Source: Gemmatales bacterium (GTDB taxonomy: Bacteria > Planctomycetota > Planctomycetia > Gemmatales > HRBIN36). From it: DNA of 64,000 nucleotides. Location: NCBI GenBank assembly GCA_041640595.1, contig JBEPZY010000004.1, forward strand, positions 226,373 through 290,372, written 5' to 3'. This document shows, in pieces, positions 1-64,000 of this stretch. The translations under genes and the position numbers were made by a program. The notes under the pieces are model-generated. The model was not told the origin of the DNA, did not search any database, and saw only the letters and a program-made list of their open reading frames with translations. Positions within the stretch are counted from its first letter, which is position 1, and each line of letters starts with the position of its first letter.

Positions 1-389
1 ATGCTTCCCAATTCGGATAACCATCATGGCTCAGGTAGTATGACATTTCCAAGTCATTGGGCGCAGCATTAATTCTGATTATCAAGTGCTTCAAACGCCA
101 GTCAATGTTAGGAAAATCGGCGCTTGCTAAAGCGGCAAGCCAGGGGTACGACTCGACGAGGGCTGTGTTGGGAGGAGACCTGACCCAGAAGTGAGCCTGA
201 AATGGATGGAGGCGATGTTCCATTCCTGCCCCGTTCGCAGCTGGCAAAAAACCAAATGGGAGCCTCAGATCAGGCCGGTGTTGTTTTTGACAAGTTGCGA
301 ATCCGCAAGGCAGTGCAGTTTGAGAGTCCAGAGAAAAGGCGCACATAGACTTGGGCGGTGGGTCGGGAGGTGACAGGTCAGGGGCGAGT

Positions 390-486
390 CCAGCGTGACA
401 ATGGTCGGAAAAGCGGGGCCAAGATTCCACCATAGGGGTGACGACAACGAAAACACCCGGGTCGCAGTGGTCGGAAAAGCAGGGCC
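390..486. repeat. ~31-bp direct repeat pair, 66-bp offset
   Basis: TGGTCGGAAAAGC(G/A)GGGCC at 402-420 and 468-486; similarity extends back to 390/456; 35-bp unique insert. Confidence 0.7.
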
Positions 487-508
487 GGGGGTGGTGTGGA
501 TGCGGACG

Positions 509-1366
509 TTAGTCGTAGGAGGCGGGGAGGCGATCGAGGATGGAACGCAAGGCAGCGACTGCTTTCGGGAAAAGGTCGGGACCAGTTACGCCCCCGGTGG
601 GTCCACCACCGAGCAGATGCGGTTCGAGAGTAGCAAATCCGCGATAGCCCCGTTGCACGGCATCGGCTAACACTTCGGGAATCCGTCCCTGCCCTTCGCC
701 TGCGGGACGAGCGTGGGTTTCGCCACGGACCCAGTCTTTGATGTGGAAATGAACCGTCCAGTCGCGGGTCTTGAGCCAGCCTTCCCAGGGATCGTAGCCG
801 CAAAAAACGTAGTTGGCCGGGTCGTACACCGCTCGGAATTGTGGATGGTTGAGGGTGGTCAGCAAATCCAGGACTCGCTCCGGGGAATCGCCGTAGATGC
901 GATGTTCGTTTTCGTGGAGCAAGCGAACACCAGCTTTCTCGGCAATATCGAGTTTGCGACGGAACCGGTCGAGTATTTCGCTGCGATAAGGCTGCCAATC
1001 AAAGTTACCCTCGGCCGAAGCGGGCGAGTCCGGGGGATAATAGCTGAAAACGCGAATGTTGCTGGTCTCGAAGACCTTGCAGAGCTCGACCGCGCGTCGG
1101 AAGCGTTGCAAGTGCGGCTCGAAGGGATCGCTGATCTTGACCTTGCCGATAGGTGAACCGATCGCGCTGATGCGAAAGCCGCGAGCGTCGAGTTGCCGCT
1201 TGATTTCGCGCACCTGGTCGTCGGTGAGGTCGAGCACATTGGTTTTCCAGACCGAACGCAGCTCGATGTGCCGAATACCGCAACTTTCCAGCACCGCCAG
1301 TTGCTCTTGCAGGTCGGGAGAAATTTCGTCCGCAAAAGCCGATAGGGTGAAATGTGCATTCGCCAT
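509..1366 (-). CDS. Sugar phosphate isomerase/epimerase (xylose-isomerase-like TIM barrel)
   Basis: SAFADEI start; LHENE, YDPANY, HFHIKD and LEPHL metal-ligand motifs. Confidence 0.9.
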   Translation of the reverse strand: MANAHFTLSAFADEISPDLQEQLAVLESCGIRHIELRSVWKTNVLDLTDDQVREIKRQLDARGFRISAIGSPIGKVKISDPFEPHLQRFRRAVELCKVFETSNIRVFSYYPPDSPASAEGNFDWQPYRSEILDRFRRKLDIAEKAGVRLLHENEHRIYGDSPERVLDLLTTLNHPQFRAVYDPANYVFCGYDPWEGWLKTRDWTVHFHIKDWVRGETHARPAGEGQGRIPEVLADAVQRGYRGFATLEPHLLGGGPTGGVTGPDLFPKAVAALRSILDRLPASYD

Positions 1367-1384
1367 AGTCGCCGCTCCTGTTGC

Positions 1385-3751
1385 TTATGCCGTGTGTTCG
1401 TCGCTGATAATCTGCAACGGGGCTTTGGCAACGACGAAAGTTTTCTCTCCGTACTGCGGGAAGCGAATGGTAACCCGCAAGCCTGGCCCGAAACCGCTGA
1501 CGGCACAGACCGAGCCGACACCGTACACCTGATGGCGCACCAGCAGTCCGGGTCGCCAGATCGGCTCGCCAGTGCCGTCGCCGTTGGCACCTGGTCGAGC
1601 GAAGCCTGCGGAAGCCAGGGTTGGCGTGCGGGTCTCGCCTGTCCGGTCGGCAAAGCCTGCGCAAGCTGCTGTGTCGTCGGTATAGTCGTGAATGAGAACG
1701 TGCTCCTGTGGCAATTCGCCCAAAAACGAGCTGGGAACACAGTAGCGGGTTTGCCCCCGGAATAGCCGCAAGCGCGAGCAGGAAAGATGCAGTTCGTCCT
1801 TGGCTCGCGTCATGCCGACAAACAATAGCCGACGCTCTTCCTCGAGTTCCTCCTCATTCTCGCGGGACCGTTCGTGGGGCAGTAAACCTTCCTCCAGGCA
1901 AGGCAGGAACACCACCGGGAACTCGAGTCCCTTGGCAGCATGGAGTGTCATCACCGCCACTGCATCCTGACCTTCCCGAAATCCGTCCACCTCGCTGACC
2001 AGGGCGACGTGCTCTAAAAAGTAAGCCAGCGAATGGTCTCCGGTTTCCTCGGCGAGAGTTTCAGCAGCGGAGATCAGTTCCTCAATGTTAGCCAGGCGTT
2101 CCCGGTCTTCCTCGTCGTTACTTTCCAGAAGTGCCTTGCGGTAGCCGGTGCGTTCGATAACTTCGGTGATAATTTCTGCGGCGGTGAGGTCGGTGAGCTG
2201 CCGCAGTTCGTGAATGAGACGGGCAAACTCCTGGAGCGGAGCGAGCTGACGTGGACGCAATTCCCGAATACGCTCGGCCTCCGCACACGCTTCCAGCAGG
2301 CTCAAACCACGCTGGGCGGCGTATTCCCGTAAGCGTTCCAGTGTCATCTTGCCGACACCGCGAGGCGTGGCTAACAGCGCTCGCTGGAATGATAGATCAT
2401 CTCGCGGATTGACCAGAATCCGCAGGAAAGCCAGTACATCGCGGTTTTCCTTCCGCTCAAAGAAGGCCAGGCCACGCACAATCTGGTACGGGACACGGCG
2501 ACGCAGGAACGCTTCCTCAAAAATGCGGGACAGCGCATTGATGCGCAGAAAGATCGCGAAATCGGAATAACAGCGCCGGCCACTTTGTACCGCCTCGGCA
2601 ATGGTGGCCGCGATAAAGTCCGCTTCCTGATCGCTGCTTGGGAAAAATCGCACCTGCACGGGTAAACCTTCCCGGCGTGTGGTGAACAAACGGCGTGGCT
2701 TGCGGCGACGATTGAAGCTAATCACATGGTCGGCCACATGCAAAATCGGTGCGGCGCTGCGGAAATTCTCGTCCAGATATACCACCGTGCAATTGGGATA
2801 ATCGCGCTCGAAATCGAGGATGTTTTGTATGTCAGCACCACGCCAGCGGTAAATGGACTGGTCAGGATCGCCAACCACGCAAACGTTTGGATAATCACGC
2901 GACAGTTGCTTCAGAATGACATACTGGGCGTGGTTGGTATCCTGATATTCGTCCACGAGGATGTAGCGGAAGCGGGCATCCAGTTCGGCTCGCCAGTCGC
3001 TCAGGTTGGGCGAAAGTAACGCCCGCGCCAGCCAGTAGAGCAGGTCGTCGAAATCCAGGGCGTTCAGTTCACGCATCTTCCGCTCGTAAAGCGGATAAAT
3101 CTCGGCGACCTGGCGGCTGAAATAATCGGCAGCGCGAGCGGCATACTCGACCGGGCCCAGCAGAGCATTCTTGGCCCGGCTGATAGCGGCTTGCAAACTT
3201 TCCACGCTGAACCGAACACTGTCCAGATTCGACCGCTCCAGCACCTCGCGGAGCACTTCTTTGCGATCATCCTGGTCGTAGATGGTAAATTGGCCATTCA
3301 GGCCGAGCCGGTCGGCGTATTGCCGTAATACACGGGCCGCGAAGCTGTGAAAGGTGCTGATCCAGACACCGCACTGCGGCAACAGCTGTTCGATGCGGCG
3401 CTGCATTTCGCGGGCGGCTTTGTTGGTAAAGGTAATGGCCAGAATCTGCCACGGCTTGATACCCTGCGCCAGCAAATGGACAATCCGTCGCGTAATCACT
3501 CGCGTTTTGCCGGAGCCAGGACCGGCAAGGACTAACAGTGGCCCATCCACGTGGGTGACCGCTTGCTTCTGGGCTTCGGTCAAATCCCTCAGGTAGGCTG
3601 GTTCCGATTCGAGAAAAGACTTTCGTGGAAGCATGGCTGGGTGTGGCGGAGCAAGTGCCCCGTTGGCATCGGTAGCTGGCAATTGGGACTCCGCCCCACG
3701 GGGGGTGTTGCATCCTTTCGCTATTTTGCTTGCTTTTCTGGCCATCCTCAT
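1385..3751 (-). CDS. pcrA: ATP-dependent DNA helicase PcrA/UvrD
   Basis: LAGPGSGKT, TFTNKAAREM, VDEYQDTN, VGDPDQSIY, ENFRS, MTLHAAKGLEF, EERRLLFVGMTRA; C-terminal Tudor-like tail; true start may be 3634. Confidence 0.95.
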   Translation of the reverse strand: MRMARKASKIAKGCNTPRGAESQLPATDANGALAPPHPAMLPRKSFLESEPAYLRDLTEAQKQAVTHVDGPLLVLAGPGSGKTRVITRRIVHLLAQGIKPWQILAITFTNKAAREMQRRIEQLLPQCGVWISTFHSFAARVLRQYADRLGLNGQFTIYDQDDRKEVLREVLERSNLDSVRFSVESLQAAISRAKNALLGPVEYAARAADYFSRQVAEIYPLYERKMRELNALDFDDLLYWLARALLSPNLSDWRAELDARFRYILVDEYQDTNHAQYVILKQLSRDYPNVCVVGDPDQSIYRWRGADIQNILDFERDYPNCTVVYLDENFRSAAPILHVADHVISFNRRRKPRRLFTTRREGLPVQVRFFPSSDQEADFIAATIAEAVQSGRRCYSDFAIFLRINALSRIFEEAFLRRRVPYQIVRGLAFFERKENRDVLAFLRILVNPRDDLSFQRALLATPRGVGKMTLERLREYAAQRGLSLLEACAEAERIRELRPRQLAPLQEFARLIHELRQLTDLTAAEIITEVIERTGYRKALLESNDEEDRERLANIEELISAAETLAEETGDHSLAYFLEHVALVSEVDGFREGQDAVAVMTLHAAKGLEFPVVFLPCLEEGLLPHERSRENEEELEEERRLLFVGMTRAKDELHLSCSRLRLFRGQTRYCVPSSFLGELPQEHVLIHDYTDDTAACAGFADRTGETRTPTLASAGFARPGANGDGTGEPIWRPGLLVRHQVYGVGSVCAVSGFGPGLRVTIRFPQYGEKTFVVAKAPLQIISDEHTA

Positions 3752-3888
3752 GCCTCGGTCAAAGAGAATTGCCCCGGCGACTGTGTTGCAGCCCGGGCCA
3801 GGCCAGCCATTCTAGCTGCCCCCTACAAAATTGTCCTCGTCTTTTGGTATATTGACAGAAAGCGATGGCTGGCACAGCAGGCAGGTCC

Positions 3889-4371
3889 ATGAACATTTTC
3901 GGCATCGGCACCGATATCGTCGAATGTGCACGGATCGCCCGTATGCTGGAAAAGCATGGGGAGGTCTTTCTGCGGCGTGTGTTCACAGCGGAGGAGATTG
4001 CCTATTGCCGCCCTCGCAAACGCTTCATCGAGCATTTTGCCGGTCGCTGGGCCGCAAAGGAAGCCGTTTTCAAATCCCTCGGTACTGGCTGGGCAAAAGG
4101 CATGTGCTGGACCGATATTGCCATTACCCATGACCCGCGCGGTCAACCTCACGTTCAGGTTCGCGGGGCAGTCGAAGAATATATGCGAGCCTGCCACATC
4201 AGCACCATTCTCGTGAGTATCTCGCATTGCCGACGATATGCCACGGCCTGTGCGATAGCTTTGCTCGATGCCGCGGTGCAGCTGCCTGCATCAAGTGAAA
4301 TCGCACTCCCTGGTGGTATTGAACAGCAAGCAGGTGCGGCACATTCTTCGCCGATTTCCCGGACTGAGTAA
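3889..4371 (+). CDS. acpS: Holo-[acyl-carrier-protein] synthase
   Basis: MNIFGIGTDIVE, AGRWAAKEAVFKSLGTG, VSISH; start taken at ATG 3889. Confidence 0.95.
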   Translation: MNIFGIGTDIVECARIARMLEKHGEVFLRRVFTAEEIAYCRPRKRFIEHFAGRWAAKEAVFKSLGTGWAKGMCWTDIAITHDPRGQPHVQVRGAVEEYMRACHISTILVSISHCRRYATACAIALLDAAVQLPASSEIALPGGIEQQAGAAHSSPISRTE

Positions 4372-4388
4372 ATTTCTGAGGTCTGGCC

Positions 4389-7028
4389 ATGATGCTGCTT
4401 TGGAAGCCACGTCAGCTGTGGCCAAGTGGGGCAAGGTTTGGGCTGGTGCTATCGCTGGCCACGAGCCTGATCGTGATGCTGGCTGCGCAAACGCCTGTGG
4501 AGGAAAAGGAGGAGAGCAAGCCACCCAAATTGCGCAGCGATCTGCCCCTGTTGCCGCCGCTGGAGTCGCTGCAAAAGATCGTGGTGCAGCCGCTGGCCGA
4601 GTTATTGCTTGAAGCGGAACGTACCAGTCATCCGGCCGTCCGCGACTTACTGCGTCGGCTCGCTTATCCGCACGACCGGGTCGTGTTACGCAATGGCAGT
4701 GTTTTGCGCGTGGCGCCCCTGGCTCGTCCTTTGGAACAGGAAAAAGCGGCGCAACTGAAATTGCAAGTGATTACTCCCACCGGGCAGCTGGAGACGCAAC
4801 GTGCGGTTGCTCGCGACGAGGTGCTGCGGGTGGAGTATTTCGAGCGGTTTGCGATACAGGAAGTGTTGCAGCTAGGCCAGGAGACGGGTGCCGGTAAATC
4901 GCCTATGAAACAATCGCAGGTGCTGCGTCTGGCGGAGTTTGTCCTGGAACAGCTGCTGGCGTTTCACGGTCAGGGAATACGTGCGGAAGGTTGGGGCGAT
5001 GTTCAGAAGCAGTTGCAGCAGCAACTCAAGCAAACCCGGTTGCAATGTCTGGCGGCTTTGCAGCAGGAGAATCAGTGGCAGGAAGCCACCGCCTGGGCCG
5101 ATCGTCTCCTGGAGGAGTACAAGGGAGATGCGGAAATTGTCGCCCAGTTTCGTCAGCTTGTTGAAACCACCGCGGAACAGGCAATCGCCCGAAAGGATTA
5201 CGTTACGGTTCGGCGGGTCCTCGACCGCTTGAATGCCCGCTTGCCAGGCACTACCAGTCCCGCTCTGGAACGCTACCAGCGTGTCCTGTACGAACACGCT
5301 GAGTCGCACCTCAAACAGGCACAGCAACTGCAGGAAAAAAACGACTGGGTCTCCGCCTGGCTAGCCGGAGCCGAAGCCGCTCGCCTGGCACCGAACTGGG
5401 AGCGCGTGCAATTGTTCCAACGCCAGCTTTTACGCCGTTATCCCTTCCTTATCGTGGCAGTGCCGCAGTTGCCGCACACCACCTGGCCACCGCTGGCTAT
5501 GACCCTGAGCGACCAGATGGCTGTCAGCCTGCTTTACGAATGGCTCATTGAACCGCGTCAACCACCGCTGACCAGCGCAGGATACTGGAGCAGTCCGGGT
5601 TTTGCTCCTTTTCGGCAGCGCGGCTCGTGGTTTTTCAACTGGCCCAGTTACCCTCTGCTTTTCGCCACTTCGTCAGGAGAACGGCTGGCACGCTGGCAGG
5701 ATGTGCAGTTCAGCCTGCATTGTGCAGGCGACCCCCAGCTCCTGCTGTACGAACCCCTGTGGGACAAACGCTGGTCCACCTGGCACACCATCGAACTGTC
5801 CACCGGCCAGTGGCAGGTGCAGATGCCTTTGAGTTGGGGCGACCCGATGCGGCTTTTTTACCTCCCCTTGCTGCCAGCTACCGATGAGAACTCCTCGCAT
5901 CCGGGAGATTCTGGCAAGCAGCTTCCAGCTCCGTTTGTCGCCGGGACTGGCCCTTATGTTCTTGCGGAACGCTCGGATAACCAGTGGGTGTTTCGTGCTC
6001 GTCCCGGCTGGGTCCGACCCCATGCCCAGGAAGGGCCGCTTCTGCGAGAGATTCGCTTCCGCCGTTACACGGATATTCGCCAGGCTCACGAGGACCTGGA
6101 ATGCGGAGCCGTTCACCTGGTGGTCGGTCTGACGGCACGCGATGCCGATACCTTTGCGAACATTCCGCACGCACGCATTGTCTGTCTGCCCAGGCAGGAA
6201 GTTGCTCCCGGCGGTATCGCTTTCAGTCCCCGCGTGGCCATGCTGGCTTTCCATCGCCGCCGGCCCACCGTTCAGTCCGCGCTCCTGCGACAGGCCATCT
6301 CGGCCGCTCTGGATCGGCAAGCGCTCTTACAAACCCATTACCGCGGTCGCGACCCCACCACGTATCGCCTCACGGGAGGCCCGGCACCACTGGCCAGCTG
6401 GGCTTACCATCCCGACTATTCCCCGACGCTGCGTTCGCCTTATCATCCCGCAACCGCCCGCGAGCTTTTCCAGCGTCTTGCCGGGCCGGCTACGGGCAAG
6501 CCCGGTACTTCCGGAGCAAAACCGTCTTCGACCCTGCCCACGCTTTCCCTCTGGTATCCTCAAGAGGAAGCCGCAGTGCATTCCGTAGTCCAGGACATTC
6601 GCAATCAGCTTGCCGCTTACGGATTGAAGTTGGAACTTCGAGCCGCAACCGCTCAGGAAATCCTCGCCGCCTGGAAAACTCCTAACCCGCCTTACGACGT
6701 GCTGTTCTGGATTGCCGAATACCCTGCCGAAGGCATGACACCGTTCCGCTGGCTTAGTCCTGCCCCACCAGGCCAGGCCTGGCCCGACCCCTTCGGGCTT
6801 GCCGATGAGCCTACCGTTGCCCAGCTTCGCCAGCGCTACTGGCAAAGCGATGACCCGGCCAGCTCCCGGAGAACTCTCCACCAGCTTCACGCTCACCTCG
6901 TGGATCAGGCCTGGATTGTCCCGCTCTGGGAAATGGACCGTTTCGTGGTTGTCTGGAAGAATCTTGGTATCCCGTATTTCCACCCGTGCTGGGTTCTCCA
7001 CCACGTCGAATCCTGGACGTGGAACTAA
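4389..7028 (+). CDS. ABC transporter substrate-binding protein (family 5-like) with long helical/TPR-like N-terminal region
   Basis: Signal-like N-terminus; GTGPY, LRQAISAALDR, ARELF and WIVPLW motifs typical of SBP_bac_5. Confidence 0.75.
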   Translation: MMLLWKPRQLWPSGARFGLVLSLATSLIVMLAAQTPVEEKEESKPPKLRSDLPLLPPLESLQKIVVQPLAELLLEAERTSHPAVRDLLRRLAYPHDRVVLRNGSVLRVAPLARPLEQEKAAQLKLQVITPTGQLETQRAVARDEVLRVEYFERFAIQEVLQLGQETGAGKSPMKQSQVLRLAEFVLEQLLAFHGQGIRAEGWGDVQKQLQQQLKQTRLQCLAALQQENQWQEATAWADRLLEEYKGDAEIVAQFRQLVETTAEQAIARKDYVTVRRVLDRLNARLPGTTSPALERYQRVLYEHAESHLKQAQQLQEKNDWVSAWLAGAEAARLAPNWERVQLFQRQLLRRYPFLIVAVPQLPHTTWPPLAMTLSDQMAVSLLYEWLIEPRQPPLTSAGYWSSPGFAPFRQRGSWFFNWPSYPLLFATSSGERLARWQDVQFSLHCAGDPQLLLYEPLWDKRWSTWHTIELSTGQWQVQMPLSWGDPMRLFYLPLLPATDENSSHPGDSGKQLPAPFVAGTGPYVLAERSDNQWVFRARPGWVRPHAQEGPLLREIRFRRYTDIRQAHEDLECGAVHLVVGLTARDADTFANIPHARIVCLPRQEVAPGGIAFSPRVAMLAFHRRRPTVQSALLRQAISAALDRQALLQTHYRGRDPTTYRLTGGPAPLASWAYHPDYSPTLRSPYHPATARELFQRLAGPATGKPGTSGAKPSSTLPTLSLWYPQEEAAVHSVVQDIRNQLAAYGLKLELRAATAQEILAAWKTPNPPYDVLFWIAEYPAEGMTPFRWLSPAPPGQAWPDPFGLADEPTVAQLRQRYWQSDDPASSRRTLHQLHAHLVDQAWIVPLWEMDRFVVVWKNLGIPYFHPCWVLHHVESWTWN

Positions 7029-7182
7029 CCACCCAGGCTATTAGCCCGGCAAGCTACCACCGCTCCACCTCGTCGAATCCTAGAGCCGCAATTAACCACC
7101 CCACCACCAGCAACTGATCCGCAGCACTATAAGAATTATTTTAGGCCTCCGCCCCTTGGCGTCGGTGGTACTAACATTGCCC

Positions 7183-7289
7183 CTATGACAAGCATCCAAC
7201 GCCCCACATCTTACCCTCAAGGGTACTAACATTGCTCTCCGCGAGCACCGCGCACTATAATAAGCGTCCCATACCTCTGCGTCTTACCC
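7183..7289. repeat. Degenerate ~34-bp direct repeat pair, 72-73-bp offset
   Basis: CTATGACAAGCATCC...TCTTACCC (7183-7216) vs CTATAATAAGCGTCC...TCTTACCC (7255-7289). Confidence 0.45.
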
Positions 7290-7632
7290 CGCTTCGATTC
7301 CCGTTGGCGAGTTAGTCATCCGATTCAAGGGACTACAGCGTCCTAAGTCTCCGCACCCTAACCGGCCTTGATTCACTGACGGTGAAATGTTGGCCGCTAT
7401 CGTAATTGCTACGTCCCCACATATTAACCCACCTTGGTTGCCGCAAAGCCAATCCTTACTGCCACACTTGCTTGCTAACTTCTCGCAGAGTTGCTAACGC
7501 TGCAATGATATAGCTTTGTCGCCCTATTATTAGCGACAACCAACGGTGCAGCATGACTCGCATATTGGGACCACCGCGACGTTCTAATTTGCCGTCATGG
7601 CCTTTGTAAGCCCCGTCACCACGGGTGTTGTG

Positions 7633-7672
7633 CTTAAGCGTCTGAGCCACATCTTAAGCGTCTGAGCCGCAT
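7633..7672. repeat. 20-bp tandem duplication
   Basis: CTTAAGCGTCTGAGCC(A/G)CAT x2. Confidence 0.85.
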
Positions 7673-7731
7673 ATTGACAATTGCTAATCGCAAACATGCC
7701 TTCCGACAGGCCGTGCTGTCTGCGCACTTTC

Positions 7732-8451
7732 TCAATAAGGCTTAGACTTTTTGTCCCCACCGGCACTATCAGGCTGAGGTTGACGGAATAGCATACTGGA
7801 AAACTGCAAGTCTATCTTTGGCGGCTTAAAGTTCGCTCTGGTCCCAATGATCTCAAACGGCTGAAGAACCTCGAATTTGGATTCCAAGATCAAAGTTCCG
7901 GGCATCTTCAGAACTTCTCCTAGGTATTGATAATGCGGCGGCACCTTATGAACCACTACCGATATTTCATAACGGATTTGCCCGCCCGCACGTGGCGGAT
8001 TTTCTTCGTTATTGATCACCAGGCTCTTAACATGAACGTCCATCCGCCTGTGATGGATCACTTTTCCTTTACCCAGCCCAAAAGTGGACCCGTCCACCAC
8101 TCGGCCGTTGCTCACAGTTCCCACCGCGGTTGCAGCCAGGGTGTCGATCTTCCATCGCATATCTTTGTTGTCGAAATGATAAAAAATGCGAAAGGATACC
8201 TTCGCTTCCTTTCGTAGCCAGTCAAGGCCCGACTCAGCAGCTAATCTATTACTTGATTCCGGCACATTTCTGGCAACCTTGTTAAGATGCTCCCATAGTT
8301 CGTCCGATGGCGCGTAAACGACGTTACCTGACGCCCTTACTTGTTCTGCCCAGCTGAATTGCCGCGGCGTCGGCCACGCGAAGATCGTTGCACAAATCAA
8401 CATGAGGCAACACTCAACGGCTTTCTTGGTCCGCATGTTTTCTCCTTTCAC
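7732..8451 (-). CDS. Hypothetical secreted protein in low-GC cassette
   Basis: 239-aa ORF with basic/hydrophobic signal-like N-terminus; no family recognised. Confidence 0.7.
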   Translation of the reverse strand: MKGENMRTKKAVECCLMLICATIFAWPTPRQFSWAEQVRASGNVVYAPSDELWEHLNKVARNVPESSNRLAAESGLDWLRKEAKVSFRIFYHFDNKDMRWKIDTLAATAVGTVSNGRVVDGSTFGLGKGKVIHHRRMDVHVKSLVINNEENPPRAGGQIRYEISVVVHKVPPHYQYLGEVLKMPGTLILESKFEVLQPFEIIGTRANFKPPKIDLQFSSMLFRQPQPDSAGGDKKSKPY

Positions 8452-8484
8452 ATTAGCCGCCTACCGGTTGGAGGCTCATGGTGG

Positions 8485-9435
8485 TTACTTCTGTATTTTT
8501 TCGGCCCGCCACTTGTTCGGCCCCTCACGAATGAGTTTATGGTGGTCCAGAGAAATTTCCCAGCGTTTATGCTCGTGGCTCCAATTGATAAACCACCTGT
8601 CCGACAAACGCAGGAGTGGTACCTCGGCGGTGCCCTTTCCTTCCACAATTGTGTTTCGCGGCTCGACTAAGTAGTACCCGGACGGCGCAGGACGAACCCA
8701 GGGAGTTTCCGGGAACCTCTTCTTCACGAAGTCTTTGTCCTTGTCCTTCAAAACCGAAACATTGACCAGTTCTCCTGGATTTAGTTCCGATGGCAGTTTG
8801 AAATCAAGAGCCGCCCCGTAACCAGATTTACCGCGTTGTACACGAGCAATCGGGATTGTTAATGCAGCCCGCGCATCCTTGTTGGGGTCGAACTCCCAAA
8901 ACTCCAGCATTTCCGGCAAATCTGGATCTCTTGCATACTCAGAAGCTATGTACCAAGCGACAGGCCCAGCAACTTCCGTAGCGGGGAACAGGAACCCTGC
9001 GGGTCGAATGCAGAAGATGGCGCCCTTGCCAGCTTTGTGATCTACCTCGATGTGCCACCACCACAGAAGAGGGTTTGCGCGGTTTGTATTTGATAATCGA
9101 ACCAGGTCCTTCACTGTAATCCAGACGTCTTTATCTCCACGGCGCAACCAGAGCATAAGGTAGGGCCACATATACGGGCACCCGTCGCCTGTAATATCAA
9201 CGGTAAAATACTATGCGAATAATTCGTAACGTTCTCCTGATTGACTGCCCTTGAAGACCCGTAAGGGCTGAAGGTCTTCTCCCCAAAGAACCTCAAAGTC
9301 TGGCTGAGTAACCGGTGGCCTTGTTTCCTGAGGCTTGCTTTGCTGGTTATGGTTCTCAGTTCTTAACTCCTGCGTCAAGAGCAAAACAAGCCCGGGGATT
9401 AGAAATGCCTTCCACCAAATCTTTGGCCTAGCCAT
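8485..9435 (-). pseudogene. Secreted hypothetical protein interrupted by one in-frame TAG (9211-9213)
   Basis: ORFs 9211..9435 and 8485..9171 are in one frame: ...YELFA*YFTVDITGDGCPYMWPYL...; GGAGG RBS and signal peptide at 9435. Confidence 0.75.
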
Positions 9436-9458
9436 AGCTTGGCCTCCGTAGGAAAATT

Positions 9459-9851
9459 TTAGGACCCTGGTCGTGGCTCATCGGTAAACCAGGTTAGCCT
9501 TATCCCCTCCTTCTTGGGACGGAAAAATACCAACAATTCGCCTTTGGGAGACCGCGTCTCGAAGTATGCGGCGCCCAGAGCGGTCCGTTCCCAATCTTCC
9601 GCGCTAGCAAATGGACCCGCCCCATAAGAAGGATCGTAGTACTTCCCGTTATATTTGACAACTGCGCGATTAACAAACACTTGCTTATTGATTGGCTTGT
9701 TATTGTCGCCCTGGACAGGTATAGAGCCCTGGGCATCGCTTGGCTTGACAGGACCTTGAGGATTATTCAGGTCGAAAGGCACCGTTTGAAGTCCTACATA
9801 ACACGCATAGCCTTGGGGAGGCGGAGGAAGATTGAGCTGCTGCGGTTGCGT
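9459..9851 (-). pseudogene. Orphan C-terminal fragment with papain/transglutaminase-like motif (possible toxin tip)
   Basis: Frame open from 9851 without an obvious RBS/ATG; VFVNRAVVKYNGKYYDPSYG resembles an N-H-x(10)-YDPSYG motif with R at the His position. Confidence 0.45.
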
Positions 9852-10023
9852 TTAAAAGGAAACCACTTTCTCCGTCGCAAAAATGTTTGCGTGTGAAAGC
9901 AAACGGGTCGCGGGGGTGAATGTTGGCGGCAAGGGCGATAACGAACGGTCACGCTGGTTTGCTTTGCAGAATGATCAGCAGTCAACGAATTCCTTGCCTC
10001 AGCTCCTTGATTGCCGTGGGGGC

Positions 10024-10118
10024 CGCAGCGGATTATCGTAATTTCAACCGGCACGGTGCAGGACTACTGCGTACATTGATTGTCTGGGACGCAGGAAAGT
10101 ATCGTAATTTCAACTGGC
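10024..10118. repeat. ~29-bp direct repeat pair, 66-bp offset
   Basis: CGCAGCGGATTATCGTAATTTCAACCGGC vs CGCAGGAAAGTATCGTAATTTCAACTGGC. Confidence 0.7.
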
Positions 10119-10177
10119 TCCGACGGTCGCGGATTCGGCAAGCCAGTATTTGGAACATTCTCGATGGAGAAAGGGCC

Positions 10178-11620
10178 ATGAGACGTCTGGCGATTTATTC
10201 GCTGCTGACGGGCGTGTGGGTAATGGCGGGTGATGTGATAAGCGCGGCAGAGCGGCCCAACTTTGTGCTGATCACCTGCGAGGACATTTCGCCGAACCTC
10301 GGCTGTTACGGTGATCCAGACGCGATCACACCTAACTTAGATCGCCTGGCTGCTCAGGGGGCACGCTTCACGCGTGCGTTCACCCATGCGCCGGTTTGTG
10401 CACCGTCGCGTTCGGGAATCATCACCGGCATGTACCCGACGACACTGGGAACTCACCACATGCGTTCCAAGCTGACGCGAACGCCGCCGCTATTTACGGA
10501 TTATCTGCGTAAGGCCGGTTATCGTGTCATCTGGCCGGCTCAGGGCGGCATTGGCAAAACGGATTTCAACTTCGATGTCCCCAAAGGATGGGTGGATGTT
10601 CAGGTGGATTGGACGCGCCAACCGGAAGTGCTGCAACCGCCGTTTTTCGCTATTTACAACATCACGGTCACGCATGAAAGCCAGGTGCGTGCGAGCCGGT
10701 ATCAGTACGTTCGCAACACCGCCCGCCTCAAACCGGAGCAACGCCACGATCCGAACAAAGTCCGCATTCCGCCATACTATCCGGACACCTGGGCAGTGCG
10801 CGATTGTGTTGCTGTCTATCACGACAACATTACCGCGATGGACTATATCGTCGGCGACATCTTGAAGTTGCTGGAGGAAAAGAAGCTGGTCCAAAACACG
10901 ATCGTGATTTTCTATAGCGACCACGGTGCCGGTTTGCCCCGCTGCAAGCGCTGGCCCTACGATAGCGGTTTGCATGTGCCGTTGTTAGTTCGCTGGCCGG
11001 GAGTGATACCGCCCGGCACGGTGCGCGACGATCTGGTCGCCCTGCTGGATATTGCTCCGACTCTGCTAGCACTGGCCGGTGTGGAACCGCCGAACTATAT
11101 GCACGGGCGAATATTTCTAGGGCCTAACACTCAACCCGAACCGCAGTACTTATTCGCCGCCCGCGACCGCATGGACGAAGCCTACGACCGCATCCGTTCC
11201 GTCCGCGATCGCCGTTACCGCTATATTCGCAACTTCCATCCCGAACTGCCCTACATGCAGTACATCAACTACATGGACGAAATGCCCATTATGCGGGACT
11301 GGCGACGGTTGGCTTTTGAAGGTCGGCTCAATCCGACGCAAAAGTTGTTTATGAGCCGCACTAAGCCGAAAGAAGAACTCTACGACCTCGACAACGATCC
11401 TTACGAAATCAACAACCTGGCTCAGTCGCCACAGCATCAGGAGATCTTGCAACGAATGCGCGCCGCCCTGGATCGCTGGATCGCCGAGACGAAAGACCTC
11501 GGCGAGATACCCGAACAAGAACTCATCCGCCGCGGTATCGTGCATGATGTTTTGTCCAAGGAATACGAAGCCCGCCGCAAACTCCACCCCAAAACCCCTC
11601 CCGTCCCGCAAGACGATTGA
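10178..11620 (+). CDS. Secreted Cys-type sulfatase
   Basis: Signal peptide; RPNFVLITCEDI, CAPSRSGIITGMYP (CxPxR), SDHG, ELYDLDNDPYE; RBS before ATG 10178. Confidence 0.95.
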   Translation: MRRLAIYSLLTGVWVMAGDVISAAERPNFVLITCEDISPNLGCYGDPDAITPNLDRLAAQGARFTRAFTHAPVCAPSRSGIITGMYPTTLGTHHMRSKLTRTPPLFTDYLRKAGYRVIWPAQGGIGKTDFNFDVPKGWVDVQVDWTRQPEVLQPPFFAIYNITVTHESQVRASRYQYVRNTARLKPEQRHDPNKVRIPPYYPDTWAVRDCVAVYHDNITAMDYIVGDILKLLEEKKLVQNTIVIFYSDHGAGLPRCKRWPYDSGLHVPLLVRWPGVIPPGTVRDDLVALLDIAPTLLALAGVEPPNYMHGRIFLGPNTQPEPQYLFAARDRMDEAYDRIRSVRDRRYRYIRNFHPELPYMQYINYMDEMPIMRDWRRLAFEGRLNPTQKLFMSRTKPKEELYDLDNDPYEINNLAQSPQHQEILQRMRAALDRWIAETKDLGEIPEQELIRRGIVHDVLSKEYEARRKLHPKTPPVPQDD

Positions 11621-11638
11621 CCCGTGCGATAAGACTGC

Positions 11639-11903
11639 CGTAAATAGGAACGCATAGCATTCCGAGCACAAGATAACTGGTTGCAGGAACGTAAAAACGA
11701 AATTGTGGGTGTAGCGTAACAGAGATGCATAGCATTGCAAGCACAAGATAACTGGCCGGAGGAACGTAAGAACGAAATTGCGGGTGTGGCGTAACAGGGA
11801 TGCATAGCGTTGCAAGCACAAGATAACTGGTTGCAGGAACGTAAGAACGAAATGGTGGGCGTGGCGTAACAAGGACGCATAGCATTCCGAGCGCAAAATA
11901 ACT
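11639..11903. repeat. Tandem array, 75-bp period, ~3.5 units
   Basis: GCATAGC units at 11652, 11727, 11802, 11877; ~40-bp block x4 and ~36-bp linker x3. Confidence 0.95.
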
Positions 11904-11925
11904 CGTGCGAATTACGCAGGCCGCA

Positions 11926-12181
11926 GTTCCAATCCCACCGGCATGATGGCAGGTATCTTAGTTTGTGCGCAGGCTCCGGTCGCTGTACGGTGCGGAATGT
12001 TTCAATCCCACCGGCGTGATGGCAGGTCTGTTGGTTTGTGCGCAGACTCCGGTCGCTCTAGGGTGCGGAATGTTTCAATCCCACCGGCATGATGGCAGGT
12101 ATCTTAGTTTGTGCGCAGGCTCCGGTCGCTGTACGGTGCGGAATGTTTCAATCCCACCGGCATGACGGCAGGTATGCTAGT
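11926..12181. CRISPR. CRISPR-like mini-array: 4 x 37-bp repeat with 3 near-identical 36-bp spacers; no cas genes nearby
   Basis: GTTTCAATCCCACCGGCATGATGGCAGGTATCTTAGT at 11926, 11999, 12072, 12145 (73-bp period); array stops exactly after the 4th repeat; spacers are not diverse, so function is doubtful. Confidence 0.45.
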
Positions 12182-12223
12182 GATCGGGTTGAGCAGCCGT
12201 AACTCGCCAGCCTCGTAGGTTTC

Positions 12224-12687
12224 CATACCGACAGCACGTTCACCTATACACCGAACACGCACTATGTTGGCCCGGATAGCTTCACCTATACCTGGTCGGA
12301 TGGCCTGACTACCGGCAACACCGCCGCCGTCACTATAGATGTGTACAACAACGCGCCGTATGCCTACGATGCCAGCTTCAGCGTATTGGATGATCACGAA
12401 CCGACCGGCTACTATAGGTGGAGGTCTGCCCAGCTGGGCGCCATGCAGAGTTTCAGTGTATTGCACGACCGCGAGTTAGTCGGCCAGCTCCCTGTACGGC
12501 TATGATGCCGATGGCGATGCTATCACCGTGCCAATGCTTTCAAGCCCCGGCGTTTTCTCGGCGTAATCAGCCTCCGGCCCCACCAACGGGCCGGACCAAC
12601 GGTACACTAACACTCAATCCTGACGGCAGCCTTACCTATACATCGAACACGCACTATGTTGGAACGGATAGTTTCACCTATACCTGA
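12224..12687 (+). pseudogene. Remnant of a cadherin-like/Ig-like (Big_9/tandem-95-type) repeat surface protein
   Basis: TFTYTPNTHYVGPDSFTYTWSDGLTTGNTAAVTIDVYNNAPYAYDASFSV; frameshifted YGYDADGDAITV; NGTLTLNPDGSLTYTSNTHYVGTDSFTYT* with TGA where the first copy has TGG. Confidence 0.8.
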
Positions 12688-12887
12688 TTGGCTGGGTTGC
12701 TAACAGGCGAAGCGGCTAAGATTCTGAATCGCCGCTGGTGGTGGTAAGTTTTTCGAGGTCGGGGGATGGGATTGAGCTTGCCGATTTTGGCGGGTGAGGT
12801 GGCTTAACAAATCCTGCGGGTGTGCATTGCGATACGTGAGGCGGGCAGACGGTTTGCTCCATGCCGACCAGCAGCGCATAATTGCCG

Positions 12888-13212
12888 CAGAGCGGGTGCT
12901 GGTCGGTTGGCATCACGCCGACACCGAACAACCTGGAATAGAGGAACCATAGCGCTGAGGCAGAGCGGGTGCTGGTCGGTTGGCATCACGCCGACACGGC
13001 AGAACCTGTAAGAGCCGAACCATAGTGCTGAGGCAGAACGGGTGCTGGTCGGTTGGCATGACGCCGACACCGAACAACCTGGAATAGAGGAACCATAGTG
13101 CTGAGTCAGAGCGGGTGCTGGTCGGTTGGCATCACGCCGACACGGCACAACCTGGAGGAGAGGAACCATAGTGCTGAGACAAAGCGGGTGCTGGTCGGTT
13201 GGCGTCAGGCCG
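12888..13212. repeat. Tandem array, 73-bp period, ~4.5 units
   Basis: CAGAGCGGGTGCTGGTCGGTTGGCATCACGCCGACAC at 12888, 12961, 13034, 13107, 13180; internal GTCGG..CCGAC hairpin; linkers more variable than the block. Confidence 0.95.
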
Positions 13213-13228
13213 TGAAGGAGAGTGCAGG

Positions 13229-13444
13229 ATGCGCTGGATGCTGAGCTTGCTCGTGATAATTCTGGTCGGTTGTCGCACCATTGTCGGTCCGCTGGAACCG
13301 CGACGGGCAGAGCGTGCCGATGATCCCTTGCTCAGCACGCAGGAGCAGGCCCGACGAAGCCGGTATCTGTATGCGTTTCCGGATACGGAACTGGGCCCGC
13401 GATCTGGTCCGGAACGTCCCATTGCGGCAGCTCCGGCTCCGTAA
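13229..13444 (+). CDS. Small putative lipoprotein
   Basis: AAGGAG RBS; MRWMLSLLVIILVGC lipobox; ADDPLLS..EQ..R.R motif. Confidence 0.75.
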   Translation: MRWMLSLLVIILVGCRTIVGPLEPRRAERADDPLLSTQEQARRSRYLYAFPDTELGPRSGPERPIAAAPAP

Positions 13445-13725
13445 ATAAGCGAATGTTCTGGCCGCGAATATACGACCGTTGCGTCCGCTAAGTTTGGCAT
13501 GGCCTTCTGACTCAGTTAACGGGCGTTGCGAATGGCATTTGTGCGAAGGTGTGGTTGCAGGGGGTCTTTGGGGAGTTTCCGTGGGCAGGTGGTGCGAGCA
13601 TTTCGCATGGTACCGCAGAGCACTGCGGTTGCTATAACAATTGCGCTGATGGAGCGGTGAGGCGACGTGCGGGAGGGCGGAACAGGCGGCACAGCTTTCG
13701 GTGTGGGTAACTCTGGAGGTGCACC

Positions 13726-14145
13726 ATGCTGGCCAGGCATAGCGCGGTCGTCCTGCTGGGGGTGCTGATTTGCGGTTCTGGCTGTCAGTCGCCCGAACAT
13801 CAGGCGCTGGAACCGCTGCCGGCCAATGCTCCACCCCTTGCCTACCCGGAACTGGTAGAACGTGCCCGACGGCAAGTTTGGGCGGCTCAGGAGATATTTT
13901 ATCGCGACGAATGGGACCAACTGGTCAAGGCGGCGGAGACTCTCGGCCAGACGGCACAACAGCTGGCCCAGTTTCGAGCCGACCAGGTGCCGGCACGGTG
14001 TCGGGAACTGTGGCCGAAACCGGTCGAGGAATTCCGTTCCGCGGCCACGCAACTGCAGCAACACGCTCGCCAGCGCGATGCCATTCTTGCCGCCGGGGAT
14101 TTCCAACGCCTGCACCTGGCCCTCAAGCAAATTCGCCCGGAATAG
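13726..14145 (+). CDS. Putative helical lipoprotein
   Basis: GGAGG RBS; signal ending GSGC; helical-bundle-like mature part. Confidence 0.75.
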   Translation: MLARHSAVVLLGVLICGSGCQSPEHQALEPLPANAPPLAYPELVERARRQVWAAQEIFYRDEWDQLVKAAETLGQTAQQLAQFRADQVPARCRELWPKPVEEFRSAATQLQQHARQRDAILAAGDFQRLHLALKQIRPE

Positions 14146-14476
14146 GCGCGAAAAGCAATTGGCCGGCACGCTGGGCGCAACTCTGGCCAGCTCTGTTGTC
14201 GGGCGGGGTCGCGCTGAAACAAAACTGCCCCGGCAGCGGAAGGCGTTGCCCCAGCAGATCGCGGATCAGGCAGCGCCCCAATCACCGTCGCATATTCGCC
14301 ATTCCGCATTCCCCGTGGGCTTTACTCAAGTGCACCGCGAAAGAATACCCGGCCCTGACCAGGGCGCCAGCGATTTTGACGCTCGAACCGAGCACGCTCA
14401 TGCCGAGGGAAAGACCTGATGGCCGGCATTTCGGCAGTATGATTTGTATGCAAGAAGCATGGAACGGAGGCTATCT

Positions 14477-14746
14477 GTGAAGGTGCGACCGATTCTGCCG
14501 TTCTGGTTTCGCCAGCGGCAAATCCAGGCGGAGCCCGTTGGCGAGAACGCTTTACGCTTGCAGGGGCCCAACCTGCCACCGTGCGAAGTGCGAATCGAGC
14601 CGGGCGAAAATGGCAACTGGCGAGGATTAGTCGTTCGACTGGACGGCGAGCTCCAGGTCATCGCCAGCGGTACCGCCGTCGAACCACATCCCCAGTCCGC
14701 CTGGCAACTGGCTTTCGAACTCTACCGCAAATCGGTCGTCAACTGA
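14477..14746 (+). CDS. Hypothetical protein
   Basis: GGAGG RBS before GTG 14477; PFWFRQRQ...AWQLAFELYR; normal codon usage. Confidence 0.7.
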   Translation: MKVRPILPFWFRQRQIQAEPVGENALRLQGPNLPPCEVRIEPGENGNWRGLVVRLDGELQVIASGTAVEPHPQSAWQLAFELYRKSVVN

Positions 14747-14819
14747 TCGGCAGGTGGAGGGGGAAGGTTCACGGGGTCAAAATCTTCCGGCGATTTGCTG
14801 CCTGTGGACGCATCCGCCC

Positions 14820-14847
14820 TTGCCAGAACCGTAGCCCGACTTACAAT
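14820..14847 (+). promoter_or_regulatory. Putative sigma-70 promoter for the tRNA-Ala transcript
   Basis: TTGCCA-N16-TACAAT. Confidence 0.55.
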
Positions 14848-14906
14848 TACTTGCTGCAAGCCTATCACCGAACAACAATGTCCACGTGAAAATGCCGAAG
14901 GGCCGG

Positions 14907-15002
14907 GATGGTCGTTGCCGATCTCTACCTAACCCGGAAGAGGTCGGCCAGACCAGGGATGTAACCGGTCATTCCGGCTGCTGGTAACTGAACCCGACCA
15001 TC
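14907..15002 (+). ncRNA. Candidate structured RNA (three-way junction) in the tRNA leader; family not recognised
   Basis: GATGGTCG/CGACCATC closing stem; GCCGATCTCT/AGAGGTCGGC stem; ACCAG/CTGGT stem with inner CCGG hairpin. Confidence 0.35.
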
Positions 15003-15029
15003 ATCACCGAGACCAGCGCGAAATTGCTT

Positions 15030-15102
15030 GGGGGGTTAGCTCAGCTGGGAGAGCGCGTGAATGGCATTCACGAGGTCAGGGGTTCGAATCCCCTACCCTC
15101 CA
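15030..15102 (+). tRNA. tRNA-Ala(GGC)
   Basis: Full cloverleaf; G3-U70 pair; anticodon loop ATGGCAT; TTCGAAT T-loop; CCA not encoded. Confidence 0.97.
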
Positions 15103-15477
15103 CTGCGTGGAGCGCTGGCATGTCGGAATCGCTGGGCCGTTCGTAAAACTGAGTGCGTTGCGATAGCGCGTACGGTTGGAGTTTCCTACGCCCGACTGCT
15201 CAGTGTGCCAAACTGTTGCGCCATCCTGTTGTGGCTGCCGGCAATACCAAGCCTGGCGTGGGGCTTGTTAGGGGAGAAACCATCCGCTGCTGCTGGTTAT
15301 CTCGAAGGACTGATTCCATTCAGGGCATGCCGCTGGCGTGTCGCTGGATGTGGCAGGCCGGCGGGAATTGGCACTGGCCACGTAGCCTGGTCCGTATCGC
15401 TGGGTTTGGTTAGTAGCATTGGCAAGCAGGGCAGGGCAAAGCGTGACGCGGAAAGCAGGCCTGACGCCAATCGCCAG

Positions 15478-15585
15478 GCAACCGCCCCATTTTCGGGATA
15501 ACCCCCTTCGAGCGATCGAAACGCGCTGGGACAGGCGGAGCAGTTCTGCAAGCAATCGGCCAATTTTCGGGATAACTTTCCCTTC
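15478..15585. repeat. Degenerate ~33-35-bp direct repeat pair, 74-bp offset
   Basis: GCAACCGCCCCATTTTCGGGATAAC vs GCAATCGGCCAATTTTCGGGATAAC (TTTTCGGGATAAC at 15490 and 15564). Confidence 0.6.
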
Positions 15586-15913
15586 TAACCTGCCGTACTT
15601 GCCTGACATTTCCATCCGTGCATCAGAGTTTCCGCAGGGGTAATCCCTTGGAAGTTAGAAAGTCGAAGTCGGAGGTTGGTTGCACACAACATGACTGCTC
15701 GGCCGAAGTGCGGGCATTACCGATAGGAACATGGAAGCGGACTCTGTTTTCGTGGACGAACATGCCCTCTCAAGTGGGGGCCTTATCGGGATAAGCAACT
15801 CGACGGTCAAATTGGCACAAGCTGGAGACGCGGTAGCTGGGATCGGTCTTCTTGCGGGATGTGTGCCCAGCGAGTGCTGGTCTGGATTTCGAGTTATTGG
15901 GATGGGAGCCGGC

Positions 15914-16828
15914 CTACTGGAGGACGTGTGAGAGGTTAATCGCTTCACCGCCGGCACGGGTGCTGAGTGCCTGATACACGCTCAAGCTAATCGTTTGCCG
16001 CAGGAAGTGCACTGAGCCATCCCCGAACAGGAATTGCGCTCCCTGCGGATGCGGTGCCACGACGTCGCGATCGTCGCTGTCAGGAGCGTTCGGCAAATGA
16101 CCGGTCTGGAACAGCACCATGTGAGCATGGTCATCTTCGGGGTCGGTAATTTCGCGGACGGCTCCAATCCAGGTAGTTTCGTAGTAAACATGCACGCCGT
16201 GACTGTGTTGTGTCAGGAAAGGCCCATTGATTCGCTCGCCGACGAAGAGTGTGTTGGAAGTGCCGTCGTGGACATCCTCGATACGGATTTTGCTGTTGCG
16301 GAAAAAGACACCGCGGTCGTCGTCCGGGTTGTCATCCATATCGCCCGGGCCGAAGGAGGCAACATAGCAAGCCATCGCGTATTGCTCTGAACCCATTTGC
16401 ACAAACTGATTGGCGGAGCGACCGTCGCTGGGGCACAGATAAATGCGCAGATGCTGAGTCCGAGCGGCAACGTTGGAGGCGCCCCAGATCGGTGCCTCCC
16501 ACTGGATTTGCCGATGCAGGGCGTCCTGTTCGACGTAAGGCAAAAGATGAGCAGCCCAGCCATGTCCCAGGGCGTTACCCTGCGGACTGTAGGCGTACAG
16601 GTAACCGGGCGGGAGTCGGCCAAAATCGTTGTGGTAGTTCATCAGGGCGATGCCGATCTGATGCAGGTTCGAACCACAGCGCATGCGGTTCATCGCTTCC
16701 CGCACCCGCTGAATGGCCGGCAGCAATAGCGCCATCAATAGTCCGATGATAGCGATCACCACCAGCAGTTCGATCAGGGTGAACGCCCGGCGTGGCCAAC
16801 CGTGTATATGCGGCCAGATCCCTGACAT
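15914..16828 (-). CDS. DUF1559 prepilin-type N-terminal cleavage/methylation domain protein
   Basis: AFTLIELLVVIAIIGLLMALLLPAIQRVREA, YLCPSD, DGTSNT, HPQGAQFLFGDGSV (H-X9-DG); start 16828 or 16909. Confidence 0.93.
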   Translation of the reverse strand: MSGIWPHIHGWPRRAFTLIELLVVIAIIGLLMALLLPAIQRVREAMNRMRCGSNLHQIGIALMNYHNDFGRLPPGYLYAYSPQGNALGHGWAAHLLPYVEQDALHRQIQWEAPIWGASNVAARTQHLRIYLCPSDGRSANQFVQMGSEQYAMACYVASFGPGDMDDNPDDDRGVFFRNSKIRIEDVHDGTSNTLFVGERINGPFLTQHSHGVHVYYETTWIGAVREITDPEDDHAHMVLFQTGHLPNAPDSDDRDVVAPHPQGAQFLFGDGSVHFLRQTISLSVYQALSTRAGGEAINLSHVLQ

Positions 16829-16983
16829 CCAGGGCAGATGGACACCCGTTGCTCGCAACACCGAATGCGTACTGTCTCGTTCACACACCGTGCAGGCTCC
16901 CGATAGCATGCGTCATGCTCCTGGTGCGATGCTGCGTGTCTGCAAAGGGCAGCCCTGTGCGAGAGCGAATCATCGCCGCTGTG

Positions 16984-17011
16984 GTATTACGTAATGGCAC
17001 AAGTGTAATAC
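16984..17011. promoter_or_regulatory. Palindromic operator with NikR-type spacing
   Basis: GTATTA-N16-TAATAC, upstream of the DUF1559 gene. Confidence 0.5.
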
Positions 17012-17345
17012 TAAACCAGCATGGGAGCGTCCAGAGGAAACGCACGGAACGCTGAGCGATGCGGTTCAGGAGTGGACGCAGGCCAGGGCGTGGTCATTCG
17101 CGTCAACCTTCCGAACAGGGACCGGAACATTCCGCGATTGACGCAGGACGTGTCCAGTTCCTAGGATGGTAGCCAGAATTTCCGTCTCCAATCGCGTGAT
17201 CTAAGGTCAGGCGGACGGTTGCCGAACCACAGCCCGTGGATGCTGGCCGCTTTCGCTGCGGTAAGGTTTGCCTGGGCGGAAAATGGCACCGGCAGCTTGT
17301 ACAATAGGCGTTCAAGATGGCTAGGCGGAAAGCGGAGAACCAACC

Positions 17346-18893
17346 ATGAGCGCCTATCTCGGTATTGACGTTGGTACCAGCGGCACCAAGACGGTGATCT
17401 GCCGCGAGGACGGTACCATTCTGGCAACAGCCACCGCAGAACATCCGTCGTACTATCCCCAGCCCGGCTGGTCGGAACAGGAGCCAGAAGATTGGTGGAA
17501 AAGTACGGTGCAGAGCGTTCGGCAGGCGCTCAGCCGCGCCGGCATTCCCGGCACCGAGATTCGCGGCATCGGTTTGAGTGGACAGATGCACGGCTCGGTG
17601 TTTCTGGACGAAAAGGGTCAGGTCTTACGACGGGCCATTTTGTGGAACGACCAGCGCACAGCCGAGCAATGTCGCCAGATCGAGGAAGCAGCGGGTGGTC
17701 GGGCCAACCTGATCCGTATGGTGGGAAATCCAGCCTTTACCGGTTTCACGGCACCAAAAATCCTCTGGCTGCGTCAGCATGAGCCGCACCTGTACGAACG
17801 CACCCGCAAAATTCTTTTGCCGAAAGACTACATCCGCTACCGGCTCACCGGGGAATTCGTTACGGAAGTCAGCGACGCTTCGGGGACCCTGTTGCTGGAT
17901 GTGGCCGGGCGACAATGGTGCAAGCCGTTACTGGCTCGACTGCAAATAGCGGAGGAGTTGCTGCCGGTGTGCGTGGAATCGCAGGAAATTACAGGTCGCC
18001 TGACCAGCGCGGCAGCACAGGAATTGGGACTGTCGGCAGGCGTACCGGTGGTTGGCGGAGCTGGGGATCAGGCAGCCGGAGCCGTCGGCAACGGCATTGT
18101 CCGCACCGGTGTCCTCAGTGCCACGATGGGAACCAGCGGCGTAGTGTTCGCGCACAGCGACCACGTCCAGACCGATCCGCAGGGTCGAGTGCACACCATG
18201 TGTCACGCCGTCAAAGGTGCTTGGCACCTGATGGGCGTCGTGCTGAGTGCGGGCGGAAGTTTGCAATGGTTCCGCAATCATTTTGCCACCGCGGAAATGC
18301 GTCTGGCGGCGGAACGGCAGGTGGATGCTTACGATCTCATCCTGGCACTGGCCGAGCAAGCCCCACCGGGAGCTGAGGGACTTTTGTTCCTCCCGTACCT
18401 GACCGGCGAGCGTCATCCTCATGCCGATCCTTATGCTCGCGGAGCGTGGATCGGCCTGACAGTGCGACACGGTTGGCGGCACCTGGCACGGGCAGTGGTC
18501 GAAGGAGCCACGCTGGCTCTGCGCGATTGTCTCAATGTCATGACCGAACTCGGTATCGTACCCCAGCAGATTCGCCTTTCCGGTGGCGGTGCTCGCAATC
18601 CGTTCTGGCGACAGCTTCAGGCCGACATCTACGGTCATCGAGTCGCCCTGGTCAACGCCCGCGAAGGCCCAGCATTCGGGGTGGCCATCCTGGCTATGGT
18701 CGGTACCGGTGCCTACCGTTCTGTTCCCGAAGCCTGCGATGCCACCATCCGCGTAACCGAAGAGATCGCCCCGCGGCCGGCCCTGGTCGCTTTCTATGAA
18801 CGTTGCTACCAGGAATACAGGCAACTGTACCCGGCACTGGTCGCATCATTTCCACGGCTGGCGCAACTGGCCCAGGCACAATTGAACTCCTGA
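17346..18893 (+). CDS. xylB: Xylulokinase
   Basis: YLGIDVGTSGTK, GLSGQMHG, ILWNDQRT, GAGDQAAGA, FLPYLTGER. Confidence 0.95.
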   Translation: MSAYLGIDVGTSGTKTVICREDGTILATATAEHPSYYPQPGWSEQEPEDWWKSTVQSVRQALSRAGIPGTEIRGIGLSGQMHGSVFLDEKGQVLRRAILWNDQRTAEQCRQIEEAAGGRANLIRMVGNPAFTGFTAPKILWLRQHEPHLYERTRKILLPKDYIRYRLTGEFVTEVSDASGTLLLDVAGRQWCKPLLARLQIAEELLPVCVESQEITGRLTSAAAQELGLSAGVPVVGGAGDQAAGAVGNGIVRTGVLSATMGTSGVVFAHSDHVQTDPQGRVHTMCHAVKGAWHLMGVVLSAGGSLQWFRNHFATAEMRLAAERQVDAYDLILALAEQAPPGAEGLLFLPYLTGERHPHADPYARGAWIGLTVRHGWRHLARAVVEGATLALRDCLNVMTELGIVPQQIRLSGGGARNPFWRQLQADIYGHRVALVNAREGPAFGVAILAMVGTGAYRSVPEACDATIRVTEEIAPRPALVAFYERCYQEYRQLYPALVASFPRLAQLAQAQLNS

Positions 18894-18923
18894 CGATACA
18901 CCGCAAAATTGGTCGTGGCTCGG

Positions 18924-19679
18924 TCAGCGACGTTTGCGGCGTTGCAGTTGGCGTTGCCAGTACGCTGGCACTCCCGCCCACGCCTGCTCATACGCCCGCT
19001 CCAGCGGCACCAATACATAATGCTCCACCGTCAAAAACACCGGCATCTCCGGCAACACCTCCCCGTACTTCACCCGCTCCACATACGCCCGCATCGGTTC
19101 CGCCGATACGTAACTGGCCAGCGTCACCGCCTCGCTCTCTTTTTGCGGACTTTCCCCATCCACTTCCGCCCAGATTTGCTCATGCAACCCCGGCCGGTCA
19201 TACCGCCCACACGCAAACACATCCACCAGCAACACGTGCACACCGTGGTGCAGCAGTTCCACGATCTTCCGCACCAGCTCCGCCACCGCACCGGGACGGT
19301 CTTTGTTGGCCGGCGAGGTGATTTCGATGATTGCCACGAGCCGATGACCGCTGGTATGGCGGATGGCCAGGGTTCGCCGCAACCGCCGATAAGTCGCTGC
19401 CACCAGTTGCTGCCGCACCCGTGGCGGTGATTTGCTGATGGTCAACACGTTGCCGCCGTTGAGACCGGGCGTGCTCTTTTTGCCCTGCGGTGGTTGTGCG
19501 GAACTGGCGTGCAGGGTCAGGATGTCCGGCACATACTGCCCGGCATGCTGCTCCACCAACGCATAATACTCCGCCGGCAACAGACCGCTGTTGAGAGCGT
19601 CCGACAAGCGGCTAATCCACAGGATGTGGAAATGGTGATAGACACCGGCCTCCACCCGCGACCAATCATGCACCGGCAT
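18924..19679 (-). CDS. DUF4058 family protein
   Basis: MPVHDWSRVEAGVYHHFH..WI, LVAIIEITSPANK, GVHVLLVD. Confidence 0.85.
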   Translation of the reverse strand: MPVHDWSRVEAGVYHHFHILWISRLSDALNSGLLPAEYYALVEQHAGQYVPDILTLHASSAQPPQGKKSTPGLNGGNVLTISKSPPRVRQQLVAATYRRLRRTLAIRHTSGHRLVAIIEITSPANKDRPGAVAELVRKIVELLHHGVHVLLVDVFACGRYDRPGLHEQIWAEVDGESPQKESEAVTLASYVSAEPMRAYVERVKYGEVLPEMPVFLTVEHYVLVPLERAYEQAWAGVPAYWQRQLQRRKRR

Positions 19680-20001
19680 GGACCTGGCTCCAGAACCGCT
19701 ATCTTCTCCGTCCGCATTATACCGGAAGCTGGCCGATTGCGAACGCCATCAGAGGCGGCACCATGAGTGCACGCGATAGTGGCACCGATACCCGGCATCC
19801 TGGCAGCGGGCGATCAGCTCTTCACCGTCCGACACGCCAGCGGCATCGATGCTCGGCATCCAAGATATGGTTGCCGGCCGAATGTTCGACGGCTCAGTCC
19901 AAACGACAACACCGGCTGGGCCGGCCATTCCAGCACTGGTGTCTGGCGGGATTCGGCCTAAAATAGTCCGAGCGAAAGTCGGTGCGGTTGTCGCTGCGCC
20001 G

Positions 20002-23000
20002 ATGGATTCAGCCTGGACAGAAGCGAGTTCCAGGAGGTCGCCTGTGTCGCAAGAGCAACCTAAAGGTCTGGCCGCTGTCATTGACGTGTTGCGTGAAAAA
20101 TACGATTGGAAGCTCGACCAGGAAATCGGTCGTGGCGGGTTTGGCGTGGTGTTTCGCGAACAGGTGAACGGCATGATGCGGGCCGTCAAAATCACTCTCG
20201 ATCCGCTCGATCGGCTCACCGCAGGGCTTAGCGATGTCCAGCGTCAGCAAGCACTGCAACGGGAACGCGAAGCCCTGGAATTGCTCACGCGGATCGGCAA
20301 CCATCCCCATCTGTTGACACTCATCAGCTGGGAGGAAGTGTTGGGCCACCTGGTTACGGTTTGGGAATACGCGGCCGATGGCACGTTACTGGATCGGCTG
20401 CGGGAGCATCAGCGGCAAAACGGACAATGCGGATTGCCGCTGGATCAATTGATCCCGTGGATGGAACAGGCGGCGGAAGGCCTCGAGTTTCTCAACAGCC
20501 GGGGGATTTACCATCGCGACATCAAACCGCAAAATTTGTTTCTGGTCGGCGAGCAGGTGAAAGTCGGCGATCTGGGATTTTTGAAGCTGGCGGGGCTGAG
20601 CACGGCATCGCAGACGGGCGTGGGCACGGTTGGCTATCTGCCGCTGGAGGCGTACCCGCGGAGTGCGAACGAGAAGGGTCGGTTGCATGAAACGATTGAT
20701 GTGTACGGACTGGCGGCGACGTATGTCCATCTGCGCACGGGCAAGCCGCCTTTTGGCACGAGCGAGCTGATGATTATTGATCGCCAGAAACGTGGTCAGC
20801 CGTGCACCGATGGCATGACGCCGGCCGAAGCCGAGTGGGTGCGTCAAGCCTTGTCGCCCCGTCCGGACCAACGCCCCCGATCGGTCAGGGAATTCGTGCG
20901 AGAACTCGGCAATCGTTTGTCTGCCAGTGAGCTGAGCCAGCGCGTAAGCATCCGGGAGTTCGGTTTCTCGCCCTCGCCTATTGAGTTGCGTATCGCCAGG
21001 CCACGGCAAGTCGAGGGCAGTACGCTGCCACCATTGCCCAGAGAACTGGCGCAAGCGCAGGCGCAGCTGCTGGCCCTGCCGGAATTGATCCGCCAGGTGC
21101 AAGACGGGACGCACCCGGCGTTGCAGCGCCACTGGCAGGTCGTGCAGCAAGCCGAGCAACAACTGCAACAGTTAAAAGCAGCTTTGCAAGCGACACCGCT
21201 GCCAACCGGTCTATCCGTTGCCGATGCGCAAACCATATTCAAGACACTCCAACGGGACCCCGAAGCTTCTCTGGTAGGGTTGTATCGGCTGGCAGGCAAT
21301 GTCTCTCGATGGGCGTTTGCTCACTGGCTGAAGATGGCCAAGTCCTGCGTTCTGGCCCAGCGCCAGTATGAGCAACTCCGACAGCAGTACCTGAGTTACG
21401 CTCATGAACAGCTGCAGAGAATGCAGCAGCTGTTAGAGCGGCTCAAGGAAGAAGTAGGCCGGCTTCAATACCGGGACCTGGTACAGTTGCTTGCCGGGTA
21501 TCGTGCACGAATTGGCACTGGCAGCGAGACGCTTCCGGTGGAGTTGTGGATTCAGCTAGGCCCGGAATTAGAACGGCGCTACATCGGCTGGAACGCACAA
21601 ACGCTGCTCGAGCAAGCCGAATGGGCCTGGGGAGCAACGGTTCAGTTCCTGAAGCAACAGCGGCGCCGGAGGCGGCTGCGCCTTGTCCTTGGCCTGCTTA
21701 TACTCGTGCTGGCCTTCATCTTGGGAATCCTAGTGTATGCCTGGCCTCCTTCGTTGCAAGTATCCGCCACGCAACCTGACCAGCCCGTTGCTGGCGAACC
21801 GTGGGAGGTGGAATTCCGAACCTGGTCACTTTGGGGTCGGCCCGTGTCTGTCGAATGGCGCTATGCGGGCGAGACGCAGTGGCAACGGCTGGAGGAGCCG
21901 AAACTGCGCATCCCGGAGATTAAAGCCGACAGTCTAGCCCTGGAATTTCGCCCCGTGGACAGCAAAGGTTTTCTCGGTAACGCGATCCAACAACGAGTTT
22001 ACGTTCCCGTTCCGACGCTGAAAATCACGAAACAGGATCCGCCGAATGGCCCGATAGCGGGCGAGCCGTTTACCATTGAGTTCGAGGCGACTTCACCGGT
22101 GGGCCGGACCGTCCACGTCGAGTGGCGCTACGCTGGCGATACACAGTGGCGGCGACTGTCCGAGCAAAAGTTGCATATTGCGGAGGTCAAAGGCGACGCT
22201 CTGGCTCTCGAATTCCGCGCCGTGGACAGCAAGGACTTTATCGGTTCTGCTCTCGAAGGGCGCTGGCGGGTCTTGCCTCCTGCTCCGTCGCTGAAAATCA
22301 CCAAGCAGGATCCGCCGAATGGGCCGATAGCGGGCGACCCGTTCACCATTGAGTTCGAGGCGACTTCACCGGCGGGCCGGACCGTCCACGTCGAGTGGCG
22401 CTACGCTGGCGATACACAGTGGCAGCGACTGTCCGAGCAAAAGTTGCATATTCCGGAGGTCAAAGGCGAAACTCTGGCTCTCGAATTCCGCGCCGTGGAC
22501 AGCAAGGGCTTCGCCAGCACCGTGAGCCCGTACCTCTTGCTTGTATTCGCAGATAAGGACAGCTACGCGCGCCGCGAAGTGCGGCTCTTCACGGGGCACG
22601 AGAATCGGGTCTGGAGCGTCGCGGTGACGCCCGATGGCAAATACGTCGTTTCGGGAAGCGACGACAAAACGGTGCGTTTGTGGGACTTGGCGACGGGGAA
22701 AGAAGTGCGGCGGTTCACGGGGCACTGGCCTTCGGTCTATAGCGTTGCGGTGACGCCCAATGACAAATACGTCGTTTCGGGAAGCGGGGGCTACACGGTG
22801 CGGGTGTGGGAGCTGGCGACGGGGAAGGAAGTGCGGGAGCTCACGGCGCACGAGGGTTCGGTCAATAGCGTCGCGGTGACGCCCGATGGTAAATACGTCG
22901 TTTCGGGAAGCGGGGACAAAACGGTGCGTTTGTGGGACCTGGCGACGGGGAAAGAAGTGCGGCGGTTCACGGGGCACGGCGATTCGGTGAGGACCGTCGC

Positions 23001-23460
23001 GGTGACGCCCGATGGCAAATACGTCGTTTCGGGAAGCTGGGACAACACGGTGCGTTTGTGGGAGCTGGCGACGGGGCAAGAAGTGCGGCGGTTCACGGCG
23101 CACGAGGGTTGGGTCAGGAGCGTCGCGGTGACGCCCGATGGCCAATACGTCGTCTCGGGAGGCTATGACAACACGGTGCGTTTGTGGGAGCTGGCGACGG
23201 GGAAAGAAGTGCGGCGGTTCACGGGGCACCGGAGCGCGGTCTCGAGCGTCGCGGTGACCCCCGATGGCAAATACGTCGTTTCGGGAAGCGACGACAACAC
23301 GGTGCGTTTGTGGGACCTGGCGACGGGGAAAGAAGTGCGGCGGTTCACGGGGCACGGCGATTCGGTGAGGACCGTCGCGGTGACGCCCGATGGCAAATAC
23401 GTCGTTTCGGGAAGCGGGGACGAAACGGTGCGGGTGTGGTACATCGGCGACCTGAAGTGA
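20002..23460 (+). CDS. Membrane Ser/Thr kinase: kinase, coiled-coil, TM helix, 3 Ig-like repeats, 7-bladed WD40
   Basis: IGRGGFGVVF, AVK, HRDIKPQN, DLG, GTVGYLP.E; TM near 21676-21744; 273-bp repeats at 22012/22285; 126-bp WD repeats from ~22570; start uncertain (ORF open from 19849). Confidence 0.92.
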   Translation: MDSAWTEASSRRSPVSQEQPKGLAAVIDVLREKYDWKLDQEIGRGGFGVVFREQVNGMMRAVKITLDPLDRLTAGLSDVQRQQALQREREALELLTRIGNHPHLLTLISWEEVLGHLVTVWEYAADGTLLDRLREHQRQNGQCGLPLDQLIPWMEQAAEGLEFLNSRGIYHRDIKPQNLFLVGEQVKVGDLGFLKLAGLSTASQTGVGTVGYLPLEAYPRSANEKGRLHETIDVYGLAATYVHLRTGKPPFGTSELMIIDRQKRGQPCTDGMTPAEAEWVRQALSPRPDQRPRSVREFVRELGNRLSASELSQRVSIREFGFSPSPIELRIARPRQVEGSTLPPLPRELAQAQAQLLALPELIRQVQDGTHPALQRHWQVVQQAEQQLQQLKAALQATPLPTGLSVADAQTIFKTLQRDPEASLVGLYRLAGNVSRWAFAHWLKMAKSCVLAQRQYEQLRQQYLSYAHEQLQRMQQLLERLKEEVGRLQYRDLVQLLAGYRARIGTGSETLPVELWIQLGPELERRYIGWNAQTLLEQAEWAWGATVQFLKQQRRRRRLRLVLGLLILVLAFILGILVYAWPPSLQVSATQPDQPVAGEPWEVEFRTWSLWGRPVSVEWRYAGETQWQRLEEPKLRIPEIKADSLALEFRPVDSKGFLGNAIQQRVYVPVPTLKITKQDPPNGPIAGEPFTIEFEATSPVGRTVHVEWRYAGDTQWRRLSEQKLHIAEVKGDALALEFRAVDSKDFIGSALEGRWRVLPPAPSLKITKQDPPNGPIAGDPFTIEFEATSPAGRTVHVEWRYAGDTQWQRLSEQKLHIPEVKGETLALEFRAVDSKGFASTVSPYLLLVFADKDSYARREVRLFTGHENRVWSVAVTPDGKYVVSGSDDKTVRLWDLATGKEVRRFTGHWPSVYSVAVTPNDKYVVSGSGGYTVRVWELATGKEVRELTAHEGSVNSVAVTPDGKYVVSGSGDKTVRLWDLATGKEVRRFTGHGDSVRTVAVTPDGKYVVSGSWDNTVRLWELATGQEVRRFTAHEGWVRSVAVTPDGQYVVSGGYDNTVRLWELATGKEVRRFTGHRSAVSSVAVTPDGKYVVSGSDDNTVRLWDLATGKEVRRFTGHGDSVRTVAVTPDGKYVVSGSGDETVRVWYIGDLK

Positions 23461-23662
23461 GTGGCCAGCGGGGAACAAGGATGCCGAATGGGATGCGGGA
23501 TTGGGATGGGCGATTGGCGGCCAGGAATTGGCAACCGGGAACGTGGAGTTGGGACGGCGAAGTAGCTGGCACATCGCTGATGCGATGCGGTGCCATCTGC
23601 CGACCGACGAATCAAACGCGGCAGGTGTCAGCACGACCCGCTGCCCGCAGTAAACGCCGAGT

Positions 23663-24160
23663 CAAGAGCGGCGGGCGTCAGCCCGCCGTGGTTCTGTGAT
23701 ACGAACGTTGTGCAGCGAGAAACGCACTTCGTTCAGCGACTAGCGAACGGACGAACAAGAGCGGCGGGCGTCAGCCCGCCGTGGTTCTGTGATACGAACG
23801 TTGTGCAGCGAGAAGCGCACTTCGTTCAGCGACTAGCGAACGGACGAACAAGAGCGGCGGGCGTCAGCCCGCCGTGGTTCTGGTCGGGCGAACGTTGTCG
23901 GTAATGTGTTGGAAATGCACGTGCACTAGCGTGTGCGAAACCACGGGGGGCTTACGCCCCCCGCTCTTGGATTGCAGTGCGCATGTCTGCCGGTGAAAAG
24001 CGATTTTTGCGATGCGTAAACGCACGCCTGTAGAGCGGTGGGCGTCAGCCCGCCGTGGTTTGGATTCGCACTTGCGACGGCGACCGGCTTTTGCGGAGTG
24101 ATTATGTTTCGGCCCGCACATTCGCCTCCCCTACCACGGCTGGCTCACGCCAGCCGCTCC
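23663..24160. repeat. REP/REPIN-like palindrome cluster 1
   Basis: CAAGAGCGGCGGGCGTCAGCCCGCCGTGG at 93-bp period (23663, 23756, 23849) plus inverted copies. Confidence 0.9.
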
Positions 24161-24268
24161 TGGTTGCAGGTGCGGTGGTCGTCGCGGATGTGCGGTTCGG
24201 CTGACGGCTGTCGAAACGGTTTTTGAGCGTCCGGCGGAACGCAAAAGGGAACTCCGTCCGGCGTGTGG

Positions 24269-25012
24269 TTATTCATCGGAGTAGCGGCGGCGGATTTCGT
24301 CGCGGAGCCGGGCAGCACGCTCGTAATCTTCCTGGGCCACCGCTTCGGCAAGTTGTTCCTTGAGCGTGGCGGTGATCTGGTGCATGGTGCGAATTTGCTG
24401 TTGCATGTCCTGGAGATGCCGCAGCATCGGGTCTTCTTCGATGCGGTCGTGCAGGGAGTGTTTTTCGTAAAAAGCGCAGATGTGTTCGATTCCCGCCTGC
24501 AGTTCGTCAATCGCCCGTTCGGGATCGTTGCGTTCGAGAGCTAAACCGGCAGCAGCCTGGGCACGGTGAAAATGAACAAAACCGCGATACTGTTCGTGAG
24601 CCAGAGCGTATTCTTCATTCGGAGCGTAGCGGTTGACGAAATCCATGAAGGCGAGGGTGTGGTCGGCGTCGGCGATGGCGCGTTCGTAGAGCCGCAAAGT
24701 CAACCAGCAGAGTCGCCGATGGTAATACTGCAAAAATTCGCGGTCAGCCTCCTGGCACTGTTCGGGGTTCATGCGGAAGCGTTGTCCGGAAGCCCGCGCT
24801 TGAGCGGCCTGATGGCGGAGATAATCGAGGTAGGTGGGAAAGCCATGCGGTCGCTGACCGTCGGGGCGACCCTCGATTTCCATTTGCAAAATGCCGAGGT
24901 CCACACGCATCTGCAACACCTGTCGGCCATCGGACGCATCTACCAGTCGGGCCTGAACCATGCCCGGCCGAAATTCCCACCCCGCCAGAGCGGCATCAAT
25001 GTCCTGCGGCAT
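24269..25012 (-). CDS. UvrB/UvrC (UVR) motif-containing protein
   Basis: LQMRVDLGILQME.EGRPDG; C-terminal LAEAVAQEDYERAARLRDEI. Confidence 0.85.
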   Translation of the reverse strand: MPQDIDAALAGWEFRPGMVQARLVDASDGRQVLQMRVDLGILQMEIEGRPDGQRPHGFPTYLDYLRHQAAQARASGQRFRMNPEQCQEADREFLQYYHRRLCWLTLRLYERAIADADHTLAFMDFVNRYAPNEEYALAHEQYRGFVHFHRAQAAAGLALERNDPERAIDELQAGIEHICAFYEKHSLHDRIEEDPMLRHLQDMQQQIRTMHQITATLKEQLAEAVAQEDYERAARLRDEIRRRYSDE

Positions 25013-25373
25013 ACTCAGACTCCCATAAAAAGCTCTCCATTAGCATTATGAGGCGTAACACTCCGCCTGGAAAAGGCCCGTGCGAAGGTTGGCAGGGCAA
25101 GCGAGACCGTGCAACCGATGCCGGGCGAAAGGACGTTCGGCCAGGCGCAGGCTGAACCGCCGGCAGAGTTGTTTTCGCCCGCACCAGTCGCTAAAATTTA
25201 CCGCAGGCAGGAAAACTTGCCGCGCCACCGGTTCGGTAGCGATCGGTCGGGTAGAATGACGATTGGAATGACGATCCGCTAACCCACACGCCGACAACGG
25301 GTGCGGGCTTGAAGCGGAACAAAAAGTGACCGGTCGGGAGGAGCCGACCATCCGGATAGGGAGAAGATCGGCA

Positions 25374-25718
25374 ATGCGGAGTCGGATAGGGACGGTAGTT
25401 CTGCTGGCTTTGCTGATGGGGATGCTGGCGAAAACGGATAATCTGGCCGCTTGTCCTGGTTGCAAGGAAGCGGTGGCGGCTCAGGACATTGAATCCGATT
25501 CGGATGTGTACAGTCCCAGCCAGCTGGCCCGTGCCTACAACTACAGCATTTATTTCATGCTGACGATGCCGGCGTTGATCCTGACGTTTTTCGGAGCGGC
25601 GTGCTATATTCTGACAAAACGAGCCGCCGCAGCACGATCTCATCCGGCCAGTTCCGCCGCTGAGGCAAGTCCGACGGAAACCCTGCCCAGGAGCGGGAGT
25701 TGTCCAGCTTGTGAGTGA
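25374..25718 (+). CDS. Small exported membrane protein with CxxC
   Basis: Signal peptide ending A-CPGCKEA; YNYSIYFML followed by a TM helix. Confidence 0.7.
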   Translation: MRSRIGTVVLLALLMGMLAKTDNLAACPGCKEAVAAQDIESDSDVYSPSQLARAYNYSIYFMLTMPALILTFFGAACYILTKRAAAARSHPASSAAEASPTETLPRSGSCPACE

Positions 25719-26241
25719 GGCGTTGGAGCGGTCGGAGAAGGCGGCTGGTGTGCGTATTCGCCCTGCCCGGGTGGCAGATGTACCGGCGTTGTATGCGCTC
25801 ATCAAGGTGCATGCAGAACGGGGCAAAATGATTCTGCGTACTCTGGACGAGCTGTACGCCAACATCCGCGAGTTTCAGGTGGCGGAAACTTCGCAGGGCG
25901 AGCTGGTCGGTTGTGCAGCCGCTCACGTGTTCTGGAACGATCTGGCGGAATTGAAATGCCTGGCGGTGCGCGACGACTGGCAGGGCCGGGGAATCGGTCG
26001 GGCTTTGTGTACCGCCTGTTTGCAGGATTTGGCCCGGCTCGGTGTACGCCAGGTCTTTACGCTGACCAACGCACCTGAGTTTTTCGAGAAGCTCGGCTAT
26101 CGCCGGGTGGACAAAAATAGCCTGCCGCGGTTCATCTGGGGCGAATGCATCCGCTGCCCGACGTTTCCCATTTGCAACGAGGAAGCCCTGGTGCGTGACG
26201 TGCCGGTCAGCGAAGCGGCGAGTCTGTCACCTGACGCATGA
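25711..26241 (+). CDS. GNAT N-acetyltransferase (short ArgA-like)
   Basis: RTLDELYANIREF, LAELKCLAV, QGRGIG, FFEKLGY, IWGECIRCP.FP.CNE. Confidence 0.88.
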   Translation: MSEALERSEKAAGVRIRPARVADVPALYALIKVHAERGKMILRTLDELYANIREFQVAETSQGELVGCAAAHVFWNDLAELKCLAVRDDWQGRGIGRALCTACLQDLARLGVRQVFTLTNAPEFFEKLGYRRVDKNSLPRFIWGECIRCPTFPICNEEALVRDVPVSEAASLSPDA

Positions 26242-26277
26242 ACCAGCCTGGGGGCAAACGATAGGACGGCGGTGGCA

Positions 26278-27651
26278 TCATTCGAATGGATTGCCCGGGG
26301 CAAGATTTTCCATCCGCATGTATTGCTTGAGGTAAGCGAGGCGAACGTCGCCGGTCGGGCCGTTGCGCTGTTTGCCGATGATCACTTCCAGCACGCCAGG
26401 GTCCTGATCGGGATTGTAATACTCCGGACGGTGCAGGAGAAAAACGGTATCGGCATCCTGTTCGATGGCGCCGCTTTCGCGGAGATCGGAGAGTCGTGGC
26501 CGGTTGTCAGTGCGGTCTTCCGGACCGCGATTGAGCTGAGCACAGGCCACCACAGGAATGTTCAATTCCTTGGCCAGATGCTTGAGCCGACGGGAAATGG
26601 CCGCCACCTGTTCCTGCCGGCTTTCTCGACGTGATCGGCTGTCGGATTCGATAAGCTGGAGATAATCAATGATGAGCAGGCGGAGGTTATGCCGCAGTTT
26701 CAATCGGCGGGCGTTGGCGGCAATGCGGAGCATGTCCTGAGCCGGCGTGTCGTCAATGAAAAACTTGGCCGTCGAGAGATCATTTCCCGCCGCGTGCAAC
26801 CGACGCATCTCCTCCGCGCTGAGATGTCCCTTGCGGAGCTTGTGGCTATCAATGCGGGCATGGCAACAGAGCAACCGCTCGGCCAGTTCGATCCGCGATT
26901 GCTCCAGGCTAACGAAAAAGACAGCGTGGCCCTCTTCCAGAGCGACATGGCGAGCGATGTTGAGAGCGAAGGCGGTTTTGCCCATGCTCGGCCGGGCGGC
27001 AATGATGATCAGTTCCGAATCCTGCAGTCCGGCCGTTTTTTCATCGAGGTCGAGAAAGCCCGTGGAAAGGCCGCTCAGCGCCCCGCCACTCTGCCGCTGA
27101 TGCCGTTGATCAATTCGGCTATAAGCCTGGGCGATGCATTCTTCCAGGGTAAAGGTCTGCCCGGTCAGGCCCCATTCGGCAATCTGCAGGATTTTGCGCT
27201 CCGCCTCCTCCAGGATATCGTCGGCTGGGGCGCTTTGTTCGTGAGCCAGACTGAGGATTTCGTTGGAGGCGTGGATGAGATCGCGGATGATGGCTTTATC
27301 ACGAACGATGCGGGCGTGGTATTCGGCATGGGCTGCTGTCGGTGTGGCATCCCACAAACTGGCCAGGTAGGCATACCCACCAACAAGCTCGATTTGCTTT
27401 TGCTGGTACAACCGCTCGCTAATGGTAACGAGGTCGGCGGGCTGACCGTGATCGTATAAATCCACGATGGCGCGGAAAATCGCCCGATGGGCCGGGTCGT
27501 AAAAATAGTCCTCCTTGCGGATGATTTGCAACACATCCCCGATGACGCGGTTGTCCCGCATCATACTGCCGAGCACGGCACGCTCCGCTTCGAGATTTTG
27601 CGGAGGTAAGTAGGCAGAAGGAAGTACCGCCGCAGTCGCACTCTGCGACAT
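26278..27651 (-). CDS. dnaB: Replicative DNA helicase
   Basis: PPQNLEAERAVLG, AARPSMGKT, IIDYLQL, QLNR, SDLRESGAIEQDAD, KQRNGP; no intein. Confidence 0.98.
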   Translation of the reverse strand: MSQSATAAVLPSAYLPPQNLEAERAVLGSMMRDNRVIGDVLQIIRKEDYFYDPAHRAIFRAIVDLYDHGQPADLVTISERLYQQKQIELVGGYAYLASLWDATPTAAHAEYHARIVRDKAIIRDLIHASNEILSLAHEQSAPADDILEEAERKILQIAEWGLTGQTFTLEECIAQAYSRIDQRHQRQSGGALSGLSTGFLDLDEKTAGLQDSELIIIAARPSMGKTAFALNIARHVALEEGHAVFFVSLEQSRIELAERLLCCHARIDSHKLRKGHLSAEEMRRLHAAGNDLSTAKFFIDDTPAQDMLRIAANARRLKLRHNLRLLIIDYLQLIESDSRSRRESRQEQVAAISRRLKHLAKELNIPVVACAQLNRGPEDRTDNRPRLSDLRESGAIEQDADTVFLLHRPEYYNPDQDPGVLEVIIGKQRNGPTGDVRLAYLKQYMRMENLAPGNPFE

Positions 27652-27683
27652 CGGACGTTCCCTAACTGGAAGAAGATGCCCGA

Positions 27684-28337
27684 TTACTGGCCGGCAGGCT
27701 GTCCGGCAGCGTGTTCGGCACCGATGACCAGTACCTTGACCTCGCTCTCAATGTCGTAGCCCAGGTGCAGCTTGACCGCGTACAACGCCAGTTGTTTGAT
27801 CGGGCCTTCCATGCGTACCTGTTCGGGCTCCACCGCAAAACCCTGGGCCTTGAGCGCCCGGGAAATTTCCTCCGGGCCGACCGAACCGTAGAGTTTGCCT
27901 TCCTCGTTGGCAGTGGCTTCGATGGTGATGGTCAGGTCGCGCAAACGTGCCGCCAGACTTTTCAGATCGGCAATCCGCGCCTGCCGCAATTCCTCGATGC
28001 GTTGTTTGTGGCGTTCGAGCCGCCGCAGGTTATCGGGGGTGACGTAAGTGGCCAGACCACGCGGAATCAGGTAATTGCGACCGTAGCCTGGGCGGACTTC
28101 AACAATATCACCAGCCCGACCAAGGTGCGGAACATCGTCCACCAGCAACAGCTGCATACCGCCGTGGGGGCCTTTGGGAACCTGCTGGCGTTTTTTCGTT
28201 GGTTTCGCAGGGCTGCTGGCGGCCGGAGAATTGGCTTCGCGAGCCGGTGCCGATTCTGCCACCGCCACCGTTTTCTCGGCGGCTGATTTCGGCGTTTGCC
28301 CAGCGGTATCGGCAGTTGGCTTGGTCTTCTTGGCCAT
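27684..28337 (-). CDS. rplI: 50S ribosomal protein L9 with N-terminal Ala/Pro/Lys-rich extension
   Basis: LGRAGDIVEVRPGYGRNYLIPRG, GKLYGSV. Confidence 0.96.
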   Translation of the reverse strand: MAKKTKPTADTAGQTPKSAAEKTVAVAESAPAREANSPAASSPAKPTKKRQQVPKGPHGGMQLLLVDDVPHLGRAGDIVEVRPGYGRNYLIPRGLATYVTPDNLRRLERHKQRIEELRQARIADLKSLAARLRDLTITIEATANEEGKLYGSVGPEEISRALKAQGFAVEPEQVRMEGPIKQLALYAVKLHLGYDIESEVKVLVIGAEHAAGQPAGQ

Positions 28338-28363
28338 TTTTGTACCTCACGCACGCATGGATT

Positions 28364-28864
28364 TCAGAAGGGAATATCCTGATCGCTTGGCCCTTCGTCG
28401 GGCAAATCGGCAAGCGCATCCTCTTCCGGCAGATAATCGTCGCTGATCCTGGGAGCCGGAGCTGGGCTGGGCGTAGCGGGTCGGGTCGGAGTACCGCCAG
28501 GCGCAGCAGCTTCCGGTCGGCTGTCGAGGAATTGGAAGCTATCCATCACCACGACCAATCGCGAACGTTTCTGCCCGTCGTTGCTCGTCCACTGGTCGAG
28601 TCGCAGATGCCCTTCGATGTAGAACTGCCGTCCTTTGCTGAAGAATTGTTCCACCTGATCGGCCAGCCGAGCGAATTCACCGCGATTGAACGCTTCGATT
28701 TCCAGATATACCGGTTCATCTTCCCACTGACCGGTCTGGGGATTTTTGCGGCGACGATTGACGGCAAAACCGAAGCGGGCCACCTTGCCACCGCTGGCAA
28801 AGGTACGCACTTCGGGATCGCGGGTGAGTCGGCCGATCAGCAGGACTTTGTTGAGGTTGGCCAT
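28364..28864 (-). CDS. ssb: Single-stranded DNA-binding protein
   Basis: NKVLLIGRLTRDPE; C-terminal DIPF. Confidence 0.97.
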   Translation of the reverse strand: MANLNKVLLIGRLTRDPEVRTFASGGKVARFGFAVNRRRKNPQTGQWEDEPVYLEIEAFNRGEFARLADQVEQFFSKGRQFYIEGHLRLDQWTSNDGQKRSRLVVVMDSFQFLDSRPEAAAPGGTPTRPATPSPAPAPRISDDYLPEEDALADLPDEGPSDQDIPF

Positions 28865-28942
28865 AGCCGTACCTCCACGGCTGGCTGAGGGAAAACTTCA
28901 CGCCAGGTTCTGCTACTAGTGTACAGATGTTCGCTTTGGGTT

Positions 28943-29365
28943 TCAAGCACCTTCCACGGCCGGGCTGGGGGCTTCCGCTTCGCTCTGAATTTCTTCCGCC
29001 AGACCGGGAGCCTGAATAGCCAGGGCGTGTTCGTCCCGGCCCAGCGCCAGCAAGGCTTCTTCCATCTTCGGATGATGGCGAACGATCAAAAAGCGCAGGA
29101 TGTCTTCGTTGATACGAAAATCCTCACGAATCGGAGGCAGGGCTTTGCCTGGAGCGCGAAAGAAAATCAGATGATACACCCCCTTTTTGCGCTTTTTGAT
29201 CGGGTAAACCAGTCGGCGTTCGTCCCAGAGCCGGCTCGTTTCGATTTTGGCGCCGTGCCGTTCCAGCACCTGATGAATTTGCTGGATCAATTTTTCCCGC
29301 TCGCTGTGGTATTTACCGCTGTCGAAAAGTAATAAGCACTCATACAAATGGGTGATCGTGTGCAA
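28943..29365 (-). CDS. rpsF: 30S ribosomal protein S6
   Basis: YECLLLFD, WDERRLVYPIKK..KGVY, NEDILRFLIV; GGAGG RBS before TTG. Confidence 0.93.
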   Translation of the reverse strand: MHTITHLYECLLLFDSGKYHSEREKLIQQIHQVLERHGAKIETSRLWDERRLVYPIKKRKKGVYHLIFFRAPGKALPPIREDFRINEDILRFLIVRHHPKMEEALLALGRDEHALAIQAPGLAEEIQSEAEAPSPAVEGA

Positions 29366-29589
29366 GTTTTCTCCTCCATCCTCGCCAGCGAAAATTTACC
29401 GGCGACTGGCTCATCCCAGCCGTTGGCACCAGCATCCGGAACGCATGATCATACACACCCGTTCGGTTCTTGCCCAGAGTAGCCACATTGTATGGCGCCG
29501 AACCGATCGGTGTCCGCGTGGGCTGGAGAAAATTCGGAAGCGGCTTTTGTTCGGGGCGTTCGACGGCCAAAGATTCCTGCACGCGGCGG

Positions 29590-30192
29590 TCAAGAAGCGT
29601 TCGAGTTTTGCGATCCCTGAGCCGATTCCCGCACATTATACCGATTCATCGCGGCCTCGATGCCCTGCTCGAGCCAGACAACCACGGCATCGGCGGCACG
29701 TTCCAGGGCCGGTTCAATAACCGCTCGCTCTTCCGGTCGAAAACGCCCCAGTACGAAATCCGCGGCGTCCCAGCCCGCTGGAGGCGAACCGATGCCGATC
29801 CGCAGACGGGGATATTGCGGTGTCCCCAGTCGCTGCTGAATATCGAGCAACCCTTTATGCCCACCGTGCGTCCCCTGCGGACGCAAACGCAGCTGACCGA
29901 GCGGCAGGTTGAGGTCATCGCAAATGACCAGCAAGTGGTGCAGCGGCAGCTGGTAATACTGCACCAGCTCGGCAACCGCCAGACCGCTCCGGTTCATGTA
30001 CGTCTGGGGCTTGACCAGGAGAATCGGCTCTTGAGCGTGTCGCAGTTCCAGCAGCAGCGAATGAAAATCGTACCGCCACGTTTGGCCCGGCGCCCAGCGA
30101 CGCCCCAATCGCTCCACCACTTCGAAACCGACATTGTGGCGGGTACGCTCAAAACGACTTTCCGGATTTCCCAGACCGATGATGATTTTCAT
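29590..30192 (-). CDS. pth: Peptidyl-tRNA hydrolase
   Basis: IIGLGNP, TRHNVGF, KPQTYMNRSG, GGHKG, RLRIGIG. Confidence 0.97.
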   Translation of the reverse strand: MKIIIGLGNPESRFERTRHNVGFEVVERLGRRWAPGQTWRYDFHSLLLELRHAQEPILLVKPQTYMNRSGLAVAELVQYYQLPLHHLLVICDDLNLPLGQLRLRPQGTHGGHKGLLDIQQRLGTPQYPRLRIGIGSPPAGWDAADFVLGRFRPEERAVIEPALERAADAVVVWLEQGIEAAMNRYNVRESAQGSQNSNAS

Positions 30193-30317
30193 GCCGCCGA
30201 CCGTTTCTCATCGCTCACAGCGGCCTTATACCGGTAGCTCCGATCCCGCTGGTGCTTCTCACGACACACCGGGTGTGCACCCGCCAATCTTCATTGAATA
30301 GCTGAGCGTTCGCGTGG

Positions 30318-30959
30318 CTATTGGGCTTCGCCCTCTTCGGCTGCGGGTTTACGACCGATGACTTCCGGTTCAGTCGGGCCAGGCAATTCTTCTGTTGGCG
30401 CCGCTTCTGCCTTCGGCAAGGCGACATGGACGACGATCGCTTCCGGGTCACCGAGGGCAACGACGCCTTCCGGCAGGCTGAGGTCGCGGATATGAATCGC
30501 CTGCCCGATCTGCAAGTCGGCTACGTTGACGCGGATCGCTTCGGGCACGTTGACAGCGAGGCACTCGATCTCCAGCGTATGCAACGGCTGCTGCAATACG
30601 CCGCCCGCCTGGACACCAGCAGGCGTACCGCGCAGCTGAATGGGCACGGTAACGCGAATGCGCTCATCGGTGCGTATCCGCACCAGGTCCACGTGCAGAA
30701 CCTCCTTGCCGAAGGCGTCCCATTGTACTTCGCGGACAAAGCATTTCTCAGCGGGACGATTTTCCACCACCAAATCGAGCACCCGGGTACCGTGGCGTAT
30801 CACCGACCACACGTCCTCTTTTTTGAGCGTGATATGAACCGGTTCCTGCTTGTGCCCGTACACAACTGCCGGCAGTTCACCGAGCCGCCGTAATTTCCTC
30901 GCCGCGTGCGAGCCTAGAGCCTGGCGCAATTTCGCATGAATCGTCATGGTCTCCAGCAT
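30318..30959 (-). CDS. rplY: 50S ribosomal protein L25/Ctc
   Basis: ARKLRRLGELPAVVYG, HVDLVR, GVQAGGVL, EPEVIGRK. Confidence 0.96.
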   Translation of the reverse strand: MLETMTIHAKLRQALGSHAARKLRRLGELPAVVYGHKQEPVHITLKKEDVWSVIRHGTRVLDLVVENRPAEKCFVREVQWDAFGKEVLHVDLVRIRTDERIRVTVPIQLRGTPAGVQAGGVLQQPLHTLEIECLAVNVPEAIRVNVADLQIGQAIHIRDLSLPEGVVALGDPEAIVVHVALPKAEAAPTEELPGPTEPEVIGRKPAAEEGEAQ

Positions 30960-31159
30960 GTTTGGCTTTCCCTCCAGTTAGCGTGGTAAACGGATATTAT
31001 CGCCCATCTGCCCCTTCCGACAAGGGCCAGCCTTGGCAATCGCAGGAACAAAAGCGCCACTCGACTGCGCCGCAGTGCAGTTGGTTTCGGCGAGTTATGA
31101 ACAATATGCCGCGGCAAATATGCGTTTCTCACCGGTGAATACGCTGTTTTTTTCCACGT

Positions 31160-32280
31160 AAACGTCAACCCGCCGTGGTTCGCAATGGAACGCACTTGCA
31201 ATGCCGAGCGACCCATGTTCGGGGAATGGCGGCGGGCGAAACAAGAGCGGTGGGCGTCAGCCCGCCGTGGATTTGCAAACCGTGCTTGCAACTGCAATGC
31301 GCTGAATTTCCGGTTTCACGTTCGCATGCGGGGTGCACTCCACGGGGGGCTTACGCCCCCGCTCCTGATTGCACAAACGTTCGCCGTTGCAGGTAGATGT
31401 TTGCGACTCGAAAAAACGTGCCGCGATTACCCACGGGGGGCTTACGCCCCCCGCTCCTGTGTTGGTGTGCGGACGTCTCCCGGCGTAACAGCGACTTTTG
31501 CGATGCACAAACGCACGTCAGCAAGAGCGGCGGGCGTTAGCCCGCCGTGGGTCGCAATGGATCGCGCCTGCAATGCCGAACGAACCATGTTCGGGCAATA
31601 GCGGCGGGCAAAACAAGAGCGGCGGGCGTCAGCCCGCCGTGCCAACGAAACGCGCACGCGACGGGGAGCGTTTTTCACCGGCTGAGTACATTCGCGCGCC
31701 ACGGCTGGCTCACGCCAGCCGCTCTTGCTGCGCGACGCGCGTTCGGTGCGAAATGCGCGATTTGCTGTGCACAAACGCACGTCAGCAAGAGCGGCGGGCG
31801 TTAGCCCGCCGTGGGTCGCAATGGAACGCGCCTGCAATGCCGAACGAAGCATGTTCGGGGAATAGCGGCGGGCAAAACAAGAGCGACGGGCGTTAGCCTG
31901 CCGTGGATTTGCAAACCGTGCTTGCAACTGCAATGCGCTGAATTTCCGGTTTCACGTTCGCCTGCGGGGTGCACTCCACGGGGGGCTTACGCCGACCGCT
32001 CCTGATTGCACAAACGTTCGCCGTCGCAGGTAGATGTTTGCGACTCGAAAAAACGTGCCGCGATTACCCACGGGGGGCTTACGCCCCCCGCTCCTGTGTT
32101 GGTGTGCGGACGTCTGCCGGCGTAACAGCGACTTTTGCGATGCACAAACGCACGTCAGCAAGAGCGGCGGGCGTTAGCCCGCCGTGGGTCGCAATGGATC
32201 GCGCCTGCAATGCCGAACGAAGCATGTTCGGGCAATAACGGCTGGCGAAACAAGACCGGTGGGCGTCAGCCCGCCGGGGA
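31160..32280. repeat. REP/REPIN-like palindrome cluster 2 with internal ~636-bp duplication
   Basis: About a dozen REP copies in both orientations; GATTTGCAAACCGTG at ~31270 and ~31906. Confidence 0.9.
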
Positions 32281-32335
32281 ACGAAAGCGGGGAGAGCAAC
32301 GGCGACGGTGAATGTTTCGGGCGAAGCGACCCTGG

Positions 32336-34462
32336 TCAATCGCCATCGCCCTCCAGACCGAGCAGCTGGCGGAGCACTTCCGGCGGAGCAGGGGCATAGC
32401 GATACGGTTCCAGCGTATAGGAAGCCCGTCCTTGCGTGAGGCTGCGGACAGTATCGGCGTAATCGAACATGCGAGCCAGCGGCACATAGGCCTCGATCAC
32501 CCGCAGATTGCCGCGAACATGGATTTGCTGAATCTCGGCTCGTCGCGCATTCAAGTCCGCCGTCACCGGCCCGAGGTATTGTTCCGGCACGGTTACTTCC
32601 AGCCGCATCACGGGCTCGAGCAGCACGACGTTATTTTTCAGAGCTTTGCTGACGGCATCGGCAGCGGCGACCTGAAAGGCAAGTTCGTTGGAATCGGTGG
32701 GATGAGTCTGGGCGGACAGCAGGGTCACTTTCACGTCAATCACCGGATATCCGGTCTCCCCCGACTGCAAGGCGCCGCGAATCGCCTGCTCGATGGCCGA
32801 CACCCATGCCGGGGGCAGGATTTCCGGTGGCACGAGGTTGACAAAAGTTACCGGCTCACGACTGTGTTCGTGCTCGAATTGCACCTCCAGGCGGGCGAAG
32901 AGTGATTGCGCGGCTGTCTGGCGGATACATTCTCCCCACACCCGAACCGGTCGGGCTATGGTCTCGCGATAGCTGACCCGGGGCTTGCCGACTCGCACTT
33001 TCAACCGGAAATCTTCGCGGATCCGATGCAGCTTGATCTCCAGATGCAACACACCCATGCCATTCATCAGTGTCTGGCCCGTTTCCCGATCCACACTCCA
33101 GCGGAAGGTCGGGTCCTCACGGGCAAGTATGGTGAGCACCTGTTCCAGTCGCTCTTTATCAGCGGAAGATTCCGGCTCGATCGCCATGCTCACCACCGTC
33201 TCGGCAAACTGAATGGACTCCAGCAAAATGGGATGCTGCGGATCGCATAAGGTGTCGCCGGTGATGCTCACTTTCGGCCCGATGGCGGCCACGATGTCAC
33301 CCGCGTAGGCAATTTCGACCGGTTCTTTGTTGGATGGGTCGGCGTGGACGTGGTACAGCTTCGTCAGAAACTCCCGCGCCTCCTTGCCCGGATTGAGTAC
33401 GCGGCTGTTGGCTTTCACCGTACCGGAATAGATGCGCAGATAAAACAACTCGCCATGCGGGTCAGCCTGGATTTTGAAGACCAGAGCCGCGAACGGTTCG
33501 TCCGGGTCTGGTTTGCGGATTTCGACCTTGTCGCGCTTTTTCGGGTGTACACCTTGCACAGGCGGTCGGTCGAGCGGACTGGGCAGATACCAGCAGATAC
33601 CGTCCAGCAACGGTTGAATGCCGATGTGTTCCCGTCCGGAACCGCAAAAGACCGGCTGAATTTCGTTGGCAAGTGTCCGTCGCCGGACCAGCTTCTGCAT
33701 CGCCTCCACCGCCAGCGTCTTTCCTTCCAGATAGGCGCTGGTAATCCAGTCTTCGGTGTCGGCTTCGGTGAGCACGTCTATCAAATGTTCGCGCCAGTTC
33801 CTGGCCACCTCTTCCAGAGCCGGGGGTATGGGTTCTCGCACTACGATTTTGCCATCGGGACGGTTGGGATCACTGGAGCGGAAATAGACCGCCTCCATGG
33901 TCAACAGGTCAATGACGCCTCGAAACGGCGTGGCGCTTTCCTTCACCGAACCGCTGCCAATGGGAATCGTCAACGGAACCGGGCGTCCTTCTAAGCGCTC
34001 GCGGATTTCCCGAAGGACATTGTCGAAGTCAGCGCCGACGATGTCCATTTTGTTGACGAAAACCAAACGCGGCACCTGGTACTTATTCGCCTGCCGCCAC
34101 ACCGTTTCCGACTGGGCCTCAACTCCCTTCTGCGCATCAAAGACCACCACACATCCATCCAGCACCCGCAGCGACCGTTCCACTTCCGCTGTGAAATCCA
34201 CGTGTCCCGGCGTGTCAATGAGATTGATAATGCAATCCTGCCAGCGAAACGGCACGCAGGCACTCTGGATGGTTATACCCTTTTCCTTTTCCAGCTCCAT
34301 CCAGTCGGTGTCGGTAGTCCCTTCATCCACACTGCCCAGACGATGGATCGCCCCGGCATAGTAAAGCAGGTGTTCGGTGGTCGTCGTCTTGCCGGCGTCA
34401 ATGTGGGCGATGATACCCAGATTGCGGAATTTGCTGATATCCGGTTTACGTTCTGCTGGCAT
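32336..34462 (-). CDS. fusA: Elongation factor G paralogue
   Basis: RNLGIIAHIDAGKTTTTE, GITI, DTPGHVDF, NKMD, GMGVLHLE, LLEPVM; ATG 34462. Confidence 0.92.
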   Translation of the reverse strand: MPAERKPDISKFRNLGIIAHIDAGKTTTTEHLLYYAGAIHRLGSVDEGTTDTDWMELEKEKGITIQSACVPFRWQDCIINLIDTPGHVDFTAEVERSLRVLDGCVVVFDAQKGVEAQSETVWRQANKYQVPRLVFVNKMDIVGADFDNVLREIRERLEGRPVPLTIPIGSGSVKESATPFRGVIDLLTMEAVYFRSSDPNRPDGKIVVREPIPPALEEVARNWREHLIDVLTEADTEDWITSAYLEGKTLAVEAMQKLVRRRTLANEIQPVFCGSGREHIGIQPLLDGICWYLPSPLDRPPVQGVHPKKRDKVEIRKPDPDEPFAALVFKIQADPHGELFYLRIYSGTVKANSRVLNPGKEAREFLTKLYHVHADPSNKEPVEIAYAGDIVAAIGPKVSITGDTLCDPQHPILLESIQFAETVVSMAIEPESSADKERLEQVLTILAREDPTFRWSVDRETGQTLMNGMGVLHLEIKLHRIREDFRLKVRVGKPRVSYRETIARPVRVWGECIRQTAAQSLFARLEVQFEHEHSREPVTFVNLVPPEILPPAWVSAIEQAIRGALQSGETGYPVIDVKVTLLSAQTHPTDSNELAFQVAAADAVSKALKNNVVLLEPVMRLEVTVPEQYLGPVTADLNARRAEIQQIHVRGNLRVIEAYVPLARMFDYADTVRSLTQGRASYTLEPYRYAPAPPEVLRQLLGLEGDGD

Positions 34463-34557
34463 ACTGGTATTCCCGTGGCTACGAAGGTGTTGCAAACAAT
34501 CGTATGGGAAAATCGCCCGGTCGGCGCTCTCCGTGACGGCTTCGCCGACGGCACGAC

Positions 34558-35832
34558 TCAGGGCGAACCCGCCGGCTGGCCGACCAGAAGCGGGCCCGCC
34601 TCCAGTACCACGAACGGTAACGCCGAAGACGGGCATTGCCCCATCGCCAGGTACAACCGCAACACCGACGGTTCGAACACCATGGTTTGCATGGTAAACT
34701 TTCCCTGATTGGCTCGATGCAGGGCTTGCTGAACCGCCTCTAGACTCACTTTCGGCGTATTGCCCAGCTCCAGCAACGCCGCCAAACGCGGCTCCGTTTG
34801 GTTGAAATTACCGTTAGTCCGCACCGCCAGACCCTCGGACAGGAAATGATTGGTGCAGGCGCATAGACCGTTTTCTAGTGTACGCATGACCACTTTCTTC
34901 GGGGTCACCTCCAGAACTCCACCGGTTTCTCGATCACACACGGCCAGGTTATAGTAACAGGTGCGCGGCAGGGAACTAATGAGCCTTTTTGCCTCGGCCA
35001 CAGTCCGGCATTCTTCCAGGATATGTCGCAGACATATAGCATACGGAATCCCTCGCGGATTAAAGGAAGGAGAGTCGTCGCCTGACTCATAAACCTCCAG
35101 CATGGCCACGCACAAACCGTGCTCGTTCATTCCCGACAACACCCCTACTAAACCCGGGAAACCAACCGCTACAAAGGCAAACTTTCCTTGGGGCTTATAG
35201 ACCATTATCAGGCTGTAATGATGCAGGTAGCCGAGAGTGGGAAAATCAAGGTTACGTCCCAGTATAGGCCCGCGAAGGTTCTTTTGAGGATCCTGCACCC
35301 GTTCGTGGCTTAGCACCACCGCCGAACAATGGACAACGCGCTTGATGTCAAATAAAGTGTTCCCGGCCAGCAGGCTATCGTGCCATTTTTCTGGCAAGGC
35401 CTGCCGCAGAGCTTGATATTCCCGCTTATAGCGTTCCGGAAGGTTGTTGATAAGCCTTTCCCCGGCCGCGAGTGTGTTGCGCCACAAGCGTTCTTTCACA
35501 GAATCGCCAAACCAGTCGGGCGTGACTGCGAAGAACAGTTCGCGCGGATAACGAGCTAATGCCTCGGCATGCTGCACGGCCAAACGGGCTACCGTAGTAC
35601 CTATCTGCTCCGGTGTACCTTCCACTTGCAGTACGGGCAGGTTATTTATATAGCGTAGCCGGCCGTGAGGTGCTTCCCCCGCGGGGTACCGGAAACCATT
35701 ATTCCCTATCCCCGCCACAAGCCATAAGCCAACCGCTGGGGAAATGATGAGCATTGCACCCAGCAGCCATTTTATGCATCTGGACCACGTTGCGGAAGGG
35801 TTCATTCTTACGAGCCAGTTGGCGATCTTCAT
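34558..35832 (-). CDS. C45-family Ntn-hydrolase/peptidase, membrane anchored
   Basis: H-CSAVV nucleophile site, GRNLDF, LSGMNEHGL, CTNHF; start ATG 35832. Confidence 0.85.
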   Translation of the reverse strand: MKIANWLVRMNPSATWSRCIKWLLGAMLIISPAVGLWLVAGIGNNGFRYPAGEAPHGRLRYINNLPVLQVEGTPEQIGTTVARLAVQHAEALARYPRELFFAVTPDWFGDSVKERLWRNTLAAGERLINNLPERYKREYQALRQALPEKWHDSLLAGNTLFDIKRVVHCSAVVLSHERVQDPQKNLRGPILGRNLDFPTLGYLHHYSLIMVYKPQGKFAFVAVGFPGLVGVLSGMNEHGLCVAMLEVYESGDDSPSFNPRGIPYAICLRHILEECRTVAEAKRLISSLPRTCYYNLAVCDRETGGVLEVTPKKVVMRTLENGLCACTNHFLSEGLAVRTNGNFNQTEPRLAALLELGNTPKVSLEAVQQALHRANQGKFTMQTMVFEPSVLRLYLAMGQCPSSALPFVVLEAGPLLVGQPAGSP

Positions 35833-35834
35833 AG

Positions 35835-37502
35835 CTATATCCCAGTCGGTTTCCGCATACGAGACACGAAACGCCACAGATAATATACGGGGACGCCGGT
35901 CAGGACAATAAAAAGTCCCGGCCAGGTATAGTTCGGTCGAACTATAAGCAGGTCCAGCATAATCAAGGTGCAACAGCTAATATAGAATAGCGGCAGAAGA
36001 GGATAGCCAGGCACCTGAAAAACAGGCGGATCGGGATGCTTGCGGCGAATCACGAATAAACCTGCTACAGTCAGGGCATAAAAGAACAAGACCGCGAAAA
36101 TTACGAAGTCCAGCAACTCACTATAGGTGCCAGAGAATACTAATAACGCCGACCAGATTCCCTGCAAAATCAAACCAGCGGCTGGTACGCCGCGACGGTT
36201 GAGTTGACCGGCCACCGAGAAAAACAGGCCGTCTCTTGCCATGGCATAATACAGTCGGGCGCCCATCAAGGTCATGCCATTCACGCAACCGAACGTGGAA
36301 ATCATAATGGCGATGGCCATAAACGCAACACCAAAGCGTGGGGCGACCCGCTCCAGTACGGCTGTGCCCACGCGATCATCGAGGACACGGGCCAGCCCAC
36401 GCTGATACGGCGTGGCTTCTTTCCAGCGCTGTTCTAACTGGCGTTGCAAAGCGTGAGCTTCGTGGGACTGGCCTGCCGCGGTCAATTCAGCGATTTTTTG
36501 CTGGGTGGTGCGAATATAGTTTTCCAATTCGGCATCTGCCTGCACCGGCAAGGCCAGCAGATAGACGATGTTAGTCAAAATATAGATCACCATGACGAAA
36601 CCCACGCCGCTTAGCAAACTCCGCGGTAAGGTGCGCTGCGGTTCCTGTACTTCCAGGGCAGTAAAGGTGATGTTATTCCAGGCATCCGCGGCAAAAAGAG
36701 CTCCTACCATCGCACCGAGCACGACCATAAGGGCTGCCAAACTCTGCCACGGAATCAAGCCCGCCAGTTCCTGAAAACGGGGTGTCTGATAAATGCCAGA
36801 CCACAAATCACCGAAATTGGCCTGGATAGCCCGCAGATCGGGAGCGAGGGTCAGGCCAATTGCGATCAGCAGGATCAGCGCTGCCACCTTGGAGACGGTG
36901 AAAATATTTTGCACCCATTTTCCTTCGCGTACCCCTAAACAATTGATAGCCGTCAACACAGCAATTACCGCTACCGCGACGGCGTGTCCGGCGGTGATGG
37001 AATAGCGTTGTTTTTGCCAGATTACCCAGGGGGTTTCGCGCCAGGGTAAGGGGATTGCCAGAGAACGGTTAAAGTCCGGCCAATCGTAGAAAGTATAGGC
37101 TCCGGCGTCGGGATCCATTCCCAGTGCAGGGACTAATACGCCCAGGAATTTCGCAAAGGCGACCGCAACCGCTGCTATCGAGCCGGTCTGGATCACTAAA
37201 AAGCAAGTCCATCCATATAGAAAGCCGCACAAAGGATTCCACGCTTCGCGTAAATAGACATACTGACCGCCTGCCCAGGGAAGGCGAGCGGACAACTCGG
37301 CATAACAGGTGGCCCCTAACAGGGTCATCATGGCCGTGAGCAACCAGACCACTAATAGCCACCCGGCCGAACCGACATCGCGGGCTATGTCTGCCGAGAC
37401 AATGAATATCCCCGAGCCGATCATCGTACCGATGACCAGCAAGGTGGCATCCAACCAGTTGAGCTGGCGACGGAATCCGGTCTCCTGAACGACCGTGCTC
37501 AT
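35835..37502 (-). CDS. APC-family amino acid permease
   Basis: GTMIGSGIF, YAEL, AGGQYVYLREA, AMARDGLF; many TM helices. Confidence 0.95.
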   Translation of the reverse strand: MSTVVQETGFRRQLNWLDATLLVIGTMIGSGIFIVSADIARDVGSAGWLLVVWLLTAMMTLLGATCYAELSARLPWAGGQYVYLREAWNPLCGFLYGWTCFLVIQTGSIAAVAVAFAKFLGVLVPALGMDPDAGAYTFYDWPDFNRSLAIPLPWRETPWVIWQKQRYSITAGHAVAVAVIAVLTAINCLGVREGKWVQNIFTVSKVAALILLIAIGLTLAPDLRAIQANFGDLWSGIYQTPRFQELAGLIPWQSLAALMVVLGAMVGALFAADAWNNITFTALEVQEPQRTLPRSLLSGVGFVMVIYILTNIVYLLALPVQADAELENYIRTTQQKIAELTAAGQSHEAHALQRQLEQRWKEATPYQRGLARVLDDRVGTAVLERVAPRFGVAFMAIAIMISTFGCVNGMTLMGARLYYAMARDGLFFSVAGQLNRRGVPAAGLILQGIWSALLVFSGTYSELLDFVIFAVLFFYALTVAGLFVIRRKHPDPPVFQVPGYPLLPLFYISCCTLIMLDLLIVRPNYTWPGLFIVLTGVPVYYLWRFVSRMRKPTGI

Positions 37503-37619
37503 ATCAAGGTCGTAGCCCGAATATAGGTCTATACCTGATCGCAGAAGACTTAGAGCTAAGCAGCAAGAGTCAACTCTAAGCGCCAGGCCGAGAATAGCGG
37601 TCGTGGCAGGCCTGTTCGA

Positions 37620-38723
37620 TTATGGTTTGGCCTTCGGCAATTCGGCCAGGCGAATGTTGCGAAAGCTCAGGTTTGTCGTGGGATCATGCCCTTGTAAGCT
37701 GATTGGTCCCGGGGTGAGTTTGGCTCCCTTGCGCGCGTTATCACTGGGCGGTCGGGCATCGGTGAAATCCACGGTCTGGTAGCCGTTCACCCAGATAGCA
37801 ATATGCCGGCCGCGGGCGACGACGGTCACGGTGAACCATTCGTTATCATCCGAGACGACGCGACGGGCCGCCTGCAGGTTATATAGTCCGCCCGTGCCGA
37901 AATCCACGGGCTGGCTGCGATCCTCGCCCTTCCACTGGTTGCGCACCTGAGCCTCGTATCCGCTCCAGAACTCACCGGGAACACACCGGAAGAAGACGCC
38001 GCTATTGAGATGCTTTCCGTGCGAAAAAATCTCCAGTTGCAGGACGAAATCGTCCCACTGGCCGACCGTCTGGATGTCGCCGGGCCCATTCTGGATATTG
38101 AGTTCTCCCTTGTCGGTCACGGTGAATTTGGACTTTTTGCCTGGGATTTCTTTCCAGCCATCGAGATTTTTGCCGTTGAAGATAGGTTTGAGACCGGTGG
38201 GCCGAAATTTGACCGAGTGTAACACAAGCTGGTGGTTGTCAGCAACGGAGAAAATGACACGAACGGCAGTGGCCTGCTCGGGAGGAGCAAGCGAACCGGT
38301 ACGCTGTTGCATTTTCGGGTCGGTAATACGCCAGGCGGTGGGTTTGCCGCCGGTCAGGGTGACCTGCAAGCTGTAAACGCCGTCGAGAGCAGCGTCGCCG
38401 GCCAGCGGAATGCCGACGTTGCCGAGCTGCAGTTGCGGACTGGTACCGATGAGTTGATATTGAGCATGCAATTCGCCGTCAGCCCAATCGGTAGTGGAAG
38501 TGATCCGCGAAGCTTTATTGCCGCCGACGATAAGCCGACCGCCGTTGACCACCACATCGCCTTCGCTTTGCCAGCCAAAAGTGGTTTCGCCATCGAAAAG
38601 CAACAACCAGCCGGCTTGGATCTCCTGGGGACTGAGTCGTTTGGCCAGGCTGGGATCGATCGCCCACAGGCTGGCTGCTGTTACACCCATAAGACCGGCC
38701 AAGATCAAAATGCTGCGTCGCAT
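37620..38723 (-). CDS. DUF1080 (3-keto-disaccharide hydrolase-like) secreted protein
   Basis: Signal peptide; GWLLLFDGETTFGW, FNGKNLDGW, NSGVFFR, GPISLQGHDP, FRNIR. Confidence 0.92.
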   Translation of the reverse strand: MRRSILILAGLMGVTAASLWAIDPSLAKRLSPQEIQAGWLLLFDGETTFGWQSEGDVVVNGGRLIVGGNKASRITSTTDWADGELHAQYQLIGTSPQLQLGNVGIPLAGDAALDGVYSLQVTLTGGKPTAWRITDPKMQQRTGSLAPPEQATAVRVIFSVADNHQLVLHSVKFRPTGLKPIFNGKNLDGWKEIPGKKSKFTVTDKGELNIQNGPGDIQTVGQWDDFVLQLEIFSHGKHLNSGVFFRCVPGEFWSGYEAQVRNQWKGEDRSQPVDFGTGGLYNLQAARRVVSDDNEWFTVTVVARGRHIAIWVNGYQTVDFTDARPPSDNARKGAKLTPGPISLQGHDPTTNLSFRNIRLAELPKAKP

Positions 38724-38970
38724 GGGAGTCCTCCGCGAGAAGGTATCTGATGCTGTCGGCGATAGTTACGCAGGCAGTTTACACCAAGCACCGCCGCTTG
38801 CCAACGGGGCTTCCCAGAAATCTCCACCAACGGCAGAGCGGGATTGGGTTCGGCCAGGACAACGCATCGGAGCCGTCAGGACGGTAACGGCGACTTACTG
38901 CCGGGCGCGATTGCTTGTCGCCGGGATACAATTTGGCGATGATTTCCAGACGATCAGGCTGGAGCAAGCC

Positions 38971-39921
38971 ATGTCGCTGAGCGAATCGGCTGCTGTCGTG
39001 TGCGGAGCATTTGGTCGCGGTCGGGCTATCCTGGCCATTGCGGAAGTGGCGTTGCGACTGGTGTTCCGGCGAAAGGTGTTCTGGGTGTTTTACGCATTAG
39101 CAGCCTGCCATTTCCTGTCCTATTTTTTCGGCGTGTACCTGACCACGCAGCTGCGGGAAGCGGTAAGGCAACAGCAGGCCCAGATTCGTGTTCTTCCGTT
39201 CATGCGTGCAGCGAATCCGGGGCAGATGTTGCAGGTTTTCATCGGTCGGCTGGGGTTTGACGGTCGGCCGGCAATGTACCGCAACTTCGTCTGGTTACAG
39301 GGCTGGATCGTGGTCGTTGTGCTGGCACTGGCCGGGGCACTGCTGATCGGCCAGGATTACCAGAGCGGCGCGGTAACGTTTTACCTGGCCAAAGCCATTA
39401 CTCCGACCGATTATGTTCTGGGCAAACTGTCGGCCATAGCGGCGGTTTTGCTGGCGACGACGGTGATTCCTGCTCTGGGCGTGTATGTGCAATACGGCAT
39501 GTTCGAGGGCCCGGAGTATTTTGTCGAGCAATGGCGGGTGCCGATCGGTGTTCTTGGTTACGGACTGGTGCTGACAGCGGTGCTGGGTTTGCTAGTGCTG
39601 GCGACCGCCGCTTGGCTACGAAAAACGGTGCCGATGGTCATGGTCTGGCTGGGCATGCTGGTTTTCACCCGCACCTGGAGTCGAGTCCTCGTGGACGTTA
39701 TGGACCTTTCGCCGCGCTGGCGGTTGCTGGATCTGTGGAATGACCTGTACGTGGTGGGCTCGCGGTGTCTCGGAGTGGCAGCGACGTTGCCGGGCCGCAG
39801 ACCTAATCGCTCCGCATTGCAGCCGGACTGGGCAGAGGCGTTCCTGGTGCTGGTAAGCGTGTGCGTGTTTTCCTGGTGGTACGTGCAGCGAAAATTGCGG
39901 GCGGTGGATATCGTCGCGTGA
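38971..39921 (+). CDS. ABC-2-type transporter permease
   Basis: About 6 TM helices; GALLIGQDYQSGAVTFYLAKAIT..DYVLGK; adjacent ATPase. Confidence 0.85.
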   Translation: MSLSESAAVVCGAFGRGRAILAIAEVALRLVFRRKVFWVFYALAACHFLSYFFGVYLTTQLREAVRQQQAQIRVLPFMRAANPGQMLQVFIGRLGFDGRPAMYRNFVWLQGWIVVVVLALAGALLIGQDYQSGAVTFYLAKAITPTDYVLGKLSAIAAVLLATTVIPALGVYVQYGMFEGPEYFVEQWRVPIGVLGYGLVLTAVLGLLVLATAAWLRKTVPMVMVWLGMLVFTRTWSRVLVDVMDLSPRWRLLDLWNDLYVVGSRCLGVAATLPGRRPNRSALQPDWAEAFLVLVSVCVFSWWYVQRKLRAVDIVA

Positions 39922-39934
39922 TAGCGGGTGGCTC

Positions 39935-40876
39935 ATGGCACTCGTGGAATGGCGGGCGGTCACGAAGTGGTACGGACCGGTGCTGGCTCTGGATCAAGTC
40001 AGCCTTCGGCTGGGGCCAGGAATTACCGGACTGGTGGGGCCGAACGGCTCGGGCAAAACGACGTTGCTGCGTCTGGCCACCGGCCTGGCTCGACCAGATA
40101 GCGGCTCGGTCTGGGTAGCCGGTCTGCCGGCTGCGACTGCTCAGGCTCGGCGATATGTCGGTTATGTGCCCGAGATGGATGCTCTACCTCAGGATTGCAC
40201 GGGCCGGGAATTTTTGCGTATCCTGGCCGGTCTGAGCAGCAGAACTGCAGCAAGTCAGGTGGAAAAATGGTTGACCACGCTGGACCTGACTGCGGTAGCT
40301 GACCGGCGCATTGGCAGTTACTCGAAAGGGATGCGGCAACGGTTGAAACTCGCCCAGGCACTGCTGCACGAACCCCGTGTGCTGTTATGCGATGAACCGT
40401 TCAACGGCGTGGATGCTTCCGCTCGTCAGCAATTGCAGGCGTTATTTCGCCAGCTTGCCGGCCAGGGTCGAGCGGTGGTGCTTTCCAGCCACCAGCTGGA
40501 CGAACTGGAACGGTTGGCGGATCAACTGGTCATTCTGGGGCATGGCCGAGTTCTGGCGCAGGGAAGCTTGGCGGAGACACGGGCTTGCCTGGAAGCGTAT
40601 CCGTTGCGGGTGCAAATTGACACGCCCCAACCGCGGCAACTGGCGGGCTGGCTCTTGCAGTTACCCATGGTGCAAAGCGTCGAGCTAGCTGGAACCGCCA
40701 CTTTGCAAGTGCGGATTCGCCAACCGCAACAGTTTTTCCGCGACCTGCAACATCTCGTCCTGGCAAAATCGTGCGAGGTGAACGGACTGCAAATTCTCGA
40801 CGCTTCCGCCGAAGCCGTGCTCCAGTACCTCCTGGCTGATCGAATCGGCAAGACAGGCAACTGGCAGAAACAGTAA
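39935..40876 (+). CDS. ABC transporter ATP-binding protein
   Basis: GPNGSGKT, YSKGMRQR, LLCDEP, SSH. Confidence 0.95.
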   Translation: MALVEWRAVTKWYGPVLALDQVSLRLGPGITGLVGPNGSGKTTLLRLATGLARPDSGSVWVAGLPAATAQARRYVGYVPEMDALPQDCTGREFLRILAGLSSRTAASQVEKWLTTLDLTAVADRRIGSYSKGMRQRLKLAQALLHEPRVLLCDEPFNGVDASARQQLQALFRQLAGQGRAVVLSSHQLDELERLADQLVILGHGRVLAQGSLAETRACLEAYPLRVQIDTPQPRQLAGWLLQLPMVQSVELAGTATLQVRIRQPQQFFRDLQHLVLAKSCEVNGLQILDASAEAVLQYLLADRIGKTGNWQKQ

Positions 40877-41166
40877 CGAAGGTAACGAAAACACGGCCAG
40901 GACACGGCCGTTCGCTGGTCGCGCTTGGCCGGTTCGCAGTTTCCTACCGCGATTCGCAGCCGATAGGCGGATAAAGGCGGCAGTAATGTCGCTTTCTGAG
41001 CGTGGTCAACGCAACCCGACCGGACGTTGGTGGCCGCAATATGCCCTTGACCTGATGAAACGCGGGACAGCTAACGATGCGGGGCAACTCAATAGCCGGA
41101 GCGCGATGGACTCGGTTTGGCCCAATACCGATACCGGAAACAAAACGTGTAGATTCCGCGACAGCG

Positions 41167-42084
41167 ATGGAGCAAATCAATCAGCGTCTGGGCCTGGCGA
41201 CATGGTCTAGCGTTTGGCAGGGAAGAAATCGTGCCCTGGCTAAGAATGGGGCTATCACGGTAGCGTTGTGCTGGCTGGTGGCGGTTGCCCTTACTTTGAC
41301 GCAACCCAGCGTTGGTTACGCCGATTGGCCTTATCGTGCACAGGCCGGGCCTTTCCTCGTTGCAGCCGATGCGCCGGTGGAAGGACTCGACAGCCTCGCG
41401 GAGGAGTTGCTGCAGCTGAGCGAACGGATGCAGAATGACCTGGCGATTCCGCTGCGGATCGAGCGAATCCGGTTATATCTGTTTCACGACCGCGAATTGT
41501 TCGAAGCGTTTTTGCTGCAAAACATGCCGCAACTGACGCCGCGGGACATTAATCGCCAGGGTTTGTTCGTGCTGCGTGGCAATACGCCGGTGATCGTGGC
41601 CATGACCGGGCCGGAATTGCGTCGCACGCTGCGTCATGAGTTTGTTCACGCTGTGCTCAACCCATCCCTGCCACAATTGCCGTTGTGGCTGGATGAAGGT
41701 TTGGCCATGTATTACGAAGTTCCCGATGGAAGTGGCTGGCAGGAACGGCTCGCCGATTACCTGGCGCAGGCGGCGCGAACGGGCTGGCAACCGGACCTGG
41801 CACGGCTGGAATCGCTTACACGGATGCAGCAGATGGGCCTGGCGGAATATGCCGAAGCCTGGTCGTGGACCTTCCTGTTGATGCGGGGCGGGCCGGAATA
41901 CCGTGAACGCCTGCGCAGCTACCTGGTAGAATTGCGTCGTGGGAGTAAACCGCGACCGTTGTCAGAACGCTGGACAGGTTCGGCCACATCCCCGGAAAAG
42001 TCCTGGCTGGTTTTTTACGGCTGGTCAACAGCACCCACGCGGCCACGGTTCTGGTCAGCCTTACGCCAGTGGTGGAATCGCTAA
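41167..42084 (+). CDS. Putative zinc metallopeptidase (DUF1570/MA-like)
   Basis: LRHEFVHA, PLWLDEGLAMYYE, YAEAWSW; start uncertain. Confidence 0.8.
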   Translation: MEQINQRLGLATWSSVWQGRNRALAKNGAITVALCWLVAVALTLTQPSVGYADWPYRAQAGPFLVAADAPVEGLDSLAEELLQLSERMQNDLAIPLRIERIRLYLFHDRELFEAFLLQNMPQLTPRDINRQGLFVLRGNTPVIVAMTGPELRRTLRHEFVHAVLNPSLPQLPLWLDEGLAMYYEVPDGSGWQERLADYLAQAARTGWQPDLARLESLTRMQQMGLAEYAEAWSWTFLLMRGGPEYRERLRSYLVELRRGSKPRPLSERWTGSATSPEKSWLVFYGWSTAPTRPRFWSALRQWWNR

Positions 42085-42091
42085 CCGGCCC

Positions 42092-43084
42092 TCACGGATA
42101 ATTCGTTCGCACCCTGGCCTGCAACTCCCGCCCACCCGGTTTACCAGAACCGCCAATCGGTGGCCGAACAACCACGTACACCAGTTCACATGCCGTCTGT
42201 CGTTGATACGCCTCAGCGGTTGCCGTTTCAATCCGGGTGCCGCGAATATCCAGCCGCGACAACCGCGGCAACGTCAATAGCGCTGGCAGGGACTGCGCGG
42301 TGATGGCAGTGCGAGCCAGGCCCAGTTCTTCCAGAGCCGGCAACGCCGCGATCTGGTCGGCGGCCTGATCGGTAATCCGCGTGCCATGCAAGCGAAGACG
42401 CTTCAGGCGTGGCAATTGCCGTAAAGCCGCCAGCCCGGCGTCGCTGATGGCCGTTTCGCTCAGGTCGAGTTCTTCCAGAGTGGCGAATTTGGTCAGTGCC
42501 TCCACGCCCGCGTCTGCAACGGCGGTTTGTCGCAATCCCAGCTCACGCAGGCGTTCCAGTTTCGGCAGGCTCTGCAACCCGGAATCGCTAACCCGCGTGC
42601 CATTCAGACACAGCACTTCCAGAGCCGGCCAAACGTGCAATGCCGGCAGGGCTCGGTCGGTAATGTCCGTATAAGCCAGCACCAGCTCCCGCAACTGGCG
42701 GTACTTGCGAAGGTGTGATAGTCCGGCATCGGTAATGGCATTGCCGGTGAGCACCAGTCGCCGCAGATTCGGCAGCTCGGGAAGCTGTGCCAGTTCCGCA
42801 TCGGTAATTCCTGTTCGTAACAGCACCAGGGTGTGCACGGCCGGCAATTGCCGCAAATCTTCCGGCCAGGTCGGCGACCAGGGCAGGTCGCTGAGATCAA
42901 CCCGCATTCCCGAGCCGATTTCCTCGTCGCAGCTAATCTTCGCTCCCGCCAACTCCAGCCGACGAACTGCACGGTCTGCTTCAGAAACTGGCTGACCGCA
43001 TCCGCTCAGCAACCACACCAGCAGGACCAGGATGGCTGCTATCTGCCGCAATGAAAATCGAAAATCTCTCGTCCGACAACCCAT
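42092..43084 (-). CDS. Leucine-rich-repeat lipoprotein
   Basis: LLSGC lipobox; ~9 LxxLxLxxTxITDAGL 24-aa repeats. Confidence 0.88.
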   Translation of the reverse strand: MGCRTRDFRFSLRQIAAILVLLVWLLSGCGQPVSEADRAVRRLELAGAKISCDEEIGSGMRVDLSDLPWSPTWPEDLRQLPAVHTLVLLRTGITDAELAQLPELPNLRRLVLTGNAITDAGLSHLRKYRQLRELVLAYTDITDRALPALHVWPALEVLCLNGTRVSDSGLQSLPKLERLRELGLRQTAVADAGVEALTKFATLEELDLSETAISDAGLAALRQLPRLKRLRLHGTRITDQAADQIAALPALEELGLARTAITAQSLPALLTLPRLSRLDIRGTRIETATAEAYQRQTACELVYVVVRPPIGGSGKPGGRELQARVRTNYP

Positions 43085-43140
43085 CCGCGAACCCGCTGGT
43101 TTCGGTGGGTGCAAAACGCGTTGCTGCGGTCGAGCCGATT

Positions 43141-43599
43141 TCACGCGCCAACCGGTTGCGGCGACCGCTGCCGTTTTCGCTGCCGCTGGAGCAAAGGCAA
43201 CTCGGCAGCTGCGCGTTGCGCTGGCCGGGTCGGATCGGGCATCCCTTCCGGCCAGATGTGGAAACCACCCCGTTGCGGTGGGGATTCGCCCGCGATCTCC
43301 CAGGTGCCCCAGATACCCTTGCCTTCGTTGAAGCCGCGATAATACACAGCATGCCGACCCACGTATTGTTTGATCCATTCGCAGCGTCCGCTGGCCAGGT
43401 CATAAGTTCCGTGCAAGCGAAAATCGCCGACGCAATCGCGACCTTCCCCTGTAAGCCGACCCTGGCGAAACGTCAAGATCAACTCCATTTCGTGTCGGCC
43501 CGGTGGCAATGCCGGCTGCAGAAAGAAACCCACCCACTTCCCGCTTGGAAAGCGCGGGTCGGTCTCCAGTTCCTGGCTCTGCGGCGCGTCTGCATTCAT
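43141..43599 (-). CDS. Hypothetical protein
   Basis: ETDPRFPSGKWVGFF...GIWGTW...GGFHIWP; aromatic/Gly-rich beta-type fold. Confidence 0.75.
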   Translation of the reverse strand: MNADAPQSQELETDPRFPSGKWVGFFLQPALPPGRHEMELILTFRQGRLTGEGRDCVGDFRLHGTYDLASGRCEWIKQYVGRHAVYYRGFNEGKGIWGTWEIAGESPPQRGGFHIWPEGMPDPTRPAQRAAAELPLLQRQRKRQRSPQPVGA

Positions 43600-43703
43600 G
43601 CTCGCTGCTCCCAATCGGCAACCCTGTAACGGCAACCTCGCTAAGTCATTCTAGCCAGCCGCTAGTGCATTATAATGCTCTGGCCAGCTACGGAGCATTG
43701 AGC

Positions 43704-44321
43704 ATGAGCGACGAAGCTACCATCCCGCCACGGCAGGAAGGACACGAATGGATACGCTGGATTCAGGCGCAATACGGTGGTCCAGCTTTTATACGTCGCG
43801 GGAAACGCCTGCTGGATGCCCTTCACGAACTGGAACAATCCCTGGCTCGCTTACGTCAGCCAGGCCACGATGAAGATTGGCTGGCGATGGTACGTGTGCG
43901 TCTGGGTCAGCTATACGCACTGGCCGGCGGTTGGAAAAACTTAGAACCCCTCCTTGATTCGGCCAACCTCCATATAATCCAGCAACTTTACGCAGACCTT
44001 CAGCCACAACTCCGTTTGCCCCCTTCTCCGGATCCGCGGCCCGCCGTGCTCCGCTCTGCCCTGCGGGAGCTGCAGGAGGCCATCACCTATTTTAACCGTC
44101 GCTGGCTCCGCCATTTGCAAAATTTAGACCTAAGCCCCTATGAGCGCCTTATAGCCGACTATAACCGCTACTATGTCTTAGAAAAAGAATGCTTCCTGCA
44201 ATCGCCGCGCTTGGCGCGCCTGGGATTTAAGCCCTTACCGCCTCTTAGCTGGCAATCGCTCCTGGAGCGGTTTCCGCTTCTGCCGGTGCCTCAGTTGCGC
44301 GAACAAAAGCCAGACTACTAA
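43704..44321 (+). CDS. Hypothetical protein upstream of miaA
   Basis: GGAG RBS and TATAAT upstream; GPAFIRR, FNRRW, YNRYYVLEKEC. Confidence 0.75.
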   Translation: MSDEATIPPRQEGHEWIRWIQAQYGGPAFIRRGKRLLDALHELEQSLARLRQPGHDEDWLAMVRVRLGQLYALAGGWKNLEPLLDSANLHIIQQLYADLQPQLRLPPSPDPRPAVLRSALRELQEAITYFNRRWLRHLQNLDLSPYERLIADYNRYYVLEKECFLQSPRLARLGFKPLPPLSWQSLLERFPLLPVPQLREQKPDY

Positions 44322-44338
44322 GCGTCGAGCTGTCTGCC

Positions 44339-45331
44339 ATGACTCCGGAACCATTCGTAGATTGTTTCATTCTGACCGGCCCCACAGCCACCGGAAAAAG
44401 CGAAGTCGCCCTGGTTTTAGCGCAGTATTTGCATGCCGAGATCATTTCTATGGACTCCATGGCGTTGTATAGAGGTATGGACATCGGTACAGCTAAACCA
44501 TCGCTGGCAGCGCGACAGCAGGTGCCTCATCACTTGATAGATGTATTAGAACCGTGGGAATCCGCGAGCGTGGCCTGGTGGTTACGTCAGGCGGCTCAAT
44601 GTGTGCGGGAAATTCGCAGTCGCGGTAAGGAGGTTTTATTTGTCGGCGGTACGCCTCTTTATCTCAAGGCCTTACTGTGTGGCATCTTCGAAGGGCCGGG
44701 AGCCGATCCGCAACTGCGCCAGCAACTGGAGCAATATAGTGGCAAGGAATTGCATGCACAACTGCTCAGCGTTGACCCGGCTGCCGCGGCACGCATTCAT
44801 CCTTCCGATAAACGGCGTTTAGTGCGCGCATTGGAAGTGTGGCACCTGACCGGTCGGCCACTTAGCTCCTGGCAACATCAGTTCGATACTCCCTGGCCCA
44901 GGCGTTATCCGCCCGTGTGGCTGGATTTACCCCGGCCGATCTTATATCGCCGGATTGAAGCGCGGGTGGATAAGATGATCGAGGCGGGTTTAGAAGAGGA
45001 GCTTCGCCGACTGTTGCAAAGACGGGATCACGGTGAACCATTAAGTCGTCAAGCACGCCAGGCTCTCGGTTACAAAGAACTTCTCGACTATATAGAGGGA
45101 CGTTGTAGCCGCGACCAGGCCATTGAGCGAATCAAGGTACGGAGCCGACATTATGCGAAACATCAACTCACATGGTTTCGGCATCTTCCGGGCTTAGTGC
45201 GGCTGCCTATCGAAGAGCACGAAGCTCCCGAACACATTGCCCAACGCGTCTATCACGTCTGGTTTCCGCCAGAGCAAGCTGAAGGAAAAACTGATTCGCC
45301 AACCGGCAGCCATACCCCTGACGACACATAG
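44339..45331 (+). CDS. miaA: tRNA dimethylallyltransferase
   Basis: GPTATGKS, SMDSMALYRGMDIGTAKP, VPHHLID, VGGTPLY, ALGYKE, YAKHQLTWF. Confidence 0.97.
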   Translation: MTPEPFVDCFILTGPTATGKSEVALVLAQYLHAEIISMDSMALYRGMDIGTAKPSLAARQQVPHHLIDVLEPWESASVAWWLRQAAQCVREIRSRGKEVLFVGGTPLYLKALLCGIFEGPGADPQLRQQLEQYSGKELHAQLLSVDPAAAARIHPSDKRRLVRALEVWHLTGRPLSSWQHQFDTPWPRRYPPVWLDLPRPILYRRIEARVDKMIEAGLEEELRRLLQRRDHGEPLSRQARQALGYKELLDYIEGRCSRDQAIERIKVRSRHYAKHQLTWFRHLPGLVRLPIEEHEAPEHIAQRVYHVWFPPEQAEGKTDSPTGSHTPDDT

Positions 45332-45386
45332 ATTTCCGACCGAAACGATCAACAATCCCTTACGCCACTTGGTAAGGAAACTGCTC

Positions 45387-47240
45387 ATGCTTCGCGGAAA
45401 ATTTCTCCGGAGCTTAGGTCCCAACGTGTTAGAGGATGGACAAATCTGCTGGCGGGTGTGGGCACCTTTAGCCGAACGAGTAGAATTGATTCTGTTTCCT
45501 GAGCCCGGCAAGACTGCTTGCCTGACCATGACGCCGGAAGACCTCGGTTATTATTCCCTCGTTTTACCGCATGTCGAGGACGGTTTATGTTACGCTTACC
45601 GTCTCAATGGCGCTGAGCTTTACCCCGACCCGGCGTCGCTATGGCAACCGCAGGGAGTGCATCAACCGTCCGCGGTGGTTAGAACCGATCGGTTTTCCTG
45701 GTCGGATCATCGCTGGAAGGGAATACAGTTGCAGGACTTGATCATTTACGAATTGCATGTGGGGACCTTCACCGAGGCTGGAACGTTTACAGCAATCGTT
45801 GATCGTTTGCCCGATCTAATAGATTTAGGCATCACGGCTATCGAACTCATGCCCGTGGCACAATTTCCTGGCGAACGAAATTGGGGATATGATGGTGTGC
45901 ACCTATACGCGGTACAAAATAGCTACGGCGGACCGCATGCGCTGGCAGGGTTAGTAGATGCCTGCCACAGGCATGGCGTGGCGGTCATTCTGGATGTGGT
46001 ATATAATCATTTAGGGCCGGAAGGGAATTACTTAGACCATTTCGGCCCCTATTTCAGCGATCGGTATCGCACGCCGTGGGGCCCGGCTCTGAATTACGAT
46101 GGTGCCGGTTCCGATGAGGTACGCCGATACGTTTGCGACAATGTACGCCTATGGCTGGAGGAGTATCATATAGATGGCCTGCGCTTAGATGCCATTCACG
46201 CTATCTATGATATGTTGCCTCGGCATATTCTGCACGATATTCGCCAGGCCGCCGATGAGATAGCAGCTAGGCGTGGCTGGCCTGCTTTGTTAATCGCCGA
46301 AAGTAACCTCAACGATGTCCGTTTTGTCAAGCCCAGGGAGCAGTGTGGCTACGAACTGGATGCGCTGTGGAACGATGATTATCACCATGCCTTACATGCA
46401 TACTATACGGGCGAACGCAACAGCTACTATATAGATTTCGGCGAAGCACAGCAGATTGCTAAGGCCTGGGAACACACTTATGCATTGGACGGGGTCTATT
46501 CTAAGTATCGGCAACGGCGGCAGGGAGCGCCGGCGCGAGGAGTCAGTGGTGAGCATTTCGTGGTCTATTTGCAAAACCATGACTTAGTGGCTAATCGTAT
46601 CGGTTACCATCGCTTAGTAACCCGTTTAGAGCCGGCAACGTATCGGCAAGCGGTATGCCTGGTGCTGGCCGCGCCCTATATTCCGCTCCTGTTCATGGGC
46701 GAGGAGTATGGTGAAGATAGGCCGTTTTATTTTTTCACGTCGTTTCTCGATGCGGACCTGGCAAGAAAGGTTCAAGAGGGGCGTCGGGCTGAGTTACTGC
46801 GCATGGGCTGGGCTGGTCCGATTGCGGATCCCCAGGCGGTGGAAACGTTTTTGGCGTGTAAACTCAGCTGGGACTGGCCGGCGGGTTCCTTGCGGGCAGC
46901 CTTACGGCGAATGTATCGCGATCTGCTGAGCTACCGGAAAAGCTGGCCGGCGTGGCGGGACTTTGTAAATCGTCGGGCCATTCTCCATACACCGCAGGAG
47001 CCGAAGCTCCTGGAGTTGTGGCGTGGGGATGTTGAGGGCGGAACCGGGACGCGCTTGCTCTGTAACCTGACCGCGGAACCGCAGGCGCTGCCTGCTTGCA
47101 GGCCTAGTGAGGCACTGCTCTTCAGCAGCGAATGGGCCAGGTACGGTGGTGTGCGAAAGCCGGAAAGTGCTGGCGACGTGCTGTATCCCTGGGAGTGCGT
47201 AGTCTATGGCCCATCGGCGTGGTTAGCACACGGCGAATAA
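45387..47240 (+). CDS. treZ: Malto-oligosyltrehalose trehalohydrolase (GH13)
   Basis: IYELHVGTFT, NWGYDGV, DVVYNHLGPEGNY, GLRLDAIH, QNHD, FMGEEYGE. Confidence 0.93.
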   Translation: MLRGKFLRSLGPNVLEDGQICWRVWAPLAERVELILFPEPGKTACLTMTPEDLGYYSLVLPHVEDGLCYAYRLNGAELYPDPASLWQPQGVHQPSAVVRTDRFSWSDHRWKGIQLQDLIIYELHVGTFTEAGTFTAIVDRLPDLIDLGITAIELMPVAQFPGERNWGYDGVHLYAVQNSYGGPHALAGLVDACHRHGVAVILDVVYNHLGPEGNYLDHFGPYFSDRYRTPWGPALNYDGAGSDEVRRYVCDNVRLWLEEYHIDGLRLDAIHAIYDMLPRHILHDIRQAADEIAARRGWPALLIAESNLNDVRFVKPREQCGYELDALWNDDYHHALHAYYTGERNSYYIDFGEAQQIAKAWEHTYALDGVYSKYRQRRQGAPARGVSGEHFVVYLQNHDLVANRIGYHRLVTRLEPATYRQAVCLVLAAPYIPLLFMGEEYGEDRPFYFFTSFLDADLARKVQEGRRAELLRMGWAGPIADPQAVETFLACKLSWDWPAGSLRAALRRMYRDLLSYRKSWPAWRDFVNRRAILHTPQEPKLLELWRGDVEGGTGTRLLCNLTAEPQALPACRPSEALLFSSEWARYGGVRKPESAGDVLYPWECVVYGPSAWLAHGE

Positions 47241-47308
47241 AGTGATTCGTTGCCGCCATGCTGGGAGAATTCTAAAATCGGCCAAAATTACAAGCGGAGT
47301 CAGCGGGC

Positions 47309-48220
47309 ATGAAGGAACCGTGGCAGGTCTATATGCAGATGGGCGTGGTGCACGGGATGTTGTTCCCGGAATGTCTGGCCGGCACCGGGCCGATCCGCGA
47401 GACGCTGCAGGTGATTGTCGAGGATACGTTTTTTGAGGCCGTGGATGTGGGCGCGATCGAGGATGCTCAGCAGCGCTGCGAATGTGCTGCTTTATTGCGG
47501 GACAGTCAACTCAACGTCTCGTTTGCCTGTCAGCCGGCGCAGTTGCGTTTGCAGTTGGACCTGAACGCAGCTGATGCCGAGCAGCGTGAACATGCTTTTC
47601 GCACACTGGTAGCCCTGTTTCCGCAAGCGAAGGAACTGGGAGCACAGCGGATATTCGTCATGAGCGGCAAAAATGTGCCGGCGTCGGAACGGCGAGCGGC
47701 GCTGGAGCGGCTGGTGACGATGTTACGGCGACTGTGCCGCGAGGCCCGAGAACAGGTCGGTCTGCCGTTAGCGCTGGAAATCTTCGACCACGACGTGGAT
47801 AAGAAGGCCCTGGTTGGTACGTGCGAGACAGCGGCATGGGTAGCCCGCGAGGTTCGCCGCGATTTTCCTGATTTCGGTCTGCTGCATGATCTGAGCCACA
47901 TTTACCTGTGCCACGAACAACCGGAGCGGCATTTTCCGCTGATCCGCGAGTATCTGGTGGCGATGCACCTGGGCAACAGTGTATCCCGCGCCGGGCATCC
48001 GCTGTACGGCGACACGCATCCGCCATTCGGAATCCCAGGCGGGGATGTGGACGTTCCCCAGGTGCGGAACTGTTTGAAGGCGTTATTTGACATCGGGTTT
48101 CTGCGTGCGGGCCGTCGGCCGGTAGTTGCGTTTGAAGTGCGAACGCCTCCAGGCATGAACCCCCGGACGGTCATTGCCAACATGAAACGCACCCTGGCGC
48201 AGGCGTGGTGGGACTGGTGA
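47309..48220 (+). CDS. Sugar phosphate isomerase/epimerase-like TIM barrel protein
   Basis: LEIFD..VDKK.LVG, DLSH, HLGN, YGDTHP.FG, FEV. Confidence 0.8.
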   Translation: MKEPWQVYMQMGVVHGMLFPECLAGTGPIRETLQVIVEDTFFEAVDVGAIEDAQQRCECAALLRDSQLNVSFACQPAQLRLQLDLNAADAEQREHAFRTLVALFPQAKELGAQRIFVMSGKNVPASERRAALERLVTMLRRLCREAREQVGLPLALEIFDHDVDKKALVGTCETAAWVAREVRRDFPDFGLLHDLSHIYLCHEQPERHFPLIREYLVAMHLGNSVSRAGHPLYGDTHPPFGIPGGDVDVPQVRNCLKALFDIGFLRAGRRPVVAFEVRTPPGMNPRTVIANMKRTLAQAWWDW

Positions 48221-48230
48221 GGAACAAACA

Positions 48231-48995
48231 GTGGCTCGCAAAACGCAGGCAACCAAAGGCTCAACCCGCGCGAAGAAACAAGCTGGCACCGTCAGCGGTC
48301 GCCGACTCAGTCTGGCACAACGCCGCGAACTGGCCAACAAAGTTGTGGAGACACTCCGCCGGCTCTATCCGGACGCCAGATGCAGTCTCGACTATCGCAC
48401 GCCGTTGCAGCTATTGATTGCGACAATCTTATCGGCCCAGTGCACGGATGAGCGGGTCAACAAAGTTACGCCGGCACTGTTCGCACGCTATCGCAGTGCC
48501 GCCGATTTTGCCAGCGCAGACCCTCGAGAACTGGAAAATTACATCCGCTCCACCGGATTTTACCGCGCCAAAGCGAAAAACATTATCGCCTGCTGTCGGG
48601 CGCTGGTCGAACGCCACGGTGGCGAATTGCCACGAAGCCTGGAGGAACTGACGAAGTTACCCGGAGTGGGCCGAAAGACCGCCAACGTCCTTCTGGGCAC
48701 TGCCTGGGGCATTCCCGCAGGAATTGTGGTGGATACGCATGTTCGGCGTTTGGCTCGCCGCATGGGTCTGACTCAGCACACCGATCCCGACAAAATCGAA
48801 CGCGATCTGATGGAATTGATCCCGCAGGAGGAATGGATAGCGTTTGGCCATCGCATGATCTACCACGGTCGGCAAGTGTGTCTGGCACGCAATCCCCGAT
48901 GCGACCAGTGCGCCCTCAACTCGTTTTGCCCGAAAATCGGTGTGCAGACACGAAAAAGTCAGGCCACCCGAAAACGCCGTCAGGATGCCGATTAG
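48231..48995 (+). CDS. nth: Endonuclease III
   Basis: ATILSAQCTDERVN, HhH LPGVGRKTAN, VDTHV, C-x6-C-x2-C-x5-C 4Fe-4S motif. Confidence 0.97.
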   Translation: MARKTQATKGSTRAKKQAGTVSGRRLSLAQRRELANKVVETLRRLYPDARCSLDYRTPLQLLIATILSAQCTDERVNKVTPALFARYRSAADFASADPRELENYIRSTGFYRAKAKNIIACCRALVERHGGELPRSLEELTKLPGVGRKTANVLLGTAWGIPAGIVVDTHVRRLARRMGLTQHTDPDKIERDLMELIPQEEWIAFGHRMIYHGRQVCLARNPRCDQCALNSFCPKIGVQTRKSQATRKRRQDAD

Positions 48996-49876
48996 TAATC
49001 CTTGCGAGGCAGGGCGAGTAAAGCGTCGCGGAATTCCTGAGCGGTCTGGAAACGTTTATCCCGATCACGTTCGACAGCTTTGAGCAGGAACGCCACCATA
49101 GCTGGATCGAGATCGGGCCGAACATCCAGCGGATGTTTAGGCGGATCGTTGAGGTGGCTGAGCATGGTTTGCAAACTTTGCGTGCCTTCCCAGGGGAGTT
49201 TGCCGGTAATGGTTTCGTAGGCGGTAACGCCGAGAGCAAACAGGTCCACGCGGTGGTCGGTAGCTTGACGTTTGATCAATTCGGGAGCCATGTAGTTGGC
49301 GGTACCAGTGCGGTTGCCTGGACGAAGGAATTCCGGCCGATTGGGTATGGCCAGACCGAAATCAATCAGTTTGACCACGCCCTCATGCGACACCAGGATA
49401 TTGCGTGGGCAGATGTCGCGGTGCAGGTAGCCCTGACTGTGAACGTAAGCCAGGCCTTCGGCTGCCTGGATGAGGATACCGATTCGCTTGCCCCGCAGAG
49501 CCGGGCTATTGGTTTCGATGAGGTAATTCAGTCCAGCCCCTTCGATCAACTCCATCACCAAGAACGGTTCGCCCTCGGTGGTCATGCCGTACTCGTAAGT
49601 GGTAACGATGTTGCGATGGCGGAGGCTCAAACAAATGGCTCCTTCGCTGGGTTTGTGCAGCCCTACGAAGCGTTGCTCGAAGCGTTTGGTTTTTTCCTTG
49701 TCGAGGATTTTGAGGCAGACGGTTCGGCCGAGCTTGCGGTCGTAGGCCCGGAAAACGCGCGACATACTCCCCTGGCCCAACCGCCCCTGCAAAACGAAGC
49801 GGTCTTGAATCCGCACCGGTTTCTGCTTGTTTTTCGAGGAGCTGAAAAGTCCGAGAATCTTGTCGAGGATGCTCAC
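48992..49876 (-). CDS. Ser/Thr protein kinase (kinase domain only)
   Basis: LGQGSMSRV, HRDICPRN, LIDFG, GTANYMAPE. Confidence 0.93.
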   Translation of the reverse strand: MSILDKILGLFSSSKNKQKPVRIQDRFVLQGRLGQGSMSRVFRAYDRKLGRTVCLKILDKEKTKRFEQRFVGLHKPSEGAICLSLRHRNIVTTYEYGMTTEGEPFLVMELIEGAGLNYLIETNSPALRGKRIGILIQAAEGLAYVHSQGYLHRDICPRNILVSHEGVVKLIDFGLAIPNRPEFLRPGNRTGTANYMAPELIKRQATDHRVDLFALGVTAYETITGKLPWEGTQSLQTMLSHLNDPPKHPLDVRPDLDPAMVAFLLKAVERDRDKRFQTAQEFRDALLALPRKDY

Positions 49877-50009
49877 GGTTGGACAGCGGGGCTGATTCCG
49901 CCGCTCCTGTTCCTCTGGAGCCCCGGCAGGCTAACGCCCGCCGCTTTTGCGATCGCTGGCGACCCAACGCCCAGTCTTCGTGAGTCCCACACCGGGCCGA
50001 TGGCCGCCA

Positions 50010-50840
50010 TCATTTGCCACAATAGTCAATCAGACGGGCCAGTTCGGTACGCAAATCCTTGCGGTGGACGATGCGGTCAATAAAGCCGTGCTGCAGGAGA
50101 AATTCGCTGGTCTGGAATCCTTCGGGCAGTTCGAGGCGAACAGTGGCCCAGATGGTGCGTTGCCCGGCAAAGCCGATCAGCGCTTTCGGTTCGGCCAGGA
50201 TAATGTCGCCGAGCGTGGCAAAACTGGCGGCAGCACCGCCCATCGTCGGATTGGTCAGCACCGAAATATACAGCCCGTTGGCCTGGTCATAGCGAGCCAG
50301 CGCCGCCGAAACCTTGGCCATTTGCATCAATGACAGAATTCCTTCCTGCATCCGCGCACCCCCGCCAGAGCCCGAAACAATAATCAACGGCAAGCGCAGA
50401 CGTGTTGCTTCTTCGATGGCGGCGGTGAGTTTCTCGCCGACTACCGAGCCCATGCTCCCGGCCATGAAGGCAAAATCGGTAACGCCGAACACCACGGGCC
50501 GACCGCGAATGTAGCCTTTACCGACCACGGCCGCCTCGGTCAGACCGGTTTTCTCCTGTTCCTTTTTCAACCGCTCTGGGTAGGGCATGCGGTCCACGAA
50601 GCCAATCGGATCGCAGGAATGCAGGTCGCTGAACCACTCTTCAAAACTATCCGGGTCGAGCAGTGAGCGAATACGGTCGCGGGCGGAAAGATAGAAGTGC
50701 CAATCGCATTCCGGGCAAACATTGAGCCGTTCTTCGACCTCTTTGCGATAGAGCGTGGCTTTGCAGGACGGGCAGAGAATCCACAATCCCGCGGGAATAC
50801 CACGCTTGGGTTTCTGCCTGTTTTTCAGAACCATACGCAA
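50010..50840 (-). CDS. accD: Acetyl-CoA carboxylase carboxyltransferase beta subunit
   Basis: GLW..CPSC..CPEC zinc finger, [34 protein letters not shown]. Confidence 0.97.
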
Positions 50841-50888
50841 GCGCTCCTTCGGCTGACCGTGCCGATTCGGTCTGGGAAAAAGTAGGAT

Positions 50889-53800
50889 TCACGGCTTGCG
50901 GAAAGTGGCGACCGAGGTTTCCAGCAGGGGCAAAGTGGCCCCGGCATAGCTGGGATGATCGACTATGAGAATGCCCAGGCCAAGCTGACCATCCGTGTGC
51001 TGGTAGTAATAACCGCGCAATTGTTCGCCCTTATCAGTAATGAATCGGCCAGCGACGCGGGCAAATAGCCGACCCTGGATCAGACCACGTTCGATGCTCT
51101 TGTCGAATTCCCAGCGTCCGCCATTGTTAGGAATTTTCGCCACCATGCCCTGCACAATCTCATCCAGGGACATGCCGGCTAATTGCGTGTCCAGAGGCGT
51201 CAGGCTCACCATCAGTGTCGGGGCGACTCCGACATCCTCGTGCGGTGGGCCGAAGCAGTTTACCATGATTTCGCTGCCCAGGCCAGGCTTACCTGTCTCG
51301 ATCTTGTAACCGCTTGGCGGACGGAAAGCGAAGGGGCCAACCTTGGTTTCCCCGGCCAGTTGTGCGGCGAGTGCGGGGTCGGGTTGCCAGGGATCGCGAC
51401 GTGAAACTGGCGGCGTTTTTTCCGCTGGCTTGGTTTTTTCCATCGGTTTAACGGAACCGGGAGCAGGTGATAGCAGTTCCTGGCGGGCCTCGACACGGGG
51501 AGCTACCGTGTCCAGAGACGGGAGGGTTTCTCCGCCAGCCATGGTGCACAACGCCTTGAACACTTCGGGCGAAATATTGCGTGTGATATATCGCACGCTG
51601 CCATCTGCCATAACCACGAAGGTTCCCGGCTTGCCACCGTGAGTTGGCGCCAGAAAACCGTAGGGGCGACCGACATCGTTACCGGCCAGGCTGGTGCCGC
51701 GCATGGTGGATCCGCCCCCCTGAATCCAGGGCCCAGCCAGACGCGAATCCACCTGAATCATCAAAATGGTGTTGCTGGTGCCGTCGCGGATTTCGTCCAG
51801 ACGGGTTGGTGGCCGATAGGCCGGATCGCCGAAAATTCCGGCTCGCGGATCGTCCTTGCGGTAGAAAGGAGCGTCCGGACCAACGCCCGCCATGCCGACA
51901 AAGTGCGACAATGCCACGCGCATTTCGCGACCACCAGCTTTGGCTTCGCCGAAATATGGGGGAGCTCCGGGATGCAAAAATTGCGGCACCAGCACACGAG
52001 CCGCTTTCAGGTTTTGCCCATCGTACCACGGTTTGCTGGGGTCGATCTGGGTGTAAAGCATGCGGTATCGGTCATCGTCGAAGTAAGGCAACAACTCACG
52101 CAGGAAGGAAACGCGTTCATCCAGGCGAAGGTTACCGCGACCGCCGAAGGATTCATCTCGTGCTATCAGAGCTCCGGGCGGGAAGCTTCGCCCATGCTGC
52201 TCCGGATAAGCTGCCGCTGCCCGTCCCAGATCGTGGATACGAAAACCGCGACCGTGTAATTGCATTTCCCCACGTGCGTAAACGAGCTGGTCTTCGAGTG
52301 CCTGCAGCAGTGGCGTGGTCGGTTGGGTCAGTGTCAGGCCCACCTGGACGTATTGGTCAACTTGCTGGACGTATATGCTGAGAATGGGTTTATCGGGGTC
52401 AATGGTCACCTGGTCTGCCGGTAAGGGCGATCCGCCCGAGCCCGGTGCAGGCTGCACGATTCCTCCATCCGTTCGAGGAGCGCCGCCCGGTCCGCCTGGA
52501 GCACTTCCGCCTCCGGGACCGCCGCCGATATTCGGTTGAATCGGTTTGATTCCACCTGGCCCGCCTGGAGCACTTCCGCCTCCGGGACCGCCGCCGATAT
52601 TCGGTTGAATCGGTTTGATTCCGCCCGGCCCGCCTGGAGCACTCCCACCTCCCGGACCGACATCCGATTCTCCAGGTGCACCGCCACCACCTCGCGGCAT
52701 CGGTTGCCCCATCGGCGCGGAGCTGCCCTCTCCGCCTGGGACGCCGCCCGGAAGAACGCCTCCGCCTCCCGGCACCTGACCGGTGCCGCCGGGCTGATCA
52801 CCGCCGATGTCGGCTGCCAGTTCCCTGTCCAGGTCATGCACCAGCACATTGGTGTCGAGGGCTTTGGCGATCGTTTGGCGAATCAGCGGGAGATTGATGC
52901 GAAGGACGGTGTTTTTGATTCGTTCGGCTGCGGAAACTTCCGGAGCGTGCAAGGCAACACTGACGGCCACGGGAGCATCCGGCAGCTGCACCAGCGCAAA
53001 GGCCAGACCGTCCACCTGAACCAGTTCGCGCGTGGCAAAGCTGAACGATTGCGGTAACCATTGCAGCCAGGCCTGGAGTCCGGCCAGCAAATCCCTGGAC
53101 TGTTTCTGCGTTCGCCATTCACCGTACAGCAGCGTGTACGGCCCTTCGCGGTCGATGCGATCCACTAAAAGCCGGAAATCGCGTGGCAGGGTCAGGAAAG
53201 TAGCGAATTCGGCAATGGGTGCGGTGGCGTCGGCATTCGATTCGACACCTGCGACACGCCATTGCAGCGTCGGCGGCTTCTCCAGCCAGGCCGCCAGCAA
53301 TTCTTCGTGAGCGATGACCAGGGTCTTGCGGTCGCCGGCCAGATGCACGGCTGCTTTTTCGCTCAGCGAAGCCAGTGGAAATCTGTCTCCCAGCAGTTCA
53401 TTCAGAAACCGCGCCCGCCCCAGATAGTACTCTTTCCCGGCGCGAGTCTGCCGGCTATCGGGCTGAATCCGCAGAGCTGACTGCACACGTTCCCAAACGA
53501 TCGGCGTCTTGCTGGTTACGATGATCATGCACTGCTGCCGGGTGGTCAAACCGGCCACGACCAGATCGTTGATTTGCCCCAATTCCACTCCGAGTTGTTG
53601 CTCAAAGTCCTGCGGTTGGAATCCGGCCTGGTCAAAAATCACCTGCTGGGCGAAACTTTTGAGCAATCGCTCGACTGGCAGATACAAAAAGATTTGCGTG
53701 TCATTGGGCAACAGATTGGTGGCATGGGCTCGCCAGTTTCCCAATCGGACAATGCGAGTCCGCCGGATCGCAGAAATGGCTTCGGCCAGTTCCCGGCGAA

Positions 53801-54509
53801 GTTCGGCATTGACCCGAACCCCGCTCATGGCCAGTTCCAGAACGCGCAGGATTGGTGCCGGGTCCTGCTCCTGCTTGGCCAGTTCCAGAGCTTTTTCCCG
53901 CAGTTTCTTGAGCAGTTCCTGGCGTTGCTGGGGCGGGGAATTGTGAAGCATGCGTACCACCTGGCTACGGAGCTTCTGCACCTCCTGTCCCTGAGCCGCG
54001 AGCAATTGTTCGATGAGCTTGTCGGTGTTCCCTCCCGGTTGATTCGCTCGGGGTTGCCCGCCCAGGTCGCCGCTTGGTTGTGGACCGCCTCCGCCGGGCT
54101 GCGCCGGTATATTCTGACCGGGAACGTTCGCCGGTGGAACAGGATTCTGCGGAACATCGCTGGCCTGCTCCTGCGAACCGCCCGACAGCAAAAGCACAAC
54201 AATCAGCACCACCCCCGCCACCACCAGCAAGCCGGCTCCGATGAAAATCATCAAGCGCACCTGGCTTTGCTCAGCGGACTTTTTGCCCTTCTTTTTCGGC
54301 TTGGGGGATTCGGCTTCGGCTTCAACTTCCTCTTTCTTCGCCTTTTTGGACTGCTTGCTGGCTTTGCCTGACGGCGATGTGTCCTGAACCAGCACTGCCT
54401 TCCGGCATTTGGGACAGGTGATTTTTTTGCCAATCAGCTCGCGGTTCTTGATGATGATCGTGCCCTGGCATTCCGGACAGGTTTGCCGGATTTCCGATGC
54501 CGACGACAT
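50889..54509 (-). CDS. Large membrane protein: zinc ribbon, TM, Gly/Pro linker, DUF1559-like domain
   Basis: CPEC..CPKC; TM helix; 23-aa Gly/Pro repeats; VSFLRELLPY, DGTSNTI, H-X10-ADGSV. Confidence 0.85.
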   Translation of the reverse strand: MSSASEIRQTCPECQGTIIIKNRELIGKKITCPKCRKAVLVQDTSPSGKASKQSKKAKKEEVEAEAESPKPKKKGKKSAEQSQVRLMIFIGAGLLVVAGVVLIVVLLLSGGSQEQASDVPQNPVPPANVPGQNIPAQPGGGGPQPSGDLGGQPRANQPGGNTDKLIEQLLAAQGQEVQKLRSQVVRMLHNSPPQQRQELLKKLREKALELAKQEQDPAPILRVLELAMSGVRVNAELRRELAEAISAIRRTRIVRLGNWRAHATNLLPNDTQIFLYLPVERLLKSFAQQVIFDQAGFQPQDFEQQLGVELGQINDLVVAGLTTRQQCMIIVTSKTPIVWERVQSALRIQPDSRQTRAGKEYYLGRARFLNELLGDRFPLASLSEKAAVHLAGDRKTLVIAHEELLAAWLEKPPTLQWRVAGVESNADATAPIAEFATFLTLPRDFRLLVDRIDREGPYTLLYGEWRTQKQSRDLLAGLQAWLQWLPQSFSFATRELVQVDGLAFALVQLPDAPVAVSVALHAPEVSAAERIKNTVLRINLPLIRQTIAKALDTNVLVHDLDRELAADIGGDQPGGTGQVPGGGGVLPGGVPGGEGSSAPMGQPMPRGGGGAPGESDVGPGGGSAPGGPGGIKPIQPNIGGGPGGGSAPGGPGGIKPIQPNIGGGPGGGSAPGGPGGAPRTDGGIVQPAPGSGGSPLPADQVTIDPDKPILSIYVQQVDQYVQVGLTLTQPTTPLLQALEDQLVYARGEMQLHGRGFRIHDLGRAAAAYPEQHGRSFPPGALIARDESFGGRGNLRLDERVSFLRELLPYFDDDRYRMLYTQIDPSKPWYDGQNLKAARVLVPQFLHPGAPPYFGEAKAGGREMRVALSHFVGMAGVGPDAPFYRKDDPRAGIFGDPAYRPPTRLDEIRDGTSNTILMIQVDSRLAGPWIQGGGSTMRGTSLAGNDVGRPYGFLAPTHGGKPGTFVVMADGSVRYITRNISPEVFKALCTMAGGETLPSLDTVAPRVEARQELLSPAPGSVKPMEKTKPAEKTPPVSRRDPWQPDPALAAQLAGETKVGPFAFRPPSGYKIETGKPGLGSEIMVNCFGPPHEDVGVAPTLMVSLTPLDTQLAGMSLDEIVQGMVAKIPNNGGRWEFDKSIERGLIQGRLFARVAGRFITDKGEQLRGYYYQHTDGQLGLGILIVDHPSYAGATLPLLETSVATFRKP

Positions 54510-54879
54510 GTTTTTTTCTCCCGCAACTCGGTTTGGCCTCAGACCAGCACCTACTCTTTATCATAATCCGAGTTGAGGCAATATCAAAGTGGCGGATTAA
54601 GGAATTCCCCGAGCGAGTCTGGCCAGAGACAAATCCGTTCTGCGGGGAGATTTTGTCAGGCCGGTCATGGGCATAGCGGAACGGGGTCGCGGCTGTTATG
54701 CAAAACCGCTCTAGCGTTCTTCGCCAATGGTTGCTATACGTTCGGGCCGACAAGCCTGCTCGAAGACGTGATTGACGACACTTCGCCGACGCCGACCGAT
54801 GGCGAAACTGCCATCGTGCCCACTCGCGGGGAGACGAGTCCCGGCGTCCAGGTTGCCAATCTCCTCAAGGAGACGACCG

Positions 54880-56634
54880 ATGCACGGTAAGCCAAACTGG
54901 GGTTTATTGGCCGCCACGGTGCTGGCAACTGCAATTGCCACCCTGGCTGTGCTGGAATACCTCCACCGCCATCCCGACTGTCGCCTGGGTCGCTGGTGGC
55001 ACAGCGCCCAGCAAACCGTTTCGCCCACCGAGCCGGCCACACCTCGGCTGCAACTTCGCGCCTGGCAAAGCAGCGACTCATCGCCCACCGCCGAACCCGA
55101 TTCGCCTCCCTCCATTCCGCCCGACATACTGCAACAAAGCCTGCGCGAATTGCGGTTGCTCGACCAGTTTGCCTCGGGGTCTGCGGCGTCGGAACCGGCT
55201 GTAGCATCCGCCCCGGCAGTGGATGAGTTTTGTCCGGAAAAAATACCTGTGCCGCCCCGCTGTGTCCTGGCTGATGCCGACACACCGCAGGAACGCATCG
55301 CCATTCCCGATGGCCGAACCCTGGCTCCTGTCGTGAGCGTCGAAACGCTCCCGGTTGCGCCCAAACCGGTGATTCCGGAAAACACGCCGGATGACCTCGA
55401 TGACGACACCGCCACACAAACCGAACCGGCTGACGACACACCAGGCGATCCGGAGCAATCCGAACCAGCTGAGGAAACAGTGCCGGCTTGTCGGCAAAGT
55501 TCCGCCTCGCCGACACACAAATTCTCGACCGGCGGTGCTCGCGTGGTTGCCGTAGCCAACGGCCCCTGCTGTACGGATGTGGATATCGTGGTCGAGGTGC
55601 GAAACCAGCTGAACAATTTCCTCAGCTGGCTCTGCGGTTGGTGCCAGCCTACGGAAGACACCTGTTGCCGCTCCACTTTCCACACCCGAGTATCGAAGAG
55701 CGGGGATTGTTGCTGCCGATGTGAGCAAGCGAAAAAGCAAACCGATTGCGATACCGGAGATTCACCCGTAAAACCACACCATGCCCGCAACTCTGAAGCA
55801 GACCAATCGGGCCAGAATTGCTCACACCGTGCAGCCTCGCCACCGGTTCAGCAGAAGCTGGTGCTTCGGATTTATCCCGTGGCTGATCTCGTTGAGTCAG
55901 CAGAGGACGGCCTCGATCTCGAAGCCCTGGTGGCGAAGCTGTTGGGTAGCCAGTGTTGCCCTGACACTCGACTCCATTATCCTTGCCCTACATACAGCCC
56001 GCGCGACGAAGAGGCTTGGGTGGCTTATCACAATGGTTGTCGAGCTCTGGTGGTGATGGAAACATGCGAAAATCACGGCAGGATCGCGGCATTCCTCAGC
56101 GAAATGCGTAAAGCCGCCCGGATTAAGAGTGAACTGGAGCGTGCGCGTCGCTGTCAGGAAGCATCGGAGTCCACGCGAGAACTACCCTGCCCCGTCGGCG
56201 AACCCGAACGTGTAATCGTTGTGCCGATCGTCCGGCCGGTCCTCGTGCCGGTAGCCGTGCCTGTACCCGTTGGGGTACCCGATACAGAATTGCCGCCGCC
56301 ACAATTTCGCGTTCCCGATCCAGGCTCCGAGGACGAACATTGCCCTGAATGTCCGGCCCGGCGATTCGTGCTGCCCACTACGCCAGAACAACTCCCGGAT
56401 TGCCAGGGCATGCCTGCGGAAATTCTGCCCATGCTTCGCCAGCTCTTTGAACAGTTGCGCGGCGCGATTCCCAACGTAACACCGGCATGCCCGCAGTACC
56501 CGAAGCGAAGTTCCTGCCCGTCCACGCTTCCGGTGTTGCCATCCGACCAGGAAGATGGCGAGGATGATTGTCCGCCATACGACGACGAAGACCTCCAGCC
56601 TCTCGAAACCGATCTCTCCCCACCGATCGGCTAA
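54880..56634 (+). CDS. Cys/Pro-rich membrane-anchored protein with a secretin N-domain-like segment
   Basis: AAGGAG RBS before ATG 54880; N-terminal TM; VLRIYPVADLV...ALVVMET.ENH.RI..FL.EMR. Confidence 0.65.
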   Translation: MHGKPNWGLLAATVLATAIATLAVLEYLHRHPDCRLGRWWHSAQQTVSPTEPATPRLQLRAWQSSDSSPTAEPDSPPSIPPDILQQSLRELRLLDQFASGSAASEPAVASAPAVDEFCPEKIPVPPRCVLADADTPQERIAIPDGRTLAPVVSVETLPVAPKPVIPENTPDDLDDDTATQTEPADDTPGDPEQSEPAEETVPACRQSSASPTHKFSTGGARVVAVANGPCCTDVDIVVEVRNQLNNFLSWLCGWCQPTEDTCCRSTFHTRVSKSGDCCCRCEQAKKQTDCDTGDSPVKPHHARNSEADQSGQNCSHRAASPPVQQKLVLRIYPVADLVESAEDGLDLEALVAKLLGSQCCPDTRLHYPCPTYSPRDEEAWVAYHNGCRALVVMETCENHGRIAAFLSEMRKAARIKSELERARRCQEASESTRELPCPVGEPERVIVVPIVRPVLVPVAVPVPVGVPDTELPPPQFRVPDPGSEDEHCPECPARRFVLPTTPEQLPDCQGMPAEILPMLRQLFEQLRGAIPNVTPACPQYPKRSSCPSTLPVLPSDQEDGEDDCPPYDDEDLQPLETDLSPPIG

Positions 56635-56823
56635 CCAGTTTGTCCGGGGTGTGCCGTCGGCTCATACGCGCTGCCTCTTGAAACCGAACTGTACGCAGTG
56701 GTCGCCTGACCAGCTCCAGGGATCGCCTAACAGGAGAACCATCGCAAAAACGGTATCCGTTTTGCCGTCCAACTCCCAGGCTGCGAACTCATCAGCAGCA
56801 TCCAGCCCGAGCCGCTAGCGCCA

Positions 56824-57235
56824 GATCAAGCACCGTCGCCATTAGATGGAAAGCAGCTCGCGTCCGATCAAGAGCGGCTAACGTCGGATCAAGATCGGCT
56901 GACCGCAGATTAGAAACGGTTCGCGTCAAATCAAGAGCGGGGGGCGTCAGCCCCCCGTGGTGTCGCACACGCTAGTGCACGTGCATTTCCAACACATTAC
57001 CGACAACGTTCGTACCACAGAACCATGGCGGGCTGACGCCCGCCGCTCCTGATTCGGTGGTCTGTTCGCCGAACATTATTCGCTCCGCTCTGCAGGCGCG
57101 ACCCGTTACCGAACCACGGCGGGCTGACGCCCGCCGCTCTTGATTCGGCGGTCGGTGTTCGCCGAACATTATTCGCTCCGCTCTGCAGGCGCGACCCGCT
57201 ACCAACCCACGGCGGGCTGACGGCAACCGCTCTTG
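56824..57235. repeat. REP/REPIN-like palindrome cluster 3 with a 21-bp periodic lead-in
   Basis: Inverted REP doublet 56932-57050 matches 23849-23969 in reverse; further copies at ~92-bp period. Confidence 0.9.
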
Positions 57236-57350
57236 TTTGTCGGTTCGGTTGTCGCTGAACGATGCTCGGTTCTCAACGTAGATATGGCAGACCTCTTAAG
57301 TTGCTTTTACGCCATCGGACAAACTTCCCGATTATCTGCCACCGGCCAAT

Positions 57351-57562
57351 GATCACTGGCCACCGAATTTCGCTCCGTTAGCGCGCAAACTTTGCCGATG
57401 TCCGATCACTGGTTCCAGATCACTGACGACCGAATTTCTCTCCGTCAGTAGGTGAACTCTCCCGATAGCCAGCCACCGGCCACCGATCACCGGCCACTGT
57501 TCACTGATCACCGGCCACTGTTCGCTGATCACCGGCCACTGTTCGCTGATCACCGGCCACTG
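57351..57562. repeat. 31-bp repeat pair (67-bp offset) followed by a 21-bp tandem (GATCACCGGCCACTGTTCGCT)n
   Basis: 57351/57418 blocks with a 36-bp insert; 3-4 tandem units at 57485-57562. Confidence 0.8.
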
Positions 57563-57600
57563 AAGGCTAGCTGGGCTGGTGTCCAGCCATCCGGCGCGTG

Positions 57601-58968
57601 TCAGATGCGGCGGAGGTGATAAATCACACGTTCGGCAAACTCGCTGCTCGATGCTCCTGCTTCCGGGCCGTAACCAGGATACTGCCGGGCGATGTCGTAA
57701 GTAACGTAAAGTTTTTGACCCGGTCCGCGTGCGGCAATCTCTTCGCTCTCGGCAAAGGTCATTTCCAATCCGCGATAGACCAGATTGGCTGCTTCGTGCC
57801 AGCCGAGGTGCTCTAACAGCAAGGCCCCGGAAAGGATGACGGCACTGGGATTGGCCATGTTTTTACCCGTGTATTTCGGCGCAGTACCGTGAGTGGCCTC
57901 GAACATAGCAGCCTGGTCGCCGATATTGGCTCCGGCTGCCAGTCCGATACCTCCCACCAGAGCCGCCACTGCGTCCGACAGGTAGTCGCCATTAAGATTC
58001 GGCGTGGCAATGACGCTATACTCATCCGGCCGGAGCTGGATTTGCTGAAACATGCTATCGGCAATGCGGTCGTTGACCAAAACCTTGCCCGCACGCTCAG
58101 CTCCGCGAGCGACTTCCTCTTCCGTAACCACAAAGGGGCGGAACTCGGTTACGGCCACCTCGTAACCCCAATCTTTGAAGGCTCCCTCGGTGAACTTCAT
58201 AATGTTGCCTTTGTGCACCAGCGTGACGCTCGGCAGTTTTTTGTCAATGGCGTAGCGGATGGCCATTCGCACCAGGCGTTTCGTACCTTCGGGGCTGATC
58301 GGTTTGATGCCGATACCAGCCGAGAGCGGAATGTTGTAGCCCAGCGAATTGATAAACTCGATCACCTTGCGGGCACGCTCCGTGCCACTCTTGAACTCGA
58401 TGCCACAATAAACATCCTCGGTGTTTTCGCGGAAAATGACCATGTTGACCTGGTGGGCCCGCTTATTGGGAGCCTCGATGCCTCGAAAATACCGCACCGG
58501 TCGCACACACGCATACAGGTCAAAGCGCATCCGCAGATAAACGTTGATACTGCGAAAACCTCCACCGATTGGCGTGGTGAGTGGCCCTTTGAGTCCGACG
58601 CGGTAATATTCGAAGGCCCGCAGCGTGTCATCCGGGAGGTAAAGTTTACGCTGATCCTCCTCGCTCAGATTGTTGACCTCTTCGTCGCGGACATGGGGAT
58701 AATAACGCTCCCGGGCAGAATCTCCCGCGTAAATGTCGAACCAGACGATGCGGCGCCGACCGGCATACGCATGTTCGACGGCCGCATCCAGAACCCGCAC
58801 CGCACAGGTGGTGATCCCCGGCACCGTGCCGACATCTTTCCCGATTCCATCACCACGGATCAGACACACAATCGGATCGTCCGGCACCTGCCAGCGTCCC
58901 TGAGCATCCACCTGAATGCGATTTCCCTGACTCGGCGGCGTCAATCGTTCGAAAGTTGGAACGCTCAT
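57601..58968 (-). CDS. icd: NADP-dependent isocitrate dehydrogenase
   Basis: GDGIG, KGPLTTPIGGGFRSINV, FRENTED, HKGNIMKFTEG, NLNGDYLSD, FEATHGTAPKY. Confidence 0.95.
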   Translation of the reverse strand: MSVPTFERLTPPSQGNRIQVDAQGRWQVPDDPIVCLIRGDGIGKDVGTVPGITTCAVRVLDAAVEHAYAGRRRIVWFDIYAGDSARERYYPHVRDEEVNNLSEEDQRKLYLPDDTLRAFEYYRVGLKGPLTTPIGGGFRSINVYLRMRFDLYACVRPVRYFRGIEAPNKRAHQVNMVIFRENTEDVYCGIEFKSGTERARKVIEFINSLGYNIPLSAGIGIKPISPEGTKRLVRMAIRYAIDKKLPSVTLVHKGNIMKFTEGAFKDWGYEVAVTEFRPFVVTEEEVARGAERAGKVLVNDRIADSMFQQIQLRPDEYSVIATPNLNGDYLSDAVAALVGGIGLAAGANIGDQAAMFEATHGTAPKYTGKNMANPSAVILSGALLLEHLGWHEAANLVYRGLEMTFAESEEIAARGPGQKLYVTYDIARQYPGYGPEAGASSSEFAERVIYHLRRI

Positions 58969-58978
58969 GATCGTTTGC

Positions 58979-59588
58979 CCCTTTGTCGCGGTTCTGCTTA
59001 GCGACGACCGGACAGAGCCACATCCCATCTTGGTAGCCGGGTCTGCTCAGCCCTTTGCCTGAAGTTCCGCTAAGCGACGACCGGACAGTCTATTGCACTA
59101 ATTTCCCTCCCCCTGTCAAGATAGCACCCGACAAGCCTGCCAGCACGTTGAGGAAAAGTACCGCGATTTCACCCGTTTCCCCAGCCTCATCTTCCAGTTC
59201 GATCCGACCGGCTGCCAGCACGTTCAGGAAAAGTACCGCGATTTCACCTCCCCGTGTCAAGATAGCACCCGGCAACCGGCAGTGCCCGGTAATTACCCTT
59301 CCGGTGATTCTTCTCCATTGCGCCAGCGTGGTGTTCCCCCCGAGCGCCAGACCGCTTATCCATGCGAATAGATCAACGCCATCCGGTAGAACCGGGCGCC
59401 AGACGAACCACATTTCGCAAACCACCGAAATCCTCACCGATAGTGGGGCTTCGATTGCAAGGCGCCAGACGAACCACATTTCGCAAACCACGGGCGACAC
59501 AATTAGCACAGTTGTGTTCCGAAGCTGTGGATGGAAAGGCTCGCCTCCTCCGTTGCCTGGCGACACGATTAGCACGGTGGCGTTCCGA
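58979..59588. repeat. Five direct-repeat pairs (offsets 73, 141 nested, 75, 66, 66)
   Basis: 58979/59051, 59101/59241, 59137/59212, 59395/59461, 59493/59559; each encloses a 35-38-bp unique insert. Confidence 0.9.
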
Positions 59589-59898
59589 GCTGACGCATCA
59601 CTGGGAAAGTTTGCCTAGTGACCATTTTGGGGACGAAAGCGGTGCGGCCGTGTTTTGGGCGAAACCCATTCCTGATGCCGTGCTGCCTGCCGCGGGCGAG
59701 AAGCATGGCAATGTTGCGTTCAGTTCGGTTGCGGCTGGAGATTGTCGCATGGCCGGCCGAGGGGCAAGTTGATTTCAGAATTTTCTGAACATATTGACGA
59801 ACTGCGTTGGGGTTGGTAAACTTGTCTGAGGATGCTGGACGCGGGTCGTTTTTCAACAACGAGACAGAAGCAGCAACGCTTCGAAATCGGCCAAGTGG

Positions 59899-60083
59899 AT
59901 GCACGGGGCTTGGCTGTATGGAAAGTGCGGCGGAGGGGCTGATCTGCACTACGCGGCCAGCCCATAGAAGTAATGCATGGGGCTTGGCTGTATGGAAAGT
60001 GCGGCGGCGGGGCTGATCTGCACTACGCGGCCAGCCCATAGAAGTAATGCACGGGGCTTGGCTTATCGAAAGTGCGGCGGAGG
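59899..60083. repeat. Tandem array, 74-bp period: 38-bp block x3 and identical 36-bp linker x2
   Basis: ATGCACGGGGCTTGGCTGTATGGAAAGTGCGGCGGAGG at 59899, 59973, 60047. Confidence 0.93.
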
Positions 60084-60185
60084 TCAGCTAGACCCGAACG
60101 GCGAAGCTGCCCAAGTGAATACGCTGGCACCTGGCTGGGCGAAGCGGGATGATCGCCGATTATCTTTGCCCAAAGGGGGATTGCC

Positions 60186-61736
60186 ATGTTCCGCGGGCTG
60201 CACAAGCTGCCACCATTGACTGCAGCGTGGTTTGCGTTGCTATGCGTCTTGTTGCTGGCTTTGCGCAGCCTGGCCGATTACTCCCTCTCGCAACCGCATC
60301 AATGGTTCGACTTCGGACGCTGGCGCTGGCTGCACTGGCCGGACTACTTTGCTCTGGCCGGCAGTTTCGTTAGCGACGACTGGCAATTCCGTTTGCTAAC
60401 CTGGGGCGTATGGCCTGGGTATTTGCTCGTGCAGGGCCTGGTGGTCGTCATGCGGTTGCAGACGCTGCGTCTGCCGAAACGGTGGGTGCTGTTCCTTCTG
60501 GTGCCAGTGGTGAACCTGGTTTTCCTGCTTGTGCTAGTGCTGGTGCCCATTTTCCTGGAGAAAAGACTGCTGTCGGCACGACACCGCCCATCGGCCTGGC
60601 GGTTGCCCGAAACGAGTGGCGAGGTGGTACCGATGGCATCACCCGGCGAATCTCCGCCAGCTGCGACGCAGACCGGTACAGAAACTCCGACCGACGAACT
60701 GACCGCATTAGCTGCCGCATCGTCAACCAACCGCTGGCAAGCCTGGCACAAAGAGTCGGCTCGGCACAACCTGGTCAATGCGCTGATACTGACGCTTCTA
60801 CTGTTGGTTCCGCTGGGCTGGCTGCTGGTTTATGTCTCGGCAGACTTGAGCCAACAATACGGGATCACCTTATTCGTTCTGGGCCCATTCGTAGCCGGCT
60901 GGTTGACCGCGATGATCCTGCACCGGGCAGCGGGGGCGTCGCTGGGAGACTGTCTGTTGGGCTTTCTGATGGTGATGATACTCGGCGGGGCGGTTTTGCT
61001 GGCAGTGGGGATGGAGGGGTTGGTGTGCTTGCTGATGGCGTCGCCGCTGGTGATTACCGTGGGCATGGCCGGTTGCGCTATCGGCTACCTGTTCGCCCGG
61101 AGCACGTGGCTGGCCAATTTCCGCACCTGGTCGGCAGGCTTGCTGGTGATGGTCTGGCCGATCGGTCTGGCCACGGAAATCATCTCCTCGCCGGGACCCA
61201 CATTGCACGCCGTCCGCACGGAAATCATCGTCCAGGCTCCGGTCGAAGTGGTCTGGAAGGCGACCATCTCGTTCGAGGAATTGCCGGAACCCAGGGAAGA
61301 AATGTTTCGGCTGGGAGTGGCGTATCCGGTAGCGGCGAAGATTGCCGGACAAGGTGCGGGAGCGGTGCGTCATTGCATTTTCAACACCGGCAGCTTTGTC
61401 GAGCCGATTCAGGTCTGGCAACCGCCGTTTTTGCTCCGCTTTGCCGTGACGGATCAACCGCCACCTATGCAGGAACTTTCCCCCTGGCCAATTGATCCGC
61501 CGCATTTGCACGGCTGCCTGGTGTGTCGGCAGGGAGAGTTTCGCCTGGAGCCGATGGGTCCCCATCAGACGCGCCTGATTGGCACGACCTGGTACGAGTT
61601 GCACATGTGGCCGGAATGGTACTGGCATGTGTGGAGCGACTATTGCATTCACCAGATTCACAACCGTGTGTTGCGGCACATCGCCAATCTCGCCGAAACG
61701 CACGCGGCAGAAGATGCCGCCAACCCCCGGCCCTGA
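60186..61736 (+). CDS. Multi-pass membrane protein with C-terminal SRPBCC/START-like domain
   Basis: Several TM helices; EGLVCLLMASPL, VRTEIIVQAP.E.VW, GAVRHC.F.TG.FVEPI, IHQIHNRVLRHI. Confidence 0.8.
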   Translation: MFRGLHKLPPLTAAWFALLCVLLLALRSLADYSLSQPHQWFDFGRWRWLHWPDYFALAGSFVSDDWQFRLLTWGVWPGYLLVQGLVVVMRLQTLRLPKRWVLFLLVPVVNLVFLLVLVLVPIFLEKRLLSARHRPSAWRLPETSGEVVPMASPGESPPAATQTGTETPTDELTALAAASSTNRWQAWHKESARHNLVNALILTLLLLVPLGWLLVYVSADLSQQYGITLFVLGPFVAGWLTAMILHRAAGASLGDCLLGFLMVMILGGAVLLAVGMEGLVCLLMASPLVITVGMAGCAIGYLFARSTWLANFRTWSAGLLVMVWPIGLATEIISSPGPTLHAVRTEIIVQAPVEVVWKATISFEELPEPREEMFRLGVAYPVAAKIAGQGAGAVRHCIFNTGSFVEPIQVWQPPFLLRFAVTDQPPPMQELSPWPIDPPHLHGCLVCRQGEFRLEPMGPHQTRLIGTTWYELHMWPEWYWHVWSDYCIHQIHNRVLRHIANLAETHAAEDAANPRP

Positions 61737-61817
61737 TTCCACTCGGGGCCGACGATGAAGATGATTGGTCCGCAAAGCAGCACCTTGCAGCGACCCGGCG
61801 ATCCGGAGGCGGCCATC

Positions 61818-62112
61818 GGTAAGCGAAACGGACTCGGCGAACGATTACCTTAGACGAGACAGTCTAACCAGGATGTACCGACTGGTAAGCGAAACGGGCT
61901 CGGCGAACGATGCCATGCAGGTTGGGCCTGACCACAAACTCGGTACGCTGGTAAGTGAAGCGGGGTGGATTAAGGCTGGCGGCGCAGATTGAAGATGACA
62001 GAAGCTGCTACGGGGCCGAGAAATGCAAGCCTGATGAACTGTTACCGGTGTGCGCTCCTGGCTCAGCTTTTGCAGGAGCTGCTATCGGTCTGAAAAACGT
62101 AAGCGTACTGAA
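61818..62112. repeat. 28-bp block x3 at 66-bp period, plus a degenerate ~40-bp pair at 74-bp offset
   Basis: GGTAAGCGAAACGG(A/G)CTCGGCGAACGAT at 61818, 61884 and partial at 61950; 61999-62038 vs 62073-62112 match at 29/40 positions. Confidence 0.8.
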
Positions 62113-62285
62113 GTGGTGAGCGGAGATGGGTACTGCCAGCAATAACGCTATTGCTTACGACATCGGGAAAGCCCGTGCATTGCAAGCGGCAAGACCGAAA
62201 ATAGGAGCCGTCAGGGAACAAACGCCGGGGCCATCTTCCGGGAACATGCAAACGTCCTCGGAATACAAAATGCGGAGATAGTTCG

Positions 62286-63029
62286 ATGTACGTGCCGGAA
62301 CTGCAAGGGGTCATCGCTCGCCGGTTGTTGCTCAATTACCGCGTAAGTCCGGAGGTGCTGGAGCGGCTTTTACCCGCGCCGTTTCGACCGAAGCTGTATC
62401 GCGGATATGGCATAGCCGGAGTGTGTCTGATACGGTTTCGGCAGTTGCGACCGCGTGGATTACCGGCCGTGTGTGGTTTTTCGTCGGAAAATGCGGCATT
62501 TCGCGTGGCGGTCTGCTGGCGAGAGAATGGCCGCGATCGTGATGGCGTTTTCATCTGGAAACGTCTGACCAACTCTCGATGCAATGCCTGGCTGGGCGGC
62601 TGGCTTTTCCCGACGGTGCTGCGTTACGCGCGATTCCGAGTCACGGAAACGTCCTCCCGCTTGACGATCAGCGTTTCGGAAAGCGGGGACGAAGATTTAC
62701 GCGTGGTGGCGGAGCGAGTCCAACAGTGGCAGGGAAATTCGGTTTTCGCACATTTACAGGAAGCCGCGGAGTTTTTCTGGCAGGGAGCGATGGGATATTC
62801 GCCGGGACTTGAGCCGGGGCGATACGAAGGGATCGAACTGCACTGCCCGCGGTGGGAAGTAGAACCGTTGCGTCTGCTGGAAGCTCGCTGTCGGTTTTAC
62901 GAAGCCCCGTCGCGTTTTCCCGCGGGTTCGATTGTGCTGGATAGTGCACTGTTGATGCGGGCCAAGGAGCATAGCTGGCAAAGTTTGCCGAGCATTTGCT
63001 GTAGCGGCAGGCAAGCAGCGGCAGTTTGA
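62286..63029 (+). CDS. DUF2071-like protein
   Basis: GVIARRLLLNYRV.PE, PAPFRPK, AGVCLIR, SSENAAFRVAV, DSALLMR. Confidence 0.75.
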   Translation: MYVPELQGVIARRLLLNYRVSPEVLERLLPAPFRPKLYRGYGIAGVCLIRFRQLRPRGLPAVCGFSSENAAFRVAVCWRENGRDRDGVFIWKRLTNSRCNAWLGGWLFPTVLRYARFRVTETSSRLTISVSESGDEDLRVVAERVQQWQGNSVFAHLQEAAEFFWQGAMGYSPGLEPGRYEGIELHCPRWEVEPLRLLEARCRFYEAPSRFPAGSIVLDSALLMRAKEHSWQSLPSICCSGRQAAAV

Positions 63030-63082
63030 GCGAGAGGTCGGCGGCACTGCGCGTGCCGATGGGATACGGAAGTCCGGCGGGG

Positions 63083-64000
63083 CTACTCTTCTTCCTCTTC
63101 CTCAGCAGCGCGGGCAGCTTTGGCGACGATCTGTTGCTGAATATGGGCGGGCACCTGATCGTAATGGCTGAACTCCATAGTGTAGGAGCCCTGGCCCTGA
63201 GTGATACTGCCGAGCACTGCCGCATAACGAGTCACTTCCGCCAGAGGCACCCGGGCCCGGATGACTTGCAGGTCGCCGGGCAAGGTATCCTGGTTTTCGA
63301 TGCGTGCCCGTCGAGTGTTGAGGTCGCCGAGAATGGCTCCGGTGAACCGCGACGGAACGGTAACCTCCATCAGCACGATCGGCTCCAGCAGCACCGGTTT
63401 GGCGTTGAGCACGCCATTTTTGAACGCCACTCGCGCTGCCGTCTTGAACGCCGCTTCCGAGCTATCCACCGGATGATCCTTACCGAAATAGATTTCCACG
63501 CCGATATCCTGCATGCGATATCCGGCCAGGGCGCCTTTCTCCATGACTTCCATGCAGCCTTTGTAAACGGCGGGCATGAACTGGTTGGGGATCACGCCAC
63601 CGACAATGCAGTCCACAAAGGCGAAGTTGTATTCGGGATTGTAAATGCAAAACTCCTCGCGGATCTCTGGGAAACGCTCCTTGTTCATGAAGCGTTTGCG
63701 GCATTCCTCTTCGGTGGTGATGTCGCGCGGCAGGGGATAGACGCGCAGGTGCACTTCGCCAAACTGTCCGCGACCACCGGTCTGCTTCTTGTGGCGGTGC
63801 TGACCTTCGCCCATCGCGGTGACCGTTTCGCGATAGGGGATTTTCGGTTCCTTGGTAACGACTTCGAGGTCGAATCGCCGTTTCAGCCGGGCCTGGATGA
63901 TGTCCAGGTGCAACTGACTGACGCCGGTCACCACCAGTTCGCGGGTTTGCGGATCCCGGGTGACTTTGAAGGTGGGGTCTTCCTCGGCCATTTTGGCGAG
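63083..64000 (-). CDS. fusA: Second elongation factor G paralogue (domains III-V; 5' part outside window)
   Basis: EEDPTF, LHLD, PKIPYRET, HKKQTGGRGQFGEV, HPVDSSEAAF, LLEPIV. Confidence 0.93.
   Translation of the reverse strand, partial: LAKMAEEDPTFKVTRDPQTRELVVTGVSQLHLDIIQARLKRRFDLEVVTKEPKIPYRETVTAMGEGQHRHKKQTGGRGQFGEVHLRVYPLPRDITTEEECRKRFMNKERFPEIREEFCIYNPEYNFAFVDCIVGGVIPNQFMPAVYKGCMEVMEKGALAGYRMQDIGVEIYFGKDHPVDSSEAAFKTAARVAFKNGVLNAKPVLLEPIVLMEVTVPSRFTGAILGDLNTRRARIENQDTLPGDLQVIRARVPLAEVTRYAAVLGSITQGQGSYTMEFSHYDQVPAHIQQQIVAKAARAAEEEEEE

Follow-up and report, generated by a model that had tools for sequence, protein, structure and literature searches.

Why should a short block of ordinary DNA recur, at place after place in one bacterial genome, on the far side of an insert the size of a CRISPR spacer? 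The question is raised by a stretch of 64 kb (the window) from the metagenome-assembled genome, a draft of 42 contigs, of a hot-spring bacterium. A preliminary description of the window proposed that two integrases with different rulers had written spacer-sized DNA into non-CRISPR sites. Are these sites real and is their geometry genome-wide? Does the organism possess integrases of the right dimensions? Did the sites once exist without an insert, and where do the inserts come from? The analysis supports the proposal, with the addition that the multi-unit arrays need a later amplification step. The sites are very probably scars, left and fixed where the two Cas1-Cas2 integrases encoded in this genome placed spacers off target.

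The block-insert-block sites first described are present: eleven with two copies, one nested and four arrays, the site at 7183 being weak. All 11 of the two-copy sites were re-found within a few bases of their original coordinates. A control of 2000 random placements gave top scores of 19/30 and 24/37, and a sensitive scan of the window returned seven hits at offsets of 65-68 bp and 10 at 72-76 bp, with none at most other offsets from 40 to 124 bp. Scars of the 30+36 class lie at 390..486 (blocks 391-420 and 457-486, offset 66 bp, score 24/30), 10025..10120 (66 bp, 24/30), 59493..59588 (66 bp, 26/30) and 61818..61914 (66 bp, 27/30). The 30+37-class scar at 57352..57448 (67 bp, 26/30) is joined by one previously unlisted, at 7004..7100 (67 bp, 24/30), with a block that contains the 3′ end of the longest ORF, 4389-7028. 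Scars of the 37 class are found at 15475..15585 (described before as 15490/15564; 74 bp, 25/37, or 28/37 in the best register), 58979..59088 (73 bp, 28/37) and 62005..62115 (before, 61999/62073; 74 bp, 26/37). A further 37-class candidate, also new, occupies 56596..56707 (75 bp, 27/37) and its block again carries the 3′ end of the longest ORF, here 54772-56634. The weak 37-class candidate at 7183..7291 scores 20/37 ungapped at an offset of 72-73 bp and 27/34 aligned pairs with one gap. The youngest scar in the window, at 59395..59491, consists of a 31-bp block present twice in identical form (30/30) at an offset of 66 bp, with an insert of 35 bp.

At 59101..59275 two events are superimposed. 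The outer blocks (59101-59134 and 59241-59275) are offset by 140-141 bp, which corresponds to about 66 bp plus an inner event of 75 bp, and the interior holds a scar of the 37+38 class (59137..59248, 75 bp, 36/37). An older scar of the 30 class has thus been split by a later event. The sites had been called intergenic throughout, which does not hold for those at 58979 and 10024, located inside the longest possible ORFs of adjacent genes. A 69-bp repeat at 52492 and a 72-bp hit at 42700 are coding repeats and were set aside.

The four arrays are located at 11652..11903 (75 bp × 3.4 copies, 87% matches, remainder 27 bp), 11926..12175 (73 bp × 3.4 copies, 90% matches, remainder 31 bp), 12887..13212 (73 bp × 4.5 copies, 88% matches) and 59899..60083 (74 bp × 2.5 copies, 94% matches, remainder 37 bp), the first and last being amplified 37-class units, with the whole unit repeated in the first. 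In the array at 11926 the final 11 letters of the block, read on the minus strand, are the end of both CRISPR repeats. Each of the four leaves a remainder of 27-37 bp, in keeping with the n+1 blocks and n inserts originally reported. The inserts had also been considered unique, which fails for the multi-unit arrays, in which copies of the entire unit are 87-94% identical. Since the window arrays repeat one insert, they appear to have been amplified after integration. The remainders argue for this, as do the insert versions shared within the array at 12887, one common to units 1 and 3, another to units 2 and 4; here 146-bp pieces of two units are 94% alike, a pattern that points to a two-unit duplication. 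If the two blocks recombined unequally or slipped against each other, the arrays would grow and still keep n+1 blocks and n inserts.

The genome contains two genuine CRISPR loci, and a cas1-cas2 pair accompanies each of them. In the first, on contig C8, a 30-nt repeat forms units of 65-68 bp (317+27 repeats), flanked by the type I-B genes Cas7, Cas5, Cas3, Cas4 and Cas1 and adjoined also by a type III-B Cmr set. The second, on contig C1, has a 37-nt repeat in units of 72-76 bp (247 repeats) and a module of cas2, a reverse-transcriptase gene and cas1. Spacer lengths are 35-38 nt in 335 of 341 cases in the 30-nt array and 35-39 nt in 241 of 246 in the 37-nt array. There are two matches to cas1 (E 1.4e-84 and 5.3e-74), each adjoining a true array, and two to cas2 (E 1.1e-20 and 1.0e-11), each paired with a cas1 next to a true array. 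Such loci had been predicted with units of 30+36 and 37+36; those found are 30+36 and 37+37. Contig C20 carries, at 1210-1581, an array with a variant of the 30-nt repeat and different spacers.

The predicted genome-wide peaks of offset, at 65-68 and 72-76 bp, are present whether or not the true arrays are masked. After masking of both, 189 direct-repeat loci have offsets of 65-68 bp and 218 have offsets of 72-76 bp, against a mean of 3.9 loci at each control offset. These loci number 27, 79, 54 and 29 at 65, 66, 67 and 68 bp, and 35, 55, 62, 50 and 16 at 72, 73, 74, 75 and 76 bp. The corresponding units of the true arrays, counted as the difference in offset counts before and after masking, number 36, 166, 109 and 26 in the 30-nt class and 12, 81, 99, 38 and 11 in the 37-nt class. 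The modal offsets outside the arrays, 66 and 74 bp, are those of the arrays themselves, with a somewhat broader spread. Block length reaches a ceiling of about 30-33 nt at offsets of 65-68 bp and about 35-40 nt at 72-76 bp, where the repeats are 30 and 37 nt. Both the duplicated target and the insert therefore follow the dimensions of the resident repeats and spacers and, with two integrases of different rulers, each class serves as a control for the other. The DNA derived from scars amounts to about 29 kb in 254 loci; 79 loci are multi-unit or clustered, about half of them whole-unit tandem repeats. Block identity ranges from 80% to 100% across events, which would fit the suggestion of integration over a long time. 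A peak of offsets at 88-93 bp was rejected as a third class. All its loci have in common a single GC-rich hairpin sequence and so represent a dispersed element family.

The link to Cas1-Cas2 is drawn from this geometry and from the few inserts whose source can be traced. We infer that each integrase would ligate a captured prespacer into a non-CRISPR target at two staggered positions, separated by the length of its repeat: 30 bp in the case of the type I-B enzyme (C8), 37 bp in that of the cas2-reverse transcriptase-cas1 module (C1). Gap repair would then duplicate the 30- or 37-bp target around a spacer of 35-38 bp.

Integration of this kind predicts empty sites with a single block. Orthologous empty sites were sought in relatives and none could be aligned; in genomes of the same genus the neighbouring gene is only 77-78% identical, and the intergenic DNA did not align. 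Because the relatives are too diverged, paralogs and metagenome contigs were used in their place, and it is from these that the prediction draws its support. In three of four paralog alignments both flanks align and one copy is shorter by precisely a block and an insert (67, 73 and 66 bp), and the block in these empty paralogs is ordinary resident sequence in a single copy. The fourth pair, C2:224486 and C3:553620-553780, was dropped as an empty site as the upstream flank is not homologous.

An empty allele was also identified for the youngest window scar. A contig from another study, run X3, joins 59394 to 59461, skipping 66 bp with 31 shared letters and with at least 154 letters on either side of the junction. 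This allele is represented by a single contig of depth 3.9 in a k-mer assembly and could alternatively have arisen secondarily, through a deletion between the two identical blocks. The scar itself is present in runs X2 and X8, and public contig L073 is identical over the stretch aligned at this locus, though it may stem from a related sample. Contigs of other studies span several window scars unchanged, at 57200-59424 in X2 and 61797-61972 in X8. The contigs of X4 and X8 break at 59166 and 59226 and are uninformative on the scar at 59137.

The inserts of the clean events are unrelated to one another. Twelve of 102 match elsewhere in the genome, several of these being paralogous copies of the same event, and no match was found in the genome for the remaining 90. 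The insert at C2:174386 overlaps a genuine spacer from the 30-nt array, 30 of 31 letters being common to both; the two are out of step by 2 nt and are oriented alike with respect to the ..AC end. Contig C15, a 9.6-kb element to which 39 spacers of the 30-nt array correspond, also matches two inserts that are independent of each other (28/30 and 31/34). None of the nine C15 ORFs has a match in PHROGs; Pfam yielded a matrixin peptidase domain, together with a protein-primed family-B polymerase match that falls short of the cut-off (E 7.8e-4). Host DNA is also represented, with one insert 33/34 identical to the 23S rRNA gene and another 33/33 identical to a chromosomal ORF. The prediction on insert origin is thus borne out in part, and no shared PAM could be made out. 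A 5′ CCN flanks 29 of the 39 array protospacers on C15. The C3:561426 insert has no such flank where it matches that contig, and at the other three traceable inserts the presence of the motif varies with the placement of boundaries that are uncertain by 2-4 nt. For the youngest window insert, at 59395, an exact scan of metagenome contigs with a 29-nt core returned the same locus only, and no protospacer.

Most events avoid genes. By a crude gene model that predicts the genome to be about 80% coding, 78 of the 102 clean events lie entirely outside coding sequence; genic hits have probably been purged by selection. The blocks of these 102 events are unrelated to the CRISPR repeats and to each other, and targets with the terminal ..AC or ..AAC of the repeats are weakly preferred. 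Blocks end in ..AC in 23 of 110 cases in the 30-nt class (p 4e-8) and 18 of 94 in the 37-nt class (p 4e-6), against 5.6% expected in both, and ..AAC ends 9 of 94 against an expected 1.7%. Two or more letters match the repeat 3′ end in 38% of blocks, compared with about 10% at shifted control positions.

Might these structures have arisen in another way? Ordinary tandem duplication or minisatellite formation by replication slippage, with half of each unit decaying later, would accommodate the four window arrays and those of the 79 multi-unit or clustered loci, about half, that are whole-unit repeats, and slippage or unequal recombination is in any case required for multi-unit arrays. As the origin of the sites it is nonetheless very unlikely. 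It supplies no reason for two sharp offset classes equal to the resident CRISPR unit lengths, nor for blocks capped at two repeat lengths; it would leave one copy of the insert at the three paralogous sites that have none, and it does not explain inserts that can be traced to distant genes or a foreign element, or that overlap a true spacer. A mobile element or non-Cas integrase, with a cargo of about 36 bp and target duplications of 30 and 37 bp that acquired CRISPR dimensions by chance, could be entertained given that most inserts match nothing else in the genome. We regard it as highly improbable, since the two repeat lengths and two spacer-length distributions would all have to coincide. 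Moreover the inserts, being mutually unrelated, are not copies of one element, one of them overlaps a genuine spacer, two match the main target of the array, and the block ends resemble repeat ends.

The scars might instead be decayed old CRISPR arrays, or orphan arrays acquired by transfer, rather than insertions into native DNA, and a few repeat-like loci (the C20 array and C3:328836) are of that appearance. The lack of relationship of the 102 clean blocks to the repeats or to each other, their occurrence once, as resident sequence, in the empty paralogs, and the 3′ ends of local longest ORFs within two window blocks make this less credible again. Least probable of all, to the point of being negligible, is an artefact of assembly or binning. 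Repeats are difficult for short-read assemblers and this is a metagenome-assembled draft in many contigs, but the two blocks of most scars have diverged by a few substitutions, as an artefact would not produce, contigs of runs X2 and X8 span several scars unchanged, and the public contig, even if from a related sample, agrees at the 59395 locus.

Off-target Cas1-Cas2 integration is already known, and what is described here is a natural case of it. Nivala, Shipman and Church reportedly observed in 2018 (Nat Microbiol 3:310) that the type I-E system of E. coli integrates spacers off target and so generates ‘neo-CRISPR’ loci. In common with those loci, the spacer lies outside the array, a target of repeat length is duplicated and the repeat-spacer-repeat product is able to seed a new array. 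The E. coli enzymes were over-produced, whereas the present events are natural and fixed, with several hundred in one wild genome; two rulers, of 30 and 37 bp, operate side by side, one belonging to a type I-B system and the other having a reverse-transcriptase neighbour, and tandem arrays have since grown from many of the units. According to a preprint that discusses it (10.1101/148544), the 2018 study had only ‘circumstantial evidence’ from two other species. In vitro, the Cas1-Cas2 of Pyrococcus furiosus takes its two points of integration from the sequence and the spacing of the repeat (PMC6698737). The two cases share a ruler-like spacing of the joins, site choice guided by short repeat motifs and off-target products that inform on specificity; that work is biochemistry on designed substrates, whereas ours concerns a genomic footprint in which the sole motif is the terminal ..AC or ..AAC. 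Ectopic spacer acquisition within CRISPR arrays is reported for Streptococcus thermophilus (PMC7999890, PMC5338259). There too the spacer is not at the leader-proximal repeat but it reportedly still enters a genuine repeat, while the targets here are unrelated non-CRISPR sequence.

Bona fide and orphan CRISPR arrays have the same unit length and the same n+1 repeats and n spacers. The scars differ in that each locus has its own ‘repeat’, ordinary resident sequence that changes from one locus to the next, and in that most have one insert; the multi-unit arrays of the window repeat a single insert with the whole unit. Processing of the scars into crRNA is not expected. Minisatellites or VNTRs resemble the window arrays, head-to-tail at 73-75 bp and probably expanded by recombination or slippage, but here the period is quantised to CRISPR unit lengths, a remainder of block length ends each array and the inserts are absent at empty sites. 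Annotators should take care not to record such units as CRISPR arrays or as ordinary minisatellites, since they are neither.

We found no description of a wild genome with scars on such a scale in the full-text literature searched, in which few subscription journals are represented. An error documented chiefly in laboratory E. coli is recorded here in nature and in quantity, and the genome offers a natural map of Cas1-Cas2 error sites in non-coding DNA, at targets ending ..AC or ..AAC. The errors copy the organism's own genes, rRNA included, as well as invader DNA, and the scars are a source of new tandem repeats and candidate early stages of CRISPR arrays.

A few sites were hit again, by a nested event or by a spacer unlike the first. 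At C8:39397 two inserts alternate among six blocks. At C3:328836 the blocks are 4-5 mismatches from the 30-nt repeat, the unit sits within a duplicated target and the spacer is directed against the element targeted by the main array. It is conceivable, though we put the chance at somewhat under even, that off-target integration is ongoing in this lineage, building non-coding DNA and giving birth to new arrays. We are led to this because scars are polymorphic among wild hot-spring populations (X3 as opposed to X2 and X8), because so much DNA, at so many loci, is scar-derived and, for the birth of arrays, because C8:39397 and C3:328836 look like intermediate stages. If true, the genome would be a natural time series of the origin of CRISPR arrays and of tandem repeats of 66 and 74 bp, and its excess of scars over a congener would point to a lost fidelity factor. 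Offsets in relatives were taken from three genomes, of which 0.2-0.4 Mb was sampled. A congener that has the 37-nt system shows only three plausible old scars in 206 kb, from which it follows that possession of that system alone is not enough for a high load; the load in the present genome is 10- to 30-fold greater.

The genome to which the window belongs, a 4.45-Mb draft in 42 contigs, carries two CRISPR systems. One has a 30-nt repeat, with 317 and 27 copies on contigs C8 and C10, and spacers of 35-38 nt in 335 of 341 cases; the other has a 37-nt repeat, with 247 copies on contig C1, and 241 of its 246 spacers are 35-39 nt long. The array units are therefore 65-68 and 72-76 bp. With cas1 and cas2 adjoining each array, these are the dimensions predicted in the preliminary description, which read block-insert-block units (here called scars) of two size classes as off-target spacer integration by two integrases. 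The 30-nt array lies beside genes matching type I-B Cas7, Cas5, Cas3, Cas4 and Cas1, with a type III-B Cmr set after these. Ahead of the 37-nt array are cas2, a group-II-intron-like reverse transcriptase gene and cas1. Read away from the cas genes, the two repeats share their last 11 letters, of which the final eight are the usual crRNA handle of such systems. Several adjacent spacers of the 37-nt array (C1:360100-360800) overlap in sequence, as though a single short stretch of a target had been sampled several times.

The same two rulers appear outside the arrays. A listing of all direct repeats (12-nt exact seed, offsets 25-160, true arrays masked) leaves 1582 segments, with the anticipated peaks at offsets 65-68 (194 segments) and 72-76 (252 segments). 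Clustering at each offset gives 189 and 218 loci, in which those of varying offset were possibly counted twice; the average over 53 control offsets is 3.9. Non-redundant clustering yields 381 loci at offsets 64-77, against an estimated background of about 55 (14 offsets with roughly 4 loci each). The most frequent offsets, 66 and 74, coincide with the true-array values, and among 290 single-segment loci block length has a ceiling of approximately 30-33 nt at offsets 65-68 (the 30-nt class) and 35-40 nt at 72-76 (the 37-nt class).

Within the window the described sites hold up on re-alignment of the eleven two-copy cases. In the 66-67-bp class, the six sites are identical at 24-30 of 30 positions, and in the 72-75-bp class four of the five at 25-36 of 37; the best of 2000 random placements, made at an offset unrelated to either class, reached 19/30 and 24/37. 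The fifth, 7183/7255, is retained as weak, with 20/37 ungapped or, when one gap is allowed, 27 identities in 34 aligned pairs. The nesting is confirmed as well. At 59101 there is a 34-nt block that returns at 59241, 140-141 bp on, and the 59137/59212 event sits between the two copies, its 37-bp target covering the greater part of the older insert. When the window was scanned sensitively, requiring at least 22 identities in 30-nt stretches or at least 26 in 37-nt stretches, seven matches appeared at offsets 65-68, ten at 72-76 and none at most other offsets from 40 to 124. The scan adds two candidates, 7004/7071 and 56596/56671, where the longest ORFs have their 3′ ends. A 69-bp repeat at 52492 and a match at 42700 are coding repeats and not scars.

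Are the inserts added DNA? The search for paralogous copies started from 102 clean single events, 55 belonging to the 30-nt class and 47 to the 37-nt class, and four pairs were aligned. In three, both flanks align and exactly one block plus insert is missing, giving empty sites of the kind that had been expected in relatives: C3:568849 against C2:398240-398400 (67 bp missing), C3:419213 against C2:80270-80440 (73 bp) and C1:321769 against C2:80245-80400 (66 bp). The fourth was dropped, its upstream flank being non-homologous. Metagenome contigs from four runs in four studies were also aligned over 57200-62300. In run X3, a contig of 327 nt spans 59241-59394 and then 59461-59633; the intervening 66 bp are absent, and 31 letters can be assigned to either flank of the junction. 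This single contig, of depth 3.9, is the empty form of the window's youngest scar, with the caveat that a secondary deletion between identical blocks would look the same. The insert is present in other contigs, from runs X2 and X8, and contigs of X2 and X4 break at the block edges, as expected from a filled allele in k-mer assembly. On the three paralog pairs and the X3 contig, the inserts are added DNA. Elsewhere in this region a 21-bp tandem repeat at 57481-57562 (3.9 copies) differs from population to population; X2 lacks one unit, and X3 has further rearrangements at 57363-57551.

Some of the added DNA looks spacer-like, with matches to an array spacer, to contig C15 of the same assembly and to the host's own genes. 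Something else in the genome is matched by 12 of the 102 clean inserts. That at C2:174386 has 30 of 31 letters in common with a spacer of the 30-nt array, shifted in frame by 2 nt and in the same orientation relative to the ..AC block end; the pair looks like two separate captures from related targets. Two independent off-array inserts match C15, one a single event common to C2:407699 and C3:561426 (28/30) and the other in a unit at C3:328836 (31/34). One more is identical at 33 of 34 positions to a stretch of the 23S rRNA gene, and another at 33/33 to part of a 406-codon ORF on C1. C15 itself (9585 bp, G+C 49.8% versus about 58%) takes 33 of the 35 off-array matches of 30-nt-array spacers. 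Thirty-nine spacers match it at E ≤ 0.01, with CC at positions -3 and -2 in 29 of them. The shared flanking motif also expected of the inserts, CCN, was not shown there, their boundaries being uncertain by a few letters. Along C15 (locus L072, 1-9585) the spacer matches lie mostly on one strand, and most have a 5′ CCN flank. Its nine ORFs have no match in PHROGs; in Pfam they show a matrixin-type peptidase domain and a weak, sub-threshold resemblance to protein-primed family-B DNA polymerase. C15 probably represents an unclassified plasmid or virus of the organism.

Target choice also shows a weak preference for ends like those of the repeats. Among block ends, 23/110 (30-nt class) and 18/94 (37-nt class) are ..AC compared with 5.6% in non-coding DNA, and 9/94 are ..AAC compared with 1.7%. 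A match of at least two letters to the repeat 3′ end occurs in 33/86 and 31/81 blocks against about 10% at shifted positions, and on the minus strand the block of the array at 11926 ends in all 11 letters common to both repeats. Under a crude gene model that predicts 2931 genes and puts coding sequence at 80.3%, 78 of the 102 events are wholly non-coding and five lie wholly inside predicted genes. Clustering is modest: 27.1% of events lie within 400 bp of another, and 200 random placements over non-coding bases give 14.9% on average and 23.5% at most.

One element of the preliminary description was wrong. Tandem Repeats Finder places four non-coding arrays at 11652-11903 (75 bp, 3.4 copies), 11926-12175 (73 bp, 3.4 copies), 12887-13212 (73 bp, 4.5 copies) and 59899-60083 (74 bp, 2.5 copies), with 87-94% matches and zero indels; the whole unit is repeated, and the inserts are not unique. 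The remainders of the array lengths, 27-37 bp, do fit the n+1 blocks and n inserts described. At 12887 the insert alternates between two versions, one in units 1 and 3 and the other in units 2 and 4, implying duplication of a two-unit piece. Likewise six 36-nt blocks at C8:39397-39840, about 1.3 kb beyond the Cmr genes, have a 74-bp period and two alternating inserts, indicating two acquisitions and then amplification; this is a new two-spacer mini-array later amplified as a two-unit piece. Such arrays would have been made by unequal recombination or slippage between blocks, which would preserve the layout. About half of 79 multi-unit or clustered loci are whole-unit tandem repeats, the rest matching in blocks only. 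Block identity runs from 80% to 100% (nine of 102 pairs identical), and DNA derived from these events amounts to about 29 kb in 254 loci. Between two of the window arrays, 12180-12720 holds pieces resembling a repeated-domain gene interrupted by stops, and a stretch of about 50 nt at about 12240 is present again at about 12630.

The load is lineage-specific, judging from samples of three relatives far poorer in scars. Among 21 genomes searched, this one included, 13 have cas1. The 206 kb scanned of G002, which belongs to the same genus and has one cas1 of the 37-nt type, yields three plausible scars of the 37-class, all old, and none of the 30-class. G004 has at most one in 386 kb sampled and G006 is near background in 400 kb, whereas the same scan of 400-kb samples from the genome studied here gives 24-82 matches in each class. 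In G001 and G003, small contigs bearing cas genes contain four scars over 29.5 kb.

Among known processes, the nearest is the non-canonical spacer integration that reportedly produced 'neo-CRISPR' loci in E. coli (Nivala, Shipman and Church 2018). A preprint citing that work says that it found 'circumstantial evidence' in two other species (10.1101/148544), and in vitro work has the two integration points set by repeat motifs and spacing (PMC6698737). In the literature searched, of which coverage was incomplete, no account of a wild genome scarred to this extent turned up. The two-ruler geometry, empty sites and a few spacer-like inserts support ectopic CRISPR-style integration, corrected for the amplified arrays, and the scars as a natural, very large instance of a known off-target process rather than a new kind of system. 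A genome so laden is of clear interest to CRISPR biology.

At C3:328801-328980 a repeat-spacer-repeat unit, its blocks 4-5 letters off the 30-nt repeat and its spacer matching C15, is flanked by two copies of a resident sequence of roughly 30 bp, about 133 bp apart. One possibility is that a prespacer containing a repeat gave rise to this scar, with a real spacer acquired afterwards. Other offset peaks have other causes. Coding repeats account for those at 126 and 144 bp, the former coming from a 1203-codon ORF (19849-23460) with seven 126-bp repeats of 79-90% identity, whose product would be a putative WD40-type repeat protein. The 88-93-bp peak comes from a GC-rich hairpin element dispersed in both orientations (in the window at 23663-24176, 31163-32284 and 57017-57249), often paired or in tandem 92-93 bp apart. 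This element appears to form a family of REP or MITE type and has no relation to the scars of CRISPR size.
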